Source: Iphione sp. A-MEVVRFRX5
Taxonomy: Eukaryota
Reading direction: 5' to 3'
NCBI GenBank assembly: GCA_976226885.1
Contig: OZ320322.1
Location: 47,988,001-48,052,000 of the forward strand
Length of the DNA stretch: 64,000 nucleotides
Below are positions 1 to 64,000 of this stretch, one piece after another (within the stretch, counting starts at the first letter, position 1; every line of letters starts with the position of its first letter). The translations under genes were made by a program, and so were the position numbers. The notes under the pieces were generated by a model, which ran no database searches, was not told where the DNA came from, and was given only the letters and a program-made list of their open reading frames with translations.

Positions 1-1540
1 TTTTTTATTTTTCAAGCTATTGTTAGATTATGGGGTATACCTGACATAGATCTGTTTGTTTCTAGGAAAAACTTTAAAGTATCAGTTAGTATATGCTAAC
101 TGGTTTCCAGATCCACAGTCAACTTATGGTAATGCTTTTTCTGTGGATTGGTTTTACCTCAATAGCCTCAGAGAGCTTGGTACAGCAGAGCTATCCAGAT
201 GGCGTGTCAACCTTTTCTACTATTTAGTTTAGGACCATACAACTTTCTGAATTACAGAAACAAGTCGACCATGGGGGTTATGGTAATTATGGTTCTTCTC
301 TTTTGAAGGCTTCATTAGAAGGGAAGGGTCTCACTAAGTCAATGAAGTAGGTTATACTAGAATCTTGGAGGGATAAAACCAGGGTGTTGTATGAATCCTA
401 CTAAAAAGATGGAATACCTTGTGTTTCTTTAAAAAGTGGGACCTTTTGAATCCCAGCCTGCCTTAAGCCGTCTAGTTTTTAATTAACTTTTATGATAAAG
501 GGGGTTCGCTATAGTGCCTTGAATACTGTTCGTAGTGCGCTTTCGGTTGTTTTTCTAAATTTTGATGGAATTGCGTTTGGAAAGCATCCTCATACCAATC
601 GACTTCTTTCGGGGTTTTTCAATTTAAGATTCCCTGTTGTTCGTATAAATTATGTGTGGGATGTCTCTAAAGTCTTAAATTATCTCAGGATTTGGACTCC
701 TAATTATTCTCTTTCACTTAAGCTTTTGTTTTATAAGTGCTTACCTCTGCTATTGCTGGTATCCTGTGGACGTCTACAGACTATTCATGCTATAAAACTT
801 TCTAACATTCATTACCTAGCTGACGAGTCAGTTCAAATTAACTATACTACTACATCTAAGCATTCTCGTGAAGGCAAGCCTGCCTCCTCTATATATCTAT
901 AATCCTTTACTAAACATTCTTCAATTTGTGTCTTAAAGTGTCTTAAGGTTTACGTATCAAAAACCTTTTCTTTAAGAGCGGGTATTAAAAACTTCTTTAT
1001 TTCATTAAAACCTCCATATGTGTCTGTAACTACTAATACTATGTCTCGTTGGACTAAAAATACCTTGTCTATGGCTGGAGTGGATGTATCAAAGTTCTCA
1101 GCACATTCAACCAGGTTTGCATCTGTTTCTAAGCTGGCAAAAATGGGTGTCCTCATAAATGAAATAATGAAAAGGGGTATGTGGTCCCATGCTAGCACGT
1201 TTCGGATCTTCTATTTAAAGGAAGTCCAATAAGGTGTGTTATCTTTACTGTTTATGGCATATTGTACAGTGTTTCTTCATTCAAGCCATATTTTTCTTTT
1301 AAAATCTTAGGTGTTGTCCTGTAGAAGGCTTGTTGTGAGTTAAAATTCATAGGGAATTCAAACTTATCTTAAGTGTCTTTTCTTCAGGAACACTGTATTT
1401 CAAGCCTGAGGTCTGTGGCCAGATCACGTGTGCAGCTCCATCTCAGATGCAGTGTTCTGAGGGTTTATTACGGTTTAAAAATTGCGGTTATTCTGCATTT
1501 AAGGTAAGTTTGATTTCTCTATGAATTAGGAGACTTATGA
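1..1540 (+). mobile_element. DIRS1-type tyrosine-recombinase retrotransposon, decayed 3' part (methyltransferase-like domain, YR integrase, right end)
   Basis: Frameshifted FQAIVRLWGIPDIDLFVSRKNFKV..YANWFPDPQSTYGNAFSVDW near 10-150 matches the DIRS MT-like domain. VILESWRDKTRVLYESY..RWNTLC near 350-430 and ORFs 492-902 and 1020-1232 (SALNTVRSALS, WDVSKVL, AHSTR..S..A, W...STF..FY) are DIRS YR motifs. The right boundary is approximate. Confidence 0.88.
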
Positions 1541-4500
1541 CATATTGTTCACCACCTACGTACGTAGTTGTCAGACTCATAACAGATTGTTCATCTATGT
1601 GCAATAGTTTCTCAGTTATGACAGTTTTTCTCTTTACCCACCTTTTGACTAGGTGACCTGTTGCTGCCTCTATCATCTGCGTCATTTGGTCGGCAGCATT
1701 TTGTTCATCACCTACATAGTTGATCAATAGATTGATAACATATCGCTAACTAGCTACGTACTCAGTAATCAACAGATGTATAACACATTTAAAATATTCT
1801 TTATATGAGTATTACTAAAACGATTCAAAAATCTTTTGTTACCACTTGTATGACAGAGAGAAAGAAAATGAAGTCTCGTGTTATAAATGGTTGATGGAGA
1901 TGTAGGATAACTAGTATAGGTAGAGTGAATGCAGTTTTAATGTTGTTTACTTTACTCATGAACAACTGATTATTAAATGGATTGTTTGCAATGGCGCTAT
2001 CTGTGTATTTATGACATGAGATATGAGTGTGTAATAGTATTACAAAATCAATGTCATACTTTACTGGGAAATGACAGAGAAATTCGTGTAATCGAAACAA
2101 ATCTCTTTCTCTTCATTCAGAGTGTATTTTTTTTGGTTTTTGCTTGTAGCATGTCAACGATGTGGCGTTGAATTAGTTCGAGTCCGAGGATTCGTTGATT
2201 GAAATTTTGGATTTGATGGAGCGCTTGATCCTACTCAGCGTGACCTTGCTTTCTGCCACTTGTTATCAAGACGACGAAAGTACGGTGGAGGACATATGCG
2301 ATAAGTGATATTTTGTTCTGGAACAAGAAGTAAGCCGTAAGTCTTCAAGATGTTATGTCTTCAACATTTGGTCCTTTGAGGGTTTTTTTTCCAAATTAGG
2401 AATTGTTTATTTTATACTGTGGAAGTTCATTCGATGTAGTTGGTGCATTGTCTATACTTGATCTGTGAATAGATCTTCGTAGTCTCAAATACTATTTAGA
2501 AATCAATTTCATTTGGATGTTAAGTTATTTTTTAATGTGAGTTTCGATGTATTTGTATCTTTATATTAAAATTTTTTAAAATACTTATTGTTTAATGATC
2601 ACGTTTTGCCTGCAACGCTAAGGATGTTACTGTGAATGTCTTTTGGATGGTGTTTCAGGTGAGAAGATTGAAAAGCTGCAAGACTTTTGGGTTTTTTTCA
2701 TTAACGTGCGTATCGAGGTGAAGGTAATGTATTCGACTAGCATGAAGTGGATGACGGATACATCCGAGCTGGTCGAGTACTATTGAATCAACATGGAGTT
2801 CAGTACCGAGAGTGATTACATTGAAGTTGTTTACTGTAGTAAGTATGGCTTTTCGAAGCGATGCTACCAGTTTTCGATCATCACTCATTAGATAAGACTT
2901 TTCCAAGCGACACTATTAGTCTCTGGTCGTTACTCATCAGATACTAGGCACTGGCGCTCCGAAAAGGAAGCATCTCATTCAGGGAGGAACCTCTCATTCA
3001 GGGAGAAGGGTGCCAATTGTTACTGGTGGGAGGCATTTTAGTGCAGAGGACATTTTGGGAGCTAGGGTTATTCAAGGATGAGAAGTAGGATTGGGCCGTG
3101 GGAGTTAGGGTTATTCAAGGATGAGAAGTAGGATTGGGCCGTGGGAGAGGGGGGTATATTGGATTTGACACCTTTGGAGAAGGCACCGCTTCATTTAACG
3201 TTCATTTTCCTTTTTGTTTTTTCCAATGAGAATTTTTAATTGTATGATTTTTCTTTTATATTTAAGTTGGAAGCATTTACGAACTATAGTAAAGAGTGAA
3301 CGTTTTTTTAGTACTTCAATATCTACGGTTTTCGCGAAGCAAACTTTGTAGTGCTTTGGGCAAAGTATTTAGCAGTTATCTGTTATAATTACGTATATAC
3401 AATTTGTGTAAATGTATGCATATGTAATCTCTCGTATTTATGTATATGTATATACATATGTACATGAACACATATGTACGTATAAAATGTTCATATAAAG
3501 CAATTGTATTTATACATTTATATGTGTTTTATATATATGGCTGGAGTGGATGTATCAAAGTTCTCAGCACATTCAATCAGGTCTGCATCTGTTTCTAAGC
3601 TGGCAAAAATGGGTGCCTTCATAAATGAAATAATGAAAAGGGGTATGTGGTTCCATGCTAGCACGTTTTATATCTTCTATTTAAAGGAAGTCCAATAAGG
3701 TGTGTTATCTTTGCTGTTTATGGTATATTGTACAGTGTTTCTTCATTCAAGCCATATTTCTCTTTTAAAATCTTAGGTGTTGCCCTGTAGAAGGTTTGTT
3801 ATGAGTTAAAATTCATAGGGAATTCAAACTTACCTTAAGTGTCTTTTCTTCAAGAACACTGTATTTCAAGTCTGAGGTCTATGGCTAGATCACGTGTGCA
3901 GCTCCATCTCAGATGCAGCGTTCTGAGGGTTTATTACGCTTTAAAAATTGCGGTTATTTTGCACTTAAGGTAAGTTTGATTTCTCTATGAATTAGGAGAC
4001 TTATGACATATTGTTCACCACCTACGTATGTAGTTGTCAGACTCATAACAGATTGTTCATCACCTACATAGTTAATCAATAGATTGATAACATATCGCTA
4101 ACTAGCTACGTATTCAGTAATCAACAGATGTATAACATATTCTTTATATGAGTATTACTAAAACGATCCAAAAATCTTTTGTTACCACTTGTATGATAGA
4201 GAAAAAGAAAATGAAGTCTCATGTCACAAATGGTTGATGGAAATGTAGGATAACTAGTGTAGGCAGAGTGAATGTAGTTTTAATATTGTAACGATTGGAG
4301 AAGTCGAGTTAAATTATATTATCTACAGTTCTCTCNNNNNNNNNNNNNNNNNNNNNNNNNNNNNNNNNNNNNNNNNNNNNNNNNNNNNNNNNNNNNNNNN
4401 NNNNNNNNNNNNNNNNNNNNNNNNNNNNNNNNNNNNNNNNNNNNNNNNNNNNNNNNNNNNNNNNNNNNNNNNNNNNNNNNNNNNNNNNNNNNNNNNNNNN

Positions 4501-6155
4501 NNNNNNNNNNNNNNNNNNNNNNNNNNNNNNNNNNNNNNNAACATTCATATGTATGCTGGGTAATAAATGGCTGTGATAAACGAGATGTGAATTTTTTGGT
4601 TTTGGGGGTATTGGTTGCTAAGGGATGATCTATGTTGGTTTACTTTACTCATGGACAACTGATTACTGAATGGGTTGTTTGCAATGGCGCTATCTGTGTA
4701 TTTATGACATGAGACATGAGTGTGTAATAGTATCACAAAATCAATGTCACACTTTACTGGGAAATTCTTGTAATCGAAACAAATCTCTTTCTCTTCATTC
4801 AAAGTGTATTTTTTGGGGCTTCTGCTTGTAGCATGTCAACGATGTGGCGTTGAATTAGTTCGAGTTCGAGGATTCGTTGACTGAAATTTTGGATCTGATG
4901 GAGCGCTTGATCCTATCCAGCGTGACCTTGCTTTCTGCCACTTGTTATTAAGACGACGAGAGTACGGTGGAAGATATACGCGATAAGTGATATTTTGTTC
5001 TGGAATAAGAAGTAAGCCGTAAGTCTTCAAGATGTCATGTCTTCAACATTTGGCCCTTTGAGGGTTTTTTTCCAAATTAGGAACTGTTTATATTATATTG
5101 TGGAAGCTCATTCGATATAGTTGGTGCATTGTCCATACTTGATCTGTGAATAGATCTTCGTAGTCTCAAATATTATTTAGAAATCAATTTCATTTGGATG
5201 TTAAGTTATTTTTTAATGTGAGTTTCGATGTATTTGTATCTTTATATTAAAATTTTTTAAAAATACTTATTGTTTAATGATCACGTTTTGCCTGCAACGC
5301 TAAGGGTGTTACTGTGAATGTCTTTTGGATGGTGTTTCAGGTGAGAAGATTGAAAAGCTGCAAGACTTTTTGGTTTTTTTCCTTAACGTGCGTACCGAGG
5401 TGGAGGTAATGTATTCGACTAGCGTGAAGTGGATGACGGTTACATCTGAGTTGGTCGAGTGCTACTGAATCAACATGGAGCTCAGTACCGAGAGTGGTTA
5501 CATTGAAGTTGTTTACTGTAGCAAGTATGGCTTTTCGAAGCGATGCTACCAGTTTTCGGTCATCACTCATCAGATAAGACTTCTCCAAGCGACACTATTA
5601 GTTTCTGGTCATTACTTATCAGATACTGGGCACTGGTGCTTCGAAAAGGAAGCATCTCATTCAGGGAGGAGGGTGCCAATTGTTACTGGTGGGAGGCGTT
5701 TTAGTGTAGAAGACATTTTGGGAGCTAGGGTTATTTAAGGATGAGAAGTAGGATTGGGTCATGGGAGAGGGGGGTATATTGGATTTGACACCTTTGGAGA
5801 AGGCACCGCTTCACTTAACGTTCATTTTCTTTTCTGTCTTTTTCAATGAGGATTTTTAATTGTATAATTTTTCGTTTATACTTAAGTTGGAAGCATTTAC
5901 GAACTATAGTAAAGAGTGAACGTTTTTTTTAGTACTTCAATATTTACGGTTTTCGCGAAGCAAACTTTGTAGTGCTTTGGGTAAAGTATTTAGCAGTTAT
6001 TTGTTATAATTACGTATATACAATTTGTGTAAATATATGCATATGTAATTTCTCGTATTTATGTATATGTATATACATATGTACATGGACACATATGTAT
6101 GTATAAAATGTTCATATAAAGCAATTGTGTTTATACATTTATATGTGTTTTATAT
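1071..6155. repeat. ~2.5 kb tandem duplication (1071-3536 and 3537-~6155), second copy spans the N gap
   Basis: atggctggagtggatgtatc restarts at 3537, and near-identical ORFs recur (2655-2906 vs 5337-5588; 1020-1232 vs 3504-3698). Confidence 0.92.
4336..4539. other. Assembly gap (run of N)
   Basis: 204 consecutive N. Confidence 1.
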
Positions 6156-6879
6156 GTATGTGTATATGTATATATACAGATGTATATATATGTAGTCACT
6201 GTGACGTCACGTGTATCTGTGCGCACATAAATAAACTGATGATATACAATATCATTAGATTATTGAGTCCCACAACGTATATTCGTATGTTTGGAGGAAG
6301 TTTAGAAATTACTACAAATAGGTTACTAGATCCGAACTGTATTGCTCAAAGGTCATCATCGAAAGGGCGTTGATGGTTTTAATTCTGGAGGTTCAGTGGA
6401 AGCTGCCCGTTGATAATTTGAAAAGAGTCTGTTTCTTTTTTGTAAAAGTTAAATACACGTACGTATCGAAGGCAGTTACAGAGAGGCGACATGGAGTTCT
6501 GCTTCTGTGCATCTGACGGACAAATCTATGATACGCCCTTTTTTTCCCCACGGTTTTGATCATTTTGTGGGTATATGTCCTTGTTAGATCTGCATTGTTC
6601 TGAGATGTAACTTTAGCACCAGTAGGTGAGTGTGTGTAAGTTTAGATATGACGCTGCTATTTGTATTAAATCGTAAACACCTGTGTGTACATCTTGATAT
6701 AAAGTGATGATTACATTTCGCTGCAAAATAGTGATATTGATGCTATCCTAGAAGATATCTATGAGACAAGATTCATTAATAAATTTTGTCATCTAGACAT
6801 AGTATGGTTCGCGTTATGCAGGTTATTGGATGAATATTATGAGAATTATTCAAACAACAAAATCATTTTGCTGCTATTA

Positions 6880-7310
6880 ACGATTTGATTTTTTTTACGA
6901 TAGTTGGCTGGATATTGTATGAAGGGTTGAGTTTGGGGAAGGGGTATCGATTTGCTATGAAAGCTGCAGTTGACTTTCTGATCTTTTCTACAACTGTTGG
7001 CTAGATGTTGCATAAAGAGGTGAGGTGAGGGAAGGAGTATTAGTTTGCTATGAGAGGTGCCATTGACGATTTGATCTTTGCTAAGACAGTTGGTTTGATG
7101 TTGTATGAAGGGTTGAAGTTGGGGAAGGGGTATCAGTCTGCTATGAGAGCTGTTATTGACGACGTAACCTTTCTTAAAATAGTTGGTTTGATGTTGCATA
7201 AAGAGTTGAGGTTGGGGAAGGAGTATCGGTTTGGTATGAGAGTTGTCATTGACAACTTGAGTTTTGCTAAAACAGTTCGCTTGATGTTATATGCAGAGTT
7301 GAGGTGAGGG
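6880..7310. repeat. 93-bp minisatellite, ~5 diverged copies
   Basis: gttggYTRgatRttgYat recurs at about 6904, 6997, 7090, 7182 and 7276, giving 31-aa periodic ORFs on both strands. Confidence 0.85.
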
Positions 7311-8339
7311 AGTTACATATAGACTAATTGTCAGTATACGACAGATTGAAGTCATGTATAGATTAGTTCTCAGTATTCAATGGTTGGAAAGTAGTCACAT
7401 GTAAACTAGCTCTTAGTACGCAGTAGATTGAAATCACATGTAGCGTTGGATGTGACACATAGGCCAGCTGGTAGTACTTAGTAGGTTGAACTCATATGTA
7501 GATCAGGTTTTGCCGACTGGTCATCTATTATTAGTAATCACACAAAATGCATAATATTCCAGTGTTTATGTTTTATTTCGTTTGCACTGTGGTGTTACAT
7601 AAGAACTAGTCATGGAAAGATTTAAAATATTGTATATGTCAGTTGGAGAGGTGTCCTGCTTTCTATATCATTTTTTTCTAATCCTCTTTTGTGTATATTC
7701 TCATGTACATGTGTATATGTATGTATTAAAGGACTATTACTATCAATACCTTTCTGTTTGTGTACAGTTGTTTAGGGTGGAGGAGTCATGGGTTTATATT
7801 CTATGTACAAAGGTAATACAGATAAGACTTGAATACATTTTTCCTCTTCTCACATATACTTTATTGGTTTGTAAAAGGGTGATCATTTGTACTGTGTTCA
7901 CTTTGAACTTAATCACATATAGAGGAGATCGATTTTCAAGCGGGTTGTATATGTATTTGTATTTGGCTTGGCGTGTATGATGTTTATGTGATTGGCGTAG
8001 GGGTTAGGGAGGGGGGGGGGGGAGATACCTATAGTTTATTTATTTGTTTTCGGGTGTATTAAGTAGTACCAGCGAACTGTAAAATATACGAATAAACGTT
8101 GTTATTAAGATATTGTAGAATGTTGTGTATCATTAAATAGACAATGGGTTCAAATATAGATGAACCCAATAACGACCCACAATCAACGATCAAAATGGCA
8201 GTCTATATTTTACAGTATGGCCGGTGTTTAAAATGGTGGTGTTTCCGTATGGCTGCGAGCTCGACCGGATATATTGAGAGATCATTTCGATCATATCGAG
8301 GTGATCACTTTGAATATTAAATTGTTTGCTTACCATTCA

Positions 8340-9250
8340 CAGTGATATTAGTATAGGTGTCAATTGTTTTTGATAGAATAGTAAGGAAAGCATTATGCGT
8401 ACATATATTGTATAATTTAGTAGAGTCTAGTATATTATGGTAATATCAGTATAGATGTTATCTGTTCTTGATAGCAAGCAGGGCGTTTTTGGTATATGTA
8501 CTATACCATTTAGTGCAATGAGAGACATTTACAGTAATACTAGTATAGATGTTATCTGTTTATGATGGTAAGCAAGGCATTATTCGTGTACGTATTGTAT
8601 AGTTTAATAGAATTTTTTTCAATTCTTTACTAAAATATTTATCTATAAATATAGGTCGCGTGACCCCATGGAAGATGGACCTATTGAGTGATAGTAATAG
8701 TCAACATTTTGAGAAGAAGTGGCGATAAAAGTGCTGATCAATTTATAGTGAGGAGGAGTCAGGTATATTTACAGTGATATTAGTATAGATGCTATTTATG
8801 CTTGATAGTAAGCAAAATACATTTACAGTGACAGTAGTACAAATGTCGTCTGCTATTGATAGCAAGTATAGTGTGGTACAGCGAGGTAATTTACAATGAC
8901 TAGTATAGATGTCATTTGTATCTGAAAGTAAAGAAGGTATTATTTGTACATATATTGTGTAGCGTGGTTGAGTCTGGTATATTGATAGTGATACTAGTAT
9001 AGGTGTCATCTGATTTTGATAGGAAGAAAGGTGTTAACTGTACATGTATCGTAGACTAGTATAGGTGGTATTTTTGGTTCGATAGTAAATAAGGCGTTGC
9101 TTGTGTATGCATTGTATTACTTAGTACAATGAGGAATATTTACAGTGATATCAGTCCAGATGTCATTTGTTTTTGATAGTAAGCAAAGCGTTATTTGTGC
9201 ATGCATTGTATAGTTCAGTAGAGTCAGATACATTGACAGTGATTGTGTGT
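8340..9250. repeat. Degenerate ~90-bp tandem repeat array
   Basis: Recurrent agtgatattagtatagatgttatctgtt...tgatagYaagcaa motif. Confidence 0.75.
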
Positions 9251-10095
9251 TCTCGTTTCAATTATTTACTAACGTATCTGTCTATTAATACAGGTTGCCT
9301 GAATCTATGGAAGATGAATTTGTTGAGTTATAGTAGCAGTCAACATTTTTGGAGGAGGTGGTGGTAGAGGTGTTTATCAGTTTATAAGAAGGAGGAGTGT
9401 CCATCCAAACTGAAATTCCTTGTAAGTATTACATCAGTTTGTTTTATGGTCTTGAATGTGGGATAGTATGTTATACAAAAAAATTATATAGTTTGATGAA
9501 TAGTTTATGAAATGTTTCGTTATCAGATAGAATGATTTCTGTGTATATTCCCTTGACTATGTAGACTAAGGAGATGTATTCATTAGTTCTGGATATTAAG
9601 AGTTGGCGTTGGACGTGAAATTAGAATTGATGGTTTCTCTTCAATTTTTGGCTGCCGTTTTCTTTCTGTGCTAGGTAAACGTCTCTGATAGGCGAATTTC
9701 GACTGTGTGTAGAAGACAGTTGGATGGTCTCTTTCTTATATATCATTTTTAATATAATCTTTCTCAATTGGTGAAGCGTCTCTTGCAGAGATGGAGTAAA
9801 TGAATCCAAGAGATGACACGAGTGATGAAACCAGAGTCAAAGATTACATATTATGATACAAGATCATTTAGTTTTAAGGTCGAAGTGTAGGGTTAGAGCT
9901 TTAGTAACTTGCAAACTTAATGGATGTTACACAGGTATACCTCTCTTAATAAGATAGATATATTTTTTGATGTTATGTCGTGCCAACAATGTCTCATATC
10001 ATTATTCATTTGTTCTAAAAGAGAGATATGTTGGTGTTGTTTCTCTTTCCAAAATATGAAGGAGGGAGTATATCTTACAATCTCTATTACTATAG

Positions 10096-11751
10096 ATGCA
10101 TGATTGGTCACATATGGAAGACCATTTCTTCAAGTGCAAGCATACTGATTGTGGCAAAGTCTTCACCACCAACTACGGTCTTAAGTCATACACATGAGTA
10201 CATGCAAGGGAGAAGTCCTACCGCGGTTCCAAGGACGCCTGTAACAAGGCTTTCAAAATCTTTAGCGATCTGTAGAAATACATCCGGACGCATGTACGTT
10301 TATTGTAGGTTTTTCTTCCTAGTATGTCTTTCTGTTGCTTATTAAAAAGGTTTATTGTTCTCGATTTTTAAAGGCTTCGTAACTATATAGGAGTTATTTG
10401 TATACATACTAGAGGGCTTAAGTGAGATTTTTTCAACAGCTAGAAACTGAGCAACAACAGTGAAAAGAATTTCTATTGCTTACAAAGCCATGATAGTTTA
10501 ACCGTTGTTACTAAATCAAGTGTTTATAATCTGAAAGGGTGCATATTCTATTGGGACGAATGTTAAGAATGATATTGCAGTTTGATAAATATGCTGAGAA
10601 ATAGGTATTTTCATACGCATGTATAATTATAGTGGAGACTATATTCATGCGCACTAAGTATTTGAATATTTGTGATTTATGAAGTGACCGCATTGATATT
10701 TAGGTGACGTTTTTTGGGGAAAATGTGACGTTTCGATTTCTAAATGGACTATACAACGGTAATCATTCAGATGCCGAGCTCTTTTGGAATACATTTATTA
10801 GTAGTTGTGTAGACATGGAAGTTATCTCTTTATGAATATTTTCGATCTTTATAGTGTTTTCGTTACTATTTACACCCTTTTTTTTCCAAAATACGTTTAA
10901 CATTTAGGCGAGTGGTCTTTCAAGTGTTCATTCTAAGGCTGTGATCGGTCTTTCACGGGGTTTTGCATCACTTCAAGCATATGTAAAATGTATATTTGCA
11001 TGTACACTGGTGAGTGATTCTACCTCTGCGAGGAAGGTGGCTGTAATAAGGTTTTCACCTCGGTCATTAACTACAAGAATCACATTAAGATTTACACTAG
11101 TGAATTTCATACGAAGACGAAGTGGTTCATTTAATTATTATATGTTAGATGTGCATTTACGTAAGAATAGTGTGTGTAGTGTGGATAGGATCCAACAGTC
11201 ACTTTTCTTCAACAGAGGATTTAATTTGTATACACAGTGTATACGTACACATATATATATACATACTCGTATATGACATCAAATTTGTTTCTTTATCAGT
11301 ACATGTATTTGTTGATGTGAATGATATAGAATATGAAATGAAATTTTCCATCATTGTTATGTTTTACGAAGATTTATAGTGGATAATACATGTATTTTGA
11401 TTAAATGGTAATACTAGCCATATATAGGTATATAACATATTTCAACTGTTGTAGGTGAGAAGTGGTAACCATATACAGGTATATAATACATTTCTATTGT
11501 CGCTGGTGAGAATTGGTAATCATGTATAGGTATGAAATATATCTCGATTGCTGTTGATGAGAATTGGTAACCATATATAGGTATATTATGTGTAGCTTAA
11601 CTGCTACTGGTGAGAATTATTAATTATATGCAGATTTATTGTATGTATATTAACTGTTGCAGGTGATAAGCCGTAACTATATATAGGTATGCATATGTTA
11701 TATACGTGTATTCTAACTATCGTAGGTAAGAAGGCGTACGTTTGTATAGTA
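10096..11751 (+). pseudogene. ZNF143: ZNF143/ZNF76 (Staf)-like C2H2 zinc-finger pseudogene, intron-containing; exons ~10096-10293, 10908-11099, 11726-11751
   Basis: Exon 1: HDWSHMEDHFFKCKHTDCGKVFTTNYGLKSH, frameshift, HAREKSYRGSKDACNKAFKIFSDL*KYIRTH. Exon 2: EWSFKCSF*GCDRSFT....TSSICKMYICMYTGE*FYLCEEGGCNKVFTSVINYKNHIKIYT. Exon 3 start: KKAYVCIV. These align consecutively with ZNF143 fingers as recalled (YGLKSH, SGDLQKHIRTH, TTSNIRKVH, ASATNYKNHVRIHT, GEKPYVCTV). AG/GT sites flank the exons. Confidence 0.88.
11405..11735 (+). repeat. ~52-bp minisatellite (~6 units) built from a splice acceptor plus first exon codons
   Basis: Units end in YTaactgttgYag-gtgagaag; the last unit runs into the zinc-finger exon start gtaagaaggcgtacgtttgt. 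Confidence 0.75.
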
Positions 11752-13699
11752 GTTTTCATTTAGAATTCTCCTCATACACCTTTTTTTTAAACAGTAAAGT
11801 AGTATCACAGTTACATATAGAGTGAAGGTAAATGTTTTATGTTGAGAGCTTTTATTTTAACTTTGGTACATGACTGATAGTTTGTTAGTGAGTAATGTTG
11901 TTTTTATGACATCTATTACCAAACTAAGCTATAAAGGTGGGTAGACTGCTTACGACTGGATCCACTTGAAAGTGTTATTTTGACCTCTTTGCTAGGTGTT
12001 TCCTATCTAATTTGACTTGTATCGCATAGGTTTTCTAATGATATGGCTAGAATGAGTTGTTGGAGTACTTTGGTGCTGTTGTGGGTATAACTTTGTATTG
12101 GTGGTCACAGGTGATTCTAGATAGTCCTTCTAATTAGCGTGTATTAGTTATATTTTACTTTGCATGTACTACTATTCGTATACTGTTATGTGTTATGTGC
12201 AATAAAAACTCATAAAATGACATTTTAGTTATATGGTATTTTATATGAATAAATAGTGGAATGAATAGTAGTAGTGGCAGTGAATAGTAGTAGTGGCAGT
12301 AGCAATAGTAGTAATGAAAGATATTTTAAATCAAGTGTTGTATTGTAGTAATTTGAAGTGTGATTTTGGGTGGTGAATCTGTGCAAAATATATTTGAATA
12401 ACAATTAGAAATGTGCTATTTTAGCTATAGTATATATTTCTCTGAATGGAATGCCTTTTAATTGCTTCAGCTTTGATGTCAAGTATGAGATAGGATGAAG
12501 AAATCAAGATCAATTTTGTTGGTTGGGTTCATTTTGCGAAGAATATTATAGGATTCAAGTTAAGTTGTAATAAATTAGGTGTAGAAAAGTATATAGTAAA
12601 GATGAATATCTTATGTTAGTGTAAATAATTTAAAAACCATGGGAATTATTGTGGATAGTAACTTGTGTGTTGTTAATATAAGTATTCTAAAGTGGCCTTT
12701 CCTTGGAGATCTTTTGTAGGATTATAGAAAAATATTTTGATCTTTGAGCTTGGGATGATCTTAGGATTTTTGGGCTGATTTCAGAGGTATTGTATTGAAG
12801 TTGAGGCAGTTCGAAGTATCGCTTTTATTGTATACATAGAATTGTAATTGACGAAAATCGTGGTGGTGGTGGTAGTAGTATGTACATATAAGGAAATATT
12901 TTTGAAAAGGTCTCGATGCTAAAATCAATATGATTTATTCGTTTAAATTAATATAACAAATATATAAAAACGTTGAATGCTATTTTCTATCGAATTTTTA
13001 TGCTTTATACAGTTATGTTTCATCCTTTAATTTTGATTATGTTTTGTGTATTTTGTGAAAGTATTAGAATCAAAATTCTATTAATAATAGTTTACGTTGA
13101 ACATATACTGGAATTTGATGGAGAAAACTAAGCATTGGAAGCTTACTCTAGAGAAGGAAATTTCTAAAAATGACGTTTTTGTGTGTTCATAATTGTATAT
13201 ATTAATAAGTGTATTGTGTAAACAATGTATCTAAGAGCTTTTACAAGAAGTTGTCGCAGAGTAAATTCTATATTGATGTAACTACATACGATACTATAAT
13301 TGTTGCCTTCGGTTATCAGGAGGTGTTTCGAAAAGAAACCAGACAATGAACGCCGCGCTTCCGCAGAGCATTGTATTACCTCGAGTTTCTTTACTATTAC
13401 ATTGATAGATTTAGGTGTTGGATTAGTGGTTTAGTTGGCACTGGCCCAGTGTTTATCTGCTATTAGATATTAGGTTTCAGTTTGAAAAAAATTGAATCGG
13501 ATATCATTGACGTCAAGGATCAGATGAGATTTAAGATCACTTATTTAGAGAGATGTGTTAACAGAAGGTTATATATGTATGGTATGATTGTAGTGCGCAT
13601 TTGATTACAAAACACCAGATTTGTAAGGAGAGAAGGATATGTGTACGCGTGAGAGAGAGATAGAGAGAAAGAAATAGTTTTCATACTACGCAAAAGAAG

Positions 13700-14960
13700 A
13701 TAAGCGGTATTTGGTACTAGGAGCTGTTTCGGAAATGAGATGTTGATGACGTCGATTGGGAAGAATAATTAACGGTTTGTTGTATGTGAAGATAACTTGG
13801 ATATTTGAGTGACGATGTTGTTGGTTGTATTGTTTGGTATATTGAGTATATAAGATTGGAGGTGTGACTGGTTGGTTGAATTTGCTCTAACTGTTGGACA
13901 TTATAATGCTGTATTGCCAATTTTCGAAGAATACAGGTTGAATCGGCCCTGATGTGTAGTGTAGTAATTTGTGCTACACTTGTGTTCTGAAACCACGAGT
14001 AGGATTGGTCAGATACATTGAATTTTATGTAGGCAATAACAAAGTAATTCTTTGAAGGTGAGATCGCAGAAGAGGCGAGTCACTACGTTGTCTACTCGTC
14101 ATATTTTGTCAAGGAACGAAAACCGTTATATTAACGGTTTTGGATACGGTGAACGAGTTACTACGTTGTCTACTCGTCATATTTTGTCAAGGAACGAAAA
14201 CCGTTATATTAACGGTTTTGGATACGGTGAAGTTGGTTAACGGTCATCACGGATGTATTGGATTGGCTGGTGCGTTTTTTGCTGTTTTCTATGAAGTTAG
14301 GTTTCCTCAACATATTGAGTGGGACCTATTGACTGGAAGGAGTGTGGTGACTTAGTAACGAACGTTTACTAGACCTATTGAGTCTAAATGTTGGAAGAAC
14401 GAGTTGCAAAAAGAAGAAAAACAAGGCTGGCCGAGGATACTAAAGTGTTTGTGATGGGATCGGTTAACAATGTTGGTGAAGAAATGGAAATTCGGAAGTA
14501 GTTTGCAGTTATTGTCTGCTAAGATAGGCAGGACATCAGACGTGACATTAGAGTTTGAGGTTTTATAGAGTAACACTGTCGTGTATGGTGACGCTGTCTT
14601 GCTGTGAGTTGAAAATTGACTCTAAGATTGATTGGTGAAGGACGTGAGCATCGTGCGATGTAGCCAATCAATAAGTGTTACATATTATTTCTTTTGATGT
14701 ATGGGAGAAGGCCAAAGATTCTATTGACGTTAATGCTGTGTCATTTGAAAGGATATAACCATGCAATGGTAAGCGAATGATTGGACGTGCTGAACGTGCT
14801 GGTAAAGATATTTTGGAATACAGTGCAATATATTCAAGATCCATGGGAATTAAATTGGGAACGACTTGAGGCACGTGTGTGACGACAGGAAGCTCAGCAA
14901 AGGAATACGAGGATATGGCATCGAGAGTGGAAACACTTATTTAGCTTGTATGCATGTAAC
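13700..14960 (+). pseudogene. Decayed coding-like region of unknown family
   Basis: Protein-like frames broken mainly by stops derivable from CAA/CAG/CGA, e.g. YGRRPKILLTLMLCHLKGYNHAMVSE*LDVLNVLVKIFWNTVQYIQDPWELNWERLEARV*RQEAQQRNTRIWHREWKHLF and MLEERVAKRRKTRLAEDTKVFVMGSVNN. Confidence 0.4.
14076..14231. repeat. 78-bp tandem duplication containing a perfect hairpin
   Basis: Two copies with one C/T difference; each contains AAAACCGTTA-TAT-TAACGGTTTT. Confidence 0.95.
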
Positions 14961-15163
14961 GTTATCGTATTGTTATTCAGAATTGAAAGTTGTCGATTGC
15001 ATTGTCTATTTATTGTTTTGGATTAATTCTAAGACGTATTATATGTGGGTAATAGTTGTTTCACTATTATTGTCGGCATATAATAGTAATCTTGTGCATA
15101 GTGTTATTTGCGTGTTATATACTTTAATATAATTCTAATTAAATGTGTGACTAACTTAGTTAA

Positions 15164-16030
15164 GTGGCATATATCATGGGAGAAGTTAATTTGGGGGAGA
15201 CAGATGTTTGGCAGTTAGCTCGACGAAGCAAATATTTCGAAGCTTTGTTGCATTATGATGATAGTAAGGAGGGTAGTATCTATGAGTTACCGCCAATATT
15301 AGATAAAAGAGAGTATACAGAGGTTTTGAAGATATTGGGGTCAAAAATTAGTGATGAAGAGGTGACTGCAAGAATATGGGTTTGTATGTGGGAGTCGCAA
15401 GCTAGTAAATACTTGGAGTTTCTTAATTATTTTGCATGCGACAAATTGTTTGAGTATTTATTAGAATATGGTATAGTTCATCAGCCAGCACAAGTGCATG
15501 ACTTTTTGGGAGAGGTTTTCGAGTTATATGGTGTGGAGAGTCCTCGTGGTTCTCTTGCTCTTAGTTTTTTTACAAAATATGCTGGTTGTTCAGTAGAAAA
15601 TCTACTTCAAAAGATTAAAAATCGTGAAGCTAATAGGGTATTTTCAAAAGGTAAGATTCGAACCGTAATACGAAATATTGAACGAAGCAAACTTCCTAGA
15701 AATAGGAAGAAAACCACAGTGTGTTGTATTTGTGTGAAAGAAATAGTATATGTGGAAAAGTCTAGATGGCGCGTTAGACAGGCAAGCCGTATGCCGTGTT
15801 GTGGTGTAATAGTACATGGGCAATGTTTTTGGAGTATGGTGGATGCTTGGGATGGATGTCCTAAATGTGGGACTATGTTTGAGGTTGATGGTACCATGTC
15901 TCCTGGTGTCGATCTAAGCTTCTATCATGTATTGGCACGAGAATCGCTTAGAAGAGAAGGTATAAGACGTGAATGTCGCGAAGCCGAAGGTATACCTCAA
16001 GAGGCTATAATTCCGACGCCACCGCGATAG
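15164..16030 (+). CDS. Intact ORF: N-terminal BTB/POZ-like domain plus C-terminal RING-like zinc finger (putative ubiquitin-ligase component); first ATG at 15176
   Basis: LARRSKYFEALL...E.SIYELP..LDKREYTEVL...ASKYLEFLNYFACDKL follows the BTB pattern. CCIC-x21-CC-x4-H-x2-C-x10-CPKC resembles a RING. ATCATGG is a good Kozak context, and AATAAA lies downstream near 16309. Confidence 0.7.
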   Translation: MAYIMGEVNLGETDVWQLARRSKYFEALLHYDDSKEGSIYELPPILDKREYTEVLKILGSKISDEEVTARIWVCMWESQASKYLEFLNYFACDKLFEYLLEYGIVHQPAQVHDFLGEVFELYGVESPRGSLALSFFTKYAGCSVENLLQKIKNREANRVFSKGKIRTVIRNIERSKLPRNRKKTTVCCICVKEIVYVEKSRWRVRQASRMPCCGVIVHGQCFWSMVDAWDGCPKCGTMFEVDGTMSPGVDLSFYHVLARESLRREGIRRECREAEGIPQEAIIPTPPR

Positions 16031-17475
16031 TGAGTTATGAATGTTGGAATACCAATTTCAAAATACCAATTTCAAAATTTTATGTATGTGTATGTGCGTG
16101 GGGGGGAGGGGATGCATTTTTTTCGCGAGTCAGTCTACAATATAGTGGTTTAGGTGTGACTGTGAGTATACGTGTTTATGAATGAATGTGTGTGTATGAA
16201 TTCTTATGCTTAGTTGTTTTGGTTTTTCTTTTATTTTTAGATGAAGTTTGCTGAGTTTATCTATTGTGAAAGATTTTTATTGAATTTTATATTAGACTAC
16301 AAATAGGAATAAAAGGAAATCTATTAAATTGTATAGCTTTTCGTGGAGATTAAAAATTGTGCAGGAGTTTGTGGTCATATTGATACACCTGGGAAATCAG
16401 TCTTATATCATTGAATAAATCTATTTTTCCATAGGTATAGTTATATTTTGAAATAGCTCAAGTATGTATTTTGCAAAAATCTATTATGACTACGTATACC
16501 ACCTAAGAGGTTTATTTTATAGTATATGTGGATGTAAAAACTAATATATTTGTATATCTGTAATTGGTGGAATATCATTGTTTTGTGAAGAAGCATGTAT
16601 TCTATCAAGAATTAGAATTGTATTCAAATTTTCTTTTGTTATTGAGATATGTGACTACGTACACTATGTTGCTTTATAGTGAATCAGTTGTTAAGTAAGA
16701 TTGAGTATATTAATCTTCTCGCTCTTTTGACTTTTTTTCATCTAGCTTATTTATTGTTTTCCTTTTTTTGGTTTGACTTTTGTTAGAGTTAGATATGTAT
16801 ATACTAATATTTACAAGCTAAATTTAGATTAAGGATATGTTATCATAGAAGGTTATTTAGTGAATTATGAAATTTTTGTTATTTATTGTTGTTTGTGAAT
16901 ATTAGATTGATTATAAGTGACTATTTCTATATGAGTTGTTCAATGTGTACTTCTATCCTTAGTGGTAACCTTGTGAATAAACCAGTTAGTTCGATCATCT
17001 CTATCAAGTATGTAGTATTGTTGTTTGTTTCATCACATAAACGTTGACATTTAATTTAAATTCGGAAAGATACAACATTTATGTATAAAGGAAAATATGA
17101 AATGTGTCAACGCTAAAGTTATAAGAATCGTTTGATTTTAATTTGATTAGAATAAATGGTATAGGTAGTGATTGACTAAAAAAATAAACGGGTTTGATTT
17201 ATGATGCTGTTTTAGGATACATGGGTATGTAAAATGTGCTGAGTTATGTGCTAAATAATAATATTAATATGTATGAAATACTACAGTTGCGGCATTTCAT
17301 ATAGACGGAATACAAGTGTTTGGTGATTAAGAGCAAGGAATACAGCAGTATCTTCCAAACCAATGAATGATTGCAATGATTTGCATTTGTGATATAATTA
17401 CTTTATATGTGAGCCACTTTAGAATATCAATTGAATCATATGTCTTGAATAGAATTGTTTTCATGTGGATTTCAG

Positions 17476-18720
17476 GGAAATGAATCTTGGTTTGATATTG
17501 AGAGGGGACAGAGTTGTTTTACCGAAAAGTTTGTAACAGAGAGTAGTTGATGTCGCGTATTCAAGTCATCAAGGCATAGTGAAGATCAAGTTGTTGTTGC
17601 GTGAAATTGTTTGGTTCCCAGGAATAGATAAGCCGGTGGAAACCATAGTAGCCAACTGTTTTCCATACCAGTCGACAACTCTAAAAGTTGAGAGAGAACT
17701 ACTGTATACTATAGAATTACCGAAGAATCCATGGATAGAAGTTTCTGTAGATTTCTGTGAACCATTCAAGACTGGAGAGTATTTGCTGGTAGTCATTGAC
17801 GACTACAGCCATTTCCTTGAAGTTAAAATTGTTAAGTTAACGTCAGTAACAGCAATCATTCCAAGGCTTGACGCAATATTTGTTTGTCAAGGAATACCAC
17901 TGACTGTTAAGTCTGATAATGGACGCTCTTCAACAACAAAGACTTTGCAATGTGGGCTAGATATATGGGCGTCAATTATAGAAAAATCACATTCTTATGA
18001 CCACAAGCCGATGGAGAGGCGAAACGATTTATGAGGATGTTGAGAAAAGCAATATGTGTCGCTATGATTAATGTAGAAAGCTGGAAGCAAGAGCTCAACA
18101 CCTTTTTCTGGCACTACAGAGCCACTCCACACAGTACTATAGGTATGTTTTCAGCCGAAATGTTGATTGGAAGGAAGTTGAAAACAGATATGCCCATGAA
18201 GACAACAAAGAAGCAAGTCAGATTTCAAGACCAAGTGGAATTGGCAAGAAGAAAGGATGAGAGATTGAAGAGATACATGAAGGGGCTCATTGACAAGTGT
18301 CATCAGGCAAAAGAACATAACTTGGAAGTCGAAGATCGAGGTTTTGTGAAACAGCTAAGAGTGGATAAGCTGTTAACATCATATAAGTCCGTATCATATG
18401 AAGTCATTAAAAAGAATAGTAGCATGATTACAGCAAGATGAGGTGATCATGTAATAATAAGAAATTCATTCCACATGAAGAAAATCGATAGATAGTGTGG
18501 TGACATGGGACCGACAGATTCAGAGCTCGAAGCGCTCTTAGATGATTTGTTACCCTGCAATCAGAGTGAGACTGAACTCAAAGCGCTCTTAGATGATTTG
18601 TCACCCTGCAATTAGAGTGAGATTGACATTGGGACTGATGTGTCGAGTAATGTCAGTTCTCGACGAGTGTCAGTAAGGATTAGGAGAACACCTAGTCACT
18701 TGAAAAACTTTATTGTAGGG
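17476..18720 (+). mobile_element. Ty3/Gypsy LTR-retrotransposon integrase remnant
   Basis: ILRGDRVVLP..., SHQGIVKIKLLLREIVWFPGID, PWIEVSVDFCEPF, LLVVIDDYS, VKSDNG, PQADGEAKRFMR, YRATPHST, and terminal RRVSVRIRRTPSHLKNF. Confidence 0.92.
18527..18625. repeat. 51-bp tandem duplication in the Gypsy pol tail
   Basis: ctcRaagcgctcttagatgatttgtYaccctgcaatYagagtgagaYt occurs twice; differences are transitions. Confidence 0.85.
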
Positions 18721-19499
18721 AAGTGAGTGCTGAAGATTCACTATGAGAGTGACGTGCTGGCAACTGCTCTTCTTCAAATTAAATTTGATATTTTTAAGAT
18801 TAAAGCTCCTTGAAGCTACAGTCATCAAAGAAGCACTATGAACACATCTAATCATGAACATTCATTCAGAAGAAACTATCTTAAGCAAATGGTTTAAGAG
18901 CGTAAAGATATAGTTTGGTAGAGTATGAAATCCATAAAGGAACTATCATTGTTGTTGGGGGAAAATACTACAAGAAGGTGGCAAGATTTATTTGCATATA
19001 AAAGTTGAACGAGTATTTTGTCGCTCGTTTTTAATTTTTGTGTGTAATGTTGTTATCTGGCTCCTTTCACTTTATGAATATTAAGTAGGGAGGAATGCTA
19101 GAATACCATTCAATATGGTTACCACCAACATGTAGTAATAAATATCAACTCTTTGTAACTAAGTTCTCAAGTGATCATTTCATACGCACACACACACAAC
19201 ACAATAGAATATTAAGTAACTTTGATGTATGCGTTTTATTTGCTATTCGTTTGATTAAACCTAAAAACTCTTCATATCCGCTGATGTTGACTTTACATGT
19301 GTAGTGTAATCGTTCGGCAAGGTAATTATCATATTCTTTCCAAAGTTATTGTAGTACTTAATATTCGGTTTATATCTCTAAATCATAATGTTTTAATATT
19401 TTGATCTAACTGCTTTACGCCTAGGATTTTAAAATTTAGTTTGAACACAAATGGTGGTATGTTCTAAGCCAATAATCCTAGTAGAGAACCATGATAAAG

Positions 19500-21480
19500 A
19501 AGCTGATGCTGAGACTCTAACCACTGATCGTTAGATAGGGGCCATGGATCGATTGATTAGTGTTGGAGATCGAATAGGTGGGTTTAGGCTTTAGTGGTGT
19601 TGACGCCGGTGAAGGATCTGCTAGTGGAAATAGTACTACAGTGGGTTTTATACGATTAGTGGAAGAAGAGGACAATTAATCAGAGAAGCTAGTAACAACA
19701 GCTATATAAATCGAGTTGGCTGACTAAATTATCATGGACAGTTTATATGAATACAATTTGGTAATAATTAGTAATTAATAAGAAATTGAGAGAAAGAATA
19801 CATTCCCTATTTGTTGTTGAGGTAGTTGTGATTTGCTAGATTAAATTGTAGGGTATCTATCTTAAACACCATTTAAGAGCTTCTAGACATAGTGAAGGCT
19901 TTAAAAGGAGACTATGTGGCATGATGGATAAGACCATAGTGTGAATATAATAATCAATGTAATGACCCGACTAGTTAATATTAGAGACCGAATAGATGGC
20001 GTAACTTCTTGTGCTCGATTCTGTGTGGGTTTAAGTTCTAGTGGTGTCGGCGCTGGTGAACGATTTGTTAGCGGAAGTAGCATCACGATGGATTTTATAC
20101 GACTAGTGGAAGAAGAGGATAGCTAGCCAGAGGAGGTAGTACCGAATTAGTGACAATAGCCATGCAAGTCGAGTTAATTGATAAGATTGCCATGGATAGT
20201 TCATATGAATACAATCTATTAATAATTAGTAATTAATAAGGAATCGGGAGAAAGAATACATTTTCTATTTATTGTTAAAGTAATTGTGGTTTGCTAGATT
20301 AAATCGCAGGGTATCGATCTTAAATACCATTTAACCCTTTAAGGACCGCCAATGCTAAATCAATCACTGGTGATCGATTTTATTCAATTCCTGGGGAAGA
20401 TTATTGATATTTCATAGATCTTCATTTTTAGTACAAAACAAAATGATATCATGAGGCATTCACTGTCATTTGAAATTTTGTAAAAAATACACTATGTTAC
20501 TATGGAAAAGTAGTCATGTGACTTGTAACAATTTTAAAAATGAACATTTATACATATTTTGCTATACATTTTATTACAAATATGTATTAATGCGTTAAAT
20601 AACTAATGAATTAATGTTATATTGTCAAGGTATTCCTATGACACTTAAGAGTGTTCATTTCCCTAGCTTATCAGAAGTTTTTGATGAATCGTTGGTGGGA
20701 GTAATACTAATTATACAGTATATAATGGCTTATAACCTTTTTTGTTATAGCAAAACTGGATGTAATTATTACATAATTATTTGGAATATTTTATATTACT
20801 TTTATGCGGCAAAGGCTGCCTATTTTTAATTTTAGTTCAAAAAAGTGTGATGAAATGCATAGTTTATTTTGTTAACTATCATATTTAACCAGTATTCTTT
20901 GACCTATTGTAATTATTTCTCTTTTTCACATATCCCATGCTGTATCAGTAATGTTGAAGCATATCATGATGCACTGTTTTGCATAAAACATGTATACGTA
21001 CAGGTCATGTTAAAATGTGTTTCAAGTTATATACAGAGACAAATTAGGTATCAAAACATTGGAAATCACTTCCTAAACATTTTCTTAATGCAACATTTTC
21101 TTCTAGGAGTAATATTTCCCAGTGTTTATCTATTAGCAGTGTAAATCAGGGTAAATGTAATGTAAAATCTCTAATTTTCACTTCATTTTCCATAATGCTT
21201 TATTGTCATGGTAACCAAAAATGTGAAGTAAAAATAATTTCAAAGTAACATGTAATTTAAGGGCTTCCTTTTGATATACAGCATTATAAAGAAACTAAAG
21301 TGTTCAATCTTACAGCTTAACATGATATAGGAGACAACCATTACCAGTGTTCAAAACTTCAATTTTTTCAGTCAGAATAGAGTTAAGGAATTTCAGACGT
21401 AGTGAAGGCTTTCAGAGAAGATTATGTGGTATGATGGATAAGGCTATAGTGTGAATATAATAATCAAAGCGAATTATATG
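19500..21480. repeat. Diverged ~450-bp tandem units (19500-19950, 19950-20334, continuing at 21387)
   Basis: Shared blocks ttttatacgaYtagtggaagaagagga, taataattagtaattaataag and gaYRtagtgaaggcttt. Confidence 0.8.
20335..21382. mobile_element. Non-autonomous piggyBac-type element (MITE) with TTAA target duplication
   Basis: Starts TTAA|CCCTTTAAGGACC and ends ...cagtcagaatagag|TTAA (degenerate TIR, 8/14 match). The neighbouring tandem unit shows the empty site accatTTAAgagcttctagacatagtg at 19873. Confidence 0.75.
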
Positions 21481-21630
21481 ATGTTTCGATTTTTTTTTTT
21501 ATCTTTCGTATTCAAATGTTTTGTTATGCCGTCTGTTTACTCCTGCATAGAATTATCTTTTTGCTTTTCAATTGCTCCGACAAAGATTAGTGAGGCAAAG
21601 TATAAGTGTATCTATGAAAAAATGCATTGA

Positions 21631-21840
21631 ATTTAAGGTGGGGTAACATAGGTGGCGTATGATATAGTTCTTGTCATAACGTTGCTAATAGATAGTGTGA
21701 AAACGTGGCGAAGGGTTTGAATCAGTCTTTGAGCTCCGGTGCGACCATGTAGAAGAGTAAGGGTGACAATGCACCCTCCCAATATGCGGAATGCAAACCT
21801 CTAGACCTATGTAAAAATTTTTGGAGAAGTGATTGTGGAG
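21631..21840 (+). mobile_element. 3'-region fragment of the L2/CR1-like LINE family found at 50 and 55 kb, in opposite orientation
   Basis: Reverse complement of about 49975-50183. Confidence 0.85.
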
Positions 21841-22929
21841 CTTCAGTGTAGAGGAGGCCGTTCCTCAACAATTTTTGGAAAAAATATATTTCAGAGAGGG
21901 AGATGTGGAGTTCCCATGATGCTTCTTAGAAGCAGGGGAGAAGGGGGAGAGACTTTTCAGTGTCGATAGGTGGAGGGTGGGATGGGATGAGTGTGGAGGA
22001 GTTGACAGGAGGAGGGGGGGAAAATTGGGGAAAAGAAGGAGGTGACAGATAATGGTTCGGTCCCTGCACTCTGACAACTATGAGGTATACAGGCTCATTC
22101 TCAAAATTAAGAAGAAAGGGGTGTCTTTTGCTGACTTCATATGTCCTTGATTTTGGAAAAAAAAGGTTGGTTTTCTCAGTTCATAGACGTTTCACAGAGA
22201 AAGGGGTGTTTTTCACTTAATCGGAGTAATGGTTAGCCGTTACGGGTCCATGGGGGTTGCATGGTTTCGACTGTAATAGGTATTTAAACTGGAAAGTATT
22301 TTGTATTTTGTAGAATACATAATAAAACGAAATTTCGTTTTGTGAAGTATGAGAAAACATTTCTTTGTTATAAATAGTAATGATAGGGATGATATATATT
22401 TGTTAATATTAAGATATCTAGACGAAATGTTTCTTACTGTATATCGTTTTGGAGAATATAAAGTACGAATTTTTTTAAAATTTAGATTTAAGGTGAACTT
22501 GTAATATGTCGCTGTCTATCAGTAATGTCTACATGTCAAGCGTAAATTATATATATAGTTATGGTATAAAATATTTTTTAAAAAATAATAAGGTAGTACT
22601 TCCTTAGGTGAGGCTCGAAAATTCGTAGTATTTAATTATTGTATTTATTTGACATTTATGTAGATGAGTGAAGTTAAGGTATTACTATGACATATGAAAG
22701 CTAAAGAATGTAGTGAGTGGTTTGAGAAGTTCTATGGTGTTTAGGGTTTCATAATGATAAAACATTAGGCAGCGATAAGAGCCATGTTTTCATTATCATT
22801 TGAAGCATTCACCTTAGAAGTGTTCTTTCTTTACAAGAAGATTTAGCGGTAAACTAGATTTGCATAATTAAATAGTTCATGTACTCTTGGTGAGTTTATT
22901 TGAGTAACGAAAAATACAAATAAATAGTA

Positions 22930-25216
22930 TGTATATATGGAGATAGAGATAAGGAGTGTGTAGGAAAGGGATTGAGGTAAAAAGCGTTTGGATATGAAAC
23001 TATGGTAAGGAGAGTGTGTGGATAAGGGTCAGACAAAGAGTATGTAGGTAAAGTATTTAGGTAATGAATGTATAATGGAGTAATTGAAGTAAGAAGTGTG
23101 CATATAAGAGACTGATGTAAGTAGTGTGTATGTAAAAGATAAGTAAGGAGTGTGTAGATGAGGAACTAAAGTTATTAGTATATAGATGAGGGACTGAGGT
23201 AAGTAGTGTGTACATAAGTAATTGAAGTAAATAATATGTAGATGGGAGATTGAGGGAAAGAGGGTGCATATAAGAAATGGAGGTAAGGAGTGTGTAGATG
23301 AAAGGCTGGGGTAAGGAGTGTGTAGATGAGGAACGGAGGGAAGAAGTGGGAAAATGAGGGGGTATAGATGAGTAACTGACGAAAGGAGTGAGTAAATGAA
23401 GGATAAAGGAAAAAAGTGTGTAGAAAAGGGATTGAGGGCGGGAGTGTGTAAATGAAAGATAGAGGTAAGGAATGTGTCGACGAGGGATTAATGGAAGATG
23501 TAAATGAGTGGTAAGGAGTGTGTAGACGAGGGATTGATGGAAGAAGTGTAGACGAAGAATCGAGAAAAGGGGTGGGTAAATGAGGGATAGAAGTAAAGAG
23601 TATGTAGATGAGAGACTAGAGGAAGGAGTGCGCAAATGAGGAACAGAGGTAAAAAGTGTGTAGATAAGGGACTGAGGGCGGGAGCATGCAAATGAAAAAC
23701 AGAGGTAAGGAGCGTGTTGGTGAGGGATTGATGGAAGATGTAAATGAGAAATAGAGGTAAGGAGTGTGTAGGCGAGGGATTGATGGAAGAAGTGTAGATG
23801 AGAAATCGAGGGAAGGGATGGGTAAATGAGGGACAGAAGTCAAGAATATGTAGGTGAAAGACTAGGGGAAGGAGTGCGCAAATGAGGGACAGAGGTAAGG
23901 AGTGTATAGATAAAGTATTGAGTGATGGACTGCAAATGAGGAACTATTGAAAAGAGAGGGTAAATGAGTGATAGGCGTAAAGAGTGTGTAGATAAGGGAC
24001 TTAGATAAGAAATGTAGATGAGGAATTGAAATAAAAAGTAGGATTGGATAATTTGTTATATTTCGTAAAAAAGGTATAACAAAGAAATTTAAAAATGTAA
24101 TACCTTTCTTTAGCTTTTGATTCATTTAATGTTAAAATAACATTGATTTGCGACAGAGACATTAAGATAACTTTCCCTGGGTATTCAGCTCTGAATCAGA
24201 GTATCATATGAATATTGTATAGTGGAAATTTATAGATGAGTGTGCAAATGACGATGAGGGGGTATAGATGAGTAACTGACGAAAGGAGTGAGCAAATGAA
24301 GGACAAAGGAAAAAAGTGTGTAGAAAAGGGATTGAGGGCGGGAGTGTGTAAATGAAAGACAGAGGTAAGGAATGTGTCGAGGAGGGATTAATGGAAGATG
24401 TAAATGAGAGGTAAGGAGTGTGTAGACGAGGGATTGATGGAAGAAGTGTAGACGAGGAATCGAGAGAAGGGGTGGGTAAATGAGGGATAGAAGTAAAGAG
24501 TATGTAGATGAGAGACTAGAGGAAGGAGTGCGCAAATGAGGAACAGAGGTAAGGAGTGTGTAGATAAGGGACTGAGGGAAGGAGTGGGTAAATGAGGGCC
24601 AAAGGTAAAAAGTGTGTAGATAAGGGACTGAGGGCGGGAGCATGCAAATGAAAAACAGAGGTAAGGAGCGTGCTGGTATGGGATTGATGGAAGATGTAGA
24701 TGAGAAATAGAGGTAAGGAGTGTGTAGGCGAGGGATTGATGGAAGAAGTGTAGATGAGAAATCGAGGGAAGGGATGGGTAAATGAGGGACAGAAGTCAAG
24801 AATATGTAGGTGAAAGACTAGGGGAAGGAGTGCGCAAATGAGGGACAGAGGTAAGGAGTGTATAGATAAAGTACTGAGTAATGGACTGCAAATGAGGAAC
24901 TATTGAAAAGAGAGGGTAAATGAGTGATAGACGTAAAGAGTGTGTAGATAAGGGACTTAGATAAGAAATGTAGATGAGGAATTGAAGTAAAAAGTAAGAT
25001 TGGATAATTTGTTATATTTCGTAAAAAAAGTGTAACAAAGAAATTTAAAAATGTAATACCTTTCTTTAGCTTTTGATTCATTCAATGTTAAAATAACATT
25101 GATTTGCGACAGAAACATTAAGAAATGCGACAGCTTTCCCTGGGTATTCAGCTCTGAATCAGAGTATCATATGAATATTGTATAGTGGAAATTTACAGAT
25201 GAGTGTGCAAATGACG
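22930..25216. repeat. Purine-rich complex satellite including a ~0.9-kb tandem duplication (23354-24253 / 24254-25216)
   Basis: Recurrent aaggagtgtgtagatRag units; paired ORFs offset by 956 bp at the right end. Confidence 0.9.
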
Positions 25217-26120
25217 GTGGATTCAGATGGAGTGTAAAGATGTAGGTATGGATTAAACAAATAAATCGTAAATAGATGAAGATATAGATATCAAGGCATT
25301 CTGATGAAGCGTATATTAGGAATATATAGATAACGAGGGAGGAATATTAAATAGAGTATGGATGAGGAATTGATATATAAGGACTTAAAACAAAAAGTGT
25401 GTAGACAATGCCGCATGACTCGGGGGGGAGGGGGGGGGGGGAGGGAGGGGAAAGAGAGAATCGTGTATAAGTATAGACTGTGCACTTTGGTTTGTTGTCT
25501 AGGTTTTATGGTATGCTTTGGCGAACTCTTACTATAGAATTTATTGAATTGTGTGAATAATGAATACAACAGAGAAGATCAGTAACAATATGTTTATTTA
25601 ATATATGGGGTATACATACATGTAGTTATGCATGCGCTAATATCTGTTATCATAAAAATGTCTTTCTATGGTATCCTTTTATATTAATTGATTTCAAAAA
25701 AGAAATTATAGGAATATAATAGTATTACTTCCCTATAATTATTGTATTCATTTAACATTTATATAGATAGGTGAAGTAAAAGTATTGCTATTACATATAG
25801 GTTTGGTTTTCTAGTTTGCTGAAATTATTCGCTTTTTGTGTCAAGTGAAATTAGTAACATATTTATTGAATGAAACGTAATCTATTGGTCATCATTAAAT
25901 ATTGGTCTATTTTTTCCCAGTTCTAAGAGGGAGACGTTTCCGATGATTGTTTTTTTCAGAACTAATACTTAGTTGAATGATGAAACATGCCAATTGAGGG
26001 GGGGTATAGATTTCAAAACATATTTGTTAGAATTTGACCGTATAGTGTGTTATGCTAAGCGTTGTTAAAGTATGAAAGTAATTATCGTTGGGATGAAAAG
26101 ATATATTGATAAGTATACAT

Positions 26121-26663
26121 CTATGGATGCGAAATATATTGTGACAGTGAATAGGATTTTCGATCCACAAGTTCTTTTATGTCCTGATAGAAATCGGCGC
26201 TGATTACGTTGGCTAAGGTTAAAAAACCTTGTAGAATTTGGGGGTCAATGTTGTATGGCATTCGTTTATTGCTATTGATGTTTCTGTTGATGTTTTTATT
26301 GTAAATCGAAAAATTGCCTTGTGGTGTTGTTGTGTTTGTTTTGTCTCGTGGTGTTTCAGTAGAAGGTATGGTTACGTAATTGCCACTTGGTTTGTAGAAT
26401 GAACGGTTTTGTTGATTTGATTTGTTGATTTCGTTACTTTTGATAAAGGTGTCTGCAGTCATTTGTGTTGTAGTTGCTTCTTTTTGTGTCATTCTGCCAC
26501 GCAATGACTCTGGATTACAAGAGTCCGTTTGTATTGCCGACTCTAGTTGAGGAATACCTCTGAGTGGTTTATGATTGATCATACTATCGTGGCTGCTTGT
26601 ATTTTTAGTATCAGCATTCGCTGTTCGTGCTGCGATGACAACTCGTCTGTCAGTCTGTGGTGT
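26121..26663 (-). CDS. Candidate terminal coding exon of the IRF gene (180 aa, Thr/Asn/Ser-rich)
   Basis: Acceptor ttatttttcAG at 26664-26665 opens a phase-0 frame TPQTDRRVVIAART... that continues through ORF 26121-26582 to the stop. Linkage to IRF is inferred. Confidence 0.45.
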   Translation of the reverse strand, partial: TPQTDRRVVIAARTANADTKNTSSHDSMINHKPLRGIPQLESAIQTDSCNPESLRGRMTQKEATTTQMTADTFIKSNEINKSNQQNRSFYKPSGNYVTIPSTETPRDKTNTTTPQGNFSIYNKNINRNINSNKRMPYNIDPQILQGFLTLANVISADFYQDIKELVDRKSYSLSQYISHP

Positions 26664-27482
26664 CTGAAAAATAATTCAATTTGTTAATTACTTTATTATT
26701 ATAATATTTGCCTTCATATTTCATGAATACTGGTTAGAAGCTAGCAGTGGTAAAATAAAGAGTAGAGAAATTAGTTTTGCGGAGAATTTTACTTTTTCTT
26801 TGGATTTTGCTATGAAAGTAGGATTGTCTATTAGATTCATGTGGTTATCATGAGAAAGTAATAATTATGATTTTTTCCATTTATTATCATTTCCGTTACA
26901 ATATGAAGTATTTTTATGTTATAAGTGTATATGTGAGGGATAGAAAATTAAACATTGTTGACGATTTTCGTGATAGGTAAGTGTGATGGAAATCAAATGG
27001 TTGTGATTCATTAACGAATAAAGATTTAGTATAGATTTGGTATCAATTATATTAGATGATCTTTGTTATATATGGTGGACTTTGGATGAAATATACTTTA
27101 TGAGTAGTTTGATAAGTTTGAAAAACAAACCTCGATTACGTTTTCAAGTGGTGCCTTTTGGTTGCATTCTATTTCAATATGCGTGATAACATCTGGAATA
27201 GAAATAAGTTATCAAAGCATTGGTTAGGTTTTTTTGATCTATTACACAAATTAATGGAATCAAATGATAGGAAATCCTATCATATAATCGGAGTTTGATA
27301 TCAATAGTGATTCTAAAACATTTGTTAAACAGATTCATTTGTATTATAGGGTCTTTTGTCTATGTATTTTTTCGTGTGTGTTCACTTAAGAGGAACATAA
27401 TTGCTGTTAGATACGCCTTGTTTAGGGGACTATTAGTTTAGTTCAAGTACCCTCTTTGTTGTTTCGCGGCTTGATTTCATAC

Positions 27483-27682
27483 CTTTCGTTGGATTGCAAT
27501 GATCTTTCTTTTCTCCAGGACGTCTGTACCATCGTGGAGGGGGATAGTGTTCGTGTAGGAGCGTTGGAGTCTGTTTTGGATCCTCAAAAGTTGATCTAGA
27601 TGAAAGGGGGAGGTAGAGGTTCCTTTGTTCTCCCGGTTTTTCCACAGAATCCGTTGTGATTCCAAAAGTAAGCAGTTGGAAA
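27483..27682 (-). CDS. Candidate internal IRF exon (phase 1 to phase 0)
   Basis: Open frame SNCLLLESQRILW...IIAIQRK ending at AAG|GTATGA. The acceptor is weak (aaaAG) but is preceded by a CACTAAT branch-like motif. Confidence 0.35.
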
Positions 27683-28149
27683 CTTTTAGTTCATAATATG
27701 ATTAGTGAAACAGTTTTCTTTCAATACATATGTAGACTAACGATTCTTATATATATTTTCTTGCCATTTCATCAATAGTTTCTGAATTTCAATTTATAGG
27801 TTAAATATTAAAGTGAGGACAATTCGTTGACGCATAAATGAACAAAATTTTTTACATAAGCTATGTCAGTATGTTTTTAATCTATAACACGTTCTAAGGG
27901 TTATGTGTTCAAAATACTAACATTTAAAAATTCAAATTCGGTAGAACTGGAGAAGCATAGAATTTGTATGATATTTTGAACTATATATTTAAGTTTTTTT
28001 ATTTATATCTATCAAATAAGGTGGATGTTGTTGGATAATACTCATGTATAGGTGAGTCTGCTCTGCCTATAGATACTAACTGGGGTTTTCGCTTTGATAA
28101 AATACTCTTGGATACATATATATATATGTAGATATAAAATTACACGTAC

Positions 28150-28330
28150 TTTTTCCATTTGGTGTGAACATACAAACTTTATAGGGATTATCCCCCTCTA
28201 GATCTGAAAGACCTTTTAGTTCTATAATATCAGAACATTTATTGATGGCGGCTCGAAAACGCGCTTTCCACTTCCCCCATTCTACTTTGTTCAGATCCTG
28301 GTGATATTTTCCTGTATATTGGGACCACTT
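28150..28330 (-). CDS. IRF: IRF DNA-binding domain, second exon
   Basis: ttttaacAG|KWSQYTGKYHQDLNKVEWGKWKARFRAAINKCSDIIELKGLSDLEGDNPYKVCMFTPNGK|GTACGT. Contains the fifth Trp, the recognition helix and the PYKV motif. Confidence 0.93.
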
Positions 28331-28896
28331 CTGTTAAAATAATAAGATAATTTATTACAATGAATATCACTGTAGAGTGGAAGAAAAGTAATGCAAAATA
28401 TGATGGGTGAGTTTTAATTTAGATGAGATATGAATCTCAAGAGATCAAAGTACTACATCTTTGTGTACATGCATATACGTAAAGTTTACTATTTCAATGA
28501 TTTGCGTAACATGGCTATCTAAGGAAAATGGATAAATTCAAAGAGTCACATTTGTATTTTCTAGTTTATGGTATCAATTTATTGTAAAAGTAGTTTTAGT
28601 TGAGTTTATATAGTAGGTTAACGTAAACGTGTTTTAGTGGTTTCATTTCAGTGGGTTAAATTTGAGCAATTAGGTGCGTAAACAAGTGAATTTGAATTGT
28701 CAGTTGAAAAATATAGAAAAAGGTAAGCATTTATAAATTTCAGTTGAGTTATTACTGGCAACGTATATACAAATGGTATTGTAAATCAAGTTAAGATATT
28801 TTTCACTAAATAGGGTCAATTAATAGGTACACCATGCAAGATCTTTGAATTTAATAGGGAGGAAGGGGGGGGGGGGGGGGGGGGGGTTGTACTAAC

Positions 28897-29064
28897 CATA
28901 TATATCTGTGCATCCTGTACAGACCAACCCTGCTTTGCACCATCTGGCCATGGAATGCAGAAGATTCCTTTTTCTTGGTTTATCCATCGAAGTCCTGGGA
29001 TATCACTACTGTTCAGCTTGGATATTAGCCACGGCTTCAAACGGCCACGACTTATATTTCCTGG
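28897..29064 (-). CDS. IRF: IRF DNA-binding domain, first exon
   Basis: attcAG|PGNISRGRLKPWLISKLNSSDIPGLRWINQEKGIFCIPWPDGAKQGWSVQDAQIYM|GTTAGT. Four of the five IRF tryptophans; phase 0 at both ends. Confidence 0.95.
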
Positions 29065-29406
29065 CTGAATATGTGTTGTGTAGAAAGAAAGATAGGTAAT
29101 AGAAACAATACAATTGTAAGTTTAGGGTAAAAATGTAAGAGTAATTAGAGTTATTATTTCATTAGTGAGCATAATGGGGGATTACATTTTTGTCGGTTGA
29201 TTAAATTCGTTTTCGGTGTTTTGTTGTTATTTATAAATCTACGTGTTTTCTCCTTTGAAGATTTTTGTTAAACTTTACGTACTTCCCAGTGTATAGCTTG
29301 TTGCATAAATACAAATGTTCAAAGTAATTAATGTGTTTTTTTCGCCTTCCTACATATACATATATATAGTTTCATACGGTAGTGTAGTCAATTATTTTCA
29401 ACTTAC

Positions 29407-30015
29407 GGATTCTGGTGTTGATGATGAAGGAATTTGTGCGATTGATGATTTCGAATGCCTTTCTTTGGGAGAAGATGAATCATTGCAGGTTTGTGATGTC
29501 TTTCCCATGTACAACAAGTTATCTGAGTTTACTACAGTGGGGATGGCGAGAGATGTCTTGTTGAGCTGGCGAGTGGGAATTGTGTTGACGACTGGAGCTA
29601 TTGTTTGAGTGAGGAGGGGCTGGATATTGGTGTCAACGTTATTTGATTTTAATGATATTGGTACGAGGCAGATATTTGCACGGGATGAGTTCGTAGGCCT
29701 GATGTTCGTTCTCAAGGAAGTAGGATTTTCGTTCAAGGAAACCCTCGATACATTTTCTTCTGTTTTAGAGTTTTTCGGTGTATTCGTAATGACGTAAGTG
29801 TTGTCTTGGATAGGTAATTGTATGGCCAGTTTATTTGTCATGATGGGATGTGATTTAGAGGTTTCTGTAGAGTTATAAGTTGGTGTATAATGTATTGAAG
29901 AGCGGTCAATCTTAATTCTTTTTGGAGCGGGAGGAGAGACTTCTTCTGAGACTTGTTTCACAGGGATTATTTCTATGGTTCCCAGCACTTTAGAGTTATT
30001 GTGTGATTTAATCAT
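29407..30015 (-). CDS. IRF: First coding exon of the IRF gene: 203-aa S/T/N/P-rich N-terminal extension with NLS-like PAPKRIK
   Basis: ATG at 30015 with an in-frame upstream stop; ends GAATCC|GTAAGT in phase 0, matching the next exon. Upstream acceptor at 30104-30105 and a further donor at 30839-30844 suggest a non-coding first exon. Confidence 0.72.
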
Positions 30016-30911
30016 GATGAAGAAAGTGAAGACAATTGGGATGAGATGTGGATACCGTGGATTATATTATTCTAAATATTTCCTCGTAGTTATGGAGATA
30101 TACCTAAATGACCGGCAATAAAAAAACAAAGAGTAATTGTTAAACATTATGCATTACACAAAAATTGTAGAGTGAATGTTGGAAAATTCGTGATGATGGG
30201 GGATATCTGTAGTAATTAAAAACGAAGAAATCGAATGTTATTCAAAGGTAAGCGATTGATAAAATAGGAATACCAATCAATAGTAAATCAAGTAGAATGC
30301 AAATTAATAATAATTAAGTATGAGGGAAATGTATTTATATAATTGTGTTATCTAAGTAATTAAAATGTGAAACGTGTATTTATGTTGCTTTTACTAGAAC
30401 TGCTATCAAACATAGATAATGAAACGTTGCTGTTCTGACATTATGTTATTTCATAGAAATTCATTAGAAATGGGGAAAAATAGGAAATGTAGTCATTTGG
30501 TACTGTTTTATTGGTAAAGGTCTATTGATGTTTTCTTAAAGTATCAGTTTCTTTGCTATAATATAAAGATTTTGAGGAACTAGTATATGCGTATGTGGAA
30601 TATGTACAATATTAAGAGGTGTTCTTTTTAGTATATATTTTATATACGAAGTTATTCTTAAATTGGGGGATAATGTAAAGCAGTATAACATAGATAATGC
30701 ATGAATGATGTGGTAATATTACAATTTGGAAGAAAAGGAAAAAAAGTATTGATTAGATTGTGTGTTGTGAACGTTAGTGAGATCTAATAAAATATATGAA
30801 TATGTTTATGGGTAGTGAGTTATGAAATAATTAAAAATACTTACAGCGATAGGAAGTATAAACTCGTATTTCAGTGTGCAATTATCTGCAAATGTGTAGA
30901 CGTTTTCCGTA

Positions 30912-31029
30912 GCTTAAAACGCAGGGTGTTCCATCCGATTCCTTTCGTGGAGTGCGGCATGGGTTCGAATGCTTAAAACGCAGGGTGTTCCATCCGATTC
31001 CTTTCGTGGAGTGCGGCACGGGTTCGAAT
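30912..31029. repeat. 59-bp tandem duplication at the predicted IRF 5' end
   Basis: gcttaaaacgcagggtgttccatccgattcctttcgtggagtgcggcaYgggttcgaat occurs twice with one C/T difference. Confidence 0.95.
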
Positions 31030-32580
31030 TTTGGGCTTGGTTTACAGGAGAAAAAATAGGTTAGAACCGTTGATTCATGGGTAAATTAAACACAGGGACT
31101 GATAGGGACTGTTAGGTTTCTAATGTTACAGTAGCACACATTAGGATGTAGTTACAGAAGGCGATGTTTGTGTTATTTAAATTTATGATTTGTTAAAATT
31201 GTGGTGAACTATTTTTATATTTAGAAATAATTCAATGTGTATTCTATTTCTTTATGTGTCTATGAGATACGTTTTCGTTTGATTGTATAGTTAATGGAGA
31301 ACATTAGATAATTTAAATTATGGAATATGGAACAGTGGATTGGAGATTGAATGATTTGGATTGTCGACTTTCCGCGGTATAAAATTATTGATTGTTATTT
31401 TAATAGGATTTTAATGGAAATGAGGAGTAGTCTTTGGGGGAAACGTTATTTTGAGCTATATGTTTATATTTTTGAAAATAATTCTGAGGCATTGGATATA
31501 TAAAGTAACGTTATTCGTAACTATACTGGTATATTAGTTTAATGTAAACCTTTAAAATATAAACAAATATAGAGAATAGCGCGAGCATATAGATATAGGT
31601 TTAGTGGGTTGGACATAGGTCTTGAGTCATTGATATTGGAGAATGCAATAAAATGTAAAATGAGTTGTGATGAATAATCAAATTGCGTCTATAAAGTGGG
31701 TGATTTATGTGTTGTTGTATATAAGGAAATGGCGTTTTTTTTTTAGTAATAAAGTTGTTTTAGTTCTTGAAAACACTGTATACATGATTTTGAAAGCATT
31801 TGAAGTTTAGGAGTTGTTTCAGTTAGTCAAGAGTTTTCACATGTTTTGGTCACACAGTCTTTTGTAATATTAGAATTTTAGATTGTTTACTATTGTAAGA
31901 GAGATTCGTCTGTTCAATTCTATTGTGGGGGGAGGAGTTGTCGTTTGTGTCATATTAGACGTTTGATTTATTGTGGGTGGATGAAGAAGGAAGAGGGTTT
32001 TAGACCTCCTTTACATATTAGGAAAGTGAATCAAAGTAAAAAAAATATAGGAATAAGTTATATGTCTGCACAATGGAAATATGTATTGGTGTTAACATAT
32101 TAATGTACTGAATATTGTGAATTCTACACTGCCGCAATTGTGGAATATGTTTTTAATTTTATTTGCTATTGCTTCTGTATTATTTTAATGTTTCACTTAG
32201 ATTTTAATCCTTTATATGGTTTATAGGATCTACAGTCACACGACGTTCATTTAGAGTGTATTTATGGATAGTATAGAGTAGATAGATTACAATCTATGTG
32301 AAGAGAGAATATTTGAGTGAAATTAGTTCTTGTCAGAAGGGAGGGAATTCTTTGCCATTCAGTGTAAGTAGGCAGAGGGTTAGCACTGGAAGTTGATTTC
32401 TGGATATAAGTTAATATAATACTATTTTTAAAATCGTTTGGATACTCCTTCGTCCCTTGTGTTCATTGTGGTATTCATTATGGTGAATCAGAGTTGTTTG
32501 TGTTTACTTTGTAAATGAGTTATATTATACATGAATGTTGCCGACAGTTAGAGGGTGGGAGGCTTTATCAGGAAATTGGA

Positions 32581-34545
32581 GAGAACCTCACTGAAACATA
32601 TCACATAGAAATTGAAGAGTATCTTCAGAACCTATTATTTGAAGGACAATTAGATGAGTCTACCTTCAACCTTTTTTGTACTCACTCTTCCTGCATGTTA
32701 TAATTCTATATTCTTTCTAAAATCTATAAATCAATCTGCCCACCCCTAGGTAGATCTACAGTGTCAGCAAATGGGTTATCAACAAAAAAGATATCTGTAT
32801 ACATTAATTTGTGTCTTAGGACACTAGTATCTAGGGTTAAATCCTACATCAAAGATATTATACATTTAGCTAAATTGATTGAGGATCTTAATCTCATATA
32901 GGAAAATGTTCTTTTGGTCACCTTGGATATTACTTCTCTTTACACAAATATTCCAAATAAACAAGGTCTTAAGGCAATGAAGGAGACACTAGTCATGAGA
33001 ACACCGGAAAGCACTACTATCAGCAATAATTCCATCTTTCACCTTTTAACACTAGTACTGACTAGAAACAACTTTTAATTTGGTGATCGCAACTTCCTTT
33101 GGGTTGTAAGGTGGTTACGAGTTTTGGGTTAATCCCTCTTTTTCTATTTCTCTTCTTCCTTCTCTCCCTTCTTTCTTTTCTCTCCCTTTTCCTCTTTATT
33201 TCTCTTTCTCTCCCTCCCTGAGAACCCCACTGAAACATATCACATAGAAATTGAAGAGTATCTTCAAAAGGACCTCACTGAAACATATCACATAGAAATT
33301 GAAGAGTATCTTCAGAACCTATTATTTGAAGGACAATTAGATGAGTCTACCTTCAACCTTTTTTGTACTCACTCTTCCTGCATGTTATAATTCTATATTC
33401 TTTCTAAAATCTATAAATCAATCTGCCCACCCCTAGGTAGATCTACAGTGTCAGCAAATGGGTTATCAACAAAAAAGATATCTGTATACATTAATTTGTG
33501 TCTTAGGACACTAGTATCTAGGGTTAAATCCTACATCAAAGATATTATACATTTAGCTAAATTGATTGAGGATCTTAATCTCATATAGGAAAATGTTCTT
33601 TTGGTCACCTTGGATATTACTTCTCTTTACACAAATATTCCAAATAAACAAGGTCTTAAGGCAATGAAGGAGACACTAGTCATGAGAACACCGGAAAGCA
33701 CTACTATCAGCAATAATTCCATCTTTCACCTTTTAACACTAGTACTGACTAGAAACAACTTTTAATTTGGTGATCGCAACTTCCTTTGGGTTGTAAGGTG
33801 GTTACGAGTTTTGGGTTAATCCCTCTTTTTCTATTTCTCTTCTTCCTTCTCTCCCTTCTTTCTTTTCTCTCCCTTTTCCTCTTTATTTCTCTTTCTCTCC
33901 CTCCCTGAGAACCCCACTGAAACATATCACATAGAAATTGAAGAGTATCTTCAAAACCTATTATTTGAAGGACAATTAGATGAGTCTACCTTCAACCTTT
34001 TTTGTACTCACTCTCCCTGCATGTTATAATTCTATATTCTTTCTAAAATCTATAAATCAATCTGCCCACCCCTAGGTAGATCTACAGTGTCAGCAAATGG
34101 GTTATCAACAAAAAAGATATCTGTATACATTAATTTGTGTCTTAGGACACTAGTATCTAGGGTTAAATCCTACATCAAAGATATTATACATTTAGCTAAA
34201 TTGATTGAGGATCTTAATCTCATATAGGAAAATGTTCTTTTGGTCACCTTGGATATTACTTCTCTTTACACAAATATTCCAAATAAACAAGGTCTTAAGG
34301 CAATGAAGGAGACACTAGTCATGAGAACACCGGAAAGCACTACTATCAGCAATAATTCCATCTTTCACCTTTTAACACTAGTACTGACTAGAAACAACTT
34401 TTAATTTGGTGATCGCAACTTCCTTTGGGTTGTAAGGTGGTTACGAGTTTTGGGTTAATCCCTCTTTTTCTATTTCTCTTCTTCCTTCTCTCCCTTCTTT
34501 CTTTTCTCTCCCTTTTCCTCTTTATTTCTCTTTCTCTCCCTCCCT
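32581..34545 (+). mobile_element. Penelope-like element RT fragment, amplified as three near-identical ~640-bp tandem copies (plus a 51-bp internal repeat at 33220-33270)
   Basis: FYILSKIYK..PPLGRSTVS, SYIKDIIH, LVTLDITSLYTNIP, LVLTRNNF*F match PLE RT motifs (FYxLPKIHK, PGRPIVS, SYIKDT, DVxSLYTNIP, NxFxF). Confidence 0.92.
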
Positions 34546-34830
34546 GTTTCTCTCCCTGTCTTTTCTTTTCCTTCCTTTTGTTACTCTATCTTTCTCTTTC
34601 CCTACTTTTCACACTGTTCTTTTTTCTCTTGCCTCTTTAGTTTCTTTCTTCCTCCCTTCTTCCCTCCCTCGACTTCTCATTCTCTTTCTCTCTCTCTCTT
34701 GATTGGTGATCGCTACATTGTAGAAGGGTATCATTTGGCTCTTCTATTTAGGTTAAAAGTATCCTTAGGTTCTCTCTCTATTTAGTTCAAAGGTATCTTT
34801 ATTCTCTCTCACTCTTTCTCTCTCTGTATT
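34545..34830. repeat. CT-rich low-complexity tract
   Basis: Pyrimidine runs and (TC)n. Confidence 0.85.
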
Positions 34831-37629
34831 TCTTTGATTAATTCATATCACTAACATTAAAACAGCTCTGTATGTGAAAATAGAAAGAAGGAATTTATTT
34901 TTTGAATCTTGGAAAAGGGGGATATTTTAAGGTGCAGAAATTCGCGTTTTCATGCAAATAGGGGGGGGGTTAAATTGCTCTCGAAATTTTTGAATAGGAT
35001 GGTCTAGATTGTTTTTGGGAACGATCATGTGTGTCTACTTTTTAGTTACTTTTCCCTATGAGTTAGGAGACCGAGGTAAATATAAGCCGAGTTAATAAGA
35101 AAAAAAAGCAAATACGATCTGAATAAGTAAAATGCATAAGTATCATTGTTTTATGATCGTTCTTTTATTTTACGTTATATTTTAATATTCGGTTTGGATA
35201 TTATACCATGCACTATATAAGCGTATGATGTATTTTAATTTGCTGCATGGTGATTAGGGAGCGATGCGTATTCTTTGTGTGTACGTAGTTATGGAACAAG
35301 GCGAAGAAGTAAAGAGTTATTCTGAATGAAGTGATTGGATTTTTCTTAATTTAAATTGTGCCTTTTTGTACGTGTGTATGTGGAAAACAGTGGAATATTA
35401 AGCAGTGTGTCTGCAATAGTGGTGGTAACGACGTGGCGGGAGATACTGTCGCCGCTACCACCATCATTGGTGTCTCCGTAGACCGCTGCGTCTCTGGTGC
35501 GTTCAAAGTGGCAGGATGCACGGTGCGACTGACGTCATCATTGTTGTATGATATGTTAATGTATGCTAATGAAGCATTTGGCGCGCTTTCCGGTTGTGCG
35601 CGTATGTAGAGATGTTTTTTGTACTTTCGCGCAGTTTGCATCAAGACGTCGAGGAGTAAGTATGTATTTACTTTTTTTAGTTGTAGTTTGTTGGCTTGCT
35701 TGTGGCAGAATATTGAATACTGCCTTGCTTGTTTGTGTTGTCATTGGATTTCTACTGCTATTCTTCGTGTTTTTTTAGAAGAGACGGCCAAACTATGTAT
35801 TGGTGGCAACGATGGTGTACTGGCGACAACTGTGGTTGATTCATTTCTTTTAGTATTTTCATTGCATGGTGAACTTTGAGGCTTTGTTTTGGAAGTTTTC
35901 ATCGCATGTTGAACTTTGAGGTCTTTATTTTTAAACAATTTATAAGTTGTCGCTTCATGCAGTTTTGCATTTTTGGTTTTCGCAGCTGGTTTCACTTTCA
36001 GATGTTGGCGTGGGAAAGTTCATGTGGTGTTATAATTGATTGTGAATATGGATAGGGGCGAAATGTTTTGAGTTTAATTGTATGATAATTTATTTGTGTA
36101 ATTTGGATTGTTTTGAGTAGTTTGAATTCTAGTTCATGAAGATAATTCGGAGCAGATTTACGCCGTTTTGAGTGGAGGTGACAGTTATCTGTATAACTAG
36201 AGTGATGGAAGATCTTTTTATTGTTTTTGGTATATTTGGTGTGTTCAAATTGCATTTATAACTATGTATTTTTGGACACCTCTTTTTCTATTTCTAGCCT
36301 TTGATTGGCGCGTTTGGCAATTTTTGCGTTGGATGCATATTTAGGAGAGACAAAAAGTTTTTAGCTAGAGATTGTTCTTGTCATAGCTTCTGTTTTAATG
36401 GATCAGTAGAATAGTTAGGATCTTTAGTCTGTGTCGTTTGGATTAATTCTTTTGGTATGTTTTGTTTTATTTTGATTCTTTGGCTTTGAAATTAATACTT
36501 TCGATAGGATAGATTTGGAAAGGTCCGCTATTGGTTTTCCTATTTCCTCTTTGAAAGTATTCTTGGCTGAAGAGTGGGGCCTGGGTTCAGATAATGGATG
36601 TATCATGTTGCGATTGTAACGTCGTCGCTAATCTAGGAATCGGAATCTTACATGTCAATGGATGCTCATAAACCATGTTCAAGTGACAGATTGGTTTAAA
36701 CAAACCAGGCGTTAGAGTAGGGATTTGAAGACGCCTCCAGGGTAGGTGTTGATAGTTTTAACATCTGGAGGTGGTTTTGGTATTAACGTTGGCGTTAGTT
36801 CAATTTAGTGCAGTGAGATTTACCTCTCTCAATTTCTTCGCTGGATGTCGGGAATTGAACTATTTAATGGGTTACTGACCAGGTCAATAAGTATAAATTG
36901 TATTTCCATTTGGTTGTATGTTTGTGTTTTTATAAGTTTAAGTTGTATTGAACAAAACTTTTGAGATTGTTGACCTGGAATTTCACTTCATCGGACACTT
37001 GGTTGTGGCTCAGTTGCGGTGAATTTTGGTGTGTCTTGACAATGTGGTCATAGTTTCTGGCAACGGTAAAAAAATCTTGTGTACTGTTAAGTGTGTATGT
37101 AAGGTATTGTACACTGTCCCCCCTCCCCCTTCCCTCTCCTCTTCCTGCGATTTCTCCTTGTTTACATAACTGGATCTGCATACGTTGTGTAACTATCTAG
37201 GGTGTTGTCTCTGTCAATGGAATTCTGTATAAAGGAGAACGAGTAATTTACCCTTTGGTGTTCTTTTACAAATTGTTTTAATGGTAGACTTTTTGCACCA
37301 AAGAAAAATCCCTAAGGCGATGAGTGCAAAAACTGTTACTGTAATTATATGGTGACTGAAGCCTTTTTTAAACAAAACTCTTTTAGTTGAAGTTTGAGTG
37401 AATCAATATTTCGAATGGCACAATATGTATGCTACTTATTGTAGCATAAGCCATATTATTATTTTATCCATTCTATTCTTGTTGTGTGGACTTTATATGC
37501 AACGAATACGTATTCATATCTATGTCCATTGGGAAGACGTCTCACTTTTACACACAGTTCTTATTATCATCATTAAAAATAGACGTTGTAATTTATTGGT
37601 ATTAGTGCTTTGTTGTCTCTTCTAGTATC

Positions 37630-38930
37630 TTCCTCCTAGTCATATGCGCTTCTTCCTTTTCTCCCTTCCTTCATCTACATCCTTTGGTTCTTTGAGTGTG
37701 GGCTCTTCGTTTTGCTCGTGTGAGGGCTGCCTCTTGAGTGGCCGTATGGTTCCTAGACTTTCGTACCGCTCATAGTTACCCTAGATGGAACTCATACTCA
37801 GCGTGGGCATGTCATTGCTTTTAGTCGATTGATCGACTGATGCGATAGTCTCCACATCCGATAGAGAGAGTGCGTTATGGTTTTTGGTTGGTTCGTTTGG
37901 TGTGGACGAAGTGACGTTGGCATCTGACATCTGTGTGCTCATCTTCTCCACTTTTTCAACAGTGTTCTTTGCTATCTCCTCCAGGGTGGCAAGTGACGCT
38001 TTATTAGGCACTTCCGGGCTGTCTAGGGAGACAATTGATACATCCTCCGGAGAGGTTCGCTTTTCTATCTTCGCCTTCACGGGCGTGTCAACCTGTGTCG
38101 TTTGTTGTTGGGTGTATATAAGTATGTATATGTACAATGTAGCACCATTATCGAAATAGACTAGGAATGGAGAGAGACTAGAGATAGATACAAGCGCTTT
38201 GTTGTTTCTTTTAGTACCTTCTTCCTAGTCATACGCGCTTCTTTCTCCCCTCTCCTCTTTCATCTATTTCTTTTGGTTCTTTGGGTGTGGGTTCCTCGTT
38301 CTGTTCGTTTGAGGGTTGCCTTTTGAGTGGCCGCATAATTCCTAGACTTTCGTACCACTCATAGTTACCTTGGATGGAGCTCACGCTCAGTGTAGGTATA
38401 TCATTGCTTTCAGTCGACTGATCGACTGATGCGATGGTCTCCACATCCAATAGAGAGAGTGCATCATAATCTTTGGTTGGTTCGTTTGGTGTGGATGAAG
38501 TGGCGTTGACATCTGGCACCTGCGTGTTCGGCATCTGGCACCTGTGTGCTCATCTTCTCCACTTTCTCAACAGCGTTCTTTGCTATCTCCTCCAAGGCGG
38601 CAAGTGACGCCTCATTAGGCACTTTCGGGCTGTCTAGAGAGACAATTGACACATCTTCCGGGGAGGTTCGCTCTCTCACCGCCGCTTCTACGGGCGTATT
38701 GACCTGTGCCGTTTGTTGTTGGGTGTGTATAAGTATGTGTATGTACAATGTAGCGTCATTGTCGGGATAGACTAGGAATGGAGACAAACTAGAAATAGGT
38801 ATAAACCGATATGGAAGTTTTGTTGCTTCCCCCCCTCCTCCCCTCCCTTCTTCCACATTAAGGGAAGAAATCAATGTAATAATTGGAGGAGTGTCAAGAA
38901 ATTTCTTTCTATATCGCGTAAATTGAAAAG
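37630..38930 (-). repeat. Unclassified ~600-bp coding-like repeat unit X, two copies (two more at 41657-42672)
   Basis: Minus-strand frames repeat RTSPEDVSIVSLDSP.VPN.ASLA.LEEIAKN.VEKVEKMSTQ..D.N.TSSTPNEPTK...LSL.DVETIASVDQST.SND.PTLS.SSI. Confidence 0.85.
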
Positions 38931-40420
38931 GACGAAGTTATTGTTCCTGCACCAGTTACTTACTCTTTCGATCGTCAACATCGTGATACTCCTCAGTTTC
39001 AGTAGGTCACTGGCGGAAGTCAGAAGCGTAAGGTCGTCAGCGTAGAGCATCGCCTCGACATCTTTAGGCACAACTCCCATAACGTCATTCATGATACAAA
39101 TAAACGCACTGGGACCCCAGACACTGCCCTGGGGAACTCCCTGTCGCAGAGGGAGCACTTCCGAACGTTCATCCCTACACTCCACATATTGACCCTTTCC
39201 CTCAAAGTAGTTCTACACCATGGCCCTAGTTTTTGACTCCACCCCTTTGATAGCAAGCGACCTTAGCACACTTTCATGGGGTACGAGGTCAAATGCTTTC
39301 TTAAGATCGAAAAGCAACTAGATAGATGTAAAGTCCCTGGTTGAGCCAATCACAAAGCAAATTCATCAACCTACAGTAAACAGTCGTTATCCCTCTGTTT
39401 TTCCGGAAGCCATGCTGAGCGTCACTCAACTGGTTAGTTGCCTCAATGTGGTTCATTGTTGATATTGTGAACCAAGTTTCGCACAGCTTCCCGGAGAGGG
39501 GTAGGATGGACACAGGACGGTAATTCCCCAGCACATCCGTGTCCCCCTTTTTGTGCACTAGAGTGACTCGAGTCACTTTCCAGACAGTAGGGAAGCGTCC
39601 CTCGGATAGTATTTGATGGAAGAGCCAGGCGATATAATCGGGAACTCTTAACAACAGTGGCTTGAGAATCTTAGTGGGGATACTTGGGATATCCGAAGAT
39701 TTAGTCACGTTAACCTTGGAGATCAATCTGGCAACGTAAGCTGGAGTCGGGGTGCTTATTTCAAAGTCGTTGGTACCTAAGCCTCCTTTCACAAATGTAG
39801 CCCCCACGTCAACCGGCCCAGTTCCAATGGTTGACAATGCCTCTACTTCAGTACAGAAGAAAGTGTTAAAGGCTATAGCTAGGTTTGTACCGTTCCCATT
39901 GTTGGCACTATCCCAGTCTGGGAGTGCTGGTTCAAGTCTGTCGCGATATAACATTGTATTCAAGACTTTCCATTTACTCGCCTGATCATGTCCAGCGCTC
40001 TCCAGCTTGTCCTGCCAGAAGGCACACTTCTCCATTTTGATGGCATGCTTTACCCTATTAGACAAGAATTTGAAGATATTGAAGCTATTTTCACACACGG
40101 TTCGCCTCCATTTTCTGTAGAAGTAGTCGCGATCCCGACCTAGGTCAACGGTTCCAGCAGACAGGGAGAAACCATCAGAGTTATATTTATGCTTGGAAGT
40201 TACCACTGGACATTGTTCAGCTATCCGCCTTTCAATTTGCAAGATCAGGTTTGATCAGGCTGTTTCATGATCACTAGTCTTGTCAAGGTGGTTATTCTCA
40301 TGGAGAGTGTCTACAAGGGCATCTATGTCTAGGTTGCTCCACCGTCTAAATGTTACCGTTTCAGTTAATATATGGTTTACTCTTAATTGGTGGAAGAAAA
40401 AGTAACAAAAGGCGCATGAA
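38930..40420 (-). mobile_element. L2/CR1-like LINE ORF2 fragment (linker plus RT)
   Basis: WKVTRVTLVHKKGD...NYRPVSILP, QHGFRK, DLKKAFDLVPH, GVPQGSVWGP, LYADD. Confidence 0.92.
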
Positions 40421-40651
40421 GTTTATCTAGTTTCCCAAAAAAGTCAAAGTTTGACATGTAGCTATAACGTTTCATAATTGTGCAAACTTATAAAAGAATT
40501 GCCAAGTTAAATTAATTATGTTTAAGTGGTACAGAGAAGGATAAGCATACTATAAACTAAAACGAGCCAGACAATAATAGACGAGAGATACGAGGGATTG
40601 AGATAAATTTACATTTATCAAAGGAGAGGGATTAACTCAAGAGACATACGT

Positions 40652-41656
40652 TTATTTTTTGCATAGAATTCTCAGAGTTGTGTTCTTTAGCTTTCTGTTT
40701 TCACGTTTATATATATTAGGTAAGTCAGGACTGTTCGAATGGCTAGTTATTTCTTTCTGTAATTTCTGAAGTACAGCTATTCGCTTGATAGCTTCCACAA
40801 TATTTGGGGAAGATGTAGAATGGTATCTCCGCTTTGCCTGTTTTCCCCGGGATGACGGTAGAGTAGAGACTGGAGCATTTCTTTTTAGTGGGGACTGCTT
40901 CTTCAACTGAGAAGTTTGTTTAACAGTGATATAATGCAGTTCCTTTATCTTAGAGTATCTATTTATATTTTCAGTGTCCTTGCTCACTGTAGGTGTATGA
41001 CGACAATCAAAACGAAGAGAGGCATTTGTTTGTAATATACTTACTGGTGGATTAAAAACATTATCATATGTCAAATCAACTAGGATGTGGTAGTTAGACG
41101 TTTTAGGGGCGGCTAGATTACAAACAGTAACCGCTGCAGTCTTAATACGTTCTTATATTGGTGCATTTATGGCTAGTTTTGTTGGTATTTCTATTGTTCT
41201 GAAAGGTTTATGTAATGCCTAGTTTTTGTCGATAGAGCATCTACTATTCACGGGAGATCTTTCTTAGTTCTTGTACGGGATTTTTCTGTTCTGATTTATA
41301 CTATTATGAATGGGACTTCGCTTGGTTGTTTGAAAGCTAGAATTGTTCATACTGTATGAAAGGGATTCTCGTGATATTTCATATGCAGGTGTTACTTTAC
41401 GATTCTTTGGACTATGTGAAAAAGATATAGTATTGTCCACAGGCTTGGGATGATTGTCATGAGGTGATGTCAGCGGTACAGCAGGAGAAGTTCTCTTGAG
41501 TGGTGACAATGTCTTTATTAGCGACTTTTCAAGAGAAGAAATATTTCTCTTGACTTATTTAGTGCTTCCTGGATTTATTGTTCCTACTTTTTCAGAGGTT
41601 TCAATGATACTTGGTTGTTGTCTGTTGACATTACGTTTGTGTGATGTTTTCTCAGA
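40652..41656 (-). pseudogene. Decayed S/T/K/N/P-rich long exon, paralogous to 60295-61305
   Basis: ORFs 41264-41509 and 40652-41074 are in the same frame, separated only by TAA/TAG stops; near-identical peptides at 60299-61145. Confidence 0.6.
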
Positions 41657-42672
41657 TATCTACTATTTGTGGACGAAGTGACGTTGGCATCTGGCACCTG
41701 CGTGCTCATCTTCTCCACTTTTTCAACAGTGTTCTTTGCTATCTCCTCCAGGGTGGCAAGTGACGCTTTATTAGGCACTTCCGGGCTGTCTAGGGAGACA
41801 ATTGATACATCCTCCGGAGAGGTTCGCTTTTCTATCCTCGCCTTCACGGGCGTGTCAACCTGTGTCGTTTATTGTTGGGTGTATATAAGTATGTATATGT
41901 ACAATGTAGCACCATTATCGAAATAGACTAGGAATGGAGAGAGACTAGAGATAGATACAAGCGCTTTGTTGTTTCTTTTAGTACTTTCTTCCTAGTCATA
42001 CGCGCTTCTTTCTCCCCTCTCCTCTTTCATCTATTTCTTTTGGTTTTTTGGGTGTGGGCTCCTCGTTCTGTTCGTTTGAGGATTGCCTCTTGAGTGGCCG
42101 CATAATTCCTAGACTTTCGTATCACTCATAGTTACCTTGGATGGAGCTCACGCTCAATGTAGGCATATCATTGCTTTCAGTCGACTGATCGACTGATGCG
42201 ATGGTTTCCACATCCAATAGAGAGAGTGCATCATAATCTTTGGTTGGTTCGTTTGGTGTGGATGAAGTGGCGTTGGCATCTGGCATTTGCGTGCTCATTT
42301 TTCCCACTTTCTCAATAGCGTTCTTTGCTACCTCCTCCAAGGCGGCAAGTGACCCCTCATTAGGCACTCTTGGGCTGTCTAGAGAGACAACTGACACATC
42401 TTTCGGGGAGGTTCACTCTCTCACCGCCGCTTCCACGGGCGTATTAATCTGTGCCGTTTGTTGTTGAGTGTGTATAAGTATGTGTATGTACAATGTAGCG
42501 TCATTATCGGGATAGACTAGGAATGGAGAGAAACTAGAAATAGGTATAAACCGATGTGGAAGTTTTGTTGCTTCCCCCCCTCCTCCCCTCCCTTCTTCCA
42601 CATTAAGGGAAGAAATCAATGTAATAATTGGAGGAGTGTCAAGAAATTTCTTTCTATATCGCGTAAATTGAA
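41657..42672 (-). repeat. Repeat unit X, one partial and one full copy
   Basis: Same sequence as 37900-38930, ending at the identical motif ...atatcgcgtaaattgaa. Confidence 0.88.
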
Positions 42673-43339
42673 GGGCTTCTAAATTTTGAAGCGTTTTTCA
42701 CGTGACGTGACGTTATAGGTTATATAACCAAATTGTGTCTATACAGGCGTTCTCCGTAAGTTTACAGTTTCATTCGTGAAAGATTTTAATGAGGACTTCT
42801 TCGGAATTTATGAGCGCAATTATCTGATCACTTATCATAGTGATATTCTGTTGTCTGCCCAATAAGGCTAAAGTAATCATTATGGATAACAATTTTGAAC
42901 TGGGCCATGACTGTTTATGTTGTTGGTAAAGAGTAGAACATGTATCCTTGTTACATTTCTCCAATTGTCACTTAGATGTATGCGATCTATCGGCATACGA
43001 CCTATATGTTCTTATTAGAAGGAACATTTCACGCCGTCATGGGATTAGGAGAGCATTTCATTGTATATGTAGTCTACATCAGGCGGTTCCCAGAGTAAGA
43101 CTGTTGAAGCCAGCCAGCAATGCCCTAAATGCATCCACAACTGGGAGACAATCGCGGACTGTTTACTCTCTTCAATGACATTTACAGATCGGAGGAACTA
43201 CTGAGAGGTCCAAACATGTATTTCATTTTGAACCACTCAAAACAAAAAGCAACGATAAAGTAAAGTCTTGTACAAAGTGAAGTCTCAGAAAGATAAAAAG
43301 GCTAAAAAGAAGGCCCATGTATAGAAATAACTGACAATC

Positions 43340-44236
43340 ACAGCATAGAGAGAAAAGGGTAGTAGGGGTGGTTTAATTAGATTTATGAACTAACGATTCA
43401 TCTTGATTTGTCACAGTCACTCTATCACTATTATATACAATCAGGGTAAGTGCCAAAGACACTTGTTACTCTTTCTTTTAAAATGGTTATCGGAAGTTGG
43501 CGAAAAGTAGATTAGTTAAGCAATTCTTTCATGATCGTCAAGGGAGTGAGATCTTGTTTCTATGGAACGAGAGTTTCTTCAAGATGCAACACCTTTGTTT
43601 GACATTTCTGTTCGGCTGTGGTTGATAACAGTTGTTGGTTTGTTCGGTGAAAGACTTCTTTTGAGGTGAACATCAAAAATGAGCTCAAAAGTAAATTCTT
43701 TGATTTCCGTTCTATACTTTTCCAGTCTTCTTTCTGTTATTTAAAAATATACAATAATATAGTATGAAACACTCATGGAATGAGAATGACTGATTTATAC
43801 TTCTTTAACAATAGTTTGTTTGCTGTAACATCCTGTGGTCATGTGATATTGATGAATTCTAATCGTAGAAACGTGACGGGTGGTCCTCTGATGAGGATGG
43901 TAAACAAAAATAAATACAAAGAAAACGGTGGAATAGGACAATAGGGAATATATCTTGAAAACAAGACGAAAGTGATAAAATATTATTTGGTCAAGACTAG
44001 GATTCGTCTTAGTATGAGGTTGAATGTCACGTTTTGATACCTGTCTAGATACAAATTAGTGATAACTAATAGGGGAGCATCATAAGATAATTACTCTACC
44101 CAGTGGGCAGAATCGATTGCTATATATGGTTGTTTTAATATTGAGATGAATAGGCAATCAATGGTCTATTGTTGTTGTTCTCTTTTTTCTTATTTTCTCG
44201 AATACCCTTATTATAAAGGATTACCAAAAAATGAAT
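43340..44236. repeat. Unclassified dispersed repeat family Y (other copies ~46880-47450, 47755-48546; partial at 49110-49300 and 53910-54100)
   Basis: Shared blocks such as atggtaaacaaaaataaatacaaagaaaacgg, aaagtgataaaatattat and gttggtttgttcRgtRaaaRac. Confidence 0.8.
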
Positions 44237-46330
44237 TGAAGAGTAGTGTATTGAGTACACCACTCTGGGGTACACCATTGTGTAGTCTATGGTACTCTGA
44301 GGTCTGTCCCTGGAAGGACACTCTTGCCTTTCTCCCTTGGAGATAGTCTGCAATATAGGCAAGTAATTTGCCTCGTATTCCAGCTTTTGCTAGGCAGCTC
44401 AGGACTACGGTGTGGTACACGAGCTCAAAGGCCTTTTCAAGGTCGAGGTAAATGACGATGCATTCCAGTTCTCCTTGTATAGCACTTATGATTCGGCTTA
44501 GCACTGTGTTTATGCAGTGTGTTGTGTAACGCCCTGGCGTGAAGCCATAGATGTGCTCCGGAGATTTGTGTCCAGTCAAGTTGATGGCATGCCTAATTCT
44601 TTGAAGTACAACTTTCTCCAGCACCTTGCCGATTGTTTGTAGCAAGGTGATGAGCCTTAGCCCACCATCTGCTTTGGGTATGGGTACAATATTGTCCAGT
44701 TTCCAGCCTGTGGGGATCTTGCTATCATGGAAAACTTTGTTGAGTATTTTTCGTACCATTTCAAGGTTTCTGGGCGAGAGCTTGGCAAACGCTACTTTAG
44801 GAATACGGTCTGAACCTGGGGCCTTGTGTGGAACTCCCCGTAGCGCAGATCTTAGTTCTGTTGTTGTGATCTCTCCATCTAAACCCCCGGGGCTGGGGGT
44901 GGAGGTAGCTAGAGTGATGGCCTCTTTCTGCTGTGTCTCCAGGTTAGCTAGAGCATTTCTGTGTCCTTCAGGGAGATTGTCCGGGTTGGTCCTTCTGGTA
45001 AAGAGGCAAGTAAGTTCTTTTGTCTTCTCCTCTGGATTGGGCAGAAGGGCAGTTTTGGGGGTTCTGCCTTTGGCAATGTTTATCTTATCCCACAGTTCCT
45101 TGGTTGTGGTGTGAGCGTTGAATTTATTACATCATTCTTCCTAAGCCTTGCTCTTTTGTTTTGAGTAGACTTGTTTTGCCCATTTCTGTGTTTGCTTTAG
45201 GGCAGTAAGTGTGTCAGGGTCAGAAGTCTTCCGGTAGAGTTTAGAGAGCTGATTGGCCGATGCTGTGGTTCTCTTGCATCGAGGTGAGTTGTGCCACCAG
45301 CGGCGACTCTTAATTTTTTTTGACTTTGGTGTTCTTATCCATTGCAGTGTGGGCTATTGAGGCGAGTATCTCATAGTCTAGGGTATCCTCTTGCATGGTA
45401 AGCATCTCAAAGTCCCTGTTGTGCTTGTTCCAATCTGTCTTCTTGATATTTGGTCTCTCTGGTCTGGCTGGAGGGCTGACTTTTTGTAGGTTTGTGCTTA
45501 TCTCCAACTCATAGTGGTCTGAAAAGAGTTCGGGCATGACTCTGAGCTGAGATTTAGCTGCTAGACGATTGTCTGCTATGACAAGATCAATCGTGAAGCC
45601 TGTTTGAAAGGTGGGACTGCCATCATTGAGGATAGTGTACGTAGTCACATTAGTTACCTCATTCAGGAACTGCCTTCCTTTGGGGGTATTCGGGTTGTTC
45701 TGACTTCATCTCGGATGTCTCAGGTTGAAATCCCTGGCTATGAGGTGATGGTCAGACTGGATGCTCTCCTTGGTTATCCAATGTTGGAGGTTGAAGCAGC
45801 AGCTATTATAGTGGTAGATGTTGGTGACTACTAGAGATCTTCTAGTTTTGAGGGATAGTGATATATGCATTATCTCTGTTGAGGGGTGGGAGGAGGCTTT
45901 AGCCCTTATTTCTTTGCAGGATATACTGTTCTTTATGAAAGTGGCGATGCCTCTTGCATTTTCCCCGGCAGGTTTTTCAAATGTCTGATACTCTGGTAGT
46001 TTCAGGCCTGTTCGGTTGCTGATGGTTTCTTGAATTAGCAGTAGGTCTGGGGCCTGGTTCCCAACGAAGTGGAGTAGGGCCTTCTTCCTTGCATGGAAGC
46101 CTCGTGCATTCCAAAACACGATCTTCAGCTTTACCATTTTAATTGGTGAGCATAAAATGAGGCTCATTTGTCCTCAGTTTTGGATCTTGGTATAGGCCGG
46201 TGAGTGCTTTTTGGAGGAACCGCTGGGGGGCCTTGTGGCGTTGGAGGATTAGTAATAGCTCTGCAATGAAGGTCATTGTCTGTCCATCCCGGTGCTCTTT
46301 ACTTCTATCTTTCATTTGTATACTCCCGCC
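44236..46330 (-). mobile_element. I/Jockey-group-like LINE: end of ORF1, APE endonuclease and RT, 3'-truncated
   Basis: IVFWNARG...LLLIQET, PTF...TIDL, SDH; IVPIPKADGGLRLITLL..IGKVLEKVV, YGF.PGR, YLDLEKAFELV, NGVPQ. Confidence 0.9.
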
Positions 46331-46439
46331 CTCATTCCTCTTGTACTGACCATTGTTGAGCTATAGAAATGTGATAGGTTTTTATCTTAAACAAGGCAAT
46401 CCCCTCCAATGCATGTATATACTTGCATGAGAGATGCAG

Positions 46440-46800
46440 TATCCTGGATAACGTTGGAACTCTCCTATAATCTTCAGTAAGGTAGAACTTAAACGATTGG
46501 AAAGTTTAGGGGTAATTGAGAAGGTGGACTTTTAAGATTGGATTGTATCAGTGGTGTCTGTTTTGAAGGCAGACTACTCAATTAGGTTGTATGGTGATTA
46601 TAAAGTTACCATCAATCTCAATTTGGATGTACCAATATACCCCTTACCCCAGCTTGAAGATCTGTATCATCAGCTGAATGGAAGTAAGAAGTTTTCAAAG
46701 TTGGATTTATCACAAGCGTACCAGCAAGTGTTACTAGACAAAGAGTTACGTATATACATTACCATTGACATTCATCTTGGGTTATACTGGTACACTCGTA
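46440..46800 (+). mobile_element. Ty3/Gypsy RT fragment
   Basis: VVSVLKADYSIRLYGDYKVTIN, YPLPQLEDL, FSKLDLSQAYQQ, TIDIHLGLY.YTR. Confidence 0.9.
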
Positions 46801-47552
46801 TAGGTCATATAACCAAATTGTGTCTAAGGGTCATTAATGTGCAAGGGGATGTGAAGATTTCGTTTTGTTCTCCTCTTCTCCTTCCTCTTTCTACATTAAG
46901 GGAAGAAACCAATGTAATAATTGGAAGAGTGCTCTGTTCGGCCGTAGTTGGTCGCAGCTGTTGGTTTGTTCAGTAAAAGACTTCTTTTGGCTTGAACGCC
47001 AAAAATGAGCTTAAAAGTGAACTCCTTGACTTCCCTTCCATACTTCTTTAATCTTTTTTTTTCCTTCAAAAATATATAATAATAAAATACAAAACACTCG
47101 TGGAATGACAATGATTGATCTATACTTCTTCAGCAATAGTTTGTTTGTTGTAACCTTCTGTGGTTATGTGGTGTTAAATTTCAGTTGCAGAAGCATGACG
47201 ACTGTTCTTTTGATAAGAACGACAAACAAAAATAAATATAATAAAAACGGTAGAATAGGAAAAGAGAAATATTCCAATGTCTTGAAAAAGATGAAAGTGA
47301 TAAAATATTATCTAGTCAAGACTAAGGTTCTTTCTAGTGTGACCTTGAATATTTTGTTTTGGTACCTGTCTAGGTACAAATTAATGACAATTAATAGGCA
47401 AACATCATGGAATAGTTGCTTCGCCTAGTGAGAAGAGTCGATTGTATATTTTATATCCATATCTATGCGAAGTTAAGTAAGTGTATTTCAAGTGCCAATC
47501 AAGATTCATCATAGTCAACCTTTCTAGTTCTCTTTCTATCTTTGTATGTTGA

Positions 47553-47640
47553 GTAGACTCAGTGGTTGAATGGGCAAGGACGTTGGACAGCCAGAATAGA
47601 GACTTTTGTGGGTTTGAGTTTCATCAGGAACCTTCTTTTC
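47553..47640 (+). mobile_element. Possible decayed tRNA-derived SINE head
   Basis: A-box-like tagactcagtggt followed ~50 bp later by B-box-like gggtttgagtttc (GGTTCGAGTCC with C>T changes). Confidence 0.3.
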
Positions 47641-48549
47641 TAATTTTGTTTCACTCACCAAAACACCTCAACAGAGCTGTACCTATAACATGGTGACAAT
47701 AGAAAGACCACAAGACATTACTGGATATAATGGATATGGGAGGATAATAGGGACATAGAGAGAAAAGGGTAGCAGGGGTGGTTTAATTAGATTTATTACG
47801 TGGCGATTCACCTTGATTTGTTACAGTCGCTCCATCACTATTATATACAATTAGTGTAAGTGCCAAAGACACTTGTTACTCTTTTTCTTTTAAAATGGTT
47901 GTCGGAAGTTGGTGGAAAATAAATTGGTTAAGCAATTCTTTCATGATCGTTAAGAGAGTGAGATCTTGTTTCTATGGAACGAGAGTTTCTTCAAGATGCA
48001 ACACCTTTGTTTGACATTCCTGTTTGACTTCCGCTCTATACTTCTCCAGTCTTCTTTCTTTTATACAATAATATAGTATGAAACACTCATGGAATGAGAA
48101 TGATTGATCTATACTTCTTTAACAGTAGTTTGTTTGCTGTACCTTCCTATGGTCATGTGATATTGAATTCTAATTGCAGAAACGTGACGGGTGATCCTCT
48201 GATGAGGATGGTAAACAAAAATAAATACAAAGAAAACGGTAGAATAGGACAATAGGGAATATATCTTGAAAACAAGACGAAAGTGATAAAATATTATCTG
48301 GTCAAGATTAGGATTCTTTTTAGTGTGAGGTTGAATGCCTCGTTTTGATACCTGCCTAGGTAGAAATTAGTGACAACTAATAGGAGAGCATCATAAGATA
48401 GTTACTTTGTCTAGTGGGAAGAATCGATTGTTGTCTAAGGTTGTTTCAATATTGAGATGAACAAGCAATCAATGATTCACTGTTGTTGTTCTCTTTTCTT
48501 TTATTTTCTCGAACACTCTTATTATAAAGAGTTATCAAAAAATGAAGAG

Positions 48550-49090
48550 CCTGAGGAAGTGTTGGCTTCAATGGATCCTATTTTTTAATGAAGCATAGTG
48601 TATTTCAACGGTTCAAATAAGACTCATACAGAGTCTTTGTTTTAATTCTCCAAGACTCCAAAATAACTTGTTTCATTGACTTGGAAAAGTCCTTGTTGTT
48701 CAGAGACGCCTTCAATAAAGAAGGGTTATAATTCTTATAACTCCCATTGCTGAAGCATTGTTGTGGTTGAGGAGGTTTAGGTGATGAAGCTTGAACAGTA
48801 GTGGTGGCTGGGACGCCAACTACACAGCTTTGTTATACCATGTTTTGTGTGGCCACTGAGGAAGTACTACAATTAAAGAAGAAGGAGAACAGGCATAAGC
48901 TAAAGCGAACCCAGATCAGTCAAGTGAAAATGCATCTACATAAGCTGATTGTGGGTCAGGGAACCAGCTGATATATTGTGGAACTTTAAAATTTTTTCTA
49001 GAAGCAAAGAGATCTACATCAGAAGAACTCCAAGAGTTAACAATAGCATTGAAAATACTGGGGTTCGGTTTCCATTCATTATTAGACTTG
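48550..49090 (-). mobile_element. DIRS fragment of the same family as 1-1540 (MT-like domain and start of YR); part is duplicated at 53617-53890
   Basis: Minus-strand EWKPNPSIFNAIVNSWSSSDVDLFASRKNFKVPQYISWFPDPQSAYVDAFSLD* and LLKASL...SKSMKQVILESWRIKTKTLYESYLNR*NTLCF. Confidence 0.88.
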
Positions 49091-49799
49091 AAGTCTAATG
49101 TGTAAGAGGATGTGGAGGTTTTGCTCCTCCCCCCACCCCCTCTCTTTGTATATTAAGGAAAGAAATCAATGTAATAATTGAAGAAGTGTAAGGAAATTTC
49201 TTGCCACATCGAAAATGCATTATATCTGCTTGATATTTTTGTTCGACCGTGATTGGTCACAGTTGTTGGTTTGTTCAGTGAAAAACCTCTTTTGGATTAA
49301 ACAATTGATATGGTGGTGAGTTGGATCTAGGACTGTCTGGTGGTGGAGAAGTTGGACACTCCTTTTTTTGTGGGGTTTAGTAGATTTGTAGAAGGGGGTG
49401 GGGAGGAGATTATTTTCAAATACGACTATCTTAGTCGTCTTGTTCGCATTTCATGTTCGTTGGATTTGTTTTGTCTTCTATATTGATAAAATAAACGCTT
49501 TGTAGTGATGTGTAGTTTTTGTCATTACTTTGAAGTTTATAGTAAAAAGCGAAGTTTATCGTAAACAGTTTTTTTTATATTAATGTAATGGTTGCATAGT
49601 ATGTCGTGTACAAGATTTAACAATGAAAGAAATTGTCGTTCAATTTTTAAAAAATGGTTTCCTATTTGTAATAGGAAATAATGTGTGGTGTCATAACTAC
49701 ATGCTTCTATCGTAAATTGAGCTTCTGTGGCTTTTGTTTCAATAGACTCTTCTTGTGATGGTTGCTCAAGTTTTCTCTTATTATTTCTACCATATAAAG

Positions 49800-51850
49800 G
49801 ATCTCGTGAGCTTTGTCAAGGGAAAATAGTTTATAAGAGGAGAGTTTAAGTCTAAAGGTTGTGACAACGGTTGATCACGGTGGGGGGGGACAATAAAAAA
49901 GGCCTACATAGAGAGGTTTTCGATGTAGATTGTTTATCCTTACTCGCATGGCTGCTATTGCCGAGGTTATTATGTACACAACCACTTCTCCAAAAATTTT
50001 TACATGGGTCTAGAGGTTTGCATTCCACATATTGGGAGGGTGCACTGTCACCCTTACTCTTCTGCATGGTTGCACCGGGGCTCAGAGATTGATTCAAACC
50101 CTTCGCCACGTTTTCACACTATCTATTAGCAACGTTATGACAAGAACTATATCATACGCCATCTATGTTACCCCACCTTAAATCTTGGTTACATGCTTTA
50201 CAGTTACTTTGGTACTCAATTTAGACTCAATATGATAGTCAAGGAATTTTAGAGTCGGTTTGTGTTGCAATGGATCGCCATTAAGGACCAGATCAAGCGG
50301 TATGCCACTGGCCTTACCTACTATAGTGTAGAAACATTTGCCTTCGCTAAGGATGAAGTTATTGTTCCTGCACCAGTTACTTACTCTTTCGATCGTCAAC
50401 ATAGTGACACCCCTCAGCTTCAGTAGATCATTGGCGAAAGTCAGAAGCGTAAGGTCGTCAGCGTAAAGCATCGCCTCGATATCTTTAGGCACAACTCCCA
50501 TGACGTTATCCATGATACAAATAAACGCACTGGGACCCCAGACACTGCCCTGGGGAACTCCCTGTCGCAGAGGGAGTACTTCCGAGCGTTCATCCCTACA
50601 CTCCACATATTGACTCCTTTCCTCAAAGTAGTTCTGCACCATAGTCCTAGTCTTTGGCCCCACCCCTTTGATAGCAAGCGACCTTAGCACACTTTCATGG
50701 GGTACGAGGTCAAATGTTTTCTTAAGATCGAAAAACAACTAGACAGGTGTAAAGTCTCTGGTTGAGCCGATTACAAAGCGAATTCATCAACCTATAGTAA
50801 GCAGTCGTTGTTCTTCTGTTCTTCCGGAAGCCATGCTGAGCGTCACTCAACTGGTTAGTTACCTCAATGTGGTTCATTATTGATATTGTGGACCAAGTTT
50901 CGCACAGCTTCCCGGAGAGGGGTAGGATGGACACAGAACGGTAATTCTCCAGCACATCCGTGTCCCCCTTTTTGTGCACTGGAGTGATTCGAGCCACTTT
51001 CCAGGCAGTAGGGAAGCGTCCCTCGGATAGTATTTGATGGAAGAGTTAGGGGACATAATCGGGAACTCTTAACAACAGTGGCTTGAGAATCCTAGTGGGA
51101 ACACCTGAGATATCCGAAGATTTAGTCACGGTAACCTTGAAGATCAATCTGGCAATGCAAGCTGGTGTTGGGGCACTTATTTCAAAGTTATTGTTATCTA
51201 AGCTTCCTCTTACAAATGTAGTCCCCACGTCAACCGGCCCAGTTCCAATGGTTGACAATGCCTCCACCTCAGTACAGAAGAAGGTGTTAAAGGCTATAGC
51301 TAGGTTTGTACCATTCCCATTGTTGGCACTATCCCAGTCTGGGAGCGCTGGTTCAAGCCTGTCGCGACATAACATTGTATTTAGGACTTTCCATTTATTC
51401 GCCTGATCATGTCCAGCACTCTCCAGCTTACCTTGCCAGAAGGCACGCTTCTCCATTTTGATGGCATGCTTTACCCTATTAGACAAGAATTTGAAGATAT
51501 TGAAGCTATCTTCACACACGGTTCGCCTCCACTTTCTGTAGAAGTAGTCGCGATCCCGACCTAGGTCAACGGTTCCAGCAGACAGGGAGAAACCATCAGA
51601 GTTATGTTTATGCTTGGAAGTTATCACTGGATATTGTTCAGCTATCTGCCTTTCAATTTGCAAGATCAGGTTTGACTAGGCTGTTTCATAATCATCAGTC
51701 TTGTCAAGGTGGTTACCCTCATGGAGAGTGTCCACAAGGGCATCTATGTCTAGGTTGCTCCACCGTCTAAATGTTACCGTTTCAGTTAGTACATGGTTTA
51801 CTCTTAATTGGTGGAAGAAAAAGTAACAAAAGGCGCATGAAGTTTACTTA
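49800..51850 (-). mobile_element. L2/CR1-like LINE ORF2 (RT to 3' end), decayed, copy 1
   Basis: ORFs 51046-51663, 50722-50997, 50178-50738 with PVHKKGD, QHGFRK, FFDLKK.FDLVPH, GVPQGS, YADD. Confidence 0.93.
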
Positions 51851-54599
51851 GTTTTTTAAAAAAGTCAAAGTTTGACATGTGGCTATAACGTTTCATAATT
51901 GTGAAAACTTATAAAGAATTGCCAAATCAAATTAATTATGTTTGAGTGGTACAAAAAAGGATAAGCATGCTATAAACTAAAACGAAAAATACAGCCAGGC
52001 AATAATAGACGAGAGATACGAGGGATTGAAATAAATTTACATTTATCAAAGGAGAGAGATCAACTAAAGAGGTATACGTTTATTTTTTGCATAGAATTCT
52101 TATCCACAATCCGATAAGTCAGAAGATTTGCCCAGAAACATGGTCCAATGGAAACGTTCTGCAGTTAGAGATCAACTAAAGAGGTATACGTTTATTTTTT
52201 GCATAGAATTCTTATCCACAATCCGATAAGTCAGAAGATTTGCCCAGAAACATGGTCCAATGGAAACGTTCTGCAGTTCTCGATTGTTTCTTTTCAGATT
52301 TTCTTTTTCTGATTTTGAAAGTGGACGTTTGTTTTTTTGGAGGTGTCGATTCCATGGGATTCTGAATTAAAACACATTTTCTAAATAGTAGTAGATATAG
52401 AAGTAGTCTTGGAACTATTTTCTATTCAATCAAATAACACGTTTCTTGAAAATAAATTGTTATAAGGAATTTATTACAGTCAGTCAGACATAGATCATTT
52501 AGGTGTTCACGTCTAGGCAGTATATTTATGTGATCAACTTTATCTTAAAATCTGAATTCAGTTATCTATTAGTAGACAGAATATGGAAGAATATATTGGG
52601 ATTAAGTCATACTCCATATTAATTTCAGTAAAGTGCATGTAGTACTAATGCATTAAAATAACAGGTCATTTAAATCAATTATAGGGGAGTAATGATATTA
52701 TATTTGGTAATGCAATATGGCACAATAGAGCTGTAAAATTAATTGATATTTAAAGTCACAGTCATATTTAGAATCACACAGTGTTTTATAGTAAATTGTT
52801 GTTGATATTTTAAAAATCCAAAGGTTATAGAATTAATCTAGTGGATGTCTTGGGAGATGACAAGTATTGTCAGTTCCATAGAAATAAGTTTTCCTGAAAT
52901 ATGTACAGGAGTACATTTTAAAAGGGATTTATTTTTTCCCTGCAAAAACCTATTTGTTCGGGGACGGTGGATGAAACCTATTTTTTCAATTTTCTCCTGT
53001 TTTCCCACCCTGTTTTTCCAGTTGTTTTCACTTGTTTTTCTTCTCACCTTTATATTTCTTAATAAGAGTCTCCGTCATTCAGAGTGGTGGAGAGGTGTGT
53101 GTATGTGTTGGGGGGGGGGGAGGGGGGGGGGGGGGGGGCATCAGTTATCGTGAGTGAGATCTTAGCTGTCCAGAGATACCCACGCACATCCTTGGCTTCT
53201 GAAGCAGCTGACCCCAATGGGCATGTGGTTTCCCCCTCCTTCCTGACTAAAGCCACCAATAGCATCCAGTAAGGAGACGCGATTGGCAAGTATTTCAGCC
53301 CTCTATATAGTGAAAATCTGTCCACCATTGAAGCAACTCTATAAGATGGTTCACTCGTTAGAAAAATATAATCAACCCTTCTTATTCAAATTCATTTTCT
53401 TGTAAAATAGTTTAGCTAAGATGCTTCTGTGGTTTTTTTAATTCAATTGGTTCCTGTAAAATGGATCTGGATATCAAGAAATATCTACACTAAGTGTTTG
53501 ATTAATGGCAGCCAATATAACCTGCAAATTTTAATTCAGTTAGCCTTCTTCTTGATCGCATATTTTTTGGGAGAACATATCTTCGTGGAACTACTGTTTG
53601 TAGCGACAACATTGCACAACTACACAGCTTTGTTATACCATGTTTTGTGTGGCCACTGAGGAAGTACTACAATTAAAGAAGAAGGAGAACAGGCATAAGC
53701 TAAAGCGAACCCAGATCAGTCAAGTGAAAATGCATCTACATAAGCTGATTGTGGGTCAGGGAACCAGCTGATATATTGTGGAACTTTAAAATTTTTTCTA
53801 GAAGCAAAGAGATCTACATCAGAAGAACTCCAAGAGTTAACAATAGCATTGAAAATACTGGGGTTCGGTTTCCATTCATTATTAGACTTGAAGTCTAATG
53901 TGTAAGAGGATGTGGAGGTTTTGCTCCTCCCCCCACCCCCTCTCTTTGTATATTAAGGAAAGAAATCAATGTAATAATTGAAGGAGTGTAAGGAAATTTC
54001 TTGCCGCATCGAAAATGCATTATATCTGCTTGATATTTTTGTTCGACCGTGATTGGTCACAGTTGTTGGTTTGTTCAGTGAAAAACCTCTTTTGGATTAA
54101 ACAATTGACATGGTGGTGAGTTGGATCTAGGACTGTCTGGTGGTGGAGAAGTTGGACACTCCTTTTTTTGTGGGGTTTAGTAGATTTGTAGAAGGGGGTG
54201 GGGAGGAGATTATTTTCAAATACGACTATCTTAGTCGTCTTGTTCGCATTTCATGTTCGTTGGATTTGTTTTGTCTTCTATATTGATAAAATAAACGCTT
54301 TGTAGTGATGTGTAGTTTTTGTCATTACTTTGAAGTTTATAGTAAAAAGCGAAGTTTATCGTAAACAGTTTTTTTTATATTAATGTAATGGTTGCATAGT
54401 ATGTCGTGTACAAGATTTAACAATGAAAGAAATTGTCGTTCAATTTTTAAAAAATGGTTTCCTATTTGTAATAGGAAATAATGTGTGGTGTCATAACTAC
54501 ATGCTTCTATCGTAAATTGAGCTTCTGTGGCTTTTGTTTCAATAGACTCTTCTTGTGATGGTTGCTCAAGTTTTCTCTTATTATTTCTACCATATAAAG

Positions 54600-56650
54600 G
54601 ATCTCGTAAGCTTTGTCAAGAGAAAATAGTTTATAAGAGGAGAGTTTAAGTCTAAAGGTTGTGACAACGGTTGATCACGGTGGGGGGGGACAATAAAAAA
54701 GGCCTACATAGAGAGGTTTTCGATGTAGATTGTTTATCCTTACTCGCATGGCTGCTATTGCCGAGGTTATTATGTACACAACCACTTCTCCAAAAATTTT
54801 TACATGGGTCTAGAGGTTTGCATTCCACATATTGGGAGGGTGCACTGTCACCCTTACTCTTCTGCATGGTTGCACCGGGGCTCAGAGATTGATTCAAACC
54901 CTTCGCCACGTTTTCACACTATCTATTAGCAACGTTATGACAAGAACTATATCATACGCCATCTATGTTACCCCACCTTAAATCTTGGTTACATGCTTTA
55001 CAGTTACTTTGGTACTCAATTTAGACTCAATATGATAGTCAAGGAATTTTAGAGTCGGTTTGTGTTGCAATGGATCGCCATTAAGGACCAGATCAAGCGG
55101 TATGCCACTGGCCTTACCTACTATAGTGTAGAAACATTTGCCTTCGCTAAGGATGAAGTTATTGTTCCTGCACCAGTTACTTACTCTTTCGATCGTCAAC
55201 ATAGTGACACCCCTCAGCTTCAGTAGATCATTGGCGAAAGTCAGAAGCGTAAGGTCGTCAGCGTAAAGCATCGTCTCGATATCTTTAGGCACAACTCCCA
55301 TGACGTTATCCATGATACAAATAAACGCACTGGGACCCCAGACACTGCCCTGGGGAACTCCCTGTCGCAGAGGGAGTACTTCCGAGCGTTCATCCCTACA
55401 CTCCACATATTGACTCCTTTCCTCAAAGTAGTTCTGCACCATAGTCCTAGTCTTTGGCCCCACCCCTTTGATAGCAAGCGACCTTAGCACACTTTCATGG
55501 GGTACGAGGTCAAATGTTTTCTTAAGATCGAAAAACAACTAGACAGGTGTAAAGTCTCTGGTTGAGCCGATTACAAAGCGAATTCATCAACCTACAGTAA
55601 GCAGTCGTTGTTCTTCTGTTCTTCCGGAAGCCATGCTGAGCGTCACTCAACTGGTTAGTTACCTCAATGTGGTTCATTATTGATATTGTGGACCAAGTTT
55701 CGCACAGCTTCCCGGAGAGGGGTAGGATGGACACAGAACGGTAATTCTCCAGCACATCCGTGTCCCCCTTTTTGTGCACTGGAGTGATTCGAGCCACTTT
55801 CCAGGCAGTAGGGAAGCGTCCCTCGGATAGTATCTGATGGAAGAGTTAGGGGACATAATCGGGAACTCTTAACAACAGTGGCTTGAGAATCCTAGTGGGG
55901 ACACCTGAGATATCCGAAGATTTAGTCACGGTAACCTTGAAGATCAATCTGGCAATGCAAGCTGGTGTTGGGGCACTTATTTCAAAGTTATTGTTATCTA
56001 AGCTTCCTCTTACAAATGTAGTCCCCACGTCAACCGGCCCAGTTCCAATGGTTGACAATGCCTCCACCTCAGTACAGAAGAAGGTGTTAAAGGCTATAGC
56101 TAGGTTTGTACCATTCCCATTGTTGGCACTATCCCAGTCTGGGAGCGCTGGTTCAAGCCTGTCGCGACATAACATTGTATTTAGGACTTTCCATTTATTC
56201 GCCTGATCATGTCCAGCACTCTCCAGCTTACCTTGCCAGAAGGCACGCTTCTCCATTTTGATGGCATGCTTTACCCTATTAGACAAGAATTTGAAGATAT
56301 TGAAGCTATCTTCACACACGGTTCGCCTCCACTTTCTGTAGAAGTAGTCGCGATCCCGACCTAGGTCAACGGTTCCAGCAGACAGGGAGAAACCATCAGA
56401 GTTATGTTTATGCTTGGAAGTTATCACTGGATATTGTTCAGCTATCTGCCTTTCAATTTGCAAGATCAGGTTTGACTAGGCTGTTTCATAATCATCAGTC
56501 TTGTCAAGGTGGTTACCCTCATGGAGAGTGTCCACAAGGGCATCTATGTCTAGGTTGCTCCACCGTCTAAATGTTACCGTTTCAGTTAGTACATGGTTTA
56601 CTCTTAATTGGTGGAAGAAAAAGTAACAAAAGGCGCATGAAGTTTACTTA
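54600..56650 (-). mobile_element. L2/CR1-like LINE ORF2, copy 2
   Basis: Duplicate of 49800-51850. Confidence 0.93.
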
Positions 56651-57949
56651 GTTTTCTAAAAAAGTCAAAGTTTGACATGTGGCTATAACGTTTCATAATT
56701 GTGAAAACTTATAAAGAATTGCCAAATCAAATTAATTATGTTTGAGTGGTACAAAGAAGGATAAGCATGCTATAAACTAAAACGAAAAATACAGCCAGGC
56801 AATAATAGACGAGAGATACGAGGGATTGAAATAAATTTACATTTATCAAAGGAGAGAGATCAACTAAAGAGGTATACGTTTATTTTTTGCATAGAATTCT
56901 TATCCACAATCCGATAAGTCAGAAGATTTGCCCAGAAACATGGTCCAATGGAAACGTTCTGCAGTTCTCGATTGTTTCTTTTCAGATTTTCCTTTTCTGA
57001 TTTTGAAAGTGGACGTTTGTTTTTTTGGAGGTGTCGATTCCATGGGATTCTGAATTAAAACACATTTTCTAAATAGTAGTAGATATAGAAGTAGTCTTGG
57101 AACTATTTTCTATTCAATCAAATAACACGTTTCTTGAAAATAAATTGTTATAAGGAATTTATTACAGTCAGTCAGACATAGATCATTTAGGTGTTCACGT
57201 CTAGGCAGTATATTTATGTGATCAACTTTATCTTAAAATCTGAATTCAGTTATCTATTAGTAGACAGAATATGGAAGAATATATTGAGATTAAGTCATAC
57301 TCCATATTAATTTCAGTAAAGTGCATGTAGTACTAATGCATTAAAATAACAGGTCATTTAAATCAATTATAGGGGAGTAATGATATTATATTTGGTAATG
57401 CAATATGGCACAATAGAGCTGTAAAATTAATTGATATTTAAAGTCACAGTCATATTTAGAATCACACAGTGTTTTATAGTAAATTGTTGTTGATATTTTA
57501 AAAATCCAAAGGTTATAGAATTAATCTAGTGGATGTCTTGGGAGATGACAAGTATTGTCAGTTCCATAGAAATAAGTTTTCCTGAAATATGTACAGGAGT
57601 ACATTTTAAAAGGGATTTATTTTTTCCCTGCAAAAACCTATTTGTTCGGGGACGGTGGATGAAACCTATTTTTTCAATTTTCTCCTGTTTTCCCACCCTG
57701 TTTTTCCAGTTGTTTTCACTTGTTTTTCTTCTCACCTTTATATTTCTTAATAAGAGTCTCCGTCATCCAGAGTGGTGGAGAGGTGTGTGTATGTGTTGGG
57801 GGGGGGGGAGGGGGGGGGGGGGGGGATCAGTTATCGTGAGTGAGATCTTAGCTGTCCAGAGATACCCACGCACATCCTTGGCTTCTGAAGCAGCTGACCC
57901 CAATGGGCATGTGGTTTCCCCCTCCTTCCTAACTAAAGCCACCAATAGC

Positions 57950-59200
57950 ATCCAGTAAGGAGACGCGATTGGCAAGTATTTCAGCCCTCTATATAGTGAA
58001 AATCTGTCCACCATTGAAGCAACTCTATAAGATGGTTCACTCGTTAGAAAAATATAATCAACCCTTCTTATTCAAATTCATTTTCTTGTAAAATAGTTTA
58101 GCTAAGATGCTTCTGTGGTTTTTTTAATTCAATTGGTTCCTGTAAAATGGATCTGGATATCAAGAAATATCTACACTAAGTGTTTGATTAATGGCAGCCA
58201 ATATAACCTGCAAATTTTAATTCAGTTAGCCTTCTTCTTGATCGCATATTTTTTGGGAGAACATATCTTCGTGGAACTACTGTTTGTAGCGACAACATTG
58301 CAGTATTTTCATATACCAGTCATCCGACCCACTGCAGTTACAGTAGATCTGTTTCTCATTTGTGCGGTGATGACTGTCCCATATCAGTTTATTCAACTGG
58401 AAAAGGTTAAATTAGTCTACAGTGTGATATACTGACAACCAATGTAATACAAAAACAGTATCAGAATACTAGTTCTGTCGTTTCCTAATGAAAGTTGCCC
58501 TAACAAACCGAAATAGTTTAACTTATGAAATCATGTCGATTTCTTAAAGACTCTCTGACTAAGGTCACCTGGTTTGGATATGGGGAATAAAATACTCATA
58601 GCAAATGTCACTTAATAATTTAACATGATTTACCGTTAGTAGGCAATATAGATGCGAGTGAATAGTGTGAAGCTATTTACATCGTATGGTAAACGTTGCT
58701 TCATGGCGTGGAAGGCTTGCGCTGCAATTAAATCAGGCAATATTAAAAATGAAGCAGATAACTCTGGAGCGGAACACTAAACATGTAAAGAGTTGTTACT
58801 TGTGAATGACACATGTTAGAAGAATGAATTGCGATGTGATCACAAGTACGATTTGAGACGAAAGTACTGCCAGCATACATCGAATTCGTGCCGATTTCTC
58901 TCATTAGACAGAATCGAGAACCTTATACTAGTTTCCTTTTCTACTATCACAACCACTATCAATTTTTTTCTATTCATTGTTTTTTCTATTACAATAGTTG
59001 TTTGGGTGGTTCAGAACACTGTTGTCACTACTACTATCGTGTGTTTCAAAATGTATATATGATTTCATGCAAGCAAGCAGAACGTTGAATGTTATTAATT
59101 TTTCGTTTCTGATATTTACTACATCCATATATATAACATTCTTGAAACGAAAAAACATGATAGCTTCAGCATGAACATAAATAATCTGTAGTTTTGTTAC
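57950..59200 (-). pseudogene. Pcl: Polycomblike (PHF1/MTF2/PHF19, Drosophila Pcl) pseudogene, intron-containing: Tudor-like, PHD1 remnant, PHD2, EH/winged-helix remnant
   Basis: Exon 58681-58721 reads [19 protein letters not shown] and splices in phase 0 to ttttccAG|[43 protein letters not shown] (58396 downward). This matches PCL as recalled: [52 protein letters not shown]. Weaker remnants: RFKNVIYMDVV..SYIHFETHDSS (Tudor-like), IVL-CD-x9-CH (PHD1), RVNHLIELL..GLKYLP (EH). Confidence 0.85.
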
Positions 59201-59647
59201 AATATATTGATATGTAACAACTAAGAATTGGTATTAAATCAACATACCGACTTTGCAGATGAAATTAGCCGCGAGGATATATTTCTCCTTTTCTTTTTGT
59301 AAGCTGTATGTATATATAATATTTATGTATATTAATGTATACGTATACGTATAGATATTTATGTAAATCAATGGATTTTCGTGTGTAGTAAATCAGTGGA
59401 AATGTATACAACTCTCTTTGTTTTTCATCGAAATAGCATTCTTGAGAGCTGTGCAATCCCAAATGAATTTTCTCATATAAGTTTTAATCACCAATAGGAT
59501 TGGTAGTCAAAGATGAACACCTATTTTAACATTGATTGAGAACTGAATTTATAAATTCGTTTGTAGCATTTGTAGCTATGAACATATCATACTGAGGCGA
59601 TTATGAAAATTTTTCCTCTACCTATTCATTTATATCGTCATACTTAC

Positions 59648-61540
59648 AGGTGAAATTGTATGTATATATGTAGCAAATATATAATAAAAATTGGTTAACA
59701 AAACGTCTTCTTTTAGTATACAAGACTCTATCAGCTTGTTGCTGTAGATATCGCTGTTTTCGTGTTGATCTAATAGTTCTCTAAAGTAATCAAAGGTTTT
59801 GGATATTTTTACATGTGAGGTTGTAAGGATAAGAGGAGATTTAGGACTAGACAAATGTTCAGATACTTGTTCATTGTTTAAATGGTGACTTATGAAGTTA
59901 GTATTGTGTTGCATCTTGTCTAGAGCAGGCTTTGAGAGGCTATTTCCTACAACATCCTCTGAGCTTCTGTCATTTAGCTCTAAATTTTCCTTAGGATGCT
60001 CAACACTATAATCGTCCAGATATATCAGATCCACTTGTGTGGTATGTGAATTTGTCACAGCTGACTAGTGACTGAGAGCAATTATAAGTGGTTGGTGACT
60101 GATGGCAGTCACAATTGGCTGGTTACAGATAGGAATCACAGTTGGCATGTGACAGATGGCAGTCACAGCTGTTCAGTGATAGGTAGCAGTTGAAAAATTT
60201 GAATCACTTATAATTTTGTGTTTTGATGCTCTTTTCACAGCTTCTGAAGTCTGAAGAAGCTTCTTAGGCCGACATTCAGCATTACTCTGGTTAAGTTTCT
60301 ATAGAGTTGTGTTTTTTAGCTTTCTGTTTTCACGTTTATATATATTAGGTAACTCAGGACTGTTCGAATGGCCAGTTATTTCTTTCTGTAATTTCTGAAG
60401 TACAGCTATTCGCTTGATAGCTTCCACAATATTTGGGGAAGATGTAGAATGGTATCTTCGCTTTGCCTGTTTTCCCCGGGATGACGGTAGAGTAGAGACT
60501 GGAGCATTTCTTTTCAGTGAAGACTGCTTCTTCAACTGAGAAGTCTGTCTAACAGTGGTATAATGCAGTTCCTTTATCTTAAGAGTATCTATTTGTATTT
60601 TCAGTGTCTTTGCTCACTGTAGGTGTATGATGACAATCAAAATGAAGAGAGACATTTGTTTGTAATAGACATATATTTGCTGGTGGATTAAAAACATCAT
60701 TACATATCAAATCAACTAGGATGTAGTAGTTAGACGTCTTAGGGGCGGGTAGATTACAAACAGTAGCCGCTGCAGTCTTAATACGTTCTTATATTGGTGT
60801 ATTTATGGCTACTTTTGTTGGTATTTCTACTGTTCTGAAAGGTTTATGTAATGCCTAGTTTTTGCCGATAGAACATCTACTATTCATGGGAGACCTTTCT
60901 TAGTTCTTGTACGGGATTCTTCTGTTTTGATTTACACTATTACGAATGGGACTTTGCTTGGTTGTTTGAAAGCTAGAATTGTTCATACTGTATGAAAGGG
61001 ATTCTCGTGATATTTCATATGCAGGTGTTACTTTACGATTCTTTGAATTATGTGAAAAAGATACAGTATTGTCCACAGGCTTGGGATGATTGTCATGAGG
61101 TGATGTCAGCGATGCAACAGGAGAAGTTCTTTTGAGTGATGACAATGTCTTTATTAGCGACTTTTCAAAAGAAGAAATATTTCTCTTGACTTATTTAGTG
61201 CTTCCTGGATTTATTGTTCTTACTTTTTTAGAGGTTTCAATGATACTTGGTTGTTGCCTGTTGACATTACGTTTGTGTGATGTTTTTTCAGATATCTACT
61301 ATTTCTAAAGATTGCTGTAACGATTTGTCGTTTAATGCACATTCACTGCTTTTTTGATAAGGCTTTACCTGTAGATTTCTTTGAATTCTCTGGTTCTCAT
61401 CGTCGCCAACATAAAAGGGATGCGGGTCAAGATAGTGCGTATATCTCATATACATAGAAATAGATCCCACATCACGTGGCAGGGAAGTGCGCGCACAACG
61501 TGCTATGCCACTTGGTGTGAATGAAAGGTTCACATACATG
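59648..61540 (-). pseudogene. Decayed long S/T/K/N/P-rich exon ending at a canonical donor, with an internal 27-bp (9-aa) repeat at 60050-60190
   Basis: ORFs 60299-60535 and 59630-60058 share a frame; the exon ends ATTTCACCT|GTAAGT at 59648; repeat TVTAICHQP-like occurs about five times. Confidence 0.55.
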
Positions 61541-62282
61541 AAGATAGTACTTTAAAAGTATATGTCCCGATTACAAACATATGTCTCTATTTTATTCTTT
61601 TCTTTAGTCCAGCATTTTCTCCTTCGCTTTGATCTGTGACAAGTCTCTTTCTATCCCTCTTTGATCTATCGAGACAAATACGAGACAAATTGTTGACGAT
61701 GTTCGTTTCTTTATTGAGAGTATATCGAGTTTTATAGGGAAGAAGAACTAAAATTTTCTTCTGTGTGTTTTTGGTGATTGTTACCTTTAATGTCTCTTCA
61801 TTGCAATAAGGTTTTATTGATATTTTTTTATTGAATTTCAATAAAAGACCATTGAAAAAATATGAAACATATCATCTGCAACGCACAGTTGGTTTAAGAT
61901 GTCCATTCATCCCCACGAAACATCACAGATACTAGGAGAGAATACAATGGTATAGCTGACATATGATTCCCCCTACCCTCTGACAACCCCCAAGCTTTAG
62001 GTATTAGAATGAGAGGGGATGAAGAAAGTATTTGTGTGCATTGCTATGTCTTTTTGAAAATTAAGCGAAACGTCATGTAAAAATCAGTGAAAGCAGTTCA
62101 ATTCATGCAAAAAAATCACTAGATATGAAAATAGGTGCCATCAAAAGAAACCTTCGCTTTGTGTACGTTCCACTCAAAAAAAATAATTGATTGAATCGAG
62201 CAAAATATTGGTTAATTGTAACTAATTGTAATGGTCTTTGCAATTAACTTCAGCGTAAAAACGGAATTACTGGTTGATTGTC

Positions 62283-62640
62283 TTACGAACTTCGATATAA
62301 TCTTTGAGTTTGTGATATCAGGATGGATAGATCGTCTACATACAGGGTCGATTCACAGCCCTTTGATAGATAGTTGACGACGTCGTCGACAGCCAACATG
62401 AAGGTGGTAGGATCGAAAATAGAGCGCTGAGGTACACCTTGATCGATCTTCTTCAATATAGATGTGGTTCCAACGCATTTTGCGAACTGTTGCCGGTTTG
62501 TCAGATAGTTTGTGATAAGCTTGCGCATCGATGTACCAGGCCTCGATTGAGTAAGTCGTCCAATGACGATTGAGGAAGGAACCAAATCAAATGCCTTCTT
62601 CAAATTAAAGATTAAGAAACTATAATAACTTTCTTTATTT
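62283..62640 (-). mobile_element. Second, divergent L2/CR1-like LINE RT fragment
   Basis: FLIFNLKKAFDLVP, GVPQRSIFDP..F, TLYVDDL. Confidence 0.85.
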
Positions 62641-64000
62641 AGCATCTTTTTCCTTGTCTGCAGTCTCTGGTGTTTCCTGGTGATTTGTGTCGAAACCACC
62701 AACTCTATCCTGGTCACGGCACCAAACGCATCTGTTACACAGTTGACACAAACGCAGATTTTACCAAGTTCTTGTTTTATTTTATTCAGTATAACATGAC
62801 AGGTTTTCTCTCTACTTTCTCTCTAGGTAATCTGCCTCCACCTCCTGGACTCTGTCCTCTTTCTCTCTGCCCGGTGCTTAGCGCGCATCTCCCTACTGGA
62901 AGCTCACTATATAGTGGCTGTTCTGACGTCAATGGTCATCCTATCATTATCCACTTAATCCATTGATGTCAGGCGCGCTCTTCATATAATTTTAATCCTA
63001 TGAGTTGATAATCCTAAGTGGTTAGTCACATGATCGTCGTAGATCATGTTAAGTGTGTTTGAAAGGCTATGTAAATAGGAAGGGAGTTAGAGGAGACTGA
63101 GTCTACATGTATTTAGACTCCTATCCTGCCTTCCTCTTCCCTTCATCTTATTTCAACGTTTTTCTATGCATACATACTACATTGTTATCTGGCTTGGGAT
63201 CCTTCTTGGAGACTAGACGTCTTGCGCCACTACCGGATGTGATAGACCAACTCTTTCTTATGGCTGAAGATTCACTGGCATCATTGATCACAAACTATTA
63301 GAAGTGATATGTGCCAAGCTCATCGCAGCTGCCCCACCTAAGCTATAAAGGATGTTGTTGTGTATCCAGGTGTATGACTGTACCATCTAATACCACTCTG
63401 GGGATCAGATGATCATATCGAACATTCTCTTTCGACTCCCTAATTCGAAGGAGGTAAAGTCAGTGTAATTGGATGTCCGAATTGATAATTTAAAACTGAA
63501 TGTCTTCAATTTCAGTTTAGAGAAGCAATGATAGCTGTGAACAAAGACGAAACGATGTCCAACCCTCAATATGGTGAAAAAACATTAAATACCTGCCAAT
63601 AACATTGACGTCATACCGGTCAAAAAGACAAGGATGTTGGCCCGTGATACTATATATTCGTCAAATATAAATGAGAATATCAAAAAGATGGTCAAAAAAA
63701 TGTCGTTTGTACTAAAAAGAGCAAGATACCAATAGAAAAGAATCACTTCTATCAACACAGGTGTCACACGCCCCATGAAAACTGCTGGGCACTGACTTCT
63801 TTAAAATTAACAGCGGTTTGTGAGTCATAGGATTTCGCAACCTATCATTTCCGTACGCTGTGTAGTTTGTCTTTTAGAATATATTGCCTTGGAAACTGAC
63901 TTACCACGTAAAACCTCTAATAGATGAATAGGAAGCAGGTTGCTGACAGAGGAGAACTACTGAGTAGGTCTACTAGGAGGTGTGCCGCAACCAGCCGTAA

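What the first reader, a model, noticed from the sequence alone, without database searches (positions are those of the whole stretch)
1..64000. Duplicated DNA diverges almost only by C:G to T:A transitions, mostly outside CpG (RIP-like or deaminase-like signature in an animal)
Seen: comparing the two 4.8-kb copies by eye gave 15 substitutions outside the poly-G tract, all transitions (e.g. 49184 A/G, 49206 A/G, 49309 T/C, 49808 G/A, 49821 G/A, 50474 C/T, 50795 T/C, 51034 T/C, 51100 A/G, 51856 T/C, 51956 A/G). Only one (49206) is in CpG; the others are CpA, CpC or CpT contexts. Six of seven sites polarisable with older paralogs (38-40 kb) go GC to AT. The Penelope triplicate, the 78-, 59- and 51-bp duplications and the 21.6-kb LINE fragment show the same near-exclusive transition pattern. 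Established: animal genomes usually show ts/tv near 2 with CpG-focused decay; RIP (fungal, RID/DIM-2) and AID/APOBEC deaminases cause non-CpG C>T. Inference: a repeat- or heterochromatin-targeted cytosine modification or deamination system may act in this germline.
Basis: partly seen in the sequence, partly recalled or inferred. Interest (0 to 1): 0.85.

Follow-up and report, generated by a model that had tools for sequence, protein, structure and literature searches.

The report
Transition-only decay of duplicated DNA
Duplicated DNA in this transposon-rich window of a probable animal differs almost only by C/T and G/A changes in every sequence context, about twice as often at C on one strand, and this looks more like an unusual local or genome-wide mutation spectrum than a fungal-style defence that targets repeats.

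Summary
All 15 listed differences between the two 4.8-kb copies are transitions. Thirteen non-redundant paralog pairs give 419 transitions to 45 transversions. The same script gave 34:20 and 36:34 on LINE pairs from other eukaryotic contigs.

The changes show no CpG, CpA, TpC/CpC or dipyrimidine preference. They are spread Poisson-like, show no strand-coordinated runs, and are balanced between the two copies. Duplications of 43-78 bp show the same pattern (7:0).

Polarised sites favour GC>AT (32 against 13 AT>GC, 6 transversions). AT>GC transitions still exceed what mis-polarisation predicts.

C on the + strand differs twice as often as C on the - strand. The whole window carries a matching G+T excess, including DNA without an in-window copy.

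RIP and APOBEC-type retroelement editing each fail defining features. The best reading is slow, context-free, strand-asymmetric damage of deamination type, tied to replication or transcription direction and not shown to be triggered by repeats. Heterochromatin-wide targeting cannot be excluded from one window. The organism was not identified.

The parts
48817..53616 (.). First copy of the 4.8-kb tandem duplication. It holds a LINE fragment on the - strand and a private, perfect 112-bp tandem duplication at 52055-52278.
   Evidence: 15 transitions, 0 transversions and one poly-G indel against the second copy.
53617..58302 (.). Second copy of the 4.8-kb tandem duplication.
38928..40672 (-). Older paralog of the LINE fragment. 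A 313-aa ORF at 39301-40242 has a weak RVT_1 match.
   Evidence: 114 ts to 7 tv against 55149-56900 and 116:7 against 50349-52100. The amino-acid differences look neutral.
37604..38927 (-). Block I of ~600-bp tandem units next to the LINE fragment.
   Evidence: 33:2 against block II. The units differ from each other by 96:4 and 75:5 at 82-83% identity.
41668..42672 (-). Block II of the same ~600-bp units, 94.5% identical to 37901-38927.
40674..41668 (-). Continuation of the LINE fragment, with a paralog at 60303-61304.
   Evidence: 45 ts to 5 tv.
60303..61304 (-). Paralog of 40674-41668.
1070..3539 (.). First copy of a ~2.5-kb tandem duplication.
   Evidence: 22:2, 13:0 and 70:8 in three aligned pieces.
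3536..6160 (.). Second copy of that duplication. It is interrupted by a 342-bp insert (4290-4631) that contains the N gap at 4336-4539.
   Evidence: the sequence on either side of the insert is collinear with bases 1946/1947 of the first copy.
43607..44235 (.). Copy c1 of a three-copy ~0.6-kb repeat. The other copies are c2 at 46933-47560 and c3 at 47931-48546.
   Evidence: c1/c3 41:9; c2 against c1 89:19. Used for polarisation.
32581..34546 (+). Triplicated ~640-687-bp unit with an RT-like ORF.
   Evidence: 5 transitions, 0 transversions and one 48-bp indel.
21631..21837 (-). Inverted 207-bp fragment of the same LINE family (paralogs at 49977-50183 and 54777-54983).
   Evidence: 10 ts, 0 tv. 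C/T-type and A/G-type differences are 5:5, as expected for an inverted pair under an in-place strand bias.
14076..14231 (.). 78-bp x2 tandem duplication. Similar short duplications lie at 30912-31029 (59 bp), 18526-18626 (51 bp) and 3056-3147 (43 bp).
   Evidence: together 7 transitions and 0 transversions.
22900..25500 (+). Purine-rich 28/56-bp satellite with 246/302-bp higher-order units, poor in C on the + strand. Old unit comparisons give ts/tv of about 2.
   Evidence: Majority-rule rates per site: G>A 0.186, A>G 0.064, T>C 0.084.
6870..7305 (.). 93-bp x4.7 tandem array. It is the clearest low-ratio outlier (57 ts to 27 tv, ungapped).
1..62000 (+). Continuous G+T (keto) excess on the + strand. 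It is positive in all 32 windows of 2 kb and near zero (0.003-0.009) only at 50-52 kb and in the last one, 62-64 kb.
   Evidence: G 13801 against C 9568, and T 21924 against A 18503. In DNA without an in-window copy, GC skew is 0.207, TA skew is 0.097, G-C = 2442 and T-A = 2102.

Best explanation
The duplicated segments diverged slowly and in place, under a point-mutation spectrum made almost entirely of context-independent transitions.

Most of these are C:G>T:A. A smaller real share is T:A>C:G. C on the + strand is hit about twice as often as C on the - strand.

I infer that the cause is damage of deamination type on transiently single-stranded DNA that is poorly repaired. Cytosine to uracil is the simplest candidate. 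The strand bias would then be set by a constant direction of replication or transcription across at least 60 kb.

The process needs no homology sensing. Duplicates only make it visible, because they start out identical. I also infer that the DNA here is not CpG-methylated in the germline, since CpG is not hypermutable.

Shown:
- the spectrum
- its lack of sequence context
- its even spacing along the copies
- its strand asymmetry
- the matching base-composition skew of the whole window

Inferred:
- the chemistry (deamination)
- the repair weakness
- the link to replication or transcription
- that single-copy DNA elsewhere in the genome behaves the same way
For: - Ratio: ts:tv is 419:45 in non-redundant pairs, and 20:0, 122:9 and 330:26 in the three identity bins above 90%. 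Controls give 1-2.
- Flat context: CpA 0.075, CpC 0.092, CpG 0.073, CpT 0.084; the 5' neighbour ranges 0.066-0.100.
- Even spacing: variance/mean is about 1 in most pairs (0.2-2.8), and runs-test z values lie between -0.7 and +1.2.
- Balance between copies: C>T 37 against T>C 35, and G>A 20 against A>G 22.
- Kinds of repeat: tandem DNA-level duplicates, dispersed LINE copies and 43-109-bp duplicates all share the bias.
- Strand asymmetry: 278/2497 + strand C sites differ against 167/2976 - strand C sites (chi2 54.7, p 1.4e-13). The direction is the same in most pairs from 1 kb to 61 kb (ratios above 1 in 9 of 13).
- Composition: the G+T excess is at least as strong in DNA with no in-window copy as in duplicated DNA. 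G-C is about equal to T-A and purines are about 50%, as transitions alone would produce. The skew is weakest in the youngest elements.
- Equilibrium: + strand C/(C+T) of about 0.25 in the old 10-32 kb part (composition) agrees with 0.23 predicted from the polarised rates.
Against: - No single-copy neutral DNA could be compared, so genome-wide action is an inference.
- ts/tv is not homogeneous. The 93-bp array (57:27) and the old satellite units (about 2:1) differ from the 600-bp units (96:4) at a similar transition load.
- T>C on the + strand (10) exceeds A>G (3). This is not what deamination of an exposed + strand predicts.
- Only 51 changes could be polarised, with outgroups 7.5-30% diverged.
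- To my knowledge, such a high nuclear ts/tv has not been reported for an animal. That leaves room for a dedicated enzyme.
- No gene or replication origin was found that would fix the direction.
Confidence: 0.5

Rival explanations
1. A germline system targeted at repeats or heterochromatin deaminates cytosine, or modifies it in all contexts so that it then deaminates. This is the first reader's idea in its broad form: RIP-like in effect but without a sequence motif.
For: - The ts/tv ratio is extreme.
- Polarised changes are mostly GC>AT, 32 against 13.
- Long repeats (96:4) have far higher ratios than old short-unit arrays (57:27; about 2:1) at a similar transition load. That fits extra transitions being added to long repeats.
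- The window is almost entirely transposon-derived, so even its in-window unique DNA may be repeated elsewhere in the genome.
Against: - No context preference, no clustering and no strand-coordinated runs.
- CpA is over-represented (1.17), and (CpA+TpG)/(ApC+GpT) is 1.12.
- The best possible substrate, a 4.8-kb tandem duplicate, differs by only 0.3%.
- Duplicates of 43-109 bp show the same bias.
- AT>GC transitions number 13 against 4.2 expected from mis-polarisation, and they outnumber the transversions.
- The strand bias follows window coordinates.
Confidence: 0.2
2. A recent change of repair capacity in this lineage. Candidates are loss or weakening of uracil excision (UNG/SMUG1), of MSH6-type base-mismatch repair, or of O6-alkylguanine repair. 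Young divergence would then be transition-only, while older repeats would still carry an earlier, ordinary spectrum. This overlaps with the best explanation and adds a time axis.
For: - ts/tv falls with age: 20:0, 13.6, 12.7, 5.3, 4.7, 1.9 across the identity bins.
- The old arrays carry many transversions.
- CpG o/e is 0.67 with CA/TG excess, yet CpG is not hypermutable in the pairs. This suggests a past regime of CpG decay.
- Transitions in both directions fit unrepaired G.T mispairs.
Against: - The 600-bp units at 82-83% identity still show 96:4, so age alone does not order the ratios.
- Indels are rare (20 events against several hundred substitutions), and only about six are single-base changes in short mononucleotide runs. 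Full mismatch-repair loss is therefore unlikely.
- Low-identity satellite alignments are less reliable.
- No repair gene could be checked.
Confidence: 0.15
3. Editing of retroelement intermediates during retrotransposition, by APOBEC-like deamination of cDNA or ADAR-like editing of RNA.
For: The LINE families lie on the - strand. The excess of + strand C/T differences would correspond to G>A on the LINE sense strand.
Against: - Tandem DNA-level duplicates show the same pattern (105:10, 15:0, 7:0).
- Changes are balanced between copies and are of both strand types, interleaved.
- There is no motif.
- PMC4866542 describes clustered, strand-biased, motif-specific G>A as the footprint, and found none above noise in 19 invertebrate genomes.
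Confidence: 0.03
4. An artefact: mis-assembled haplotypes or residual sequencing or damage errors posing as paralog divergence.
For: - The scaffold contains a gap inside one duplicate.
- The 99.7% pair could in principle be two haplotypes laid in tandem.
Against: - Divergence of 5-17% with clean, mostly ungapped alignments is far above any consensus error rate.
- The duplication junctions are sharp.
- The base-composition skew of the whole window tells the same story independently.
- Even if the pair were haplotypes, the differences would still be natural variants that are all transitions.
Confidence: 0.05

Closest known systems
Repeat-induced point mutation (RIP) of Neurospora and other fungi
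   Same: Duplicated DNA diverges almost only by transitions, mostly GC>AT, in both copies.
   Different: There is no target dinucleotide, whereas RIP uses CpA in Neurospora and TpCpG in Pucciniomycotina (PMC3318451). CpA is not depleted. There is no burst on a fresh long tandem duplicate and no length threshold. AT>GC transitions are present. The strand bias is tied to chromosomal position. The host appears to be an animal.
AID/APOBEC editing footprints in vertebrate retroelements
   Same: Non-CpG C>T/G>A changes occur in retroelement copies. AID/APOBEC-like deaminases are known from several invertebrate lineages (PMC5889660, abstract listed).
   Different: There are no clusters, no motif and no single edited copy. 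Non-retrotransposed tandem duplicates are affected as well.
Strand-biased spontaneous cytosine deamination at replication forks or on the non-transcribed strand, as in uracil-repair-deficient bacteria and in bacterial and mitochondrial G+T skew (from my own knowledge, not read here)
   Same: C>T is context-free and transitions dominate. The bias between strands is two- to several-fold. The more exposed strand builds up a G+T excess.
   Different: This is a transposon-rich nuclear region of an apparent animal. The skew (GC skew 0.2-0.4 over tens of kb) is several times the intron or replication-domain skews that I recall for mammals. T>C is raised on the same strand as C>T.
Transcription-associated mutational asymmetry of mammalian genes (from my own knowledge)
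   Same: The bias runs one way over tens of kb, with G+T excess on one strand and unequal rates of complementary transitions.
   Different: The magnitude is greater. ts/tv is about 10 rather than about 2. There is no CpG effect, and no gene was identified in the window.

Membership tests
RIP (fungal repeat-induced point mutation) | C>T concentrated at a specific di- or trinucleotide target, with that target depleted | tested here: not met
   CpA 0.075, CpC 0.092, CpG 0.073, CpT 0.084. CpA o/e is 1.17 and (CpA+TpG)/(ApC+GpT) is 1.12.
RIP (fungal repeat-induced point mutation) | Changes are exclusively C>T / G>A | tested here: inconclusive
   32 GC>AT against 13 AT>GC. About 4.2 AT>GC would be expected from mis-polarisation alone. 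The sample is small.
RIP (fungal repeat-induced point mutation) | Dependence on homology and length (about 400 bp or more and over 80% identity in Neurospora), with heavy mutation of fresh linked duplicates | tested here: not met
   Duplicates of 43-78 bp give 7:0, and 60-109-bp fragments give about 5-10:1. The 4.8-kb tandem pair is only 0.3% diverged.
RIP (fungal repeat-induced point mutation) | RID/DIM-2-type cytosine methyltransferase machinery in the genome | not testable with these tools
   Only this window was available, and the organism was not identified.
APOBEC-type retroelement DNA editing | Clusters of G>A on the element's coding strand, concentrated in one copy of a pair | tested here: not met
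   Runs-test z is about 0 and variance/mean is about 1. Counts are balanced between copies, 37/35 and 20/22.
APOBEC-type retroelement DNA editing | A sequence motif around the edited base | tested here: not met
   The trinucleotide table is flat.
APOBEC-type retroelement DNA editing | Restricted to elements that pass through reverse transcription | tested here: not met
   Tandem DNA duplications of 43 bp to 4.8 kb show the same spectrum.
5-methyl-CpG deamination decay | Transitions concentrated at CpG | tested here: not met
   46/629 CpG-context C sites differ (0.073), against 0.075-0.092 in the other contexts.
Mismatch-repair-deficiency spectrum | Transitions in both directions, together with abundant 1-bp indels in mononucleotide runs | tested here: not met
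   Both transition directions are seen. There are only 20 indel events against several hundred substitutions, and about six are single-base changes in short runs.
UV signature | C>T limited to dipyrimidines, with CC>TT doublets | tested here: not met
   C flanked by purines on both sides differs at 0.079, against 0.068 for dipyrimidine C. Adjacent double changes number 21 against 24.4 expected by chance.
Replication- or transcription-linked strand-asymmetric mutation | Complementary changes occur at unequal rates, in the same direction over a long stretch whatever the element | tested here: met
   + strand C 11.1% against - strand C 5.6%, p 1.4e-13. The ratio is above 1 in 9 of 13 pairs spread from 1 to 61 kb. 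The inverted pair gives 5:5.
Replication- or transcription-linked strand-asymmetric mutation | A matching base-composition skew in all resident DNA, growing with residence time | tested here: met
   The G+T excess is positive in all 32 windows of 2 kb and weakest in the youngest elements. It is present in DNA without an in-window copy.
Replication- or transcription-linked strand-asymmetric mutation | The sign of the skew follows gene orientation or flips at replication origins | not testable with these tools
   No host gene was recognised, and there are no flanking data.

The most novel reading that the evidence does not exclude
An animal germline has a dedicated system that deaminates, or modifies and then deaminates, cytosines across transposon-rich chromatin. 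The system has no sequence motif and prefers one DNA strand. Its effect would be like fungal RIP, but its mechanism would be unrelated.
Probability: 0.2. Interest if true: 0.85.

Novelty: new variant of a known kind. Interest (0 to 1): 0.6.

Why it matters
To my knowledge, no animal nuclear genome has been reported with a neutral ts/tv near 10-16, no CpG effect and a two-fold strand bias.

If the pattern is genome-wide, this lineage has an unusual balance of DNA damage and repair. That would distort molecular dating, Kimura-distance repeat landscapes, codon usage and base composition. It would also give a natural system for studying cytosine deamination and its repair in a germline.

If the pattern is confined to transposon-rich chromatin, it would be the first mutational genome defence of RIP-like effect seen outside fungi.

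In either case, the strand skew could be used to map replication or transcription direction in this genome.

Tried and rejected
**Identifying the organism.** All attempts failed.
- Three homolog searches gave at best 35-51% identity, or nothing for the 288-aa ORF, and the few named hits came from scattered animals.
- Ten exact ORF look-ups were absent from the collection.
- A metagenome scan found no relative.
- A full HMMER search with the integrase ORF gave at most 55% identity over most of the ORF (up to 61% over shorter stretches). The only named hit was a pipefish Gypsy-like protein.
- Cluster look-ups gave no species.
- Rfam and tRNA scans were empty.

**Cryptic old duplicates.** A search in a purine/pyrimidine alphabet for transition-saturated duplicates found only homopurine or homopyrimidine low-complexity matches.

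**Singleton variants in the 28-bp satellite.** Scoring these to obtain a recent spectrum is invalid. Transitions recur in every column, so rare variants are transversions by construction.

**Purifying selection as the source of the transition excess.** Rejected. About 25 of 205 residues differ between the LINE ORFs, which fits neutral decay.

**Signatures tested and rejected.** UV, CpG-methylation decay and full mismatch-repair loss.

**Literature.** Searches found no report of RIP-like or extreme transition bias in animal repeats.

**Handling of restricted material.** None of the fetched contigs (L001-L005) was taken for human. The N gap was not filled. No consensus of any virus-like element was built; a majority rule was applied only to a 28-bp satellite and a 93-bp array.

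Full report
**The window.** It is 64 kb long with 36.5% GC, CpG o/e 0.67 and one N gap at 4336-4539. Base counts are strongly unequal: T 21924, A 18503, G 13801, C 9568. Recognisable coding remnants are all transposon-like:
- reverse-transcriptase ORFs on the - strand at 39301-40242, 44211-44759, 50178-50738, 54978-55538 and 62283-62717
- an endonuclease ORF at 45706-46167
- an integrase ORF at 17579-18034 on the + strand

Named homologs come from animals, but identities are only 35-55%. The source is therefore probably an animal and remains unidentified. No RNA gene was found.

**The gap.** The gap lies in the second copy of a ~2.5-kb tandem duplication (1070-3539 and 3536-6160). In the first copy, bases 1946 and 1947 are adjacent. 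In the second copy their counterparts are 4289 and 4632. The 342 bp between them, gap included, are an insert relative to the first copy, and both ends carry ATRTTG. The two sides are therefore collinear with the paralog. The content of the gap is unknown and was left so. No alignment used below crosses it.

**The observation.** That pair has 15 substitutions, all transitions, only one of them in a CpG, plus a 2-bp indel at the end of a poly-G run.

Older pairs show the same pattern:

| Pair | ts:tv |
|---|---|
| 38928-40672 vs 55149-56900 | 114:7 |
| 1940-3539 vs 4632-6160 | 70:8 |
| 37901-38927 vs 41668-42672 | 33:2 |
| 40674-41668 vs 60303-61304 | 45:5 |
| 1070-1595 vs 3536-4061 | 22:2 |
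| inverted fragment 21631-21837 | 10:0 |
| triplicate 32581-34546 | 5:0 |

Tandem duplications with 43-78-bp units give 7:0. By identity bin the ratios are 20:0 (98% or more), 122:9 (94-98%) and 330:26 (90-94%). Thirteen non-redundant pairs give 419:45, with p = 6e-33 against a ratio of 2. As a control, the same script was run on LINE copies from unrelated eukaryotic contigs in public metagenome assemblies. It gave 34:20, 36:34 and 15:7. The method does not create the bias.

**Sequence context.** Treating each C/T or G/A difference as a change at C, the fraction of C-bearing sites that differ is 0.075 for CpA, 0.092 for CpC, 0.073 for CpG and 0.084 for CpT. For the 5' neighbour it is 0.085 (A), 0.066 (C), 0.100 (G) and 0.079 (T). 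This excludes several known processes:
- There is no CpG hypermutability.
- There is no CpA target as in Neurospora RIP, and no TpCpG target as in Pucciniomycotina (PMC3318451).
- There is no TpC or CpC preference of APOBEC type.
- C flanked by purines on both sides is as variable (0.079) as dipyrimidine C (0.068), and adjacent double changes are at chance level (21 against 24.4). UV is therefore excluded.
- CpA is over-represented in the window (1.17), and the RIP index (CpA+TpG)/(ApC+GpT) is 1.12.

**Spacing and distribution between copies.** Differences are spread evenly, with variance/mean near 1 in 50-bp bins for most pairs. C/T-type and A/G-type differences are interleaved at random, with runs-test z between -0.7 and +1.2. 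They are balanced between the two copies of a pair, for example C>T 37 against T>C 35 and G>A 20 against A>G 22. This is what slow, independent accumulation in both copies looks like. It is not what processive or one-sided hypermutation looks like. PMC4866542 takes clustered, strand-biased, motif-specific G>A as the footprint of APOBEC editing, and found none above noise in 19 invertebrate genomes.

**Direction of change.** Only three-copy situations can be polarised:
- the ~0.6-kb family at 43.6, 46.9 and 47.9 kb
- the 600-bp units at 37.6-38.9 and 41.7-42.7 kb
- the 4.8-kb pair, with 38928-40672 as outgroup

With strict column filters these give C>T 23, G>A 9, T>C 10, A>G 3, 6 transversions and 4 ambiguous sites. 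If change were irreversibly C>T, parallel hits in the outgroup would fake about 4.2 AT>GC events; 13 are seen. GC>AT is therefore about 3-5 times faster per site. AT>GC transitions also seem real, and they outnumber transversions at A:T sites. A majority-rule reading of the 28-bp satellite agrees: G>A 0.186, A>G 0.064 and T>C 0.084 per site. The sample is small, and this is the weakest link in the argument.

**Strand asymmetry.** Among the pairs, 278 of 2497 + strand C sites differ (11.1%), against 167 of 2976 - strand C sites (5.6%). The chi-square is 54.7 and p = 1.4e-13. The bias has the same sign in 9 of 13 pairs located from 1 kb to 61 kb; the exceptions are the youngest pairs, which have few differences, and one short pair. 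It is absent (5:5) in the one inverted pair, as an in-place bias predicts.

The base composition shows the same thing independently. The G+T excess on the + strand is positive in all 32 windows of 2 kb, at 0.003-0.224. Purines stay at about 50%. In DNA without any in-window copy the skew is at least as strong as in duplicated DNA: GC skew 0.207 against 0.155, TA skew 0.097 against 0.070, and G-C = 2442 against T-A = 2102. The skew is weakest in the youngest elements, the triplicate at 32-34 kb and the LINE copies at 38-40 and 50-52 kb. This fits accumulation with residence time. All ten G/C runs of 8 or more are poly-G on the + strand.

The transition-only, non-CpG, mostly GC>AT pattern stands. 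The inference of repeat-triggered machinery does not gain support:
- There is no motif, no clustering and no length threshold.
- There is no burst on the freshest long tandem duplicate.
- The strand bias is tied to position and is also written into non-duplicated sequence.

Retroelement cDNA editing is excluded as the main cause, because tandem DNA duplications behave like the LINE copies. Full mismatch-repair loss is unlikely. Only 20 indel events accompany several hundred substitutions, and about six of them are single-base changes in short mononucleotide runs. Purifying selection on the LINE ORF is not the cause either, since about 25 of 205 residues differ between the copies.

**Best explanation (confidence 0.5).** The cause is a local or genome-wide spectrum dominated by context-free transitions of deamination type. 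It acts more on the strand that is more often single-stranded during replication or transcription, in DNA that is not CpG-methylated and where the resulting mispairs are poorly repaired. Duplicates merely reveal it. From my own knowledge, the closest parallels are two: the strand-biased C>T of uracil-repair-deficient bacteria, and the G+T skew of bacterial leading strands and of mitochondrial DNA.

**What remains unexplained.**
- The ratio is not uniform. The 600-bp units show 96:4 at 83% identity. The ungapped 93-bp array shows 57:27 and old satellite units about 2:1, at a similar transition load. Three readings are possible: a recent change of regime, a different mutational behaviour of short-unit arrays, or extra transitions on long repeats.
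- CpG is depleted (0.67) although it is not hypermutable in the pairs.
- T>C is raised on the same strand as C>T.
- The window is nearly all transposon-derived, so targeting of transposon-rich chromatin as a whole (probability about 0.2) cannot be separated from a genome-wide spectrum without single-copy DNA from the same genome.

**Verdict.**
- Membership in RIP or in APOBEC-type editing is rejected on tested defining features.
- The phenomenon is an extreme variant of mutational bias and strand asymmetry.
- It is unusual enough to merit a genome-wide check.

Noticed in passing
window 8011-57825 (ten runs; longest 28865-28886): Every homopolymer run of 8 or more G/C is poly-G on the + strand (up to 22 G). 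There is no poly-C run.
   Followed up: partly
window 22900-25500: A purine-rich 28/56-bp satellite with 246/302-bp higher-order units holds only 141 C in 2451 nt on the + strand. Long stop-free ORFs on the - strand are probably a by-product of this composition.
   Followed up: partly
window 6846-7305: A 93-bp x4.7 tandem array is spanned by a 117-aa ORF on the - strand (a 31-residue repeat). Its units differ by many transversions, unlike the rest of the window.
   Followed up: partly
window 15164-16030 (+): An intact 288-aa ORF with a Cys/His-rich, RING-like C-terminus has no Pfam match and no homolog in the protein collection.
   Followed up: partly
window 37604-42672: The LINE fragment at 38928-41668 is bracketed by ~1-kb direct repeats made of ~600-bp units that carry ORFs on the - strand. 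These may be 5' monomers of the LINE, or two adjoining insertions.
   Followed up: no
window 52055-52278: A perfect 112-bp tandem duplication is present only in the first 4.8-kb copy, so it is younger than the 4.8-kb duplication.
   Followed up: no
window 4290-4631: The N gap lies inside a 342-bp insert that only the second 2.5-kb copy has. The insert is flanked on both sides by ATRTTG, which may be a target-site duplication.
   Followed up: partly
whole window: CpG o/e is 0.67 with CA and TG in excess, yet CpG sites are not more variable than other C sites between paralogs. This suggests past CpG decay that is no longer active.
   Followed up: partly
window 492-902 (+): By eye, a 136-aa ORF resembles the N-terminal domain of tyrosine-recombinase (DIRS/Crypton-like) elements. 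Pfam gave no match.
   Followed up: partly

Follow-up and report, generated by a model that had tools for sequence, protein, structure and literature searches.

An accessory gene of an env-bearing Ty3/Gypsy retroelement, probably of ubiquitin-ligase type, retained within a giant Helentron of Iphione sp.

The ORF4 gene and its predicted protein

The stretch of DNA analysed here (the window; 64,000 nucleotides of contig OZ320322.1 of Iphione sp. A-MEVVRFRX5) is occupied throughout (1-64,000, +) by the interior of a giant Helentron of the HLE2 type, and carries at 15,176-16,030 (+) a gene of 284 aa derived from the fourth reading frame (ORF4) of a Gypsy retroelement. The 288 uninterrupted codons reported in an earlier note on this DNA were found again as a stop-free frame at 15,164-16,030 (+); DNA of the local composition would yield such a frame by chance with a probability of 1.5e-11 per start point. 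The first ATG lies at 15,176 and is preceded by an in-frame stop. Because the place of this ATG is common to all three retroelement subfamilies described below, and because many distant homologues have their initiator Met just ahead of the same S-x-Y-F motif, ORF4 is, judged from its sequence, a complete 284-aa coding unit and a real gene, not a host exon. The earlier note had taken a branch-like motif and an AG just upstream as signs of a spliced terminal exon. The motif, TGACTAAC, is indeed present at 15,148-15,155, but the exon reading was not supported: the next AGs follow the branch A by only about 4 and 10 nt, no pyrimidine tract was found between the motif and these AGs, and the ATG is conserved.

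The predicted protein opens with a minimal BTB/Skp1/Elongin-C-like core that appears to lack an N-terminal dimerisation arm (residues 5-109; 15,176-15,490, +; AF2 model and VIA structure search), followed by a helical linker (residues 111-179; 15,494-15,700, +) ending in a conserved S-x-x-K-x-R-x-x-x-R helix, and by a RING variant of the form C-x2-C ... CC-x4-H-x2-C ... C-x2-C (residues 187-235; 15,722-15,868, +; profile matches). The AF2 model has a mean pLDDT of 90 and a pTM of 0.67, and the match of residues 5-109 to the BTB superfamily agrees with the BTB-like N-terminus proposed earlier: BTB/POZ, Skp1, Elongin C or T1 chains make up 29 of the top 30 rows of the VIA search, the best of them (NAC1 POZ, rmsd 3.0 over 88 residues) at Z 7.2-7.3, where the tool's trust level is Z 8. 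No BTB match was obtained for the protein in a Pfam search, and Foldseek returned nothing for the model at E 0.001 or better.

In BTB domains of the ZBTB type, the N-terminal strand and helix form the classic dimer interface. Since residue 4-5 of the model aligns only from residue 40 of PLZF, 38-39 of BCL6 and 36 of NAC1, this strand and helix are absent from the ORF4 core as modelled, which in that respect resembles a bare Skp1/Elongin-C-type core. The BTB-mediated self-dimerisation suggested earlier thus runs against the predicted anatomy. A homodimer prediction made without use of the alignment (score 0.00) spoke neither for nor against it. BTB-BACK chains, including the Cul3-bound vaccinia protein A55 (6i2m), were aligned over 120-135 residues at Z 5.5-6.9, and the helices after the core are placed as in a 3-box/BACK, with an rmsd of 5-6 Å.

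Among 1.84 billion representative sequences, 30 matches at E up to 0.001 were recovered, mostly of 250-330 aa and 23-39% identical; P0016, a CUB-repeat protein and a spurious member, was excluded from the alignment (A1), as were the short fragments P0020, P0029 and P0030. A cluster name is carried by only one of the 29 looked up, and it reads 'hypothetical protein'. Word-indexed homologue searches gave no additional relatives, and single-protein scans gave no loci for the outside homologues, whose alignments are too divergent for a locus search. The CC-x4-H-x2-C core of the atypical RING, also noticed earlier, is conserved across the 27 aligned sequences: C187, C190, C213, H218, C221, C232 and C235 are invariant in all 27 and C212 in 26, so that variation at the eight putative zinc ligands is almost absent. 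The profile matches are to the RING domains of HRD1 (E 1e-5), Pirh2 (E 2e-4) and AMFR (E 8e-4), and all top sequence matches of the region are catalytic E3 RINGs; by structure, the RING matches 6f98 in Foldseek (probability 0.96, E 0.34), and a single-sequence model of it reached a pLDDT of 43, too low for use.

When aligned with HRD1 and Pirh2, ORF4 has no ligand-4 His of the RING-H2 (C3H2C3) type, Val or Ile standing in its place, and the adjacent cysteines therefore probably supply zinc ligands 3 and 4. Such adjacent cysteines ahead of the fifth ligand, supplying ligands 3 and 4, are also found in the RING of RBBP6. The profile match to an RBBP6-type RING (3ztg) is weak (E 0.59); the fifth ligand there is Cys rather than the His of ORF4, and the flanking domains differ. 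Ile189, by the first Cys pair, is aliphatic in 22 of 27 sequences, and the equivalent position faces the E2 in canonical RINGs. A cationic linchpin after the last Cys is usual in catalytic RING E3s, though not universal among active RINGs; here the position is Gly236, with Arg in just 2 of 27 homologues, and the position of the usual RING Trp is variable among the 27.

The parent retroelement and the Helentron carrier

At least 73 matches to ORF4 were found in the genome, the search counts being lower bounds. Genomic context was inspected for 29 of the 73, covering 26 of the 27 near-full-length copies besides the three of the window type. In 23 of these 26, the gene stands between env and the 3' LTR of a unit with gag, pol, env and an LTR pair, and env sequence lies near ORF4 in all 26; the paired LTRs are at least 98% identical in 22 of 24 cases. 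By Pfam, pol has the Gypsy order protease-RT-RNase H-integrase, while env, read in translation, is a 694-codon frame with a furin-like site and a hydrophobic anchor, whose Pfam match to Baculo_F (E 8e-5) is weaker than the curated cut-off. In an env-bearing Ty3/Gypsy family, ORF4 is the accessory fourth gene and sits past env and ahead of the 3' LTR. Of the host-derived and viral origins offered earlier, the viral one has thus been borne out, and the paralogue search, with its LTR-gag-pol-env-ORF4-LTR units, shows the frame to be what the earlier note had named as contrary to its own proposal, a transposon ORF.

Three subfamilies of the retroelement were distinguished, between the active members of which ORF4 has a dN/dS of 0.12-0.16. 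The window gene is sister to one of them at 74% identity (tree support 100/100); six of the 26 copies failed an open-frame-plus-motif filter and were left out of the dN/dS set and the tree. In the nearest subfamily (e.g. L060 and L062), a T-tract with an AG stands about 43 nt ahead of the ORF4 ATG, which suggests a spliced subgenomic RNA; it is not obvious in the other two subfamilies.

The carrier measures 236,357 bp (G000:C22:47,947,193-48,183,549, or -40,807 to +195,549 relative to the window). A second copy of 228,910 bp lies 15 Mb away on the opposite strand (near C22:32.82-33.05 Mb), and a third of 156,270 bp (C2:18.25-18.41 Mb) lacks both termini as well as about 64 kb of internal sequence; identity among the three is 99.1-99.9%. 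The two full copies start and end exactly at the Helentron termini within unrelated flanks. Subterminal inverted repeats of 12 nt mark these termini, with a hairpin at the 5' end (z -7.1) and a stem-loop at the 3' end (z -2.8); TT stands at both ends in the two full copies out of three. A search for the empty site gave no informative paralogue, one flank being unique and the other having partial old matches only. The transposase, a RepHel-endonuclease ORF outside the window (window +143,152 to +149,655), encodes 2168 aa with Herpes_teg_N, DUF6570, Helitron_like_N, PIF1 and endonuclease domains, includes an HUH Rep, the PIF1 helicase and also a deubiquitinase-like domain; it has kept its full length in each of the three copies. 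That ORF4 originated in a Gypsy retroelement and is now carried by a giant Helentron can be regarded as practically certain.

The 5' end of the Helentron is a high-copy repeat, with 835 first-look candidates of which 40 were scored. Among six sampled short non-autonomous copies (L148-L153), the 5' end is present in all and both ends of the giant element, about 0.95 kb apart, in two. At least 14 other RepHel-related matches were found, none near an ORF4 match, and Helentrons therefore do not need ORF4. Further open Helentron transposase frames, 2136-2162 aa long and with Rep regions that are 70-74% identical, were observed at C11:15.40 Mb, C1:173.5 Mb, C4:48.85 Mb, C15:19.3 Mb, C1:32.16 Mb, C13:26.4 Mb and C10:78.3 Mb. 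A second RepHel family, on C4, was sampled about 65 kb and 205 kb upstream; it has no sequence in common at either offset, and thus no sign of giant size there.

Over 154,682 sites common to the copies, private changes on the transposase strand comprise 227 C>T against 110 G>A (p = 3e-16), mostly outside CpG, and the two better-polarised copies have 87 against 43. This strand bias would fit deamination of an exposed single strand.

Apart from its transposase, the interior, as judged from 60 of its 95 long frames, consists mostly of nested transposons together with exons of IRF, ankyrin and C2H2 type. Two captured exons of an IRF DNA-binding domain, with their intron, lie at 28,142-29,073 (-); their paralogue (L094) is a host-like locus on C11, to which the intron is 70-79% similar, and long open frames at 29,398-30,066 and 26,121-26,675 may be further exons. 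IRF as a maintained cargo was rejected for exon 1, which lies 13 kb from ORF4 and looks neutrally decaying, its changes being spread evenly over codon positions (15, 11 and 13 of 59). Ankyrin-repeat exons occur near the 3' end of the Helentron (L119:7920-8297 and 9159-9596, +), possibly forming one captured gene with the long frames L120:7050-7862 and L121:121-816 (+), and a C2H2 zinc-finger exon is located at L043:6878-7294 (-). A SOCS-box impression from an ORF near the right end found no support in Pfam. Furthermore, diverged inverted duplicates (71-75%) link window 9,000-11,700 with about -16,000 to -27,000, their translations differing as one-strand C>T change predicts. Tandem arrays were seen at 22,900-25,220 and 6,870-7,340 of the window, one of 28-bp units with an extreme G-over-C skew of 0.6-0.75 and one of 93-bp units. 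Polinton-like PolB and endonuclease-VII fragments are arrayed in tandem at L100:2096-8341 (-), one copy with an ATPase-like frame, and the 64-kb deletion of the Helentron copy on C2 ends at this array.

Erosion of the provirus and selection on ORF4

Beside ORF4 lie the remains of a dead provirus. An integrase relic at 14,649-14,909 (+), closest to the same Gypsy subfamily as ORF4 and used as a neutral-decay control, is putatively linked to the gene by adjacency, orientation and best match. It is followed by an eroded env-ORF4 spacer (14,967-15,175, +), and past the stop codon by a polypurine-tract-like relic (16,098-16,112, +) with no LTR after it. A fragment of a second, high-copy Gypsy family at 13,679-14,543, in which 46% of C has become T, served as a further control for local erosion. 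Relics of gag, env or the LTRs of the ORF4-bearing subfamilies were not found in the whole Helentron carrier. The parental pyrimidine tract, AG acceptor and LTR promoter have been lost from the window copy, which would have to be expressed by another route.

The state of the integrase relic agrees with the earlier description of neighbouring coding relics as broken by stops: it has three in 87 codons and keeps 35 of 84 residues (42%), where the same segment is 81-86% identical between active subfamilies, and its dN is 0.40 against 0.08 between them. In the local DNA, 46-50% of C has turned to T, the spacer standing at 50%. ORF4, by comparison, keeps 210 of 284 residues (74% identity) with no stop. 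Measured against five copies of the nearest subfamily, its dN is 0.14-0.15 and its dS about 1.18, and the resulting dN/dS of 0.12-0.13 is that of purifying selection. The erosion has nevertheless reached the gene: C>T change affects 51 of 72 third positions (71%) against 8 of 55 second positions (p = 1e-10), and third-position T>C only 5 of 62. At second positions, C>T is found at 11 of 24 sites in the integrase relic against 8 of 55 in ORF4 (p = 0.004), and change of any kind at 26 of 84 against 31 of 284 (p = 5e-5). The frequency of C at four-fold sites is 0.07 in the window ORF4 and 0.08 in the Helentron transposase, compared with 0.22-0.26 in active ORF4 copies. APOBEC-type retroviral hypermutation was considered and rejected, the bias being C>T on the sense strand and not G>A.

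Neutral matrices from the local DNA, which also contain divergence from the retroelement phase, predict 13-18 stops in ORF4, with a probability of no stop of 1e-7 to 1e-9. At half the rate, eight stops are predicted (P = 1.6e-4), and the predicted amino-acid identity then equals the observed 74%. Taken by itself, the difference in stops (0 of 284 against 3 of 87, p = 0.013) carries modest weight, and the three Helentron copies of ORF4, with one synonymous difference only, offer too few changes to gauge current selection. Because ORF4 was spared at second positions and stayed free of stops while the integrase relic decayed, the protein has very probably been under purifying selection after capture, under the mutation pressure of its carrier; the survival of the frame in an eroded region, remarked on in the earlier note, would accordingly reflect real selection.

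Interpretation and comparison with known systems

On balance, ORF4 is probably an accessory Gypsy gene kept in a Helentron, likely encoding a ubiquitin-ligase-type protein that would blunt host silencing or restriction. A Gypsy provirus copy would have been left inside the 236-kb Helentron, where the rest of it was deleted or decayed and ORF4 was very probably retained under purifying selection. The RING would bind or recruit an E2, the BTB-like and helical part would act as a monomeric module of the Skp1/Elongin-C kind and bind either a cullin or a target protein of the host, and a silencing or restriction factor would thereby be removed, first in the service of the retroelement and now in that of the Helentron, with expression via a new promoter or leader. 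An E3-type function is reasonably probable from the modelled protein, and a benefit to the transposon rather than to the host is favoured to a similar degree. More tentatively, an accessory ubiquitin ligase of retroviral type may have passed from a provirus that died inside the Helentron to the Helentron itself, which may keep it as a counter-silencing gene of its own.

Two alternatives that accept the origin and the carrier are both rather unlikely; they concern different steps and are not mutually exclusive. The protein might lack catalysis and act as a decoy or scaffold that mimics a cullin adaptor and has a structural RING, as the linchpin that is cationic in just 2 of 27 sequences, the missing first RING-H2 His and the alignment of BTB-BACK chains, the Cul3-bound A55 among them, over 120-135 residues (Z 5.5-6.9) would suggest. 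The near invariance of its eight putative zinc ligands, the aliphatic residue at position 189 in 22 of 27 and top sequence matches that are all catalytic E3 RINGs argue the other way. Similarly, ORF4 could be a host-domesticated gene, a passenger in the Helentron with selection arising from host fitness: selection continues without the retroelement, other RepHel families do without ORF4, and the element holds further host-derived pieces (IRF, ankyrin and C2H2 exons). Yet all three copies of the window version sit in recently moved Helentrons, no fixed non-mobile locus was seen among the at least 73 matches (29 inspected for context), and the C-poor third positions fit a long stay in the Helentron.

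The remaining explanations are less probable still. It is improbable that the copy inserted recently from a fourth, unsampled subfamily of the retroelement, so that its conservation would date from the retroelement phase only. Such an origin would accommodate the similar dN/dS between active subfamilies (0.12-0.16), the genome search counts being lower bounds and an integrase relic tied to ORF4 through position, orientation and best match; it is opposed by one-way third-position change (C>T 51 of 72, T>C 5 of 62) that is absent from all active subfamilies, by an adjoining non-coding spacer equally eroded at 50%, and by the lack of any gag, env or LTR relic in the Helentron. Quite improbable, too, is a segmental duplication or an assembly artefact of 236 kb that contains Helentron pieces by chance. 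In its favour, other transposons are nested in the interior, one copy has neither terminus and misses about 64 kb internally, and the empty-site test gave no informative paralogue; nonetheless, two copies 15 Mb apart and in opposite orientation are bounded exactly by Helentron termini with unrelated flanks, these termini are common to short non-autonomous elements, and each copy has private, strand-biased substitutions. Least credible of all is the proposal of the earlier note that a host gene for a self-dimerising BTB-RING E3 has its spliced terminal exon here. It can point to TGACTAAC and an AG upstream, and to a model in which the first BTB strands are missing and could come from an exon further upstream, and it is contradicted by a branch-to-AG distance of 4-10 nt with no pyrimidine tract, by an ATG whose place is conserved across subfamilies and many homologues, and by a gene nested in the retroelement tree.

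If the more tentative reading, of a ligase gene taken over by the Helentron, is true, it would be a case of cross-class exaptation between mobile elements, and invertebrate errantiviruses would be complex retroviruses with Vif/ICP0-like E3 accessory genes. The locus provides an internally controlled case of a gene of one mobile element selectively kept inside another element class. The binding partner of ORF4 would name an invertebrate host restriction or silencing factor. In addition, the strand-biased C>T among recent copies is direct and countable, and would be expected if rolling-circle transposition exposes one strand.

Several known systems share individual features with this one. Viral RING E3s include HSV ICP0 and poxvirus p28, and lentiviral Vif and Vpx are functional analogues. 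Vaccinia A55 BTB-BACK (6i2m) likewise is a virus-borne BTB-like module presumed to redirect host ubiquitination. Compared with these viral ubiquitin effectors, ORF4 combines a BTB-like core and a RING in a single chain of 284 aa without kelch repeats, and the resemblance seen is one of fold. The term 'ancient errantiviruses' has been used for env-carrying Ty3/gypsy elements of non-insect animals (PMC13524379), and the parent element is one in that sense: both have LTR-gag-pol-env organisation, an F-type env match and many near-identical recent copies, and the parent of ORF4 differs in that a fourth ORF, conserved across its three subfamilies, follows env ahead of the 3' LTR. The main text of that paper, as far as available, has no RING, ubiquitin, zinc finger or accessory ORF, and its available text supplements no RING, BTB or ORF4 (PMC13524379). 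In bdelloids, LTR retrotransposons have extra ORF3 genes that encode a DEDDy exonuclease or a GDSL esterase (PMC5408684). Like ORF4, these are family-specific accessory ORFs downstream of pol that are shared across unrelated mobile elements; unlike ORF4, they replace env, belong to other kinds of enzyme, with no mention of RING, BTB or ubiquitin in the available text, and are shared among retroelements rather than with a DNA transposon (PMC5408684).

With respect to the carrier, short TIRs and a 3' stem-loop are described for HLE2/Helentron subgroup b (PMC11417382) and for giant Helitrons (PMC6431247), as here, together with TT insertion, with which the TT ends of the two full copies would agree, and the subgroup-b set of DUF6570, Herpes_teg_N and endonuclease on RepHel is that of this Helentron (PMC11417382). 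No description of a RING or BTB-RING accessory ORF in LTR elements, of a Helitron larger than about 40 kb or of Helitron strand asymmetry was found in the open-access literature. ORF4 apparently represents an undescribed accessory gene family, assembled from parts (errantivirus, Helentron, BTB, RING) that are of known kinds. According to the available text of a 2019 review, maize Helitrons reach a maximum of 39 kb, Teratorn spans 41-182 kb, and the capture of whole genes by Helitrons is exceptionally rare (PMC6431247). The Helentron described here, at 236 kb, is about six times that Helitron maximum and has a whole gene under selection aboard, in contrast to the stated rarity (PMC6431247). It would be among the largest rolling-circle transposons, and it places animal Helentrons with Teratorn or the fungal Starships in scale as carriers of cargo.

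What the first reader, a model, noticed from the sequence alone, without database searches (positions are those of the whole stretch)
26121..30015. IRF with an internal DNA-binding domain, a long N-terminal extension and no recognisable IAD
Seen: a 203-codon S/T/N/P-rich exon with PAPKRIK splices in phase to the DBD, placing it at about residue 212; downstream candidate exons are low-complexity with no SMAD-like IAD1 that I can recognise. Established: canonical IRFs start with the DBD at the N-terminus, and most carry a C-terminal IAD. Inference: a lineage-specific IRF architecture, possibly a repressor or decoy, or made by exon capture.
Basis: partly seen in the sequence, partly recalled or inferred. 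Interest (0 to 1): 0.72.

Follow-up and report, generated by a model that had tools for sequence, protein, structure and literature searches.

The report
IRF gene with internal DNA-binding domain
This is a real five-exon invertebrate interferon-regulatory-factor gene whose DNA-binding domain sits behind a 203-residue disordered leader and which has no partner-binding domain. It is a heavily mutated, triplicated offshoot of an older gene elsewhere in the genome, so it is a modest lineage-specific variant, not a new kind of factor.

Summary
On the minus strand a 203-codon ORF (30015-29407) ends at a consensus donor. It joins in phase 0 to a two-exon IRF DNA-binding domain (29064-28897 and 28330-28150; Pfam PF00605, 50.5 and 41.9 bits), so the DBD starts at about residue 212. 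No IAD1 was found in the window.

A diverged paralogue on contig C11 has the same five exons and the same splice sites. This scan had already described the C11 gene on other DNA (s1-339628, s1-339641).

- **Origin of the leader.** The canonical IAD1-bearing neighbour of the C11 gene starts with ATG directly after the homologous acceptor. The leader therefore arose when the start codon moved into an upstream exon.
- **C-terminus.** The tail is disordered and ends in one conserved helix, which is shared with a C2H2 zinc-finger ORF family.
- **Mutation and selection.** About half of all sense-strand G's in the C11 copy read A in the window copy. Yet 0 of 37 stop-creating transitions occurred, so selection kept the reading frame.
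- **Copies.** Three 99.6%-identical copies exist.

No RNA data and no relatives in other species were found. A repressor or decoy role is untested.

The parts
29407..30015 (-). Exon A: ATG plus 203 codons, the N-terminal extension. It is predicted to be disordered. It ends at a GTAAGT donor in phase 0.
   Evidence: ORF and donor. 52% aa identity, gapless, to C11:24833330-24833938. ATG and donor conserved. AF2 mean pLDDT 31.5. Neutral simulation P(no stop) 0.008.
29911..29931 (-). Basic motif P-A-P-K-R-I-K (residues 29-35), a candidate nuclear localisation signal.
   Evidence: Read. K32, R33 and K35 are invariant in the C11 paralogue. The NLS role is inferred from the K-R-x-K pattern only.
29065..29406 (-). 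Intron 1 (342 nt). It sits at the position where the canonical neighbour gene has the intron immediately before its ATG.
28897..29064 (-). Exon B: 56 codons, the first half of the IRF DNA-binding domain. It has no start codon of its own.
   Evidence: PF00605 positions 1-48, 50.5 bits. Best solved relatives are IRF2, IRF1 and IRF4.
28150..28330 (-). Exon C: 60 codons plus 1 nt, the second half of the DBD with the recognition helix.
   Evidence: PF00605 positions 50-103, 41.9 bits. Best solved relative is IRF4. dN/dS 0.23. Nonsynonymous G>A 4/27 against synonymous 8/15.
27372..27721 (.). SINE-like interspersed repeat inserted in intron 3 of the window lineage. It contains the mid-gene open frames and is not an exon.
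   Evidence: No counterpart in the C11 paralogue. More than 30 dispersed copies at 66-76% identity.
27131..27192 (-). Exon E: 2 nt plus 20 codons, a linker. It completes the split codon left by exon C.
   Evidence: Acceptor, donor and phase conserved in C11.
26121..26663 (-). Last exon: 180 codons plus stop. The first 130 residues are disordered.
   Evidence: 45% aa identity to C11:24827937-24828467, with indels only in multiples of three. AF2 pLDDT below 50 for residues 1-130.
26130..26243 (-). Conserved C-terminal helix (residues 141-178 of the last exon), a module shared with a C2H2 zinc-finger ORF family.
   Evidence: AF2 predicts one helix at pLDDT about 90. dN/dS 0.25 over the last 45 aligned codons. 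Similarity to the C-termini of L044 (430-aa ORF with a zf-Di19/C2H2 match) and L043.

Best explanation
The stretch holds a real, selection-maintained gene of five coding exons: 30015-29407, 29064-28897, 28330-28150, 27192-27131 and 26663-26121, minus strand, about 520 aa.

**The protein, in order**
1. A 203-residue disordered leader with a K-R-x-K basic motif.
2. A complete IRF DNA-binding domain of IRF4/8-like ancestry.
3. A 150-residue disordered linker.
4. One conserved C-terminal helix.

There is no IAD1.

**History (shown by comparison)**
1. A canonical IRF4/8-like gene on contig C11 has its ATG directly after the acceptor of the DBD exon, and it carries an IAD1. It was duplicated tail-to-tail.
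2. The sister copy lost that ATG, so translation starts in the upstream exon. It also replaced the IAD with a disordered tail that ends in a helix module, also found at the C-termini of C2H2 zinc-finger ORFs.
3. A gene-sized copy of that sister landed in the present region and diverged by about 26%. The change was context-independent and strand-asymmetric, from GC to AT.
4. The region was then copied to three places, which are now 99.6% identical.

**Mechanism (inferred)**
The protein is nuclear and binds GAAA-type IRF sites through its DBD. Without an IAD1 it cannot form the IAD-mediated IRF or partner complexes. It would therefore act as a competitor or modulator of the canonical paralogue at shared sites. 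The C-terminal helix would serve as its only interaction or oligomerisation surface, and the leader as a fast-evolving disordered region.

The window copy is a relaxed derivative. Its DBD has changed at the loop motif W-K-H (now W-P-D) and at the helix Cys (now Ala). It also lacks the PxDLS motif of the C11 copy.
For: **Gene model**
- Pfam IRF matches on both DBD exons.
- All junctions, phases and the ATG are conserved between the window and C11 copies.
- The DBD exon has no ATG of its own.
- The neighbour gene has cag|ATG at the homologous acceptor.

**Selection** (polarised with the C11 state as ancestor)
- G>A hit 55% of synonymous G sites and 52% of non-exonic G sites. It hit 40% of nonsynonymous sites (p=0.005) and 0 of 14 stop-creating sites (p=1e-4).
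- C>T hit 24% of synonymous and 28% of non-exonic sites, 15% of nonsynonymous sites (p=2e-4), and 0 of 23 stop-creating sites (p=0.001).
- Neutral simulation gives P(no stop) of 0.008 for exon A, 0.026 for exon B and 0.06 for exon C.
- dN/dS is 0.23 for exon C and 0.25 for the C-terminal helix, against 0.6 for the leader.
- Indels in the last exon are in-frame.

**Ancestry**
- The DBD of the C11 extended gene is 73% and 79% identical (exons B and C) to its IAD1 neighbour, against 35-60% to the other IRF loci.
- The closest outside DBDs are molluscan IRF4/5/8-like proteins.
- The best solved relative of the recognition-helix exon is IRF4.

**No IAD and no folded domain outside the DBD:**

**Three intact copies:**

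**DBD integrity:** the five conserved Trp and the helix Arg, Asn and Lys are kept.
Against: - There is no transcript evidence at all. No RNA run was listed, so the A-B junction, expression and copy-specific activity are unproven.
- Averaged over the gene, exonic divergence (26.1%) equals non-exonic divergence (25.8%).
- The leader shows no amino-acid constraint against G>A: nonsynonymous 46/86, synonymous 25/50. For the leader alone, the transition-based evidence for keeping the frame open is thin (0 of 9 stop-creating sites).
- The window DBD is the most divergent in the genome and has lost canonical backbone-contact residues, so DNA binding may be weakened.
- No orthologue in any other species supports the model.
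- The functional role (competitor or modulator) rests only on domain logic.
- The selection test takes the C11 state as ancestral. That is supported only by C11's higher Pfam scores.
Confidence: 0.6

Rival explanations
1. The three window-type copies are silent or dying duplicates. The frames are open only because selection acted in the past, before or during the GC-to-AT change. The functional gene of this architecture is the C11 copy.
For: - Other notes of this scan read this same region as mutationally eroded (I did not check them).
- Overall exon divergence equals intron divergence.
- The DBD contact motifs are changed, and this DBD is the most divergent in the genome.
- The PxDLS motif is lost, and the stop codon has shifted by 10 codons.
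- No RNA run was listed.
- The three copies differ by only 5 exonic sites (3 synonymous, 2 nonsynonymous). That is too few to show current constraint.
Against: - 0 of 37 stop-creating transitions occurred where about 14 are expected at intron rates.
- Nonsynonymous sites are hit less often than synonymous sites.
- G>A in the DBD exons is half the intron rate.
- All ten splice signals and the ATG are intact in all three copies.
- There are no frameshifts.
Confidence: 0.25
2. The 203-codon ORF is not joined to the DBD in real transcripts. It would be a separate small gene or an untranslated first exon, and the IRF protein would start from another, unseen upstream exon.
For: - There is no transcript evidence.
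- The leader has no detectable fold, family or relatives outside this genome.
- Its amino-acid sequence is barely constrained.
- If the donor were read through, the frame would stop two codons later, so a stand-alone 205-aa ORF is formally possible.
Against: - The DBD exon has no ATG and needs an upstream coding exon.
- The ORF ends exactly at a consensus donor in phase 0, facing a phase-0 acceptor. ATG, donor and acceptor are all conserved in a paralogue whose intron is three times longer.
- The frame is gapless over 203 codons, whereas the non-coding parts carry indels.
- The canonical neighbour has an intron at the same place, directly before its ATG.
Confidence: 0.12
3. The protein is an activator, not a competitor. 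The conserved C-terminal helix is acidic and hydrophobic, like short transactivation helices. It would recruit co-activators to IRF sites independently of an IAD.
For: - The helix is the best conserved non-DBD part (dN/dS 0.25).
- It is confidently helical.
- It also ends zinc-finger ORFs, which are putative transcription factors.
- The window copy lacks the PxDLS co-repressor motif.
Against: - This is pure sequence resemblance, recalled from general knowledge of activation helices. Nothing was tested.
- The C11 parent carries a PxDLS motif, which points the other way.
- The helix could equally be a dimerisation element.
Confidence: 0.2

Closest known systems
The C11 paralogue in the same genome (C11:24827928-24833938, minus strand), reported earlier in this scan as the IAD-less partner of a tail-to-tail IRF pair
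   Same: It has the same five coding exons, the same splice sites and phases, and a 203-codon leader (52% aa identity). It has the same DBD, disordered tail and C-terminal helix.
   Different: - The window copy is about 26% diverged at the DNA level, almost all of it GC to AT.
- Its DBD is less canonical.
- It lacks the P-M-D-L-S motif.
- It reads 10 codons past the C11 stop.
- It carries a SINE-like insertion in intron 3.
- It exists in three 99.6%-identical copies.
Canonical IRF4/IRF8-group factors: the C11 neighbour gene, molluscan IRF4/5/8-like proteins and vertebrate IRF4
   Same: The DBD is of this lineage. The nearest in-genome DBD of the C11 extended gene is the IAD1-bearing neighbour (73% and 79%). 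IRF4 is the best solved relative of the recognition-helix exon. The five Trp and the helix Arg, Asn and Lys are kept.
   Different: Canonical members start with the DBD: the neighbour reads M-S-S-E-S-R-Q-R-L-R-P-W. They also carry a C-terminal IAD1 (PF10401). Here the DBD starts at about residue 212 and no IAD1 exists.
IRF1/IRF2 group (IAD1-less IRFs with the short, poorly conserved IAD2; oyster CgIRF1 is described that way in PMC13524488)
   Same: These too are IRFs without an IAD1, with a C-terminal half that is largely non-globular. IRF2 is the best solved relative of exon B.
   Different: The DBD is N-terminal in IRF1/2. The window tail shows no similarity to them in any search here. The DBD ancestry in this genome is with the IAD1-bearing gene. 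IAD2 has no profile that I could test.
Predicted proteins with internal IRF domains in public proteomes (for example Owenia fusiformis CAH1797375.1, Acipenser ruthenus XP_058871454.1)
   Same: The IRF domain lies far from the N-terminus. Among the 150 best DBD hits, 64 are at least 250 aa long, and 6 of those 64 have the domain starting after residue 200.
   Different: Those are long multi-domain or multi-IRF automatic models. Their N-terminal parts are unrelated to this leader. None is experimentally characterised as far as these tools show.

Membership tests
IRF transcription factor family (Pfam PF00605 DNA-binding domain) | The sequence matches the IRF DBD profile above the curated threshold. 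| tested here: met
   Exon B scores 50.5 bits (positions 1-48) and exon C 41.9 bits (positions 50-103). The cut-off is 27 bits. The genome scan gives the same result.
IRF transcription factor family (Pfam PF00605 DNA-binding domain) | The tryptophan pentad of the DBD is present. | tested here: met
   All five conserved Trp positions, and the sixth Trp before the recognition helix, align with IRF2 and IRF4 chains. None of the 14 stop-creating G>A sites was hit.
IRF transcription factor family (Pfam PF00605 DNA-binding domain) | The recognition-helix contact residues are present (Arg, Cys, Asn and Ser/Lys of R-C-x-x-N-S/K). | tested here: inconclusive
   Arg, Asn and Lys are kept and Cys is replaced by Ala (alignment to IRF4 chains). 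The upstream loop motif W-K-H reads W-P-D. Binding itself cannot be tested with these tools.
IRF transcription factor family (Pfam PF00605 DNA-binding domain) | The DBD lies at the extreme N-terminus. | tested here: not met
   The DBD starts at about residue 212 of the model. The model is supported by the paralogue but not by RNA.
IRF3-9 type (IAD1-bearing IRFs, including the IRF4/8 group) | A C-terminal IAD1 (SMAD/FHA-like domain, Pfam PF10401) is present. | tested here: not met
   - No PF10401 match in the window at E<=1.
- No tblastn match of the C11 IAD-region ORF fragments better than E 0.25.
- The last exon is predicted as 130 disordered residues plus one helix.

Exon-by-exon profile search and shallow-alignment AF2 are both of limited sensitivity.
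IRF3-9 type (IAD1-bearing IRFs, including the IRF4/8 group) | The DBD groups with IRF4/8-type DBDs. | tested here: met
   - The nearest in-genome relative of the lineage is the IAD1-bearing C11 gene.
- IRF4 is the best solved match of exon C.
- The best outside hits are named IRF4/5/8-like.

This is based on per-exon identities only, with no tree.
IRF1/2 type (IAD2-bearing) | A C-terminal IAD2 is present. | not testable with these tools
   No profile for IAD2 is in the libraries used. No similarity of the tail to anything outside this genome was found.
CtBP-recruiting repressors (PxDLS motif) | A P-x-D-L-S motif lies in an accessible region. | tested here: not met
   The motif is present in the C11 copy (P-M-D-L-S). 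The window copy has a deletion and substitutions at that place (alignment).

The most novel reading that the evidence does not exclude
The extended IRFs may be a new IRF subclass assembled in one lineage by two steps that can still be read in the DNA. The first was loss of the ancestral ATG, which turned the former 5' exon into a 203-residue disordered leader. The second was replacement of the IAD by a helix module shared with zinc-finger genes.

The window copies would then be working members that passed through a regional, strand-asymmetric, context-free GC-to-AT mutational flood. About half of all sense-strand G's changed. That would amount to a natural mutational scan showing that only the open frame, the recognition-helix half of the DBD and the terminal helix matter.
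Probability: 0.3. Interest if true: 0.62.

Novelty: new variant of a known kind. Interest (0 to 1): 0.42.

Why it matters
IRFs are central immune transcription factors, and their invertebrate diversification is poorly understood. This locus shows, step by step, how a canonical IRF can be rebuilt into a protein with an internal DBD and no partner-binding domain. The start codon shifts into an upstream exon, and the C-terminal module is swapped.

It also gives a rare polarised test of which parts stay under selection during extreme mutational bias. If the gene is expressed, it would be a candidate competitor or modulator of the canonical IRF4/8-like factor in an invertebrate antiviral or haemocyte programme.

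If the copies are silent, the value lies mainly in the mutational signature of the region, which is the subject of another finding.

Tried and rejected
- **RNA evidence.** The look-up of sequencing runs listed no run, so read laying could not be used.
- **Exact look-up of the 205-aa ORF in public assemblies.** Nothing on record.
- **Word-based protein searches.** The window leader, the C11 leader and the tail module (through the 430-aa zinc-finger ORF) gave no hits. The length limit of the tool (0.55-1.75 times the query) means that full-length orthologues of about 520 aa were out of reach for the two leader searches.
- **Exhaustive search with DBD exon B.** It found 602 relatives. The best are about 55% identical, and none of the 150 best shares the leader or tail.
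- **ESM Atlas on the terminal helix.** Only sub-threshold unnamed clusters.
- **Mid-gene candidate exon (about 27645-27433).** Rejected because it lies in a repeat insertion.
- **CpG decay as the cause of the AT shift.** Rejected because the rates are equal in all dinucleotide contexts.
- **Transcription-coupled asymmetry.** Rejected because the same asymmetry holds upstream of the ATG.
- **An ISRE-like site upstream (30732-30741).** It is not conserved in C11 and I dropped it.
- **A 28-residue resemblance of the window tail to a high-copy 510-aa ORF repeat.** Marginal (whole-genome E about 0.03) and found in the window copy only. I left it as a note.
- **A 20-kb DNA self-search for the duplication limits.** It was swamped by repeats, so I replaced it with direct comparison of fetched flanks.
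- **Fetching more of C11.** I tiled the C11 gene from loci already held.
- **One script with typed peptide strings.** I re-ran it by reference.
- **The joined step.** I neither searched nor folded the joined 520-aa spliced protein.
Full report
**1. What is in the sequence**

The gene lies on the minus strand. A 203-codon ORF runs from an ATG at 30015 to 29407 and ends at a GTAAGT donor. After a 342-nt intron, a ...ttcag acceptor opens an exon at 29064 in phase 0.

Pfam places the first half of the IRF DNA-binding domain in 29064-28897 (profile positions 1-48, 50.5 bits). It places the second half in 28330-28150 (positions 50-103, 41.9 bits). Both are above the 27-bit curated cut-off.

The DBD exon has no in-frame ATG ahead of the domain (read), so it needs an upstream coding exon. 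The motif P-A-P-K-R-I-K is at residues 29-35.

**2. The gene model, from a paralogue**

No RNA run was listed for this stretch, so I used comparison instead.

The genome (1.18 Gb; the window is C22:47988001-48052000) has IRF-domain exons at eight loci. Searching the leader and the last exon against the genome found two things:
- three essentially identical loci;
- one diverged paralogue, C11:24827928-24833938 on the minus strand. Its leader is 52% identical over all 203 codons, with no gap and no stop. Its last exon is 45% identical.

I tiled the C11 gene from loci already held and compared it with the window gene. The ATG and all donors and acceptors sit at homologous positions with the same phases.

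This defines five coding exons:

| Exon | Window coordinates | Content |
|---|---|---|
| A | 30015-29407 | 203 codons |
| B | 29064-28897 | 56 codons |
| C | 28330-28150 | 60 codons + 1 nt |
| E | 27192-27131 | 2 nt + 20 codons |
| Last | 26663-26121 | 180 codons + stop |

The product is about 520 aa. The open frames at about 27645-27433 fall in a 350-nt segment that has no counterpart in C11. That segment has more than 30 dispersed copies at 66-76% identity, so it is a SINE-like insertion and not an exon. I did not search or fold the joined protein; every search was exon by exon.

**3. Is the leader really coding?**

The window and C11 genes can be aligned through their introns. Raw divergence is the same in exons (26.1%) and outside them (25.8%). 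At first sight that looks neutral.

The differences are extremely one-sided, however. On the sense strand about half of the G's of C11 read A in the window copy, and about a quarter of the C's read T. The reverse changes affect only 5-9% of sites. That allows a polarised test with C11 as the ancestral state, an assumption supported only by C11's higher Pfam scores.

| Site class | G>A | C>T |
|---|---|---|
| Synonymous | 55% | 24% |
| Non-exonic | 52% | 28% |
| Nonsynonymous | 40% (p=0.005) | 15% (p=2e-4) |
| Stop-creating | 0 of 14 (p=1e-4) | 0 of 23 (p=0.001) |

About 14 stops would be expected at intron rates, and none occurred.

Further evidence points the same way:
- A simulation with the intron spectrum gives P(no stop) of 0.008 for exon A, 0.026 for exon B and 0.06 for exon C.
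- Indels in the last exon are multiples of three.
- Constraint is uneven. dN/dS is 0.23 for exon C, which holds the recognition helix, and 0.25 for the last 45 codons. It is about 0.6 for the leader and exon B, and about 0.8 for the rest of the tail.
- In the leader, nonsynonymous G>A (46/86) is as frequent as synonymous (25/50).

So selection kept the leader open and in frame, but its residues are almost free to vary. That is the behaviour of a disordered region. AlphaFold2 with the two-sequence alignment gives mean pLDDT 31.5 for the leader, which is weak evidence but consistent.

**4. Where the architecture came from**

The only IAD1 (PF10401) in the genome is at C11:24810202-24811011 on the plus strand. 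It belongs to the IRF gene whose DBD exons lie at C11:24797412-24800587. That gene is tail-to-tail with the C11 extended gene.

The canonical neighbour reads cag|ATG directly after the acceptor of its DBD exon, and its protein begins M-S-S-E-S-R-Q-R-L-R-P-W. The extended genes read cag|CCA GGA at the homologous place. The ancestral start codon was therefore lost, the intron position was kept, and translation moved into the upstream exon.

The DBD of the C11 extended gene is 73% (exon B) and 79% (exon C) identical to this neighbour, against 35-60% for the other IRF loci. Outside the DBD exons the two C11 genes share no DNA similarity, so the split is old.

The leader has no other relative in the genome. 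I found none in public proteins either, and none among the 150 best DBD relatives.

**5. The C-terminus**

The last exon is predicted as 130 disordered residues followed by a single helix. The helix covers residues 141-178 at pLDDT about 90, and there is no beta-rich IAD-like fold.

The helix and some 70 residues before it resemble the C-termini of other ORFs in this genome. One is a 430-aa ORF on C4 with a C2H2/zf-Di19 match. This is a portable C-terminal module, and it fits a 3' exon swap.

The earlier scan note s1-339641 called the partner a transposon protein. What I see is a zinc-finger ORF; I did not test whether it is mobile. That note also pointed to a PxDLS motif. I confirm P-M-D-L-S in the C11 copy and find it absent from the window copy, which has a three-codon deletion plus substitutions there. 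The window copy also reads 10 codons past the C11 stop.

**6. State of the window copy**

Its DBD keeps all conserved Trp and the Arg, Asn and Lys of the recognition helix. The helix Cys is now Ala, and the loop motif W-K-H is W-P-D. It is the most divergent IRF DBD in the genome.

The G>A rate in the two DBD exons (0.25-0.27) is half that of the introns (0.44-0.55). The domain was therefore protected while the region mutated.

The whole window belongs to a block present three times. The C22:32.95-33.01M copy matches most of the 64-kb window. The C2:18.29-18.32M copy matches the first 35 kb. Most aligned blocks are 98.9-99.8% identical. Over the gene the three copies differ at 26 positions. 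Five of these are exonic (three synonymous, two nonsynonymous), and none lies near a junction. I cannot tell real triplication from assembly duplication.

**7. Comparison with what is known**

This is an IRF by its DBD, and that membership test is met. It fails two features of canonical IRFs, the N-terminal DBD and the IAD1. It should therefore not be filed as an IRF4/8 orthologue, even though its DBD descends from that group.

IAD1-less IRFs are familiar: IRF1/2, and oyster CgIRF1 with a poorly conserved IAD2 (PMC13524488). In this genome only one IRF locus has a detectable IAD1, so the missing IAD is unremarkable here.

The internal position of the DBD is rarer. Among the 150 best DBD hits, 64 are at least 250 aa long. 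In 6 of those 64 the domain starts after residue 200. All six are automatic models, mostly long multi-domain proteins, with unrelated N-termini.

The best outside DBD hits are gastropod, bivalve and chiton IRF4/5/8-like proteins at about 50-55% identity. This suggests, weakly, a molluscan or other lophotrochozoan host.

**8. Mechanism and verdict**

*Shown*
- The gene structure, by paralogue comparison.
- The descent from the canonical neighbour.
- The start-codon shift.
- The loss of the IAD1.
- The shared terminal helix.
- Selection for the open frame, for the recognition-helix half of the DBD, and for the terminal helix.

*Inferred*
- Nuclear import through the K-R-x-K motif.
- Binding to GAAA-type sites.
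- Action as a competitor or modulator of the canonical paralogue.
- The terminal helix as the only interaction surface.

The repressor or decoy idea stays open. The C11 parent has a co-repressor motif, the window copy does not, and the acidic-hydrophobic helix could equally activate.

The main rival is that the three window copies are silent and decaying. That rival cannot be excluded without RNA.

This scan had already described the same architecture on other DNA, the C11 pair (s1-339628, s1-339641). The window adds a hypermutated, triplicated derivative and the selection test. I rate it a new variant of a known kind, of moderate interest.

Noticed in passing
window 26155-30798 compared with C11:24827941-24835120 (tiled from L042, L005, L002, L038): GC-to-AT change is extreme, context-independent and strand-asymmetric. 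About 52% of the sense-strand G's and 28% of the C's of the C11 copy read A or T in the window copy. The rates are alike in every dinucleotide context. The asymmetry also holds in the 780 nt upstream of the ATG. This is neither CpG decay nor a transcription-limited effect. GC content is 33.6% in the window gene region against 39.6% in C11.
   Followed up: partly
window 1-64000; C2:18287278-18321774; C22:32956848-33014406: The window is part of a large block present three times in the assembly. Most aligned blocks are 98.9-99.8% identical. One copy lies on another chromosome-scale contig and one lies 15 Mb away on the same contig. I could not decide between real segmental triplication and an assembly artefact.
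   Followed up: partly
window 27372-27721: This is a SINE-like interspersed repeat with more than 30 dispersed copies at 66-76% identity. It is inserted in intron 3 of the window-lineage IRF and is absent from the C11 paralogue.
   Followed up: yes
L044 (C4:58349427-58352633), ORF 2772-1483 minus strand; L043 (C19:40341106-40344318): A family of ORFs carries a C2H2/zf-Di19-type zinc finger and a long disordered region. They end in the same helix module as the IRF tail (P-Y-D/N-I ... D-L-Y-D/Q-D). At least six loci match weakly. The family has no hits in public proteins by word search.
   Followed up: partly
window 26466-26549 (residues 39-66 of the last exon); L045-L048: This 28-residue stretch of the window tail is 68% identical to part of a high-copy ORF of about 510 aa with no Pfam family. 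The C11 copy does not show the match. It could be chance or a small repeat-derived patch.
   Followed up: partly
window 23862-25118: Just downstream of the IRF stop there is a tandem duplication of about 950 nt. It carries near-identical 87-aa and 53-aa ORFs on the minus strand (also the 97% self-match). It is probably repeat sequence.
   Followed up: no
G000 C2:29405246-29410518 and C17:79916302-79919318; C19:12281475-12282835: There are three further IRF-domain loci with no detectable IAD1. The C2 and C17 loci are a close pair (76% and 93% identity in the two DBD exons).
   Followed up: no
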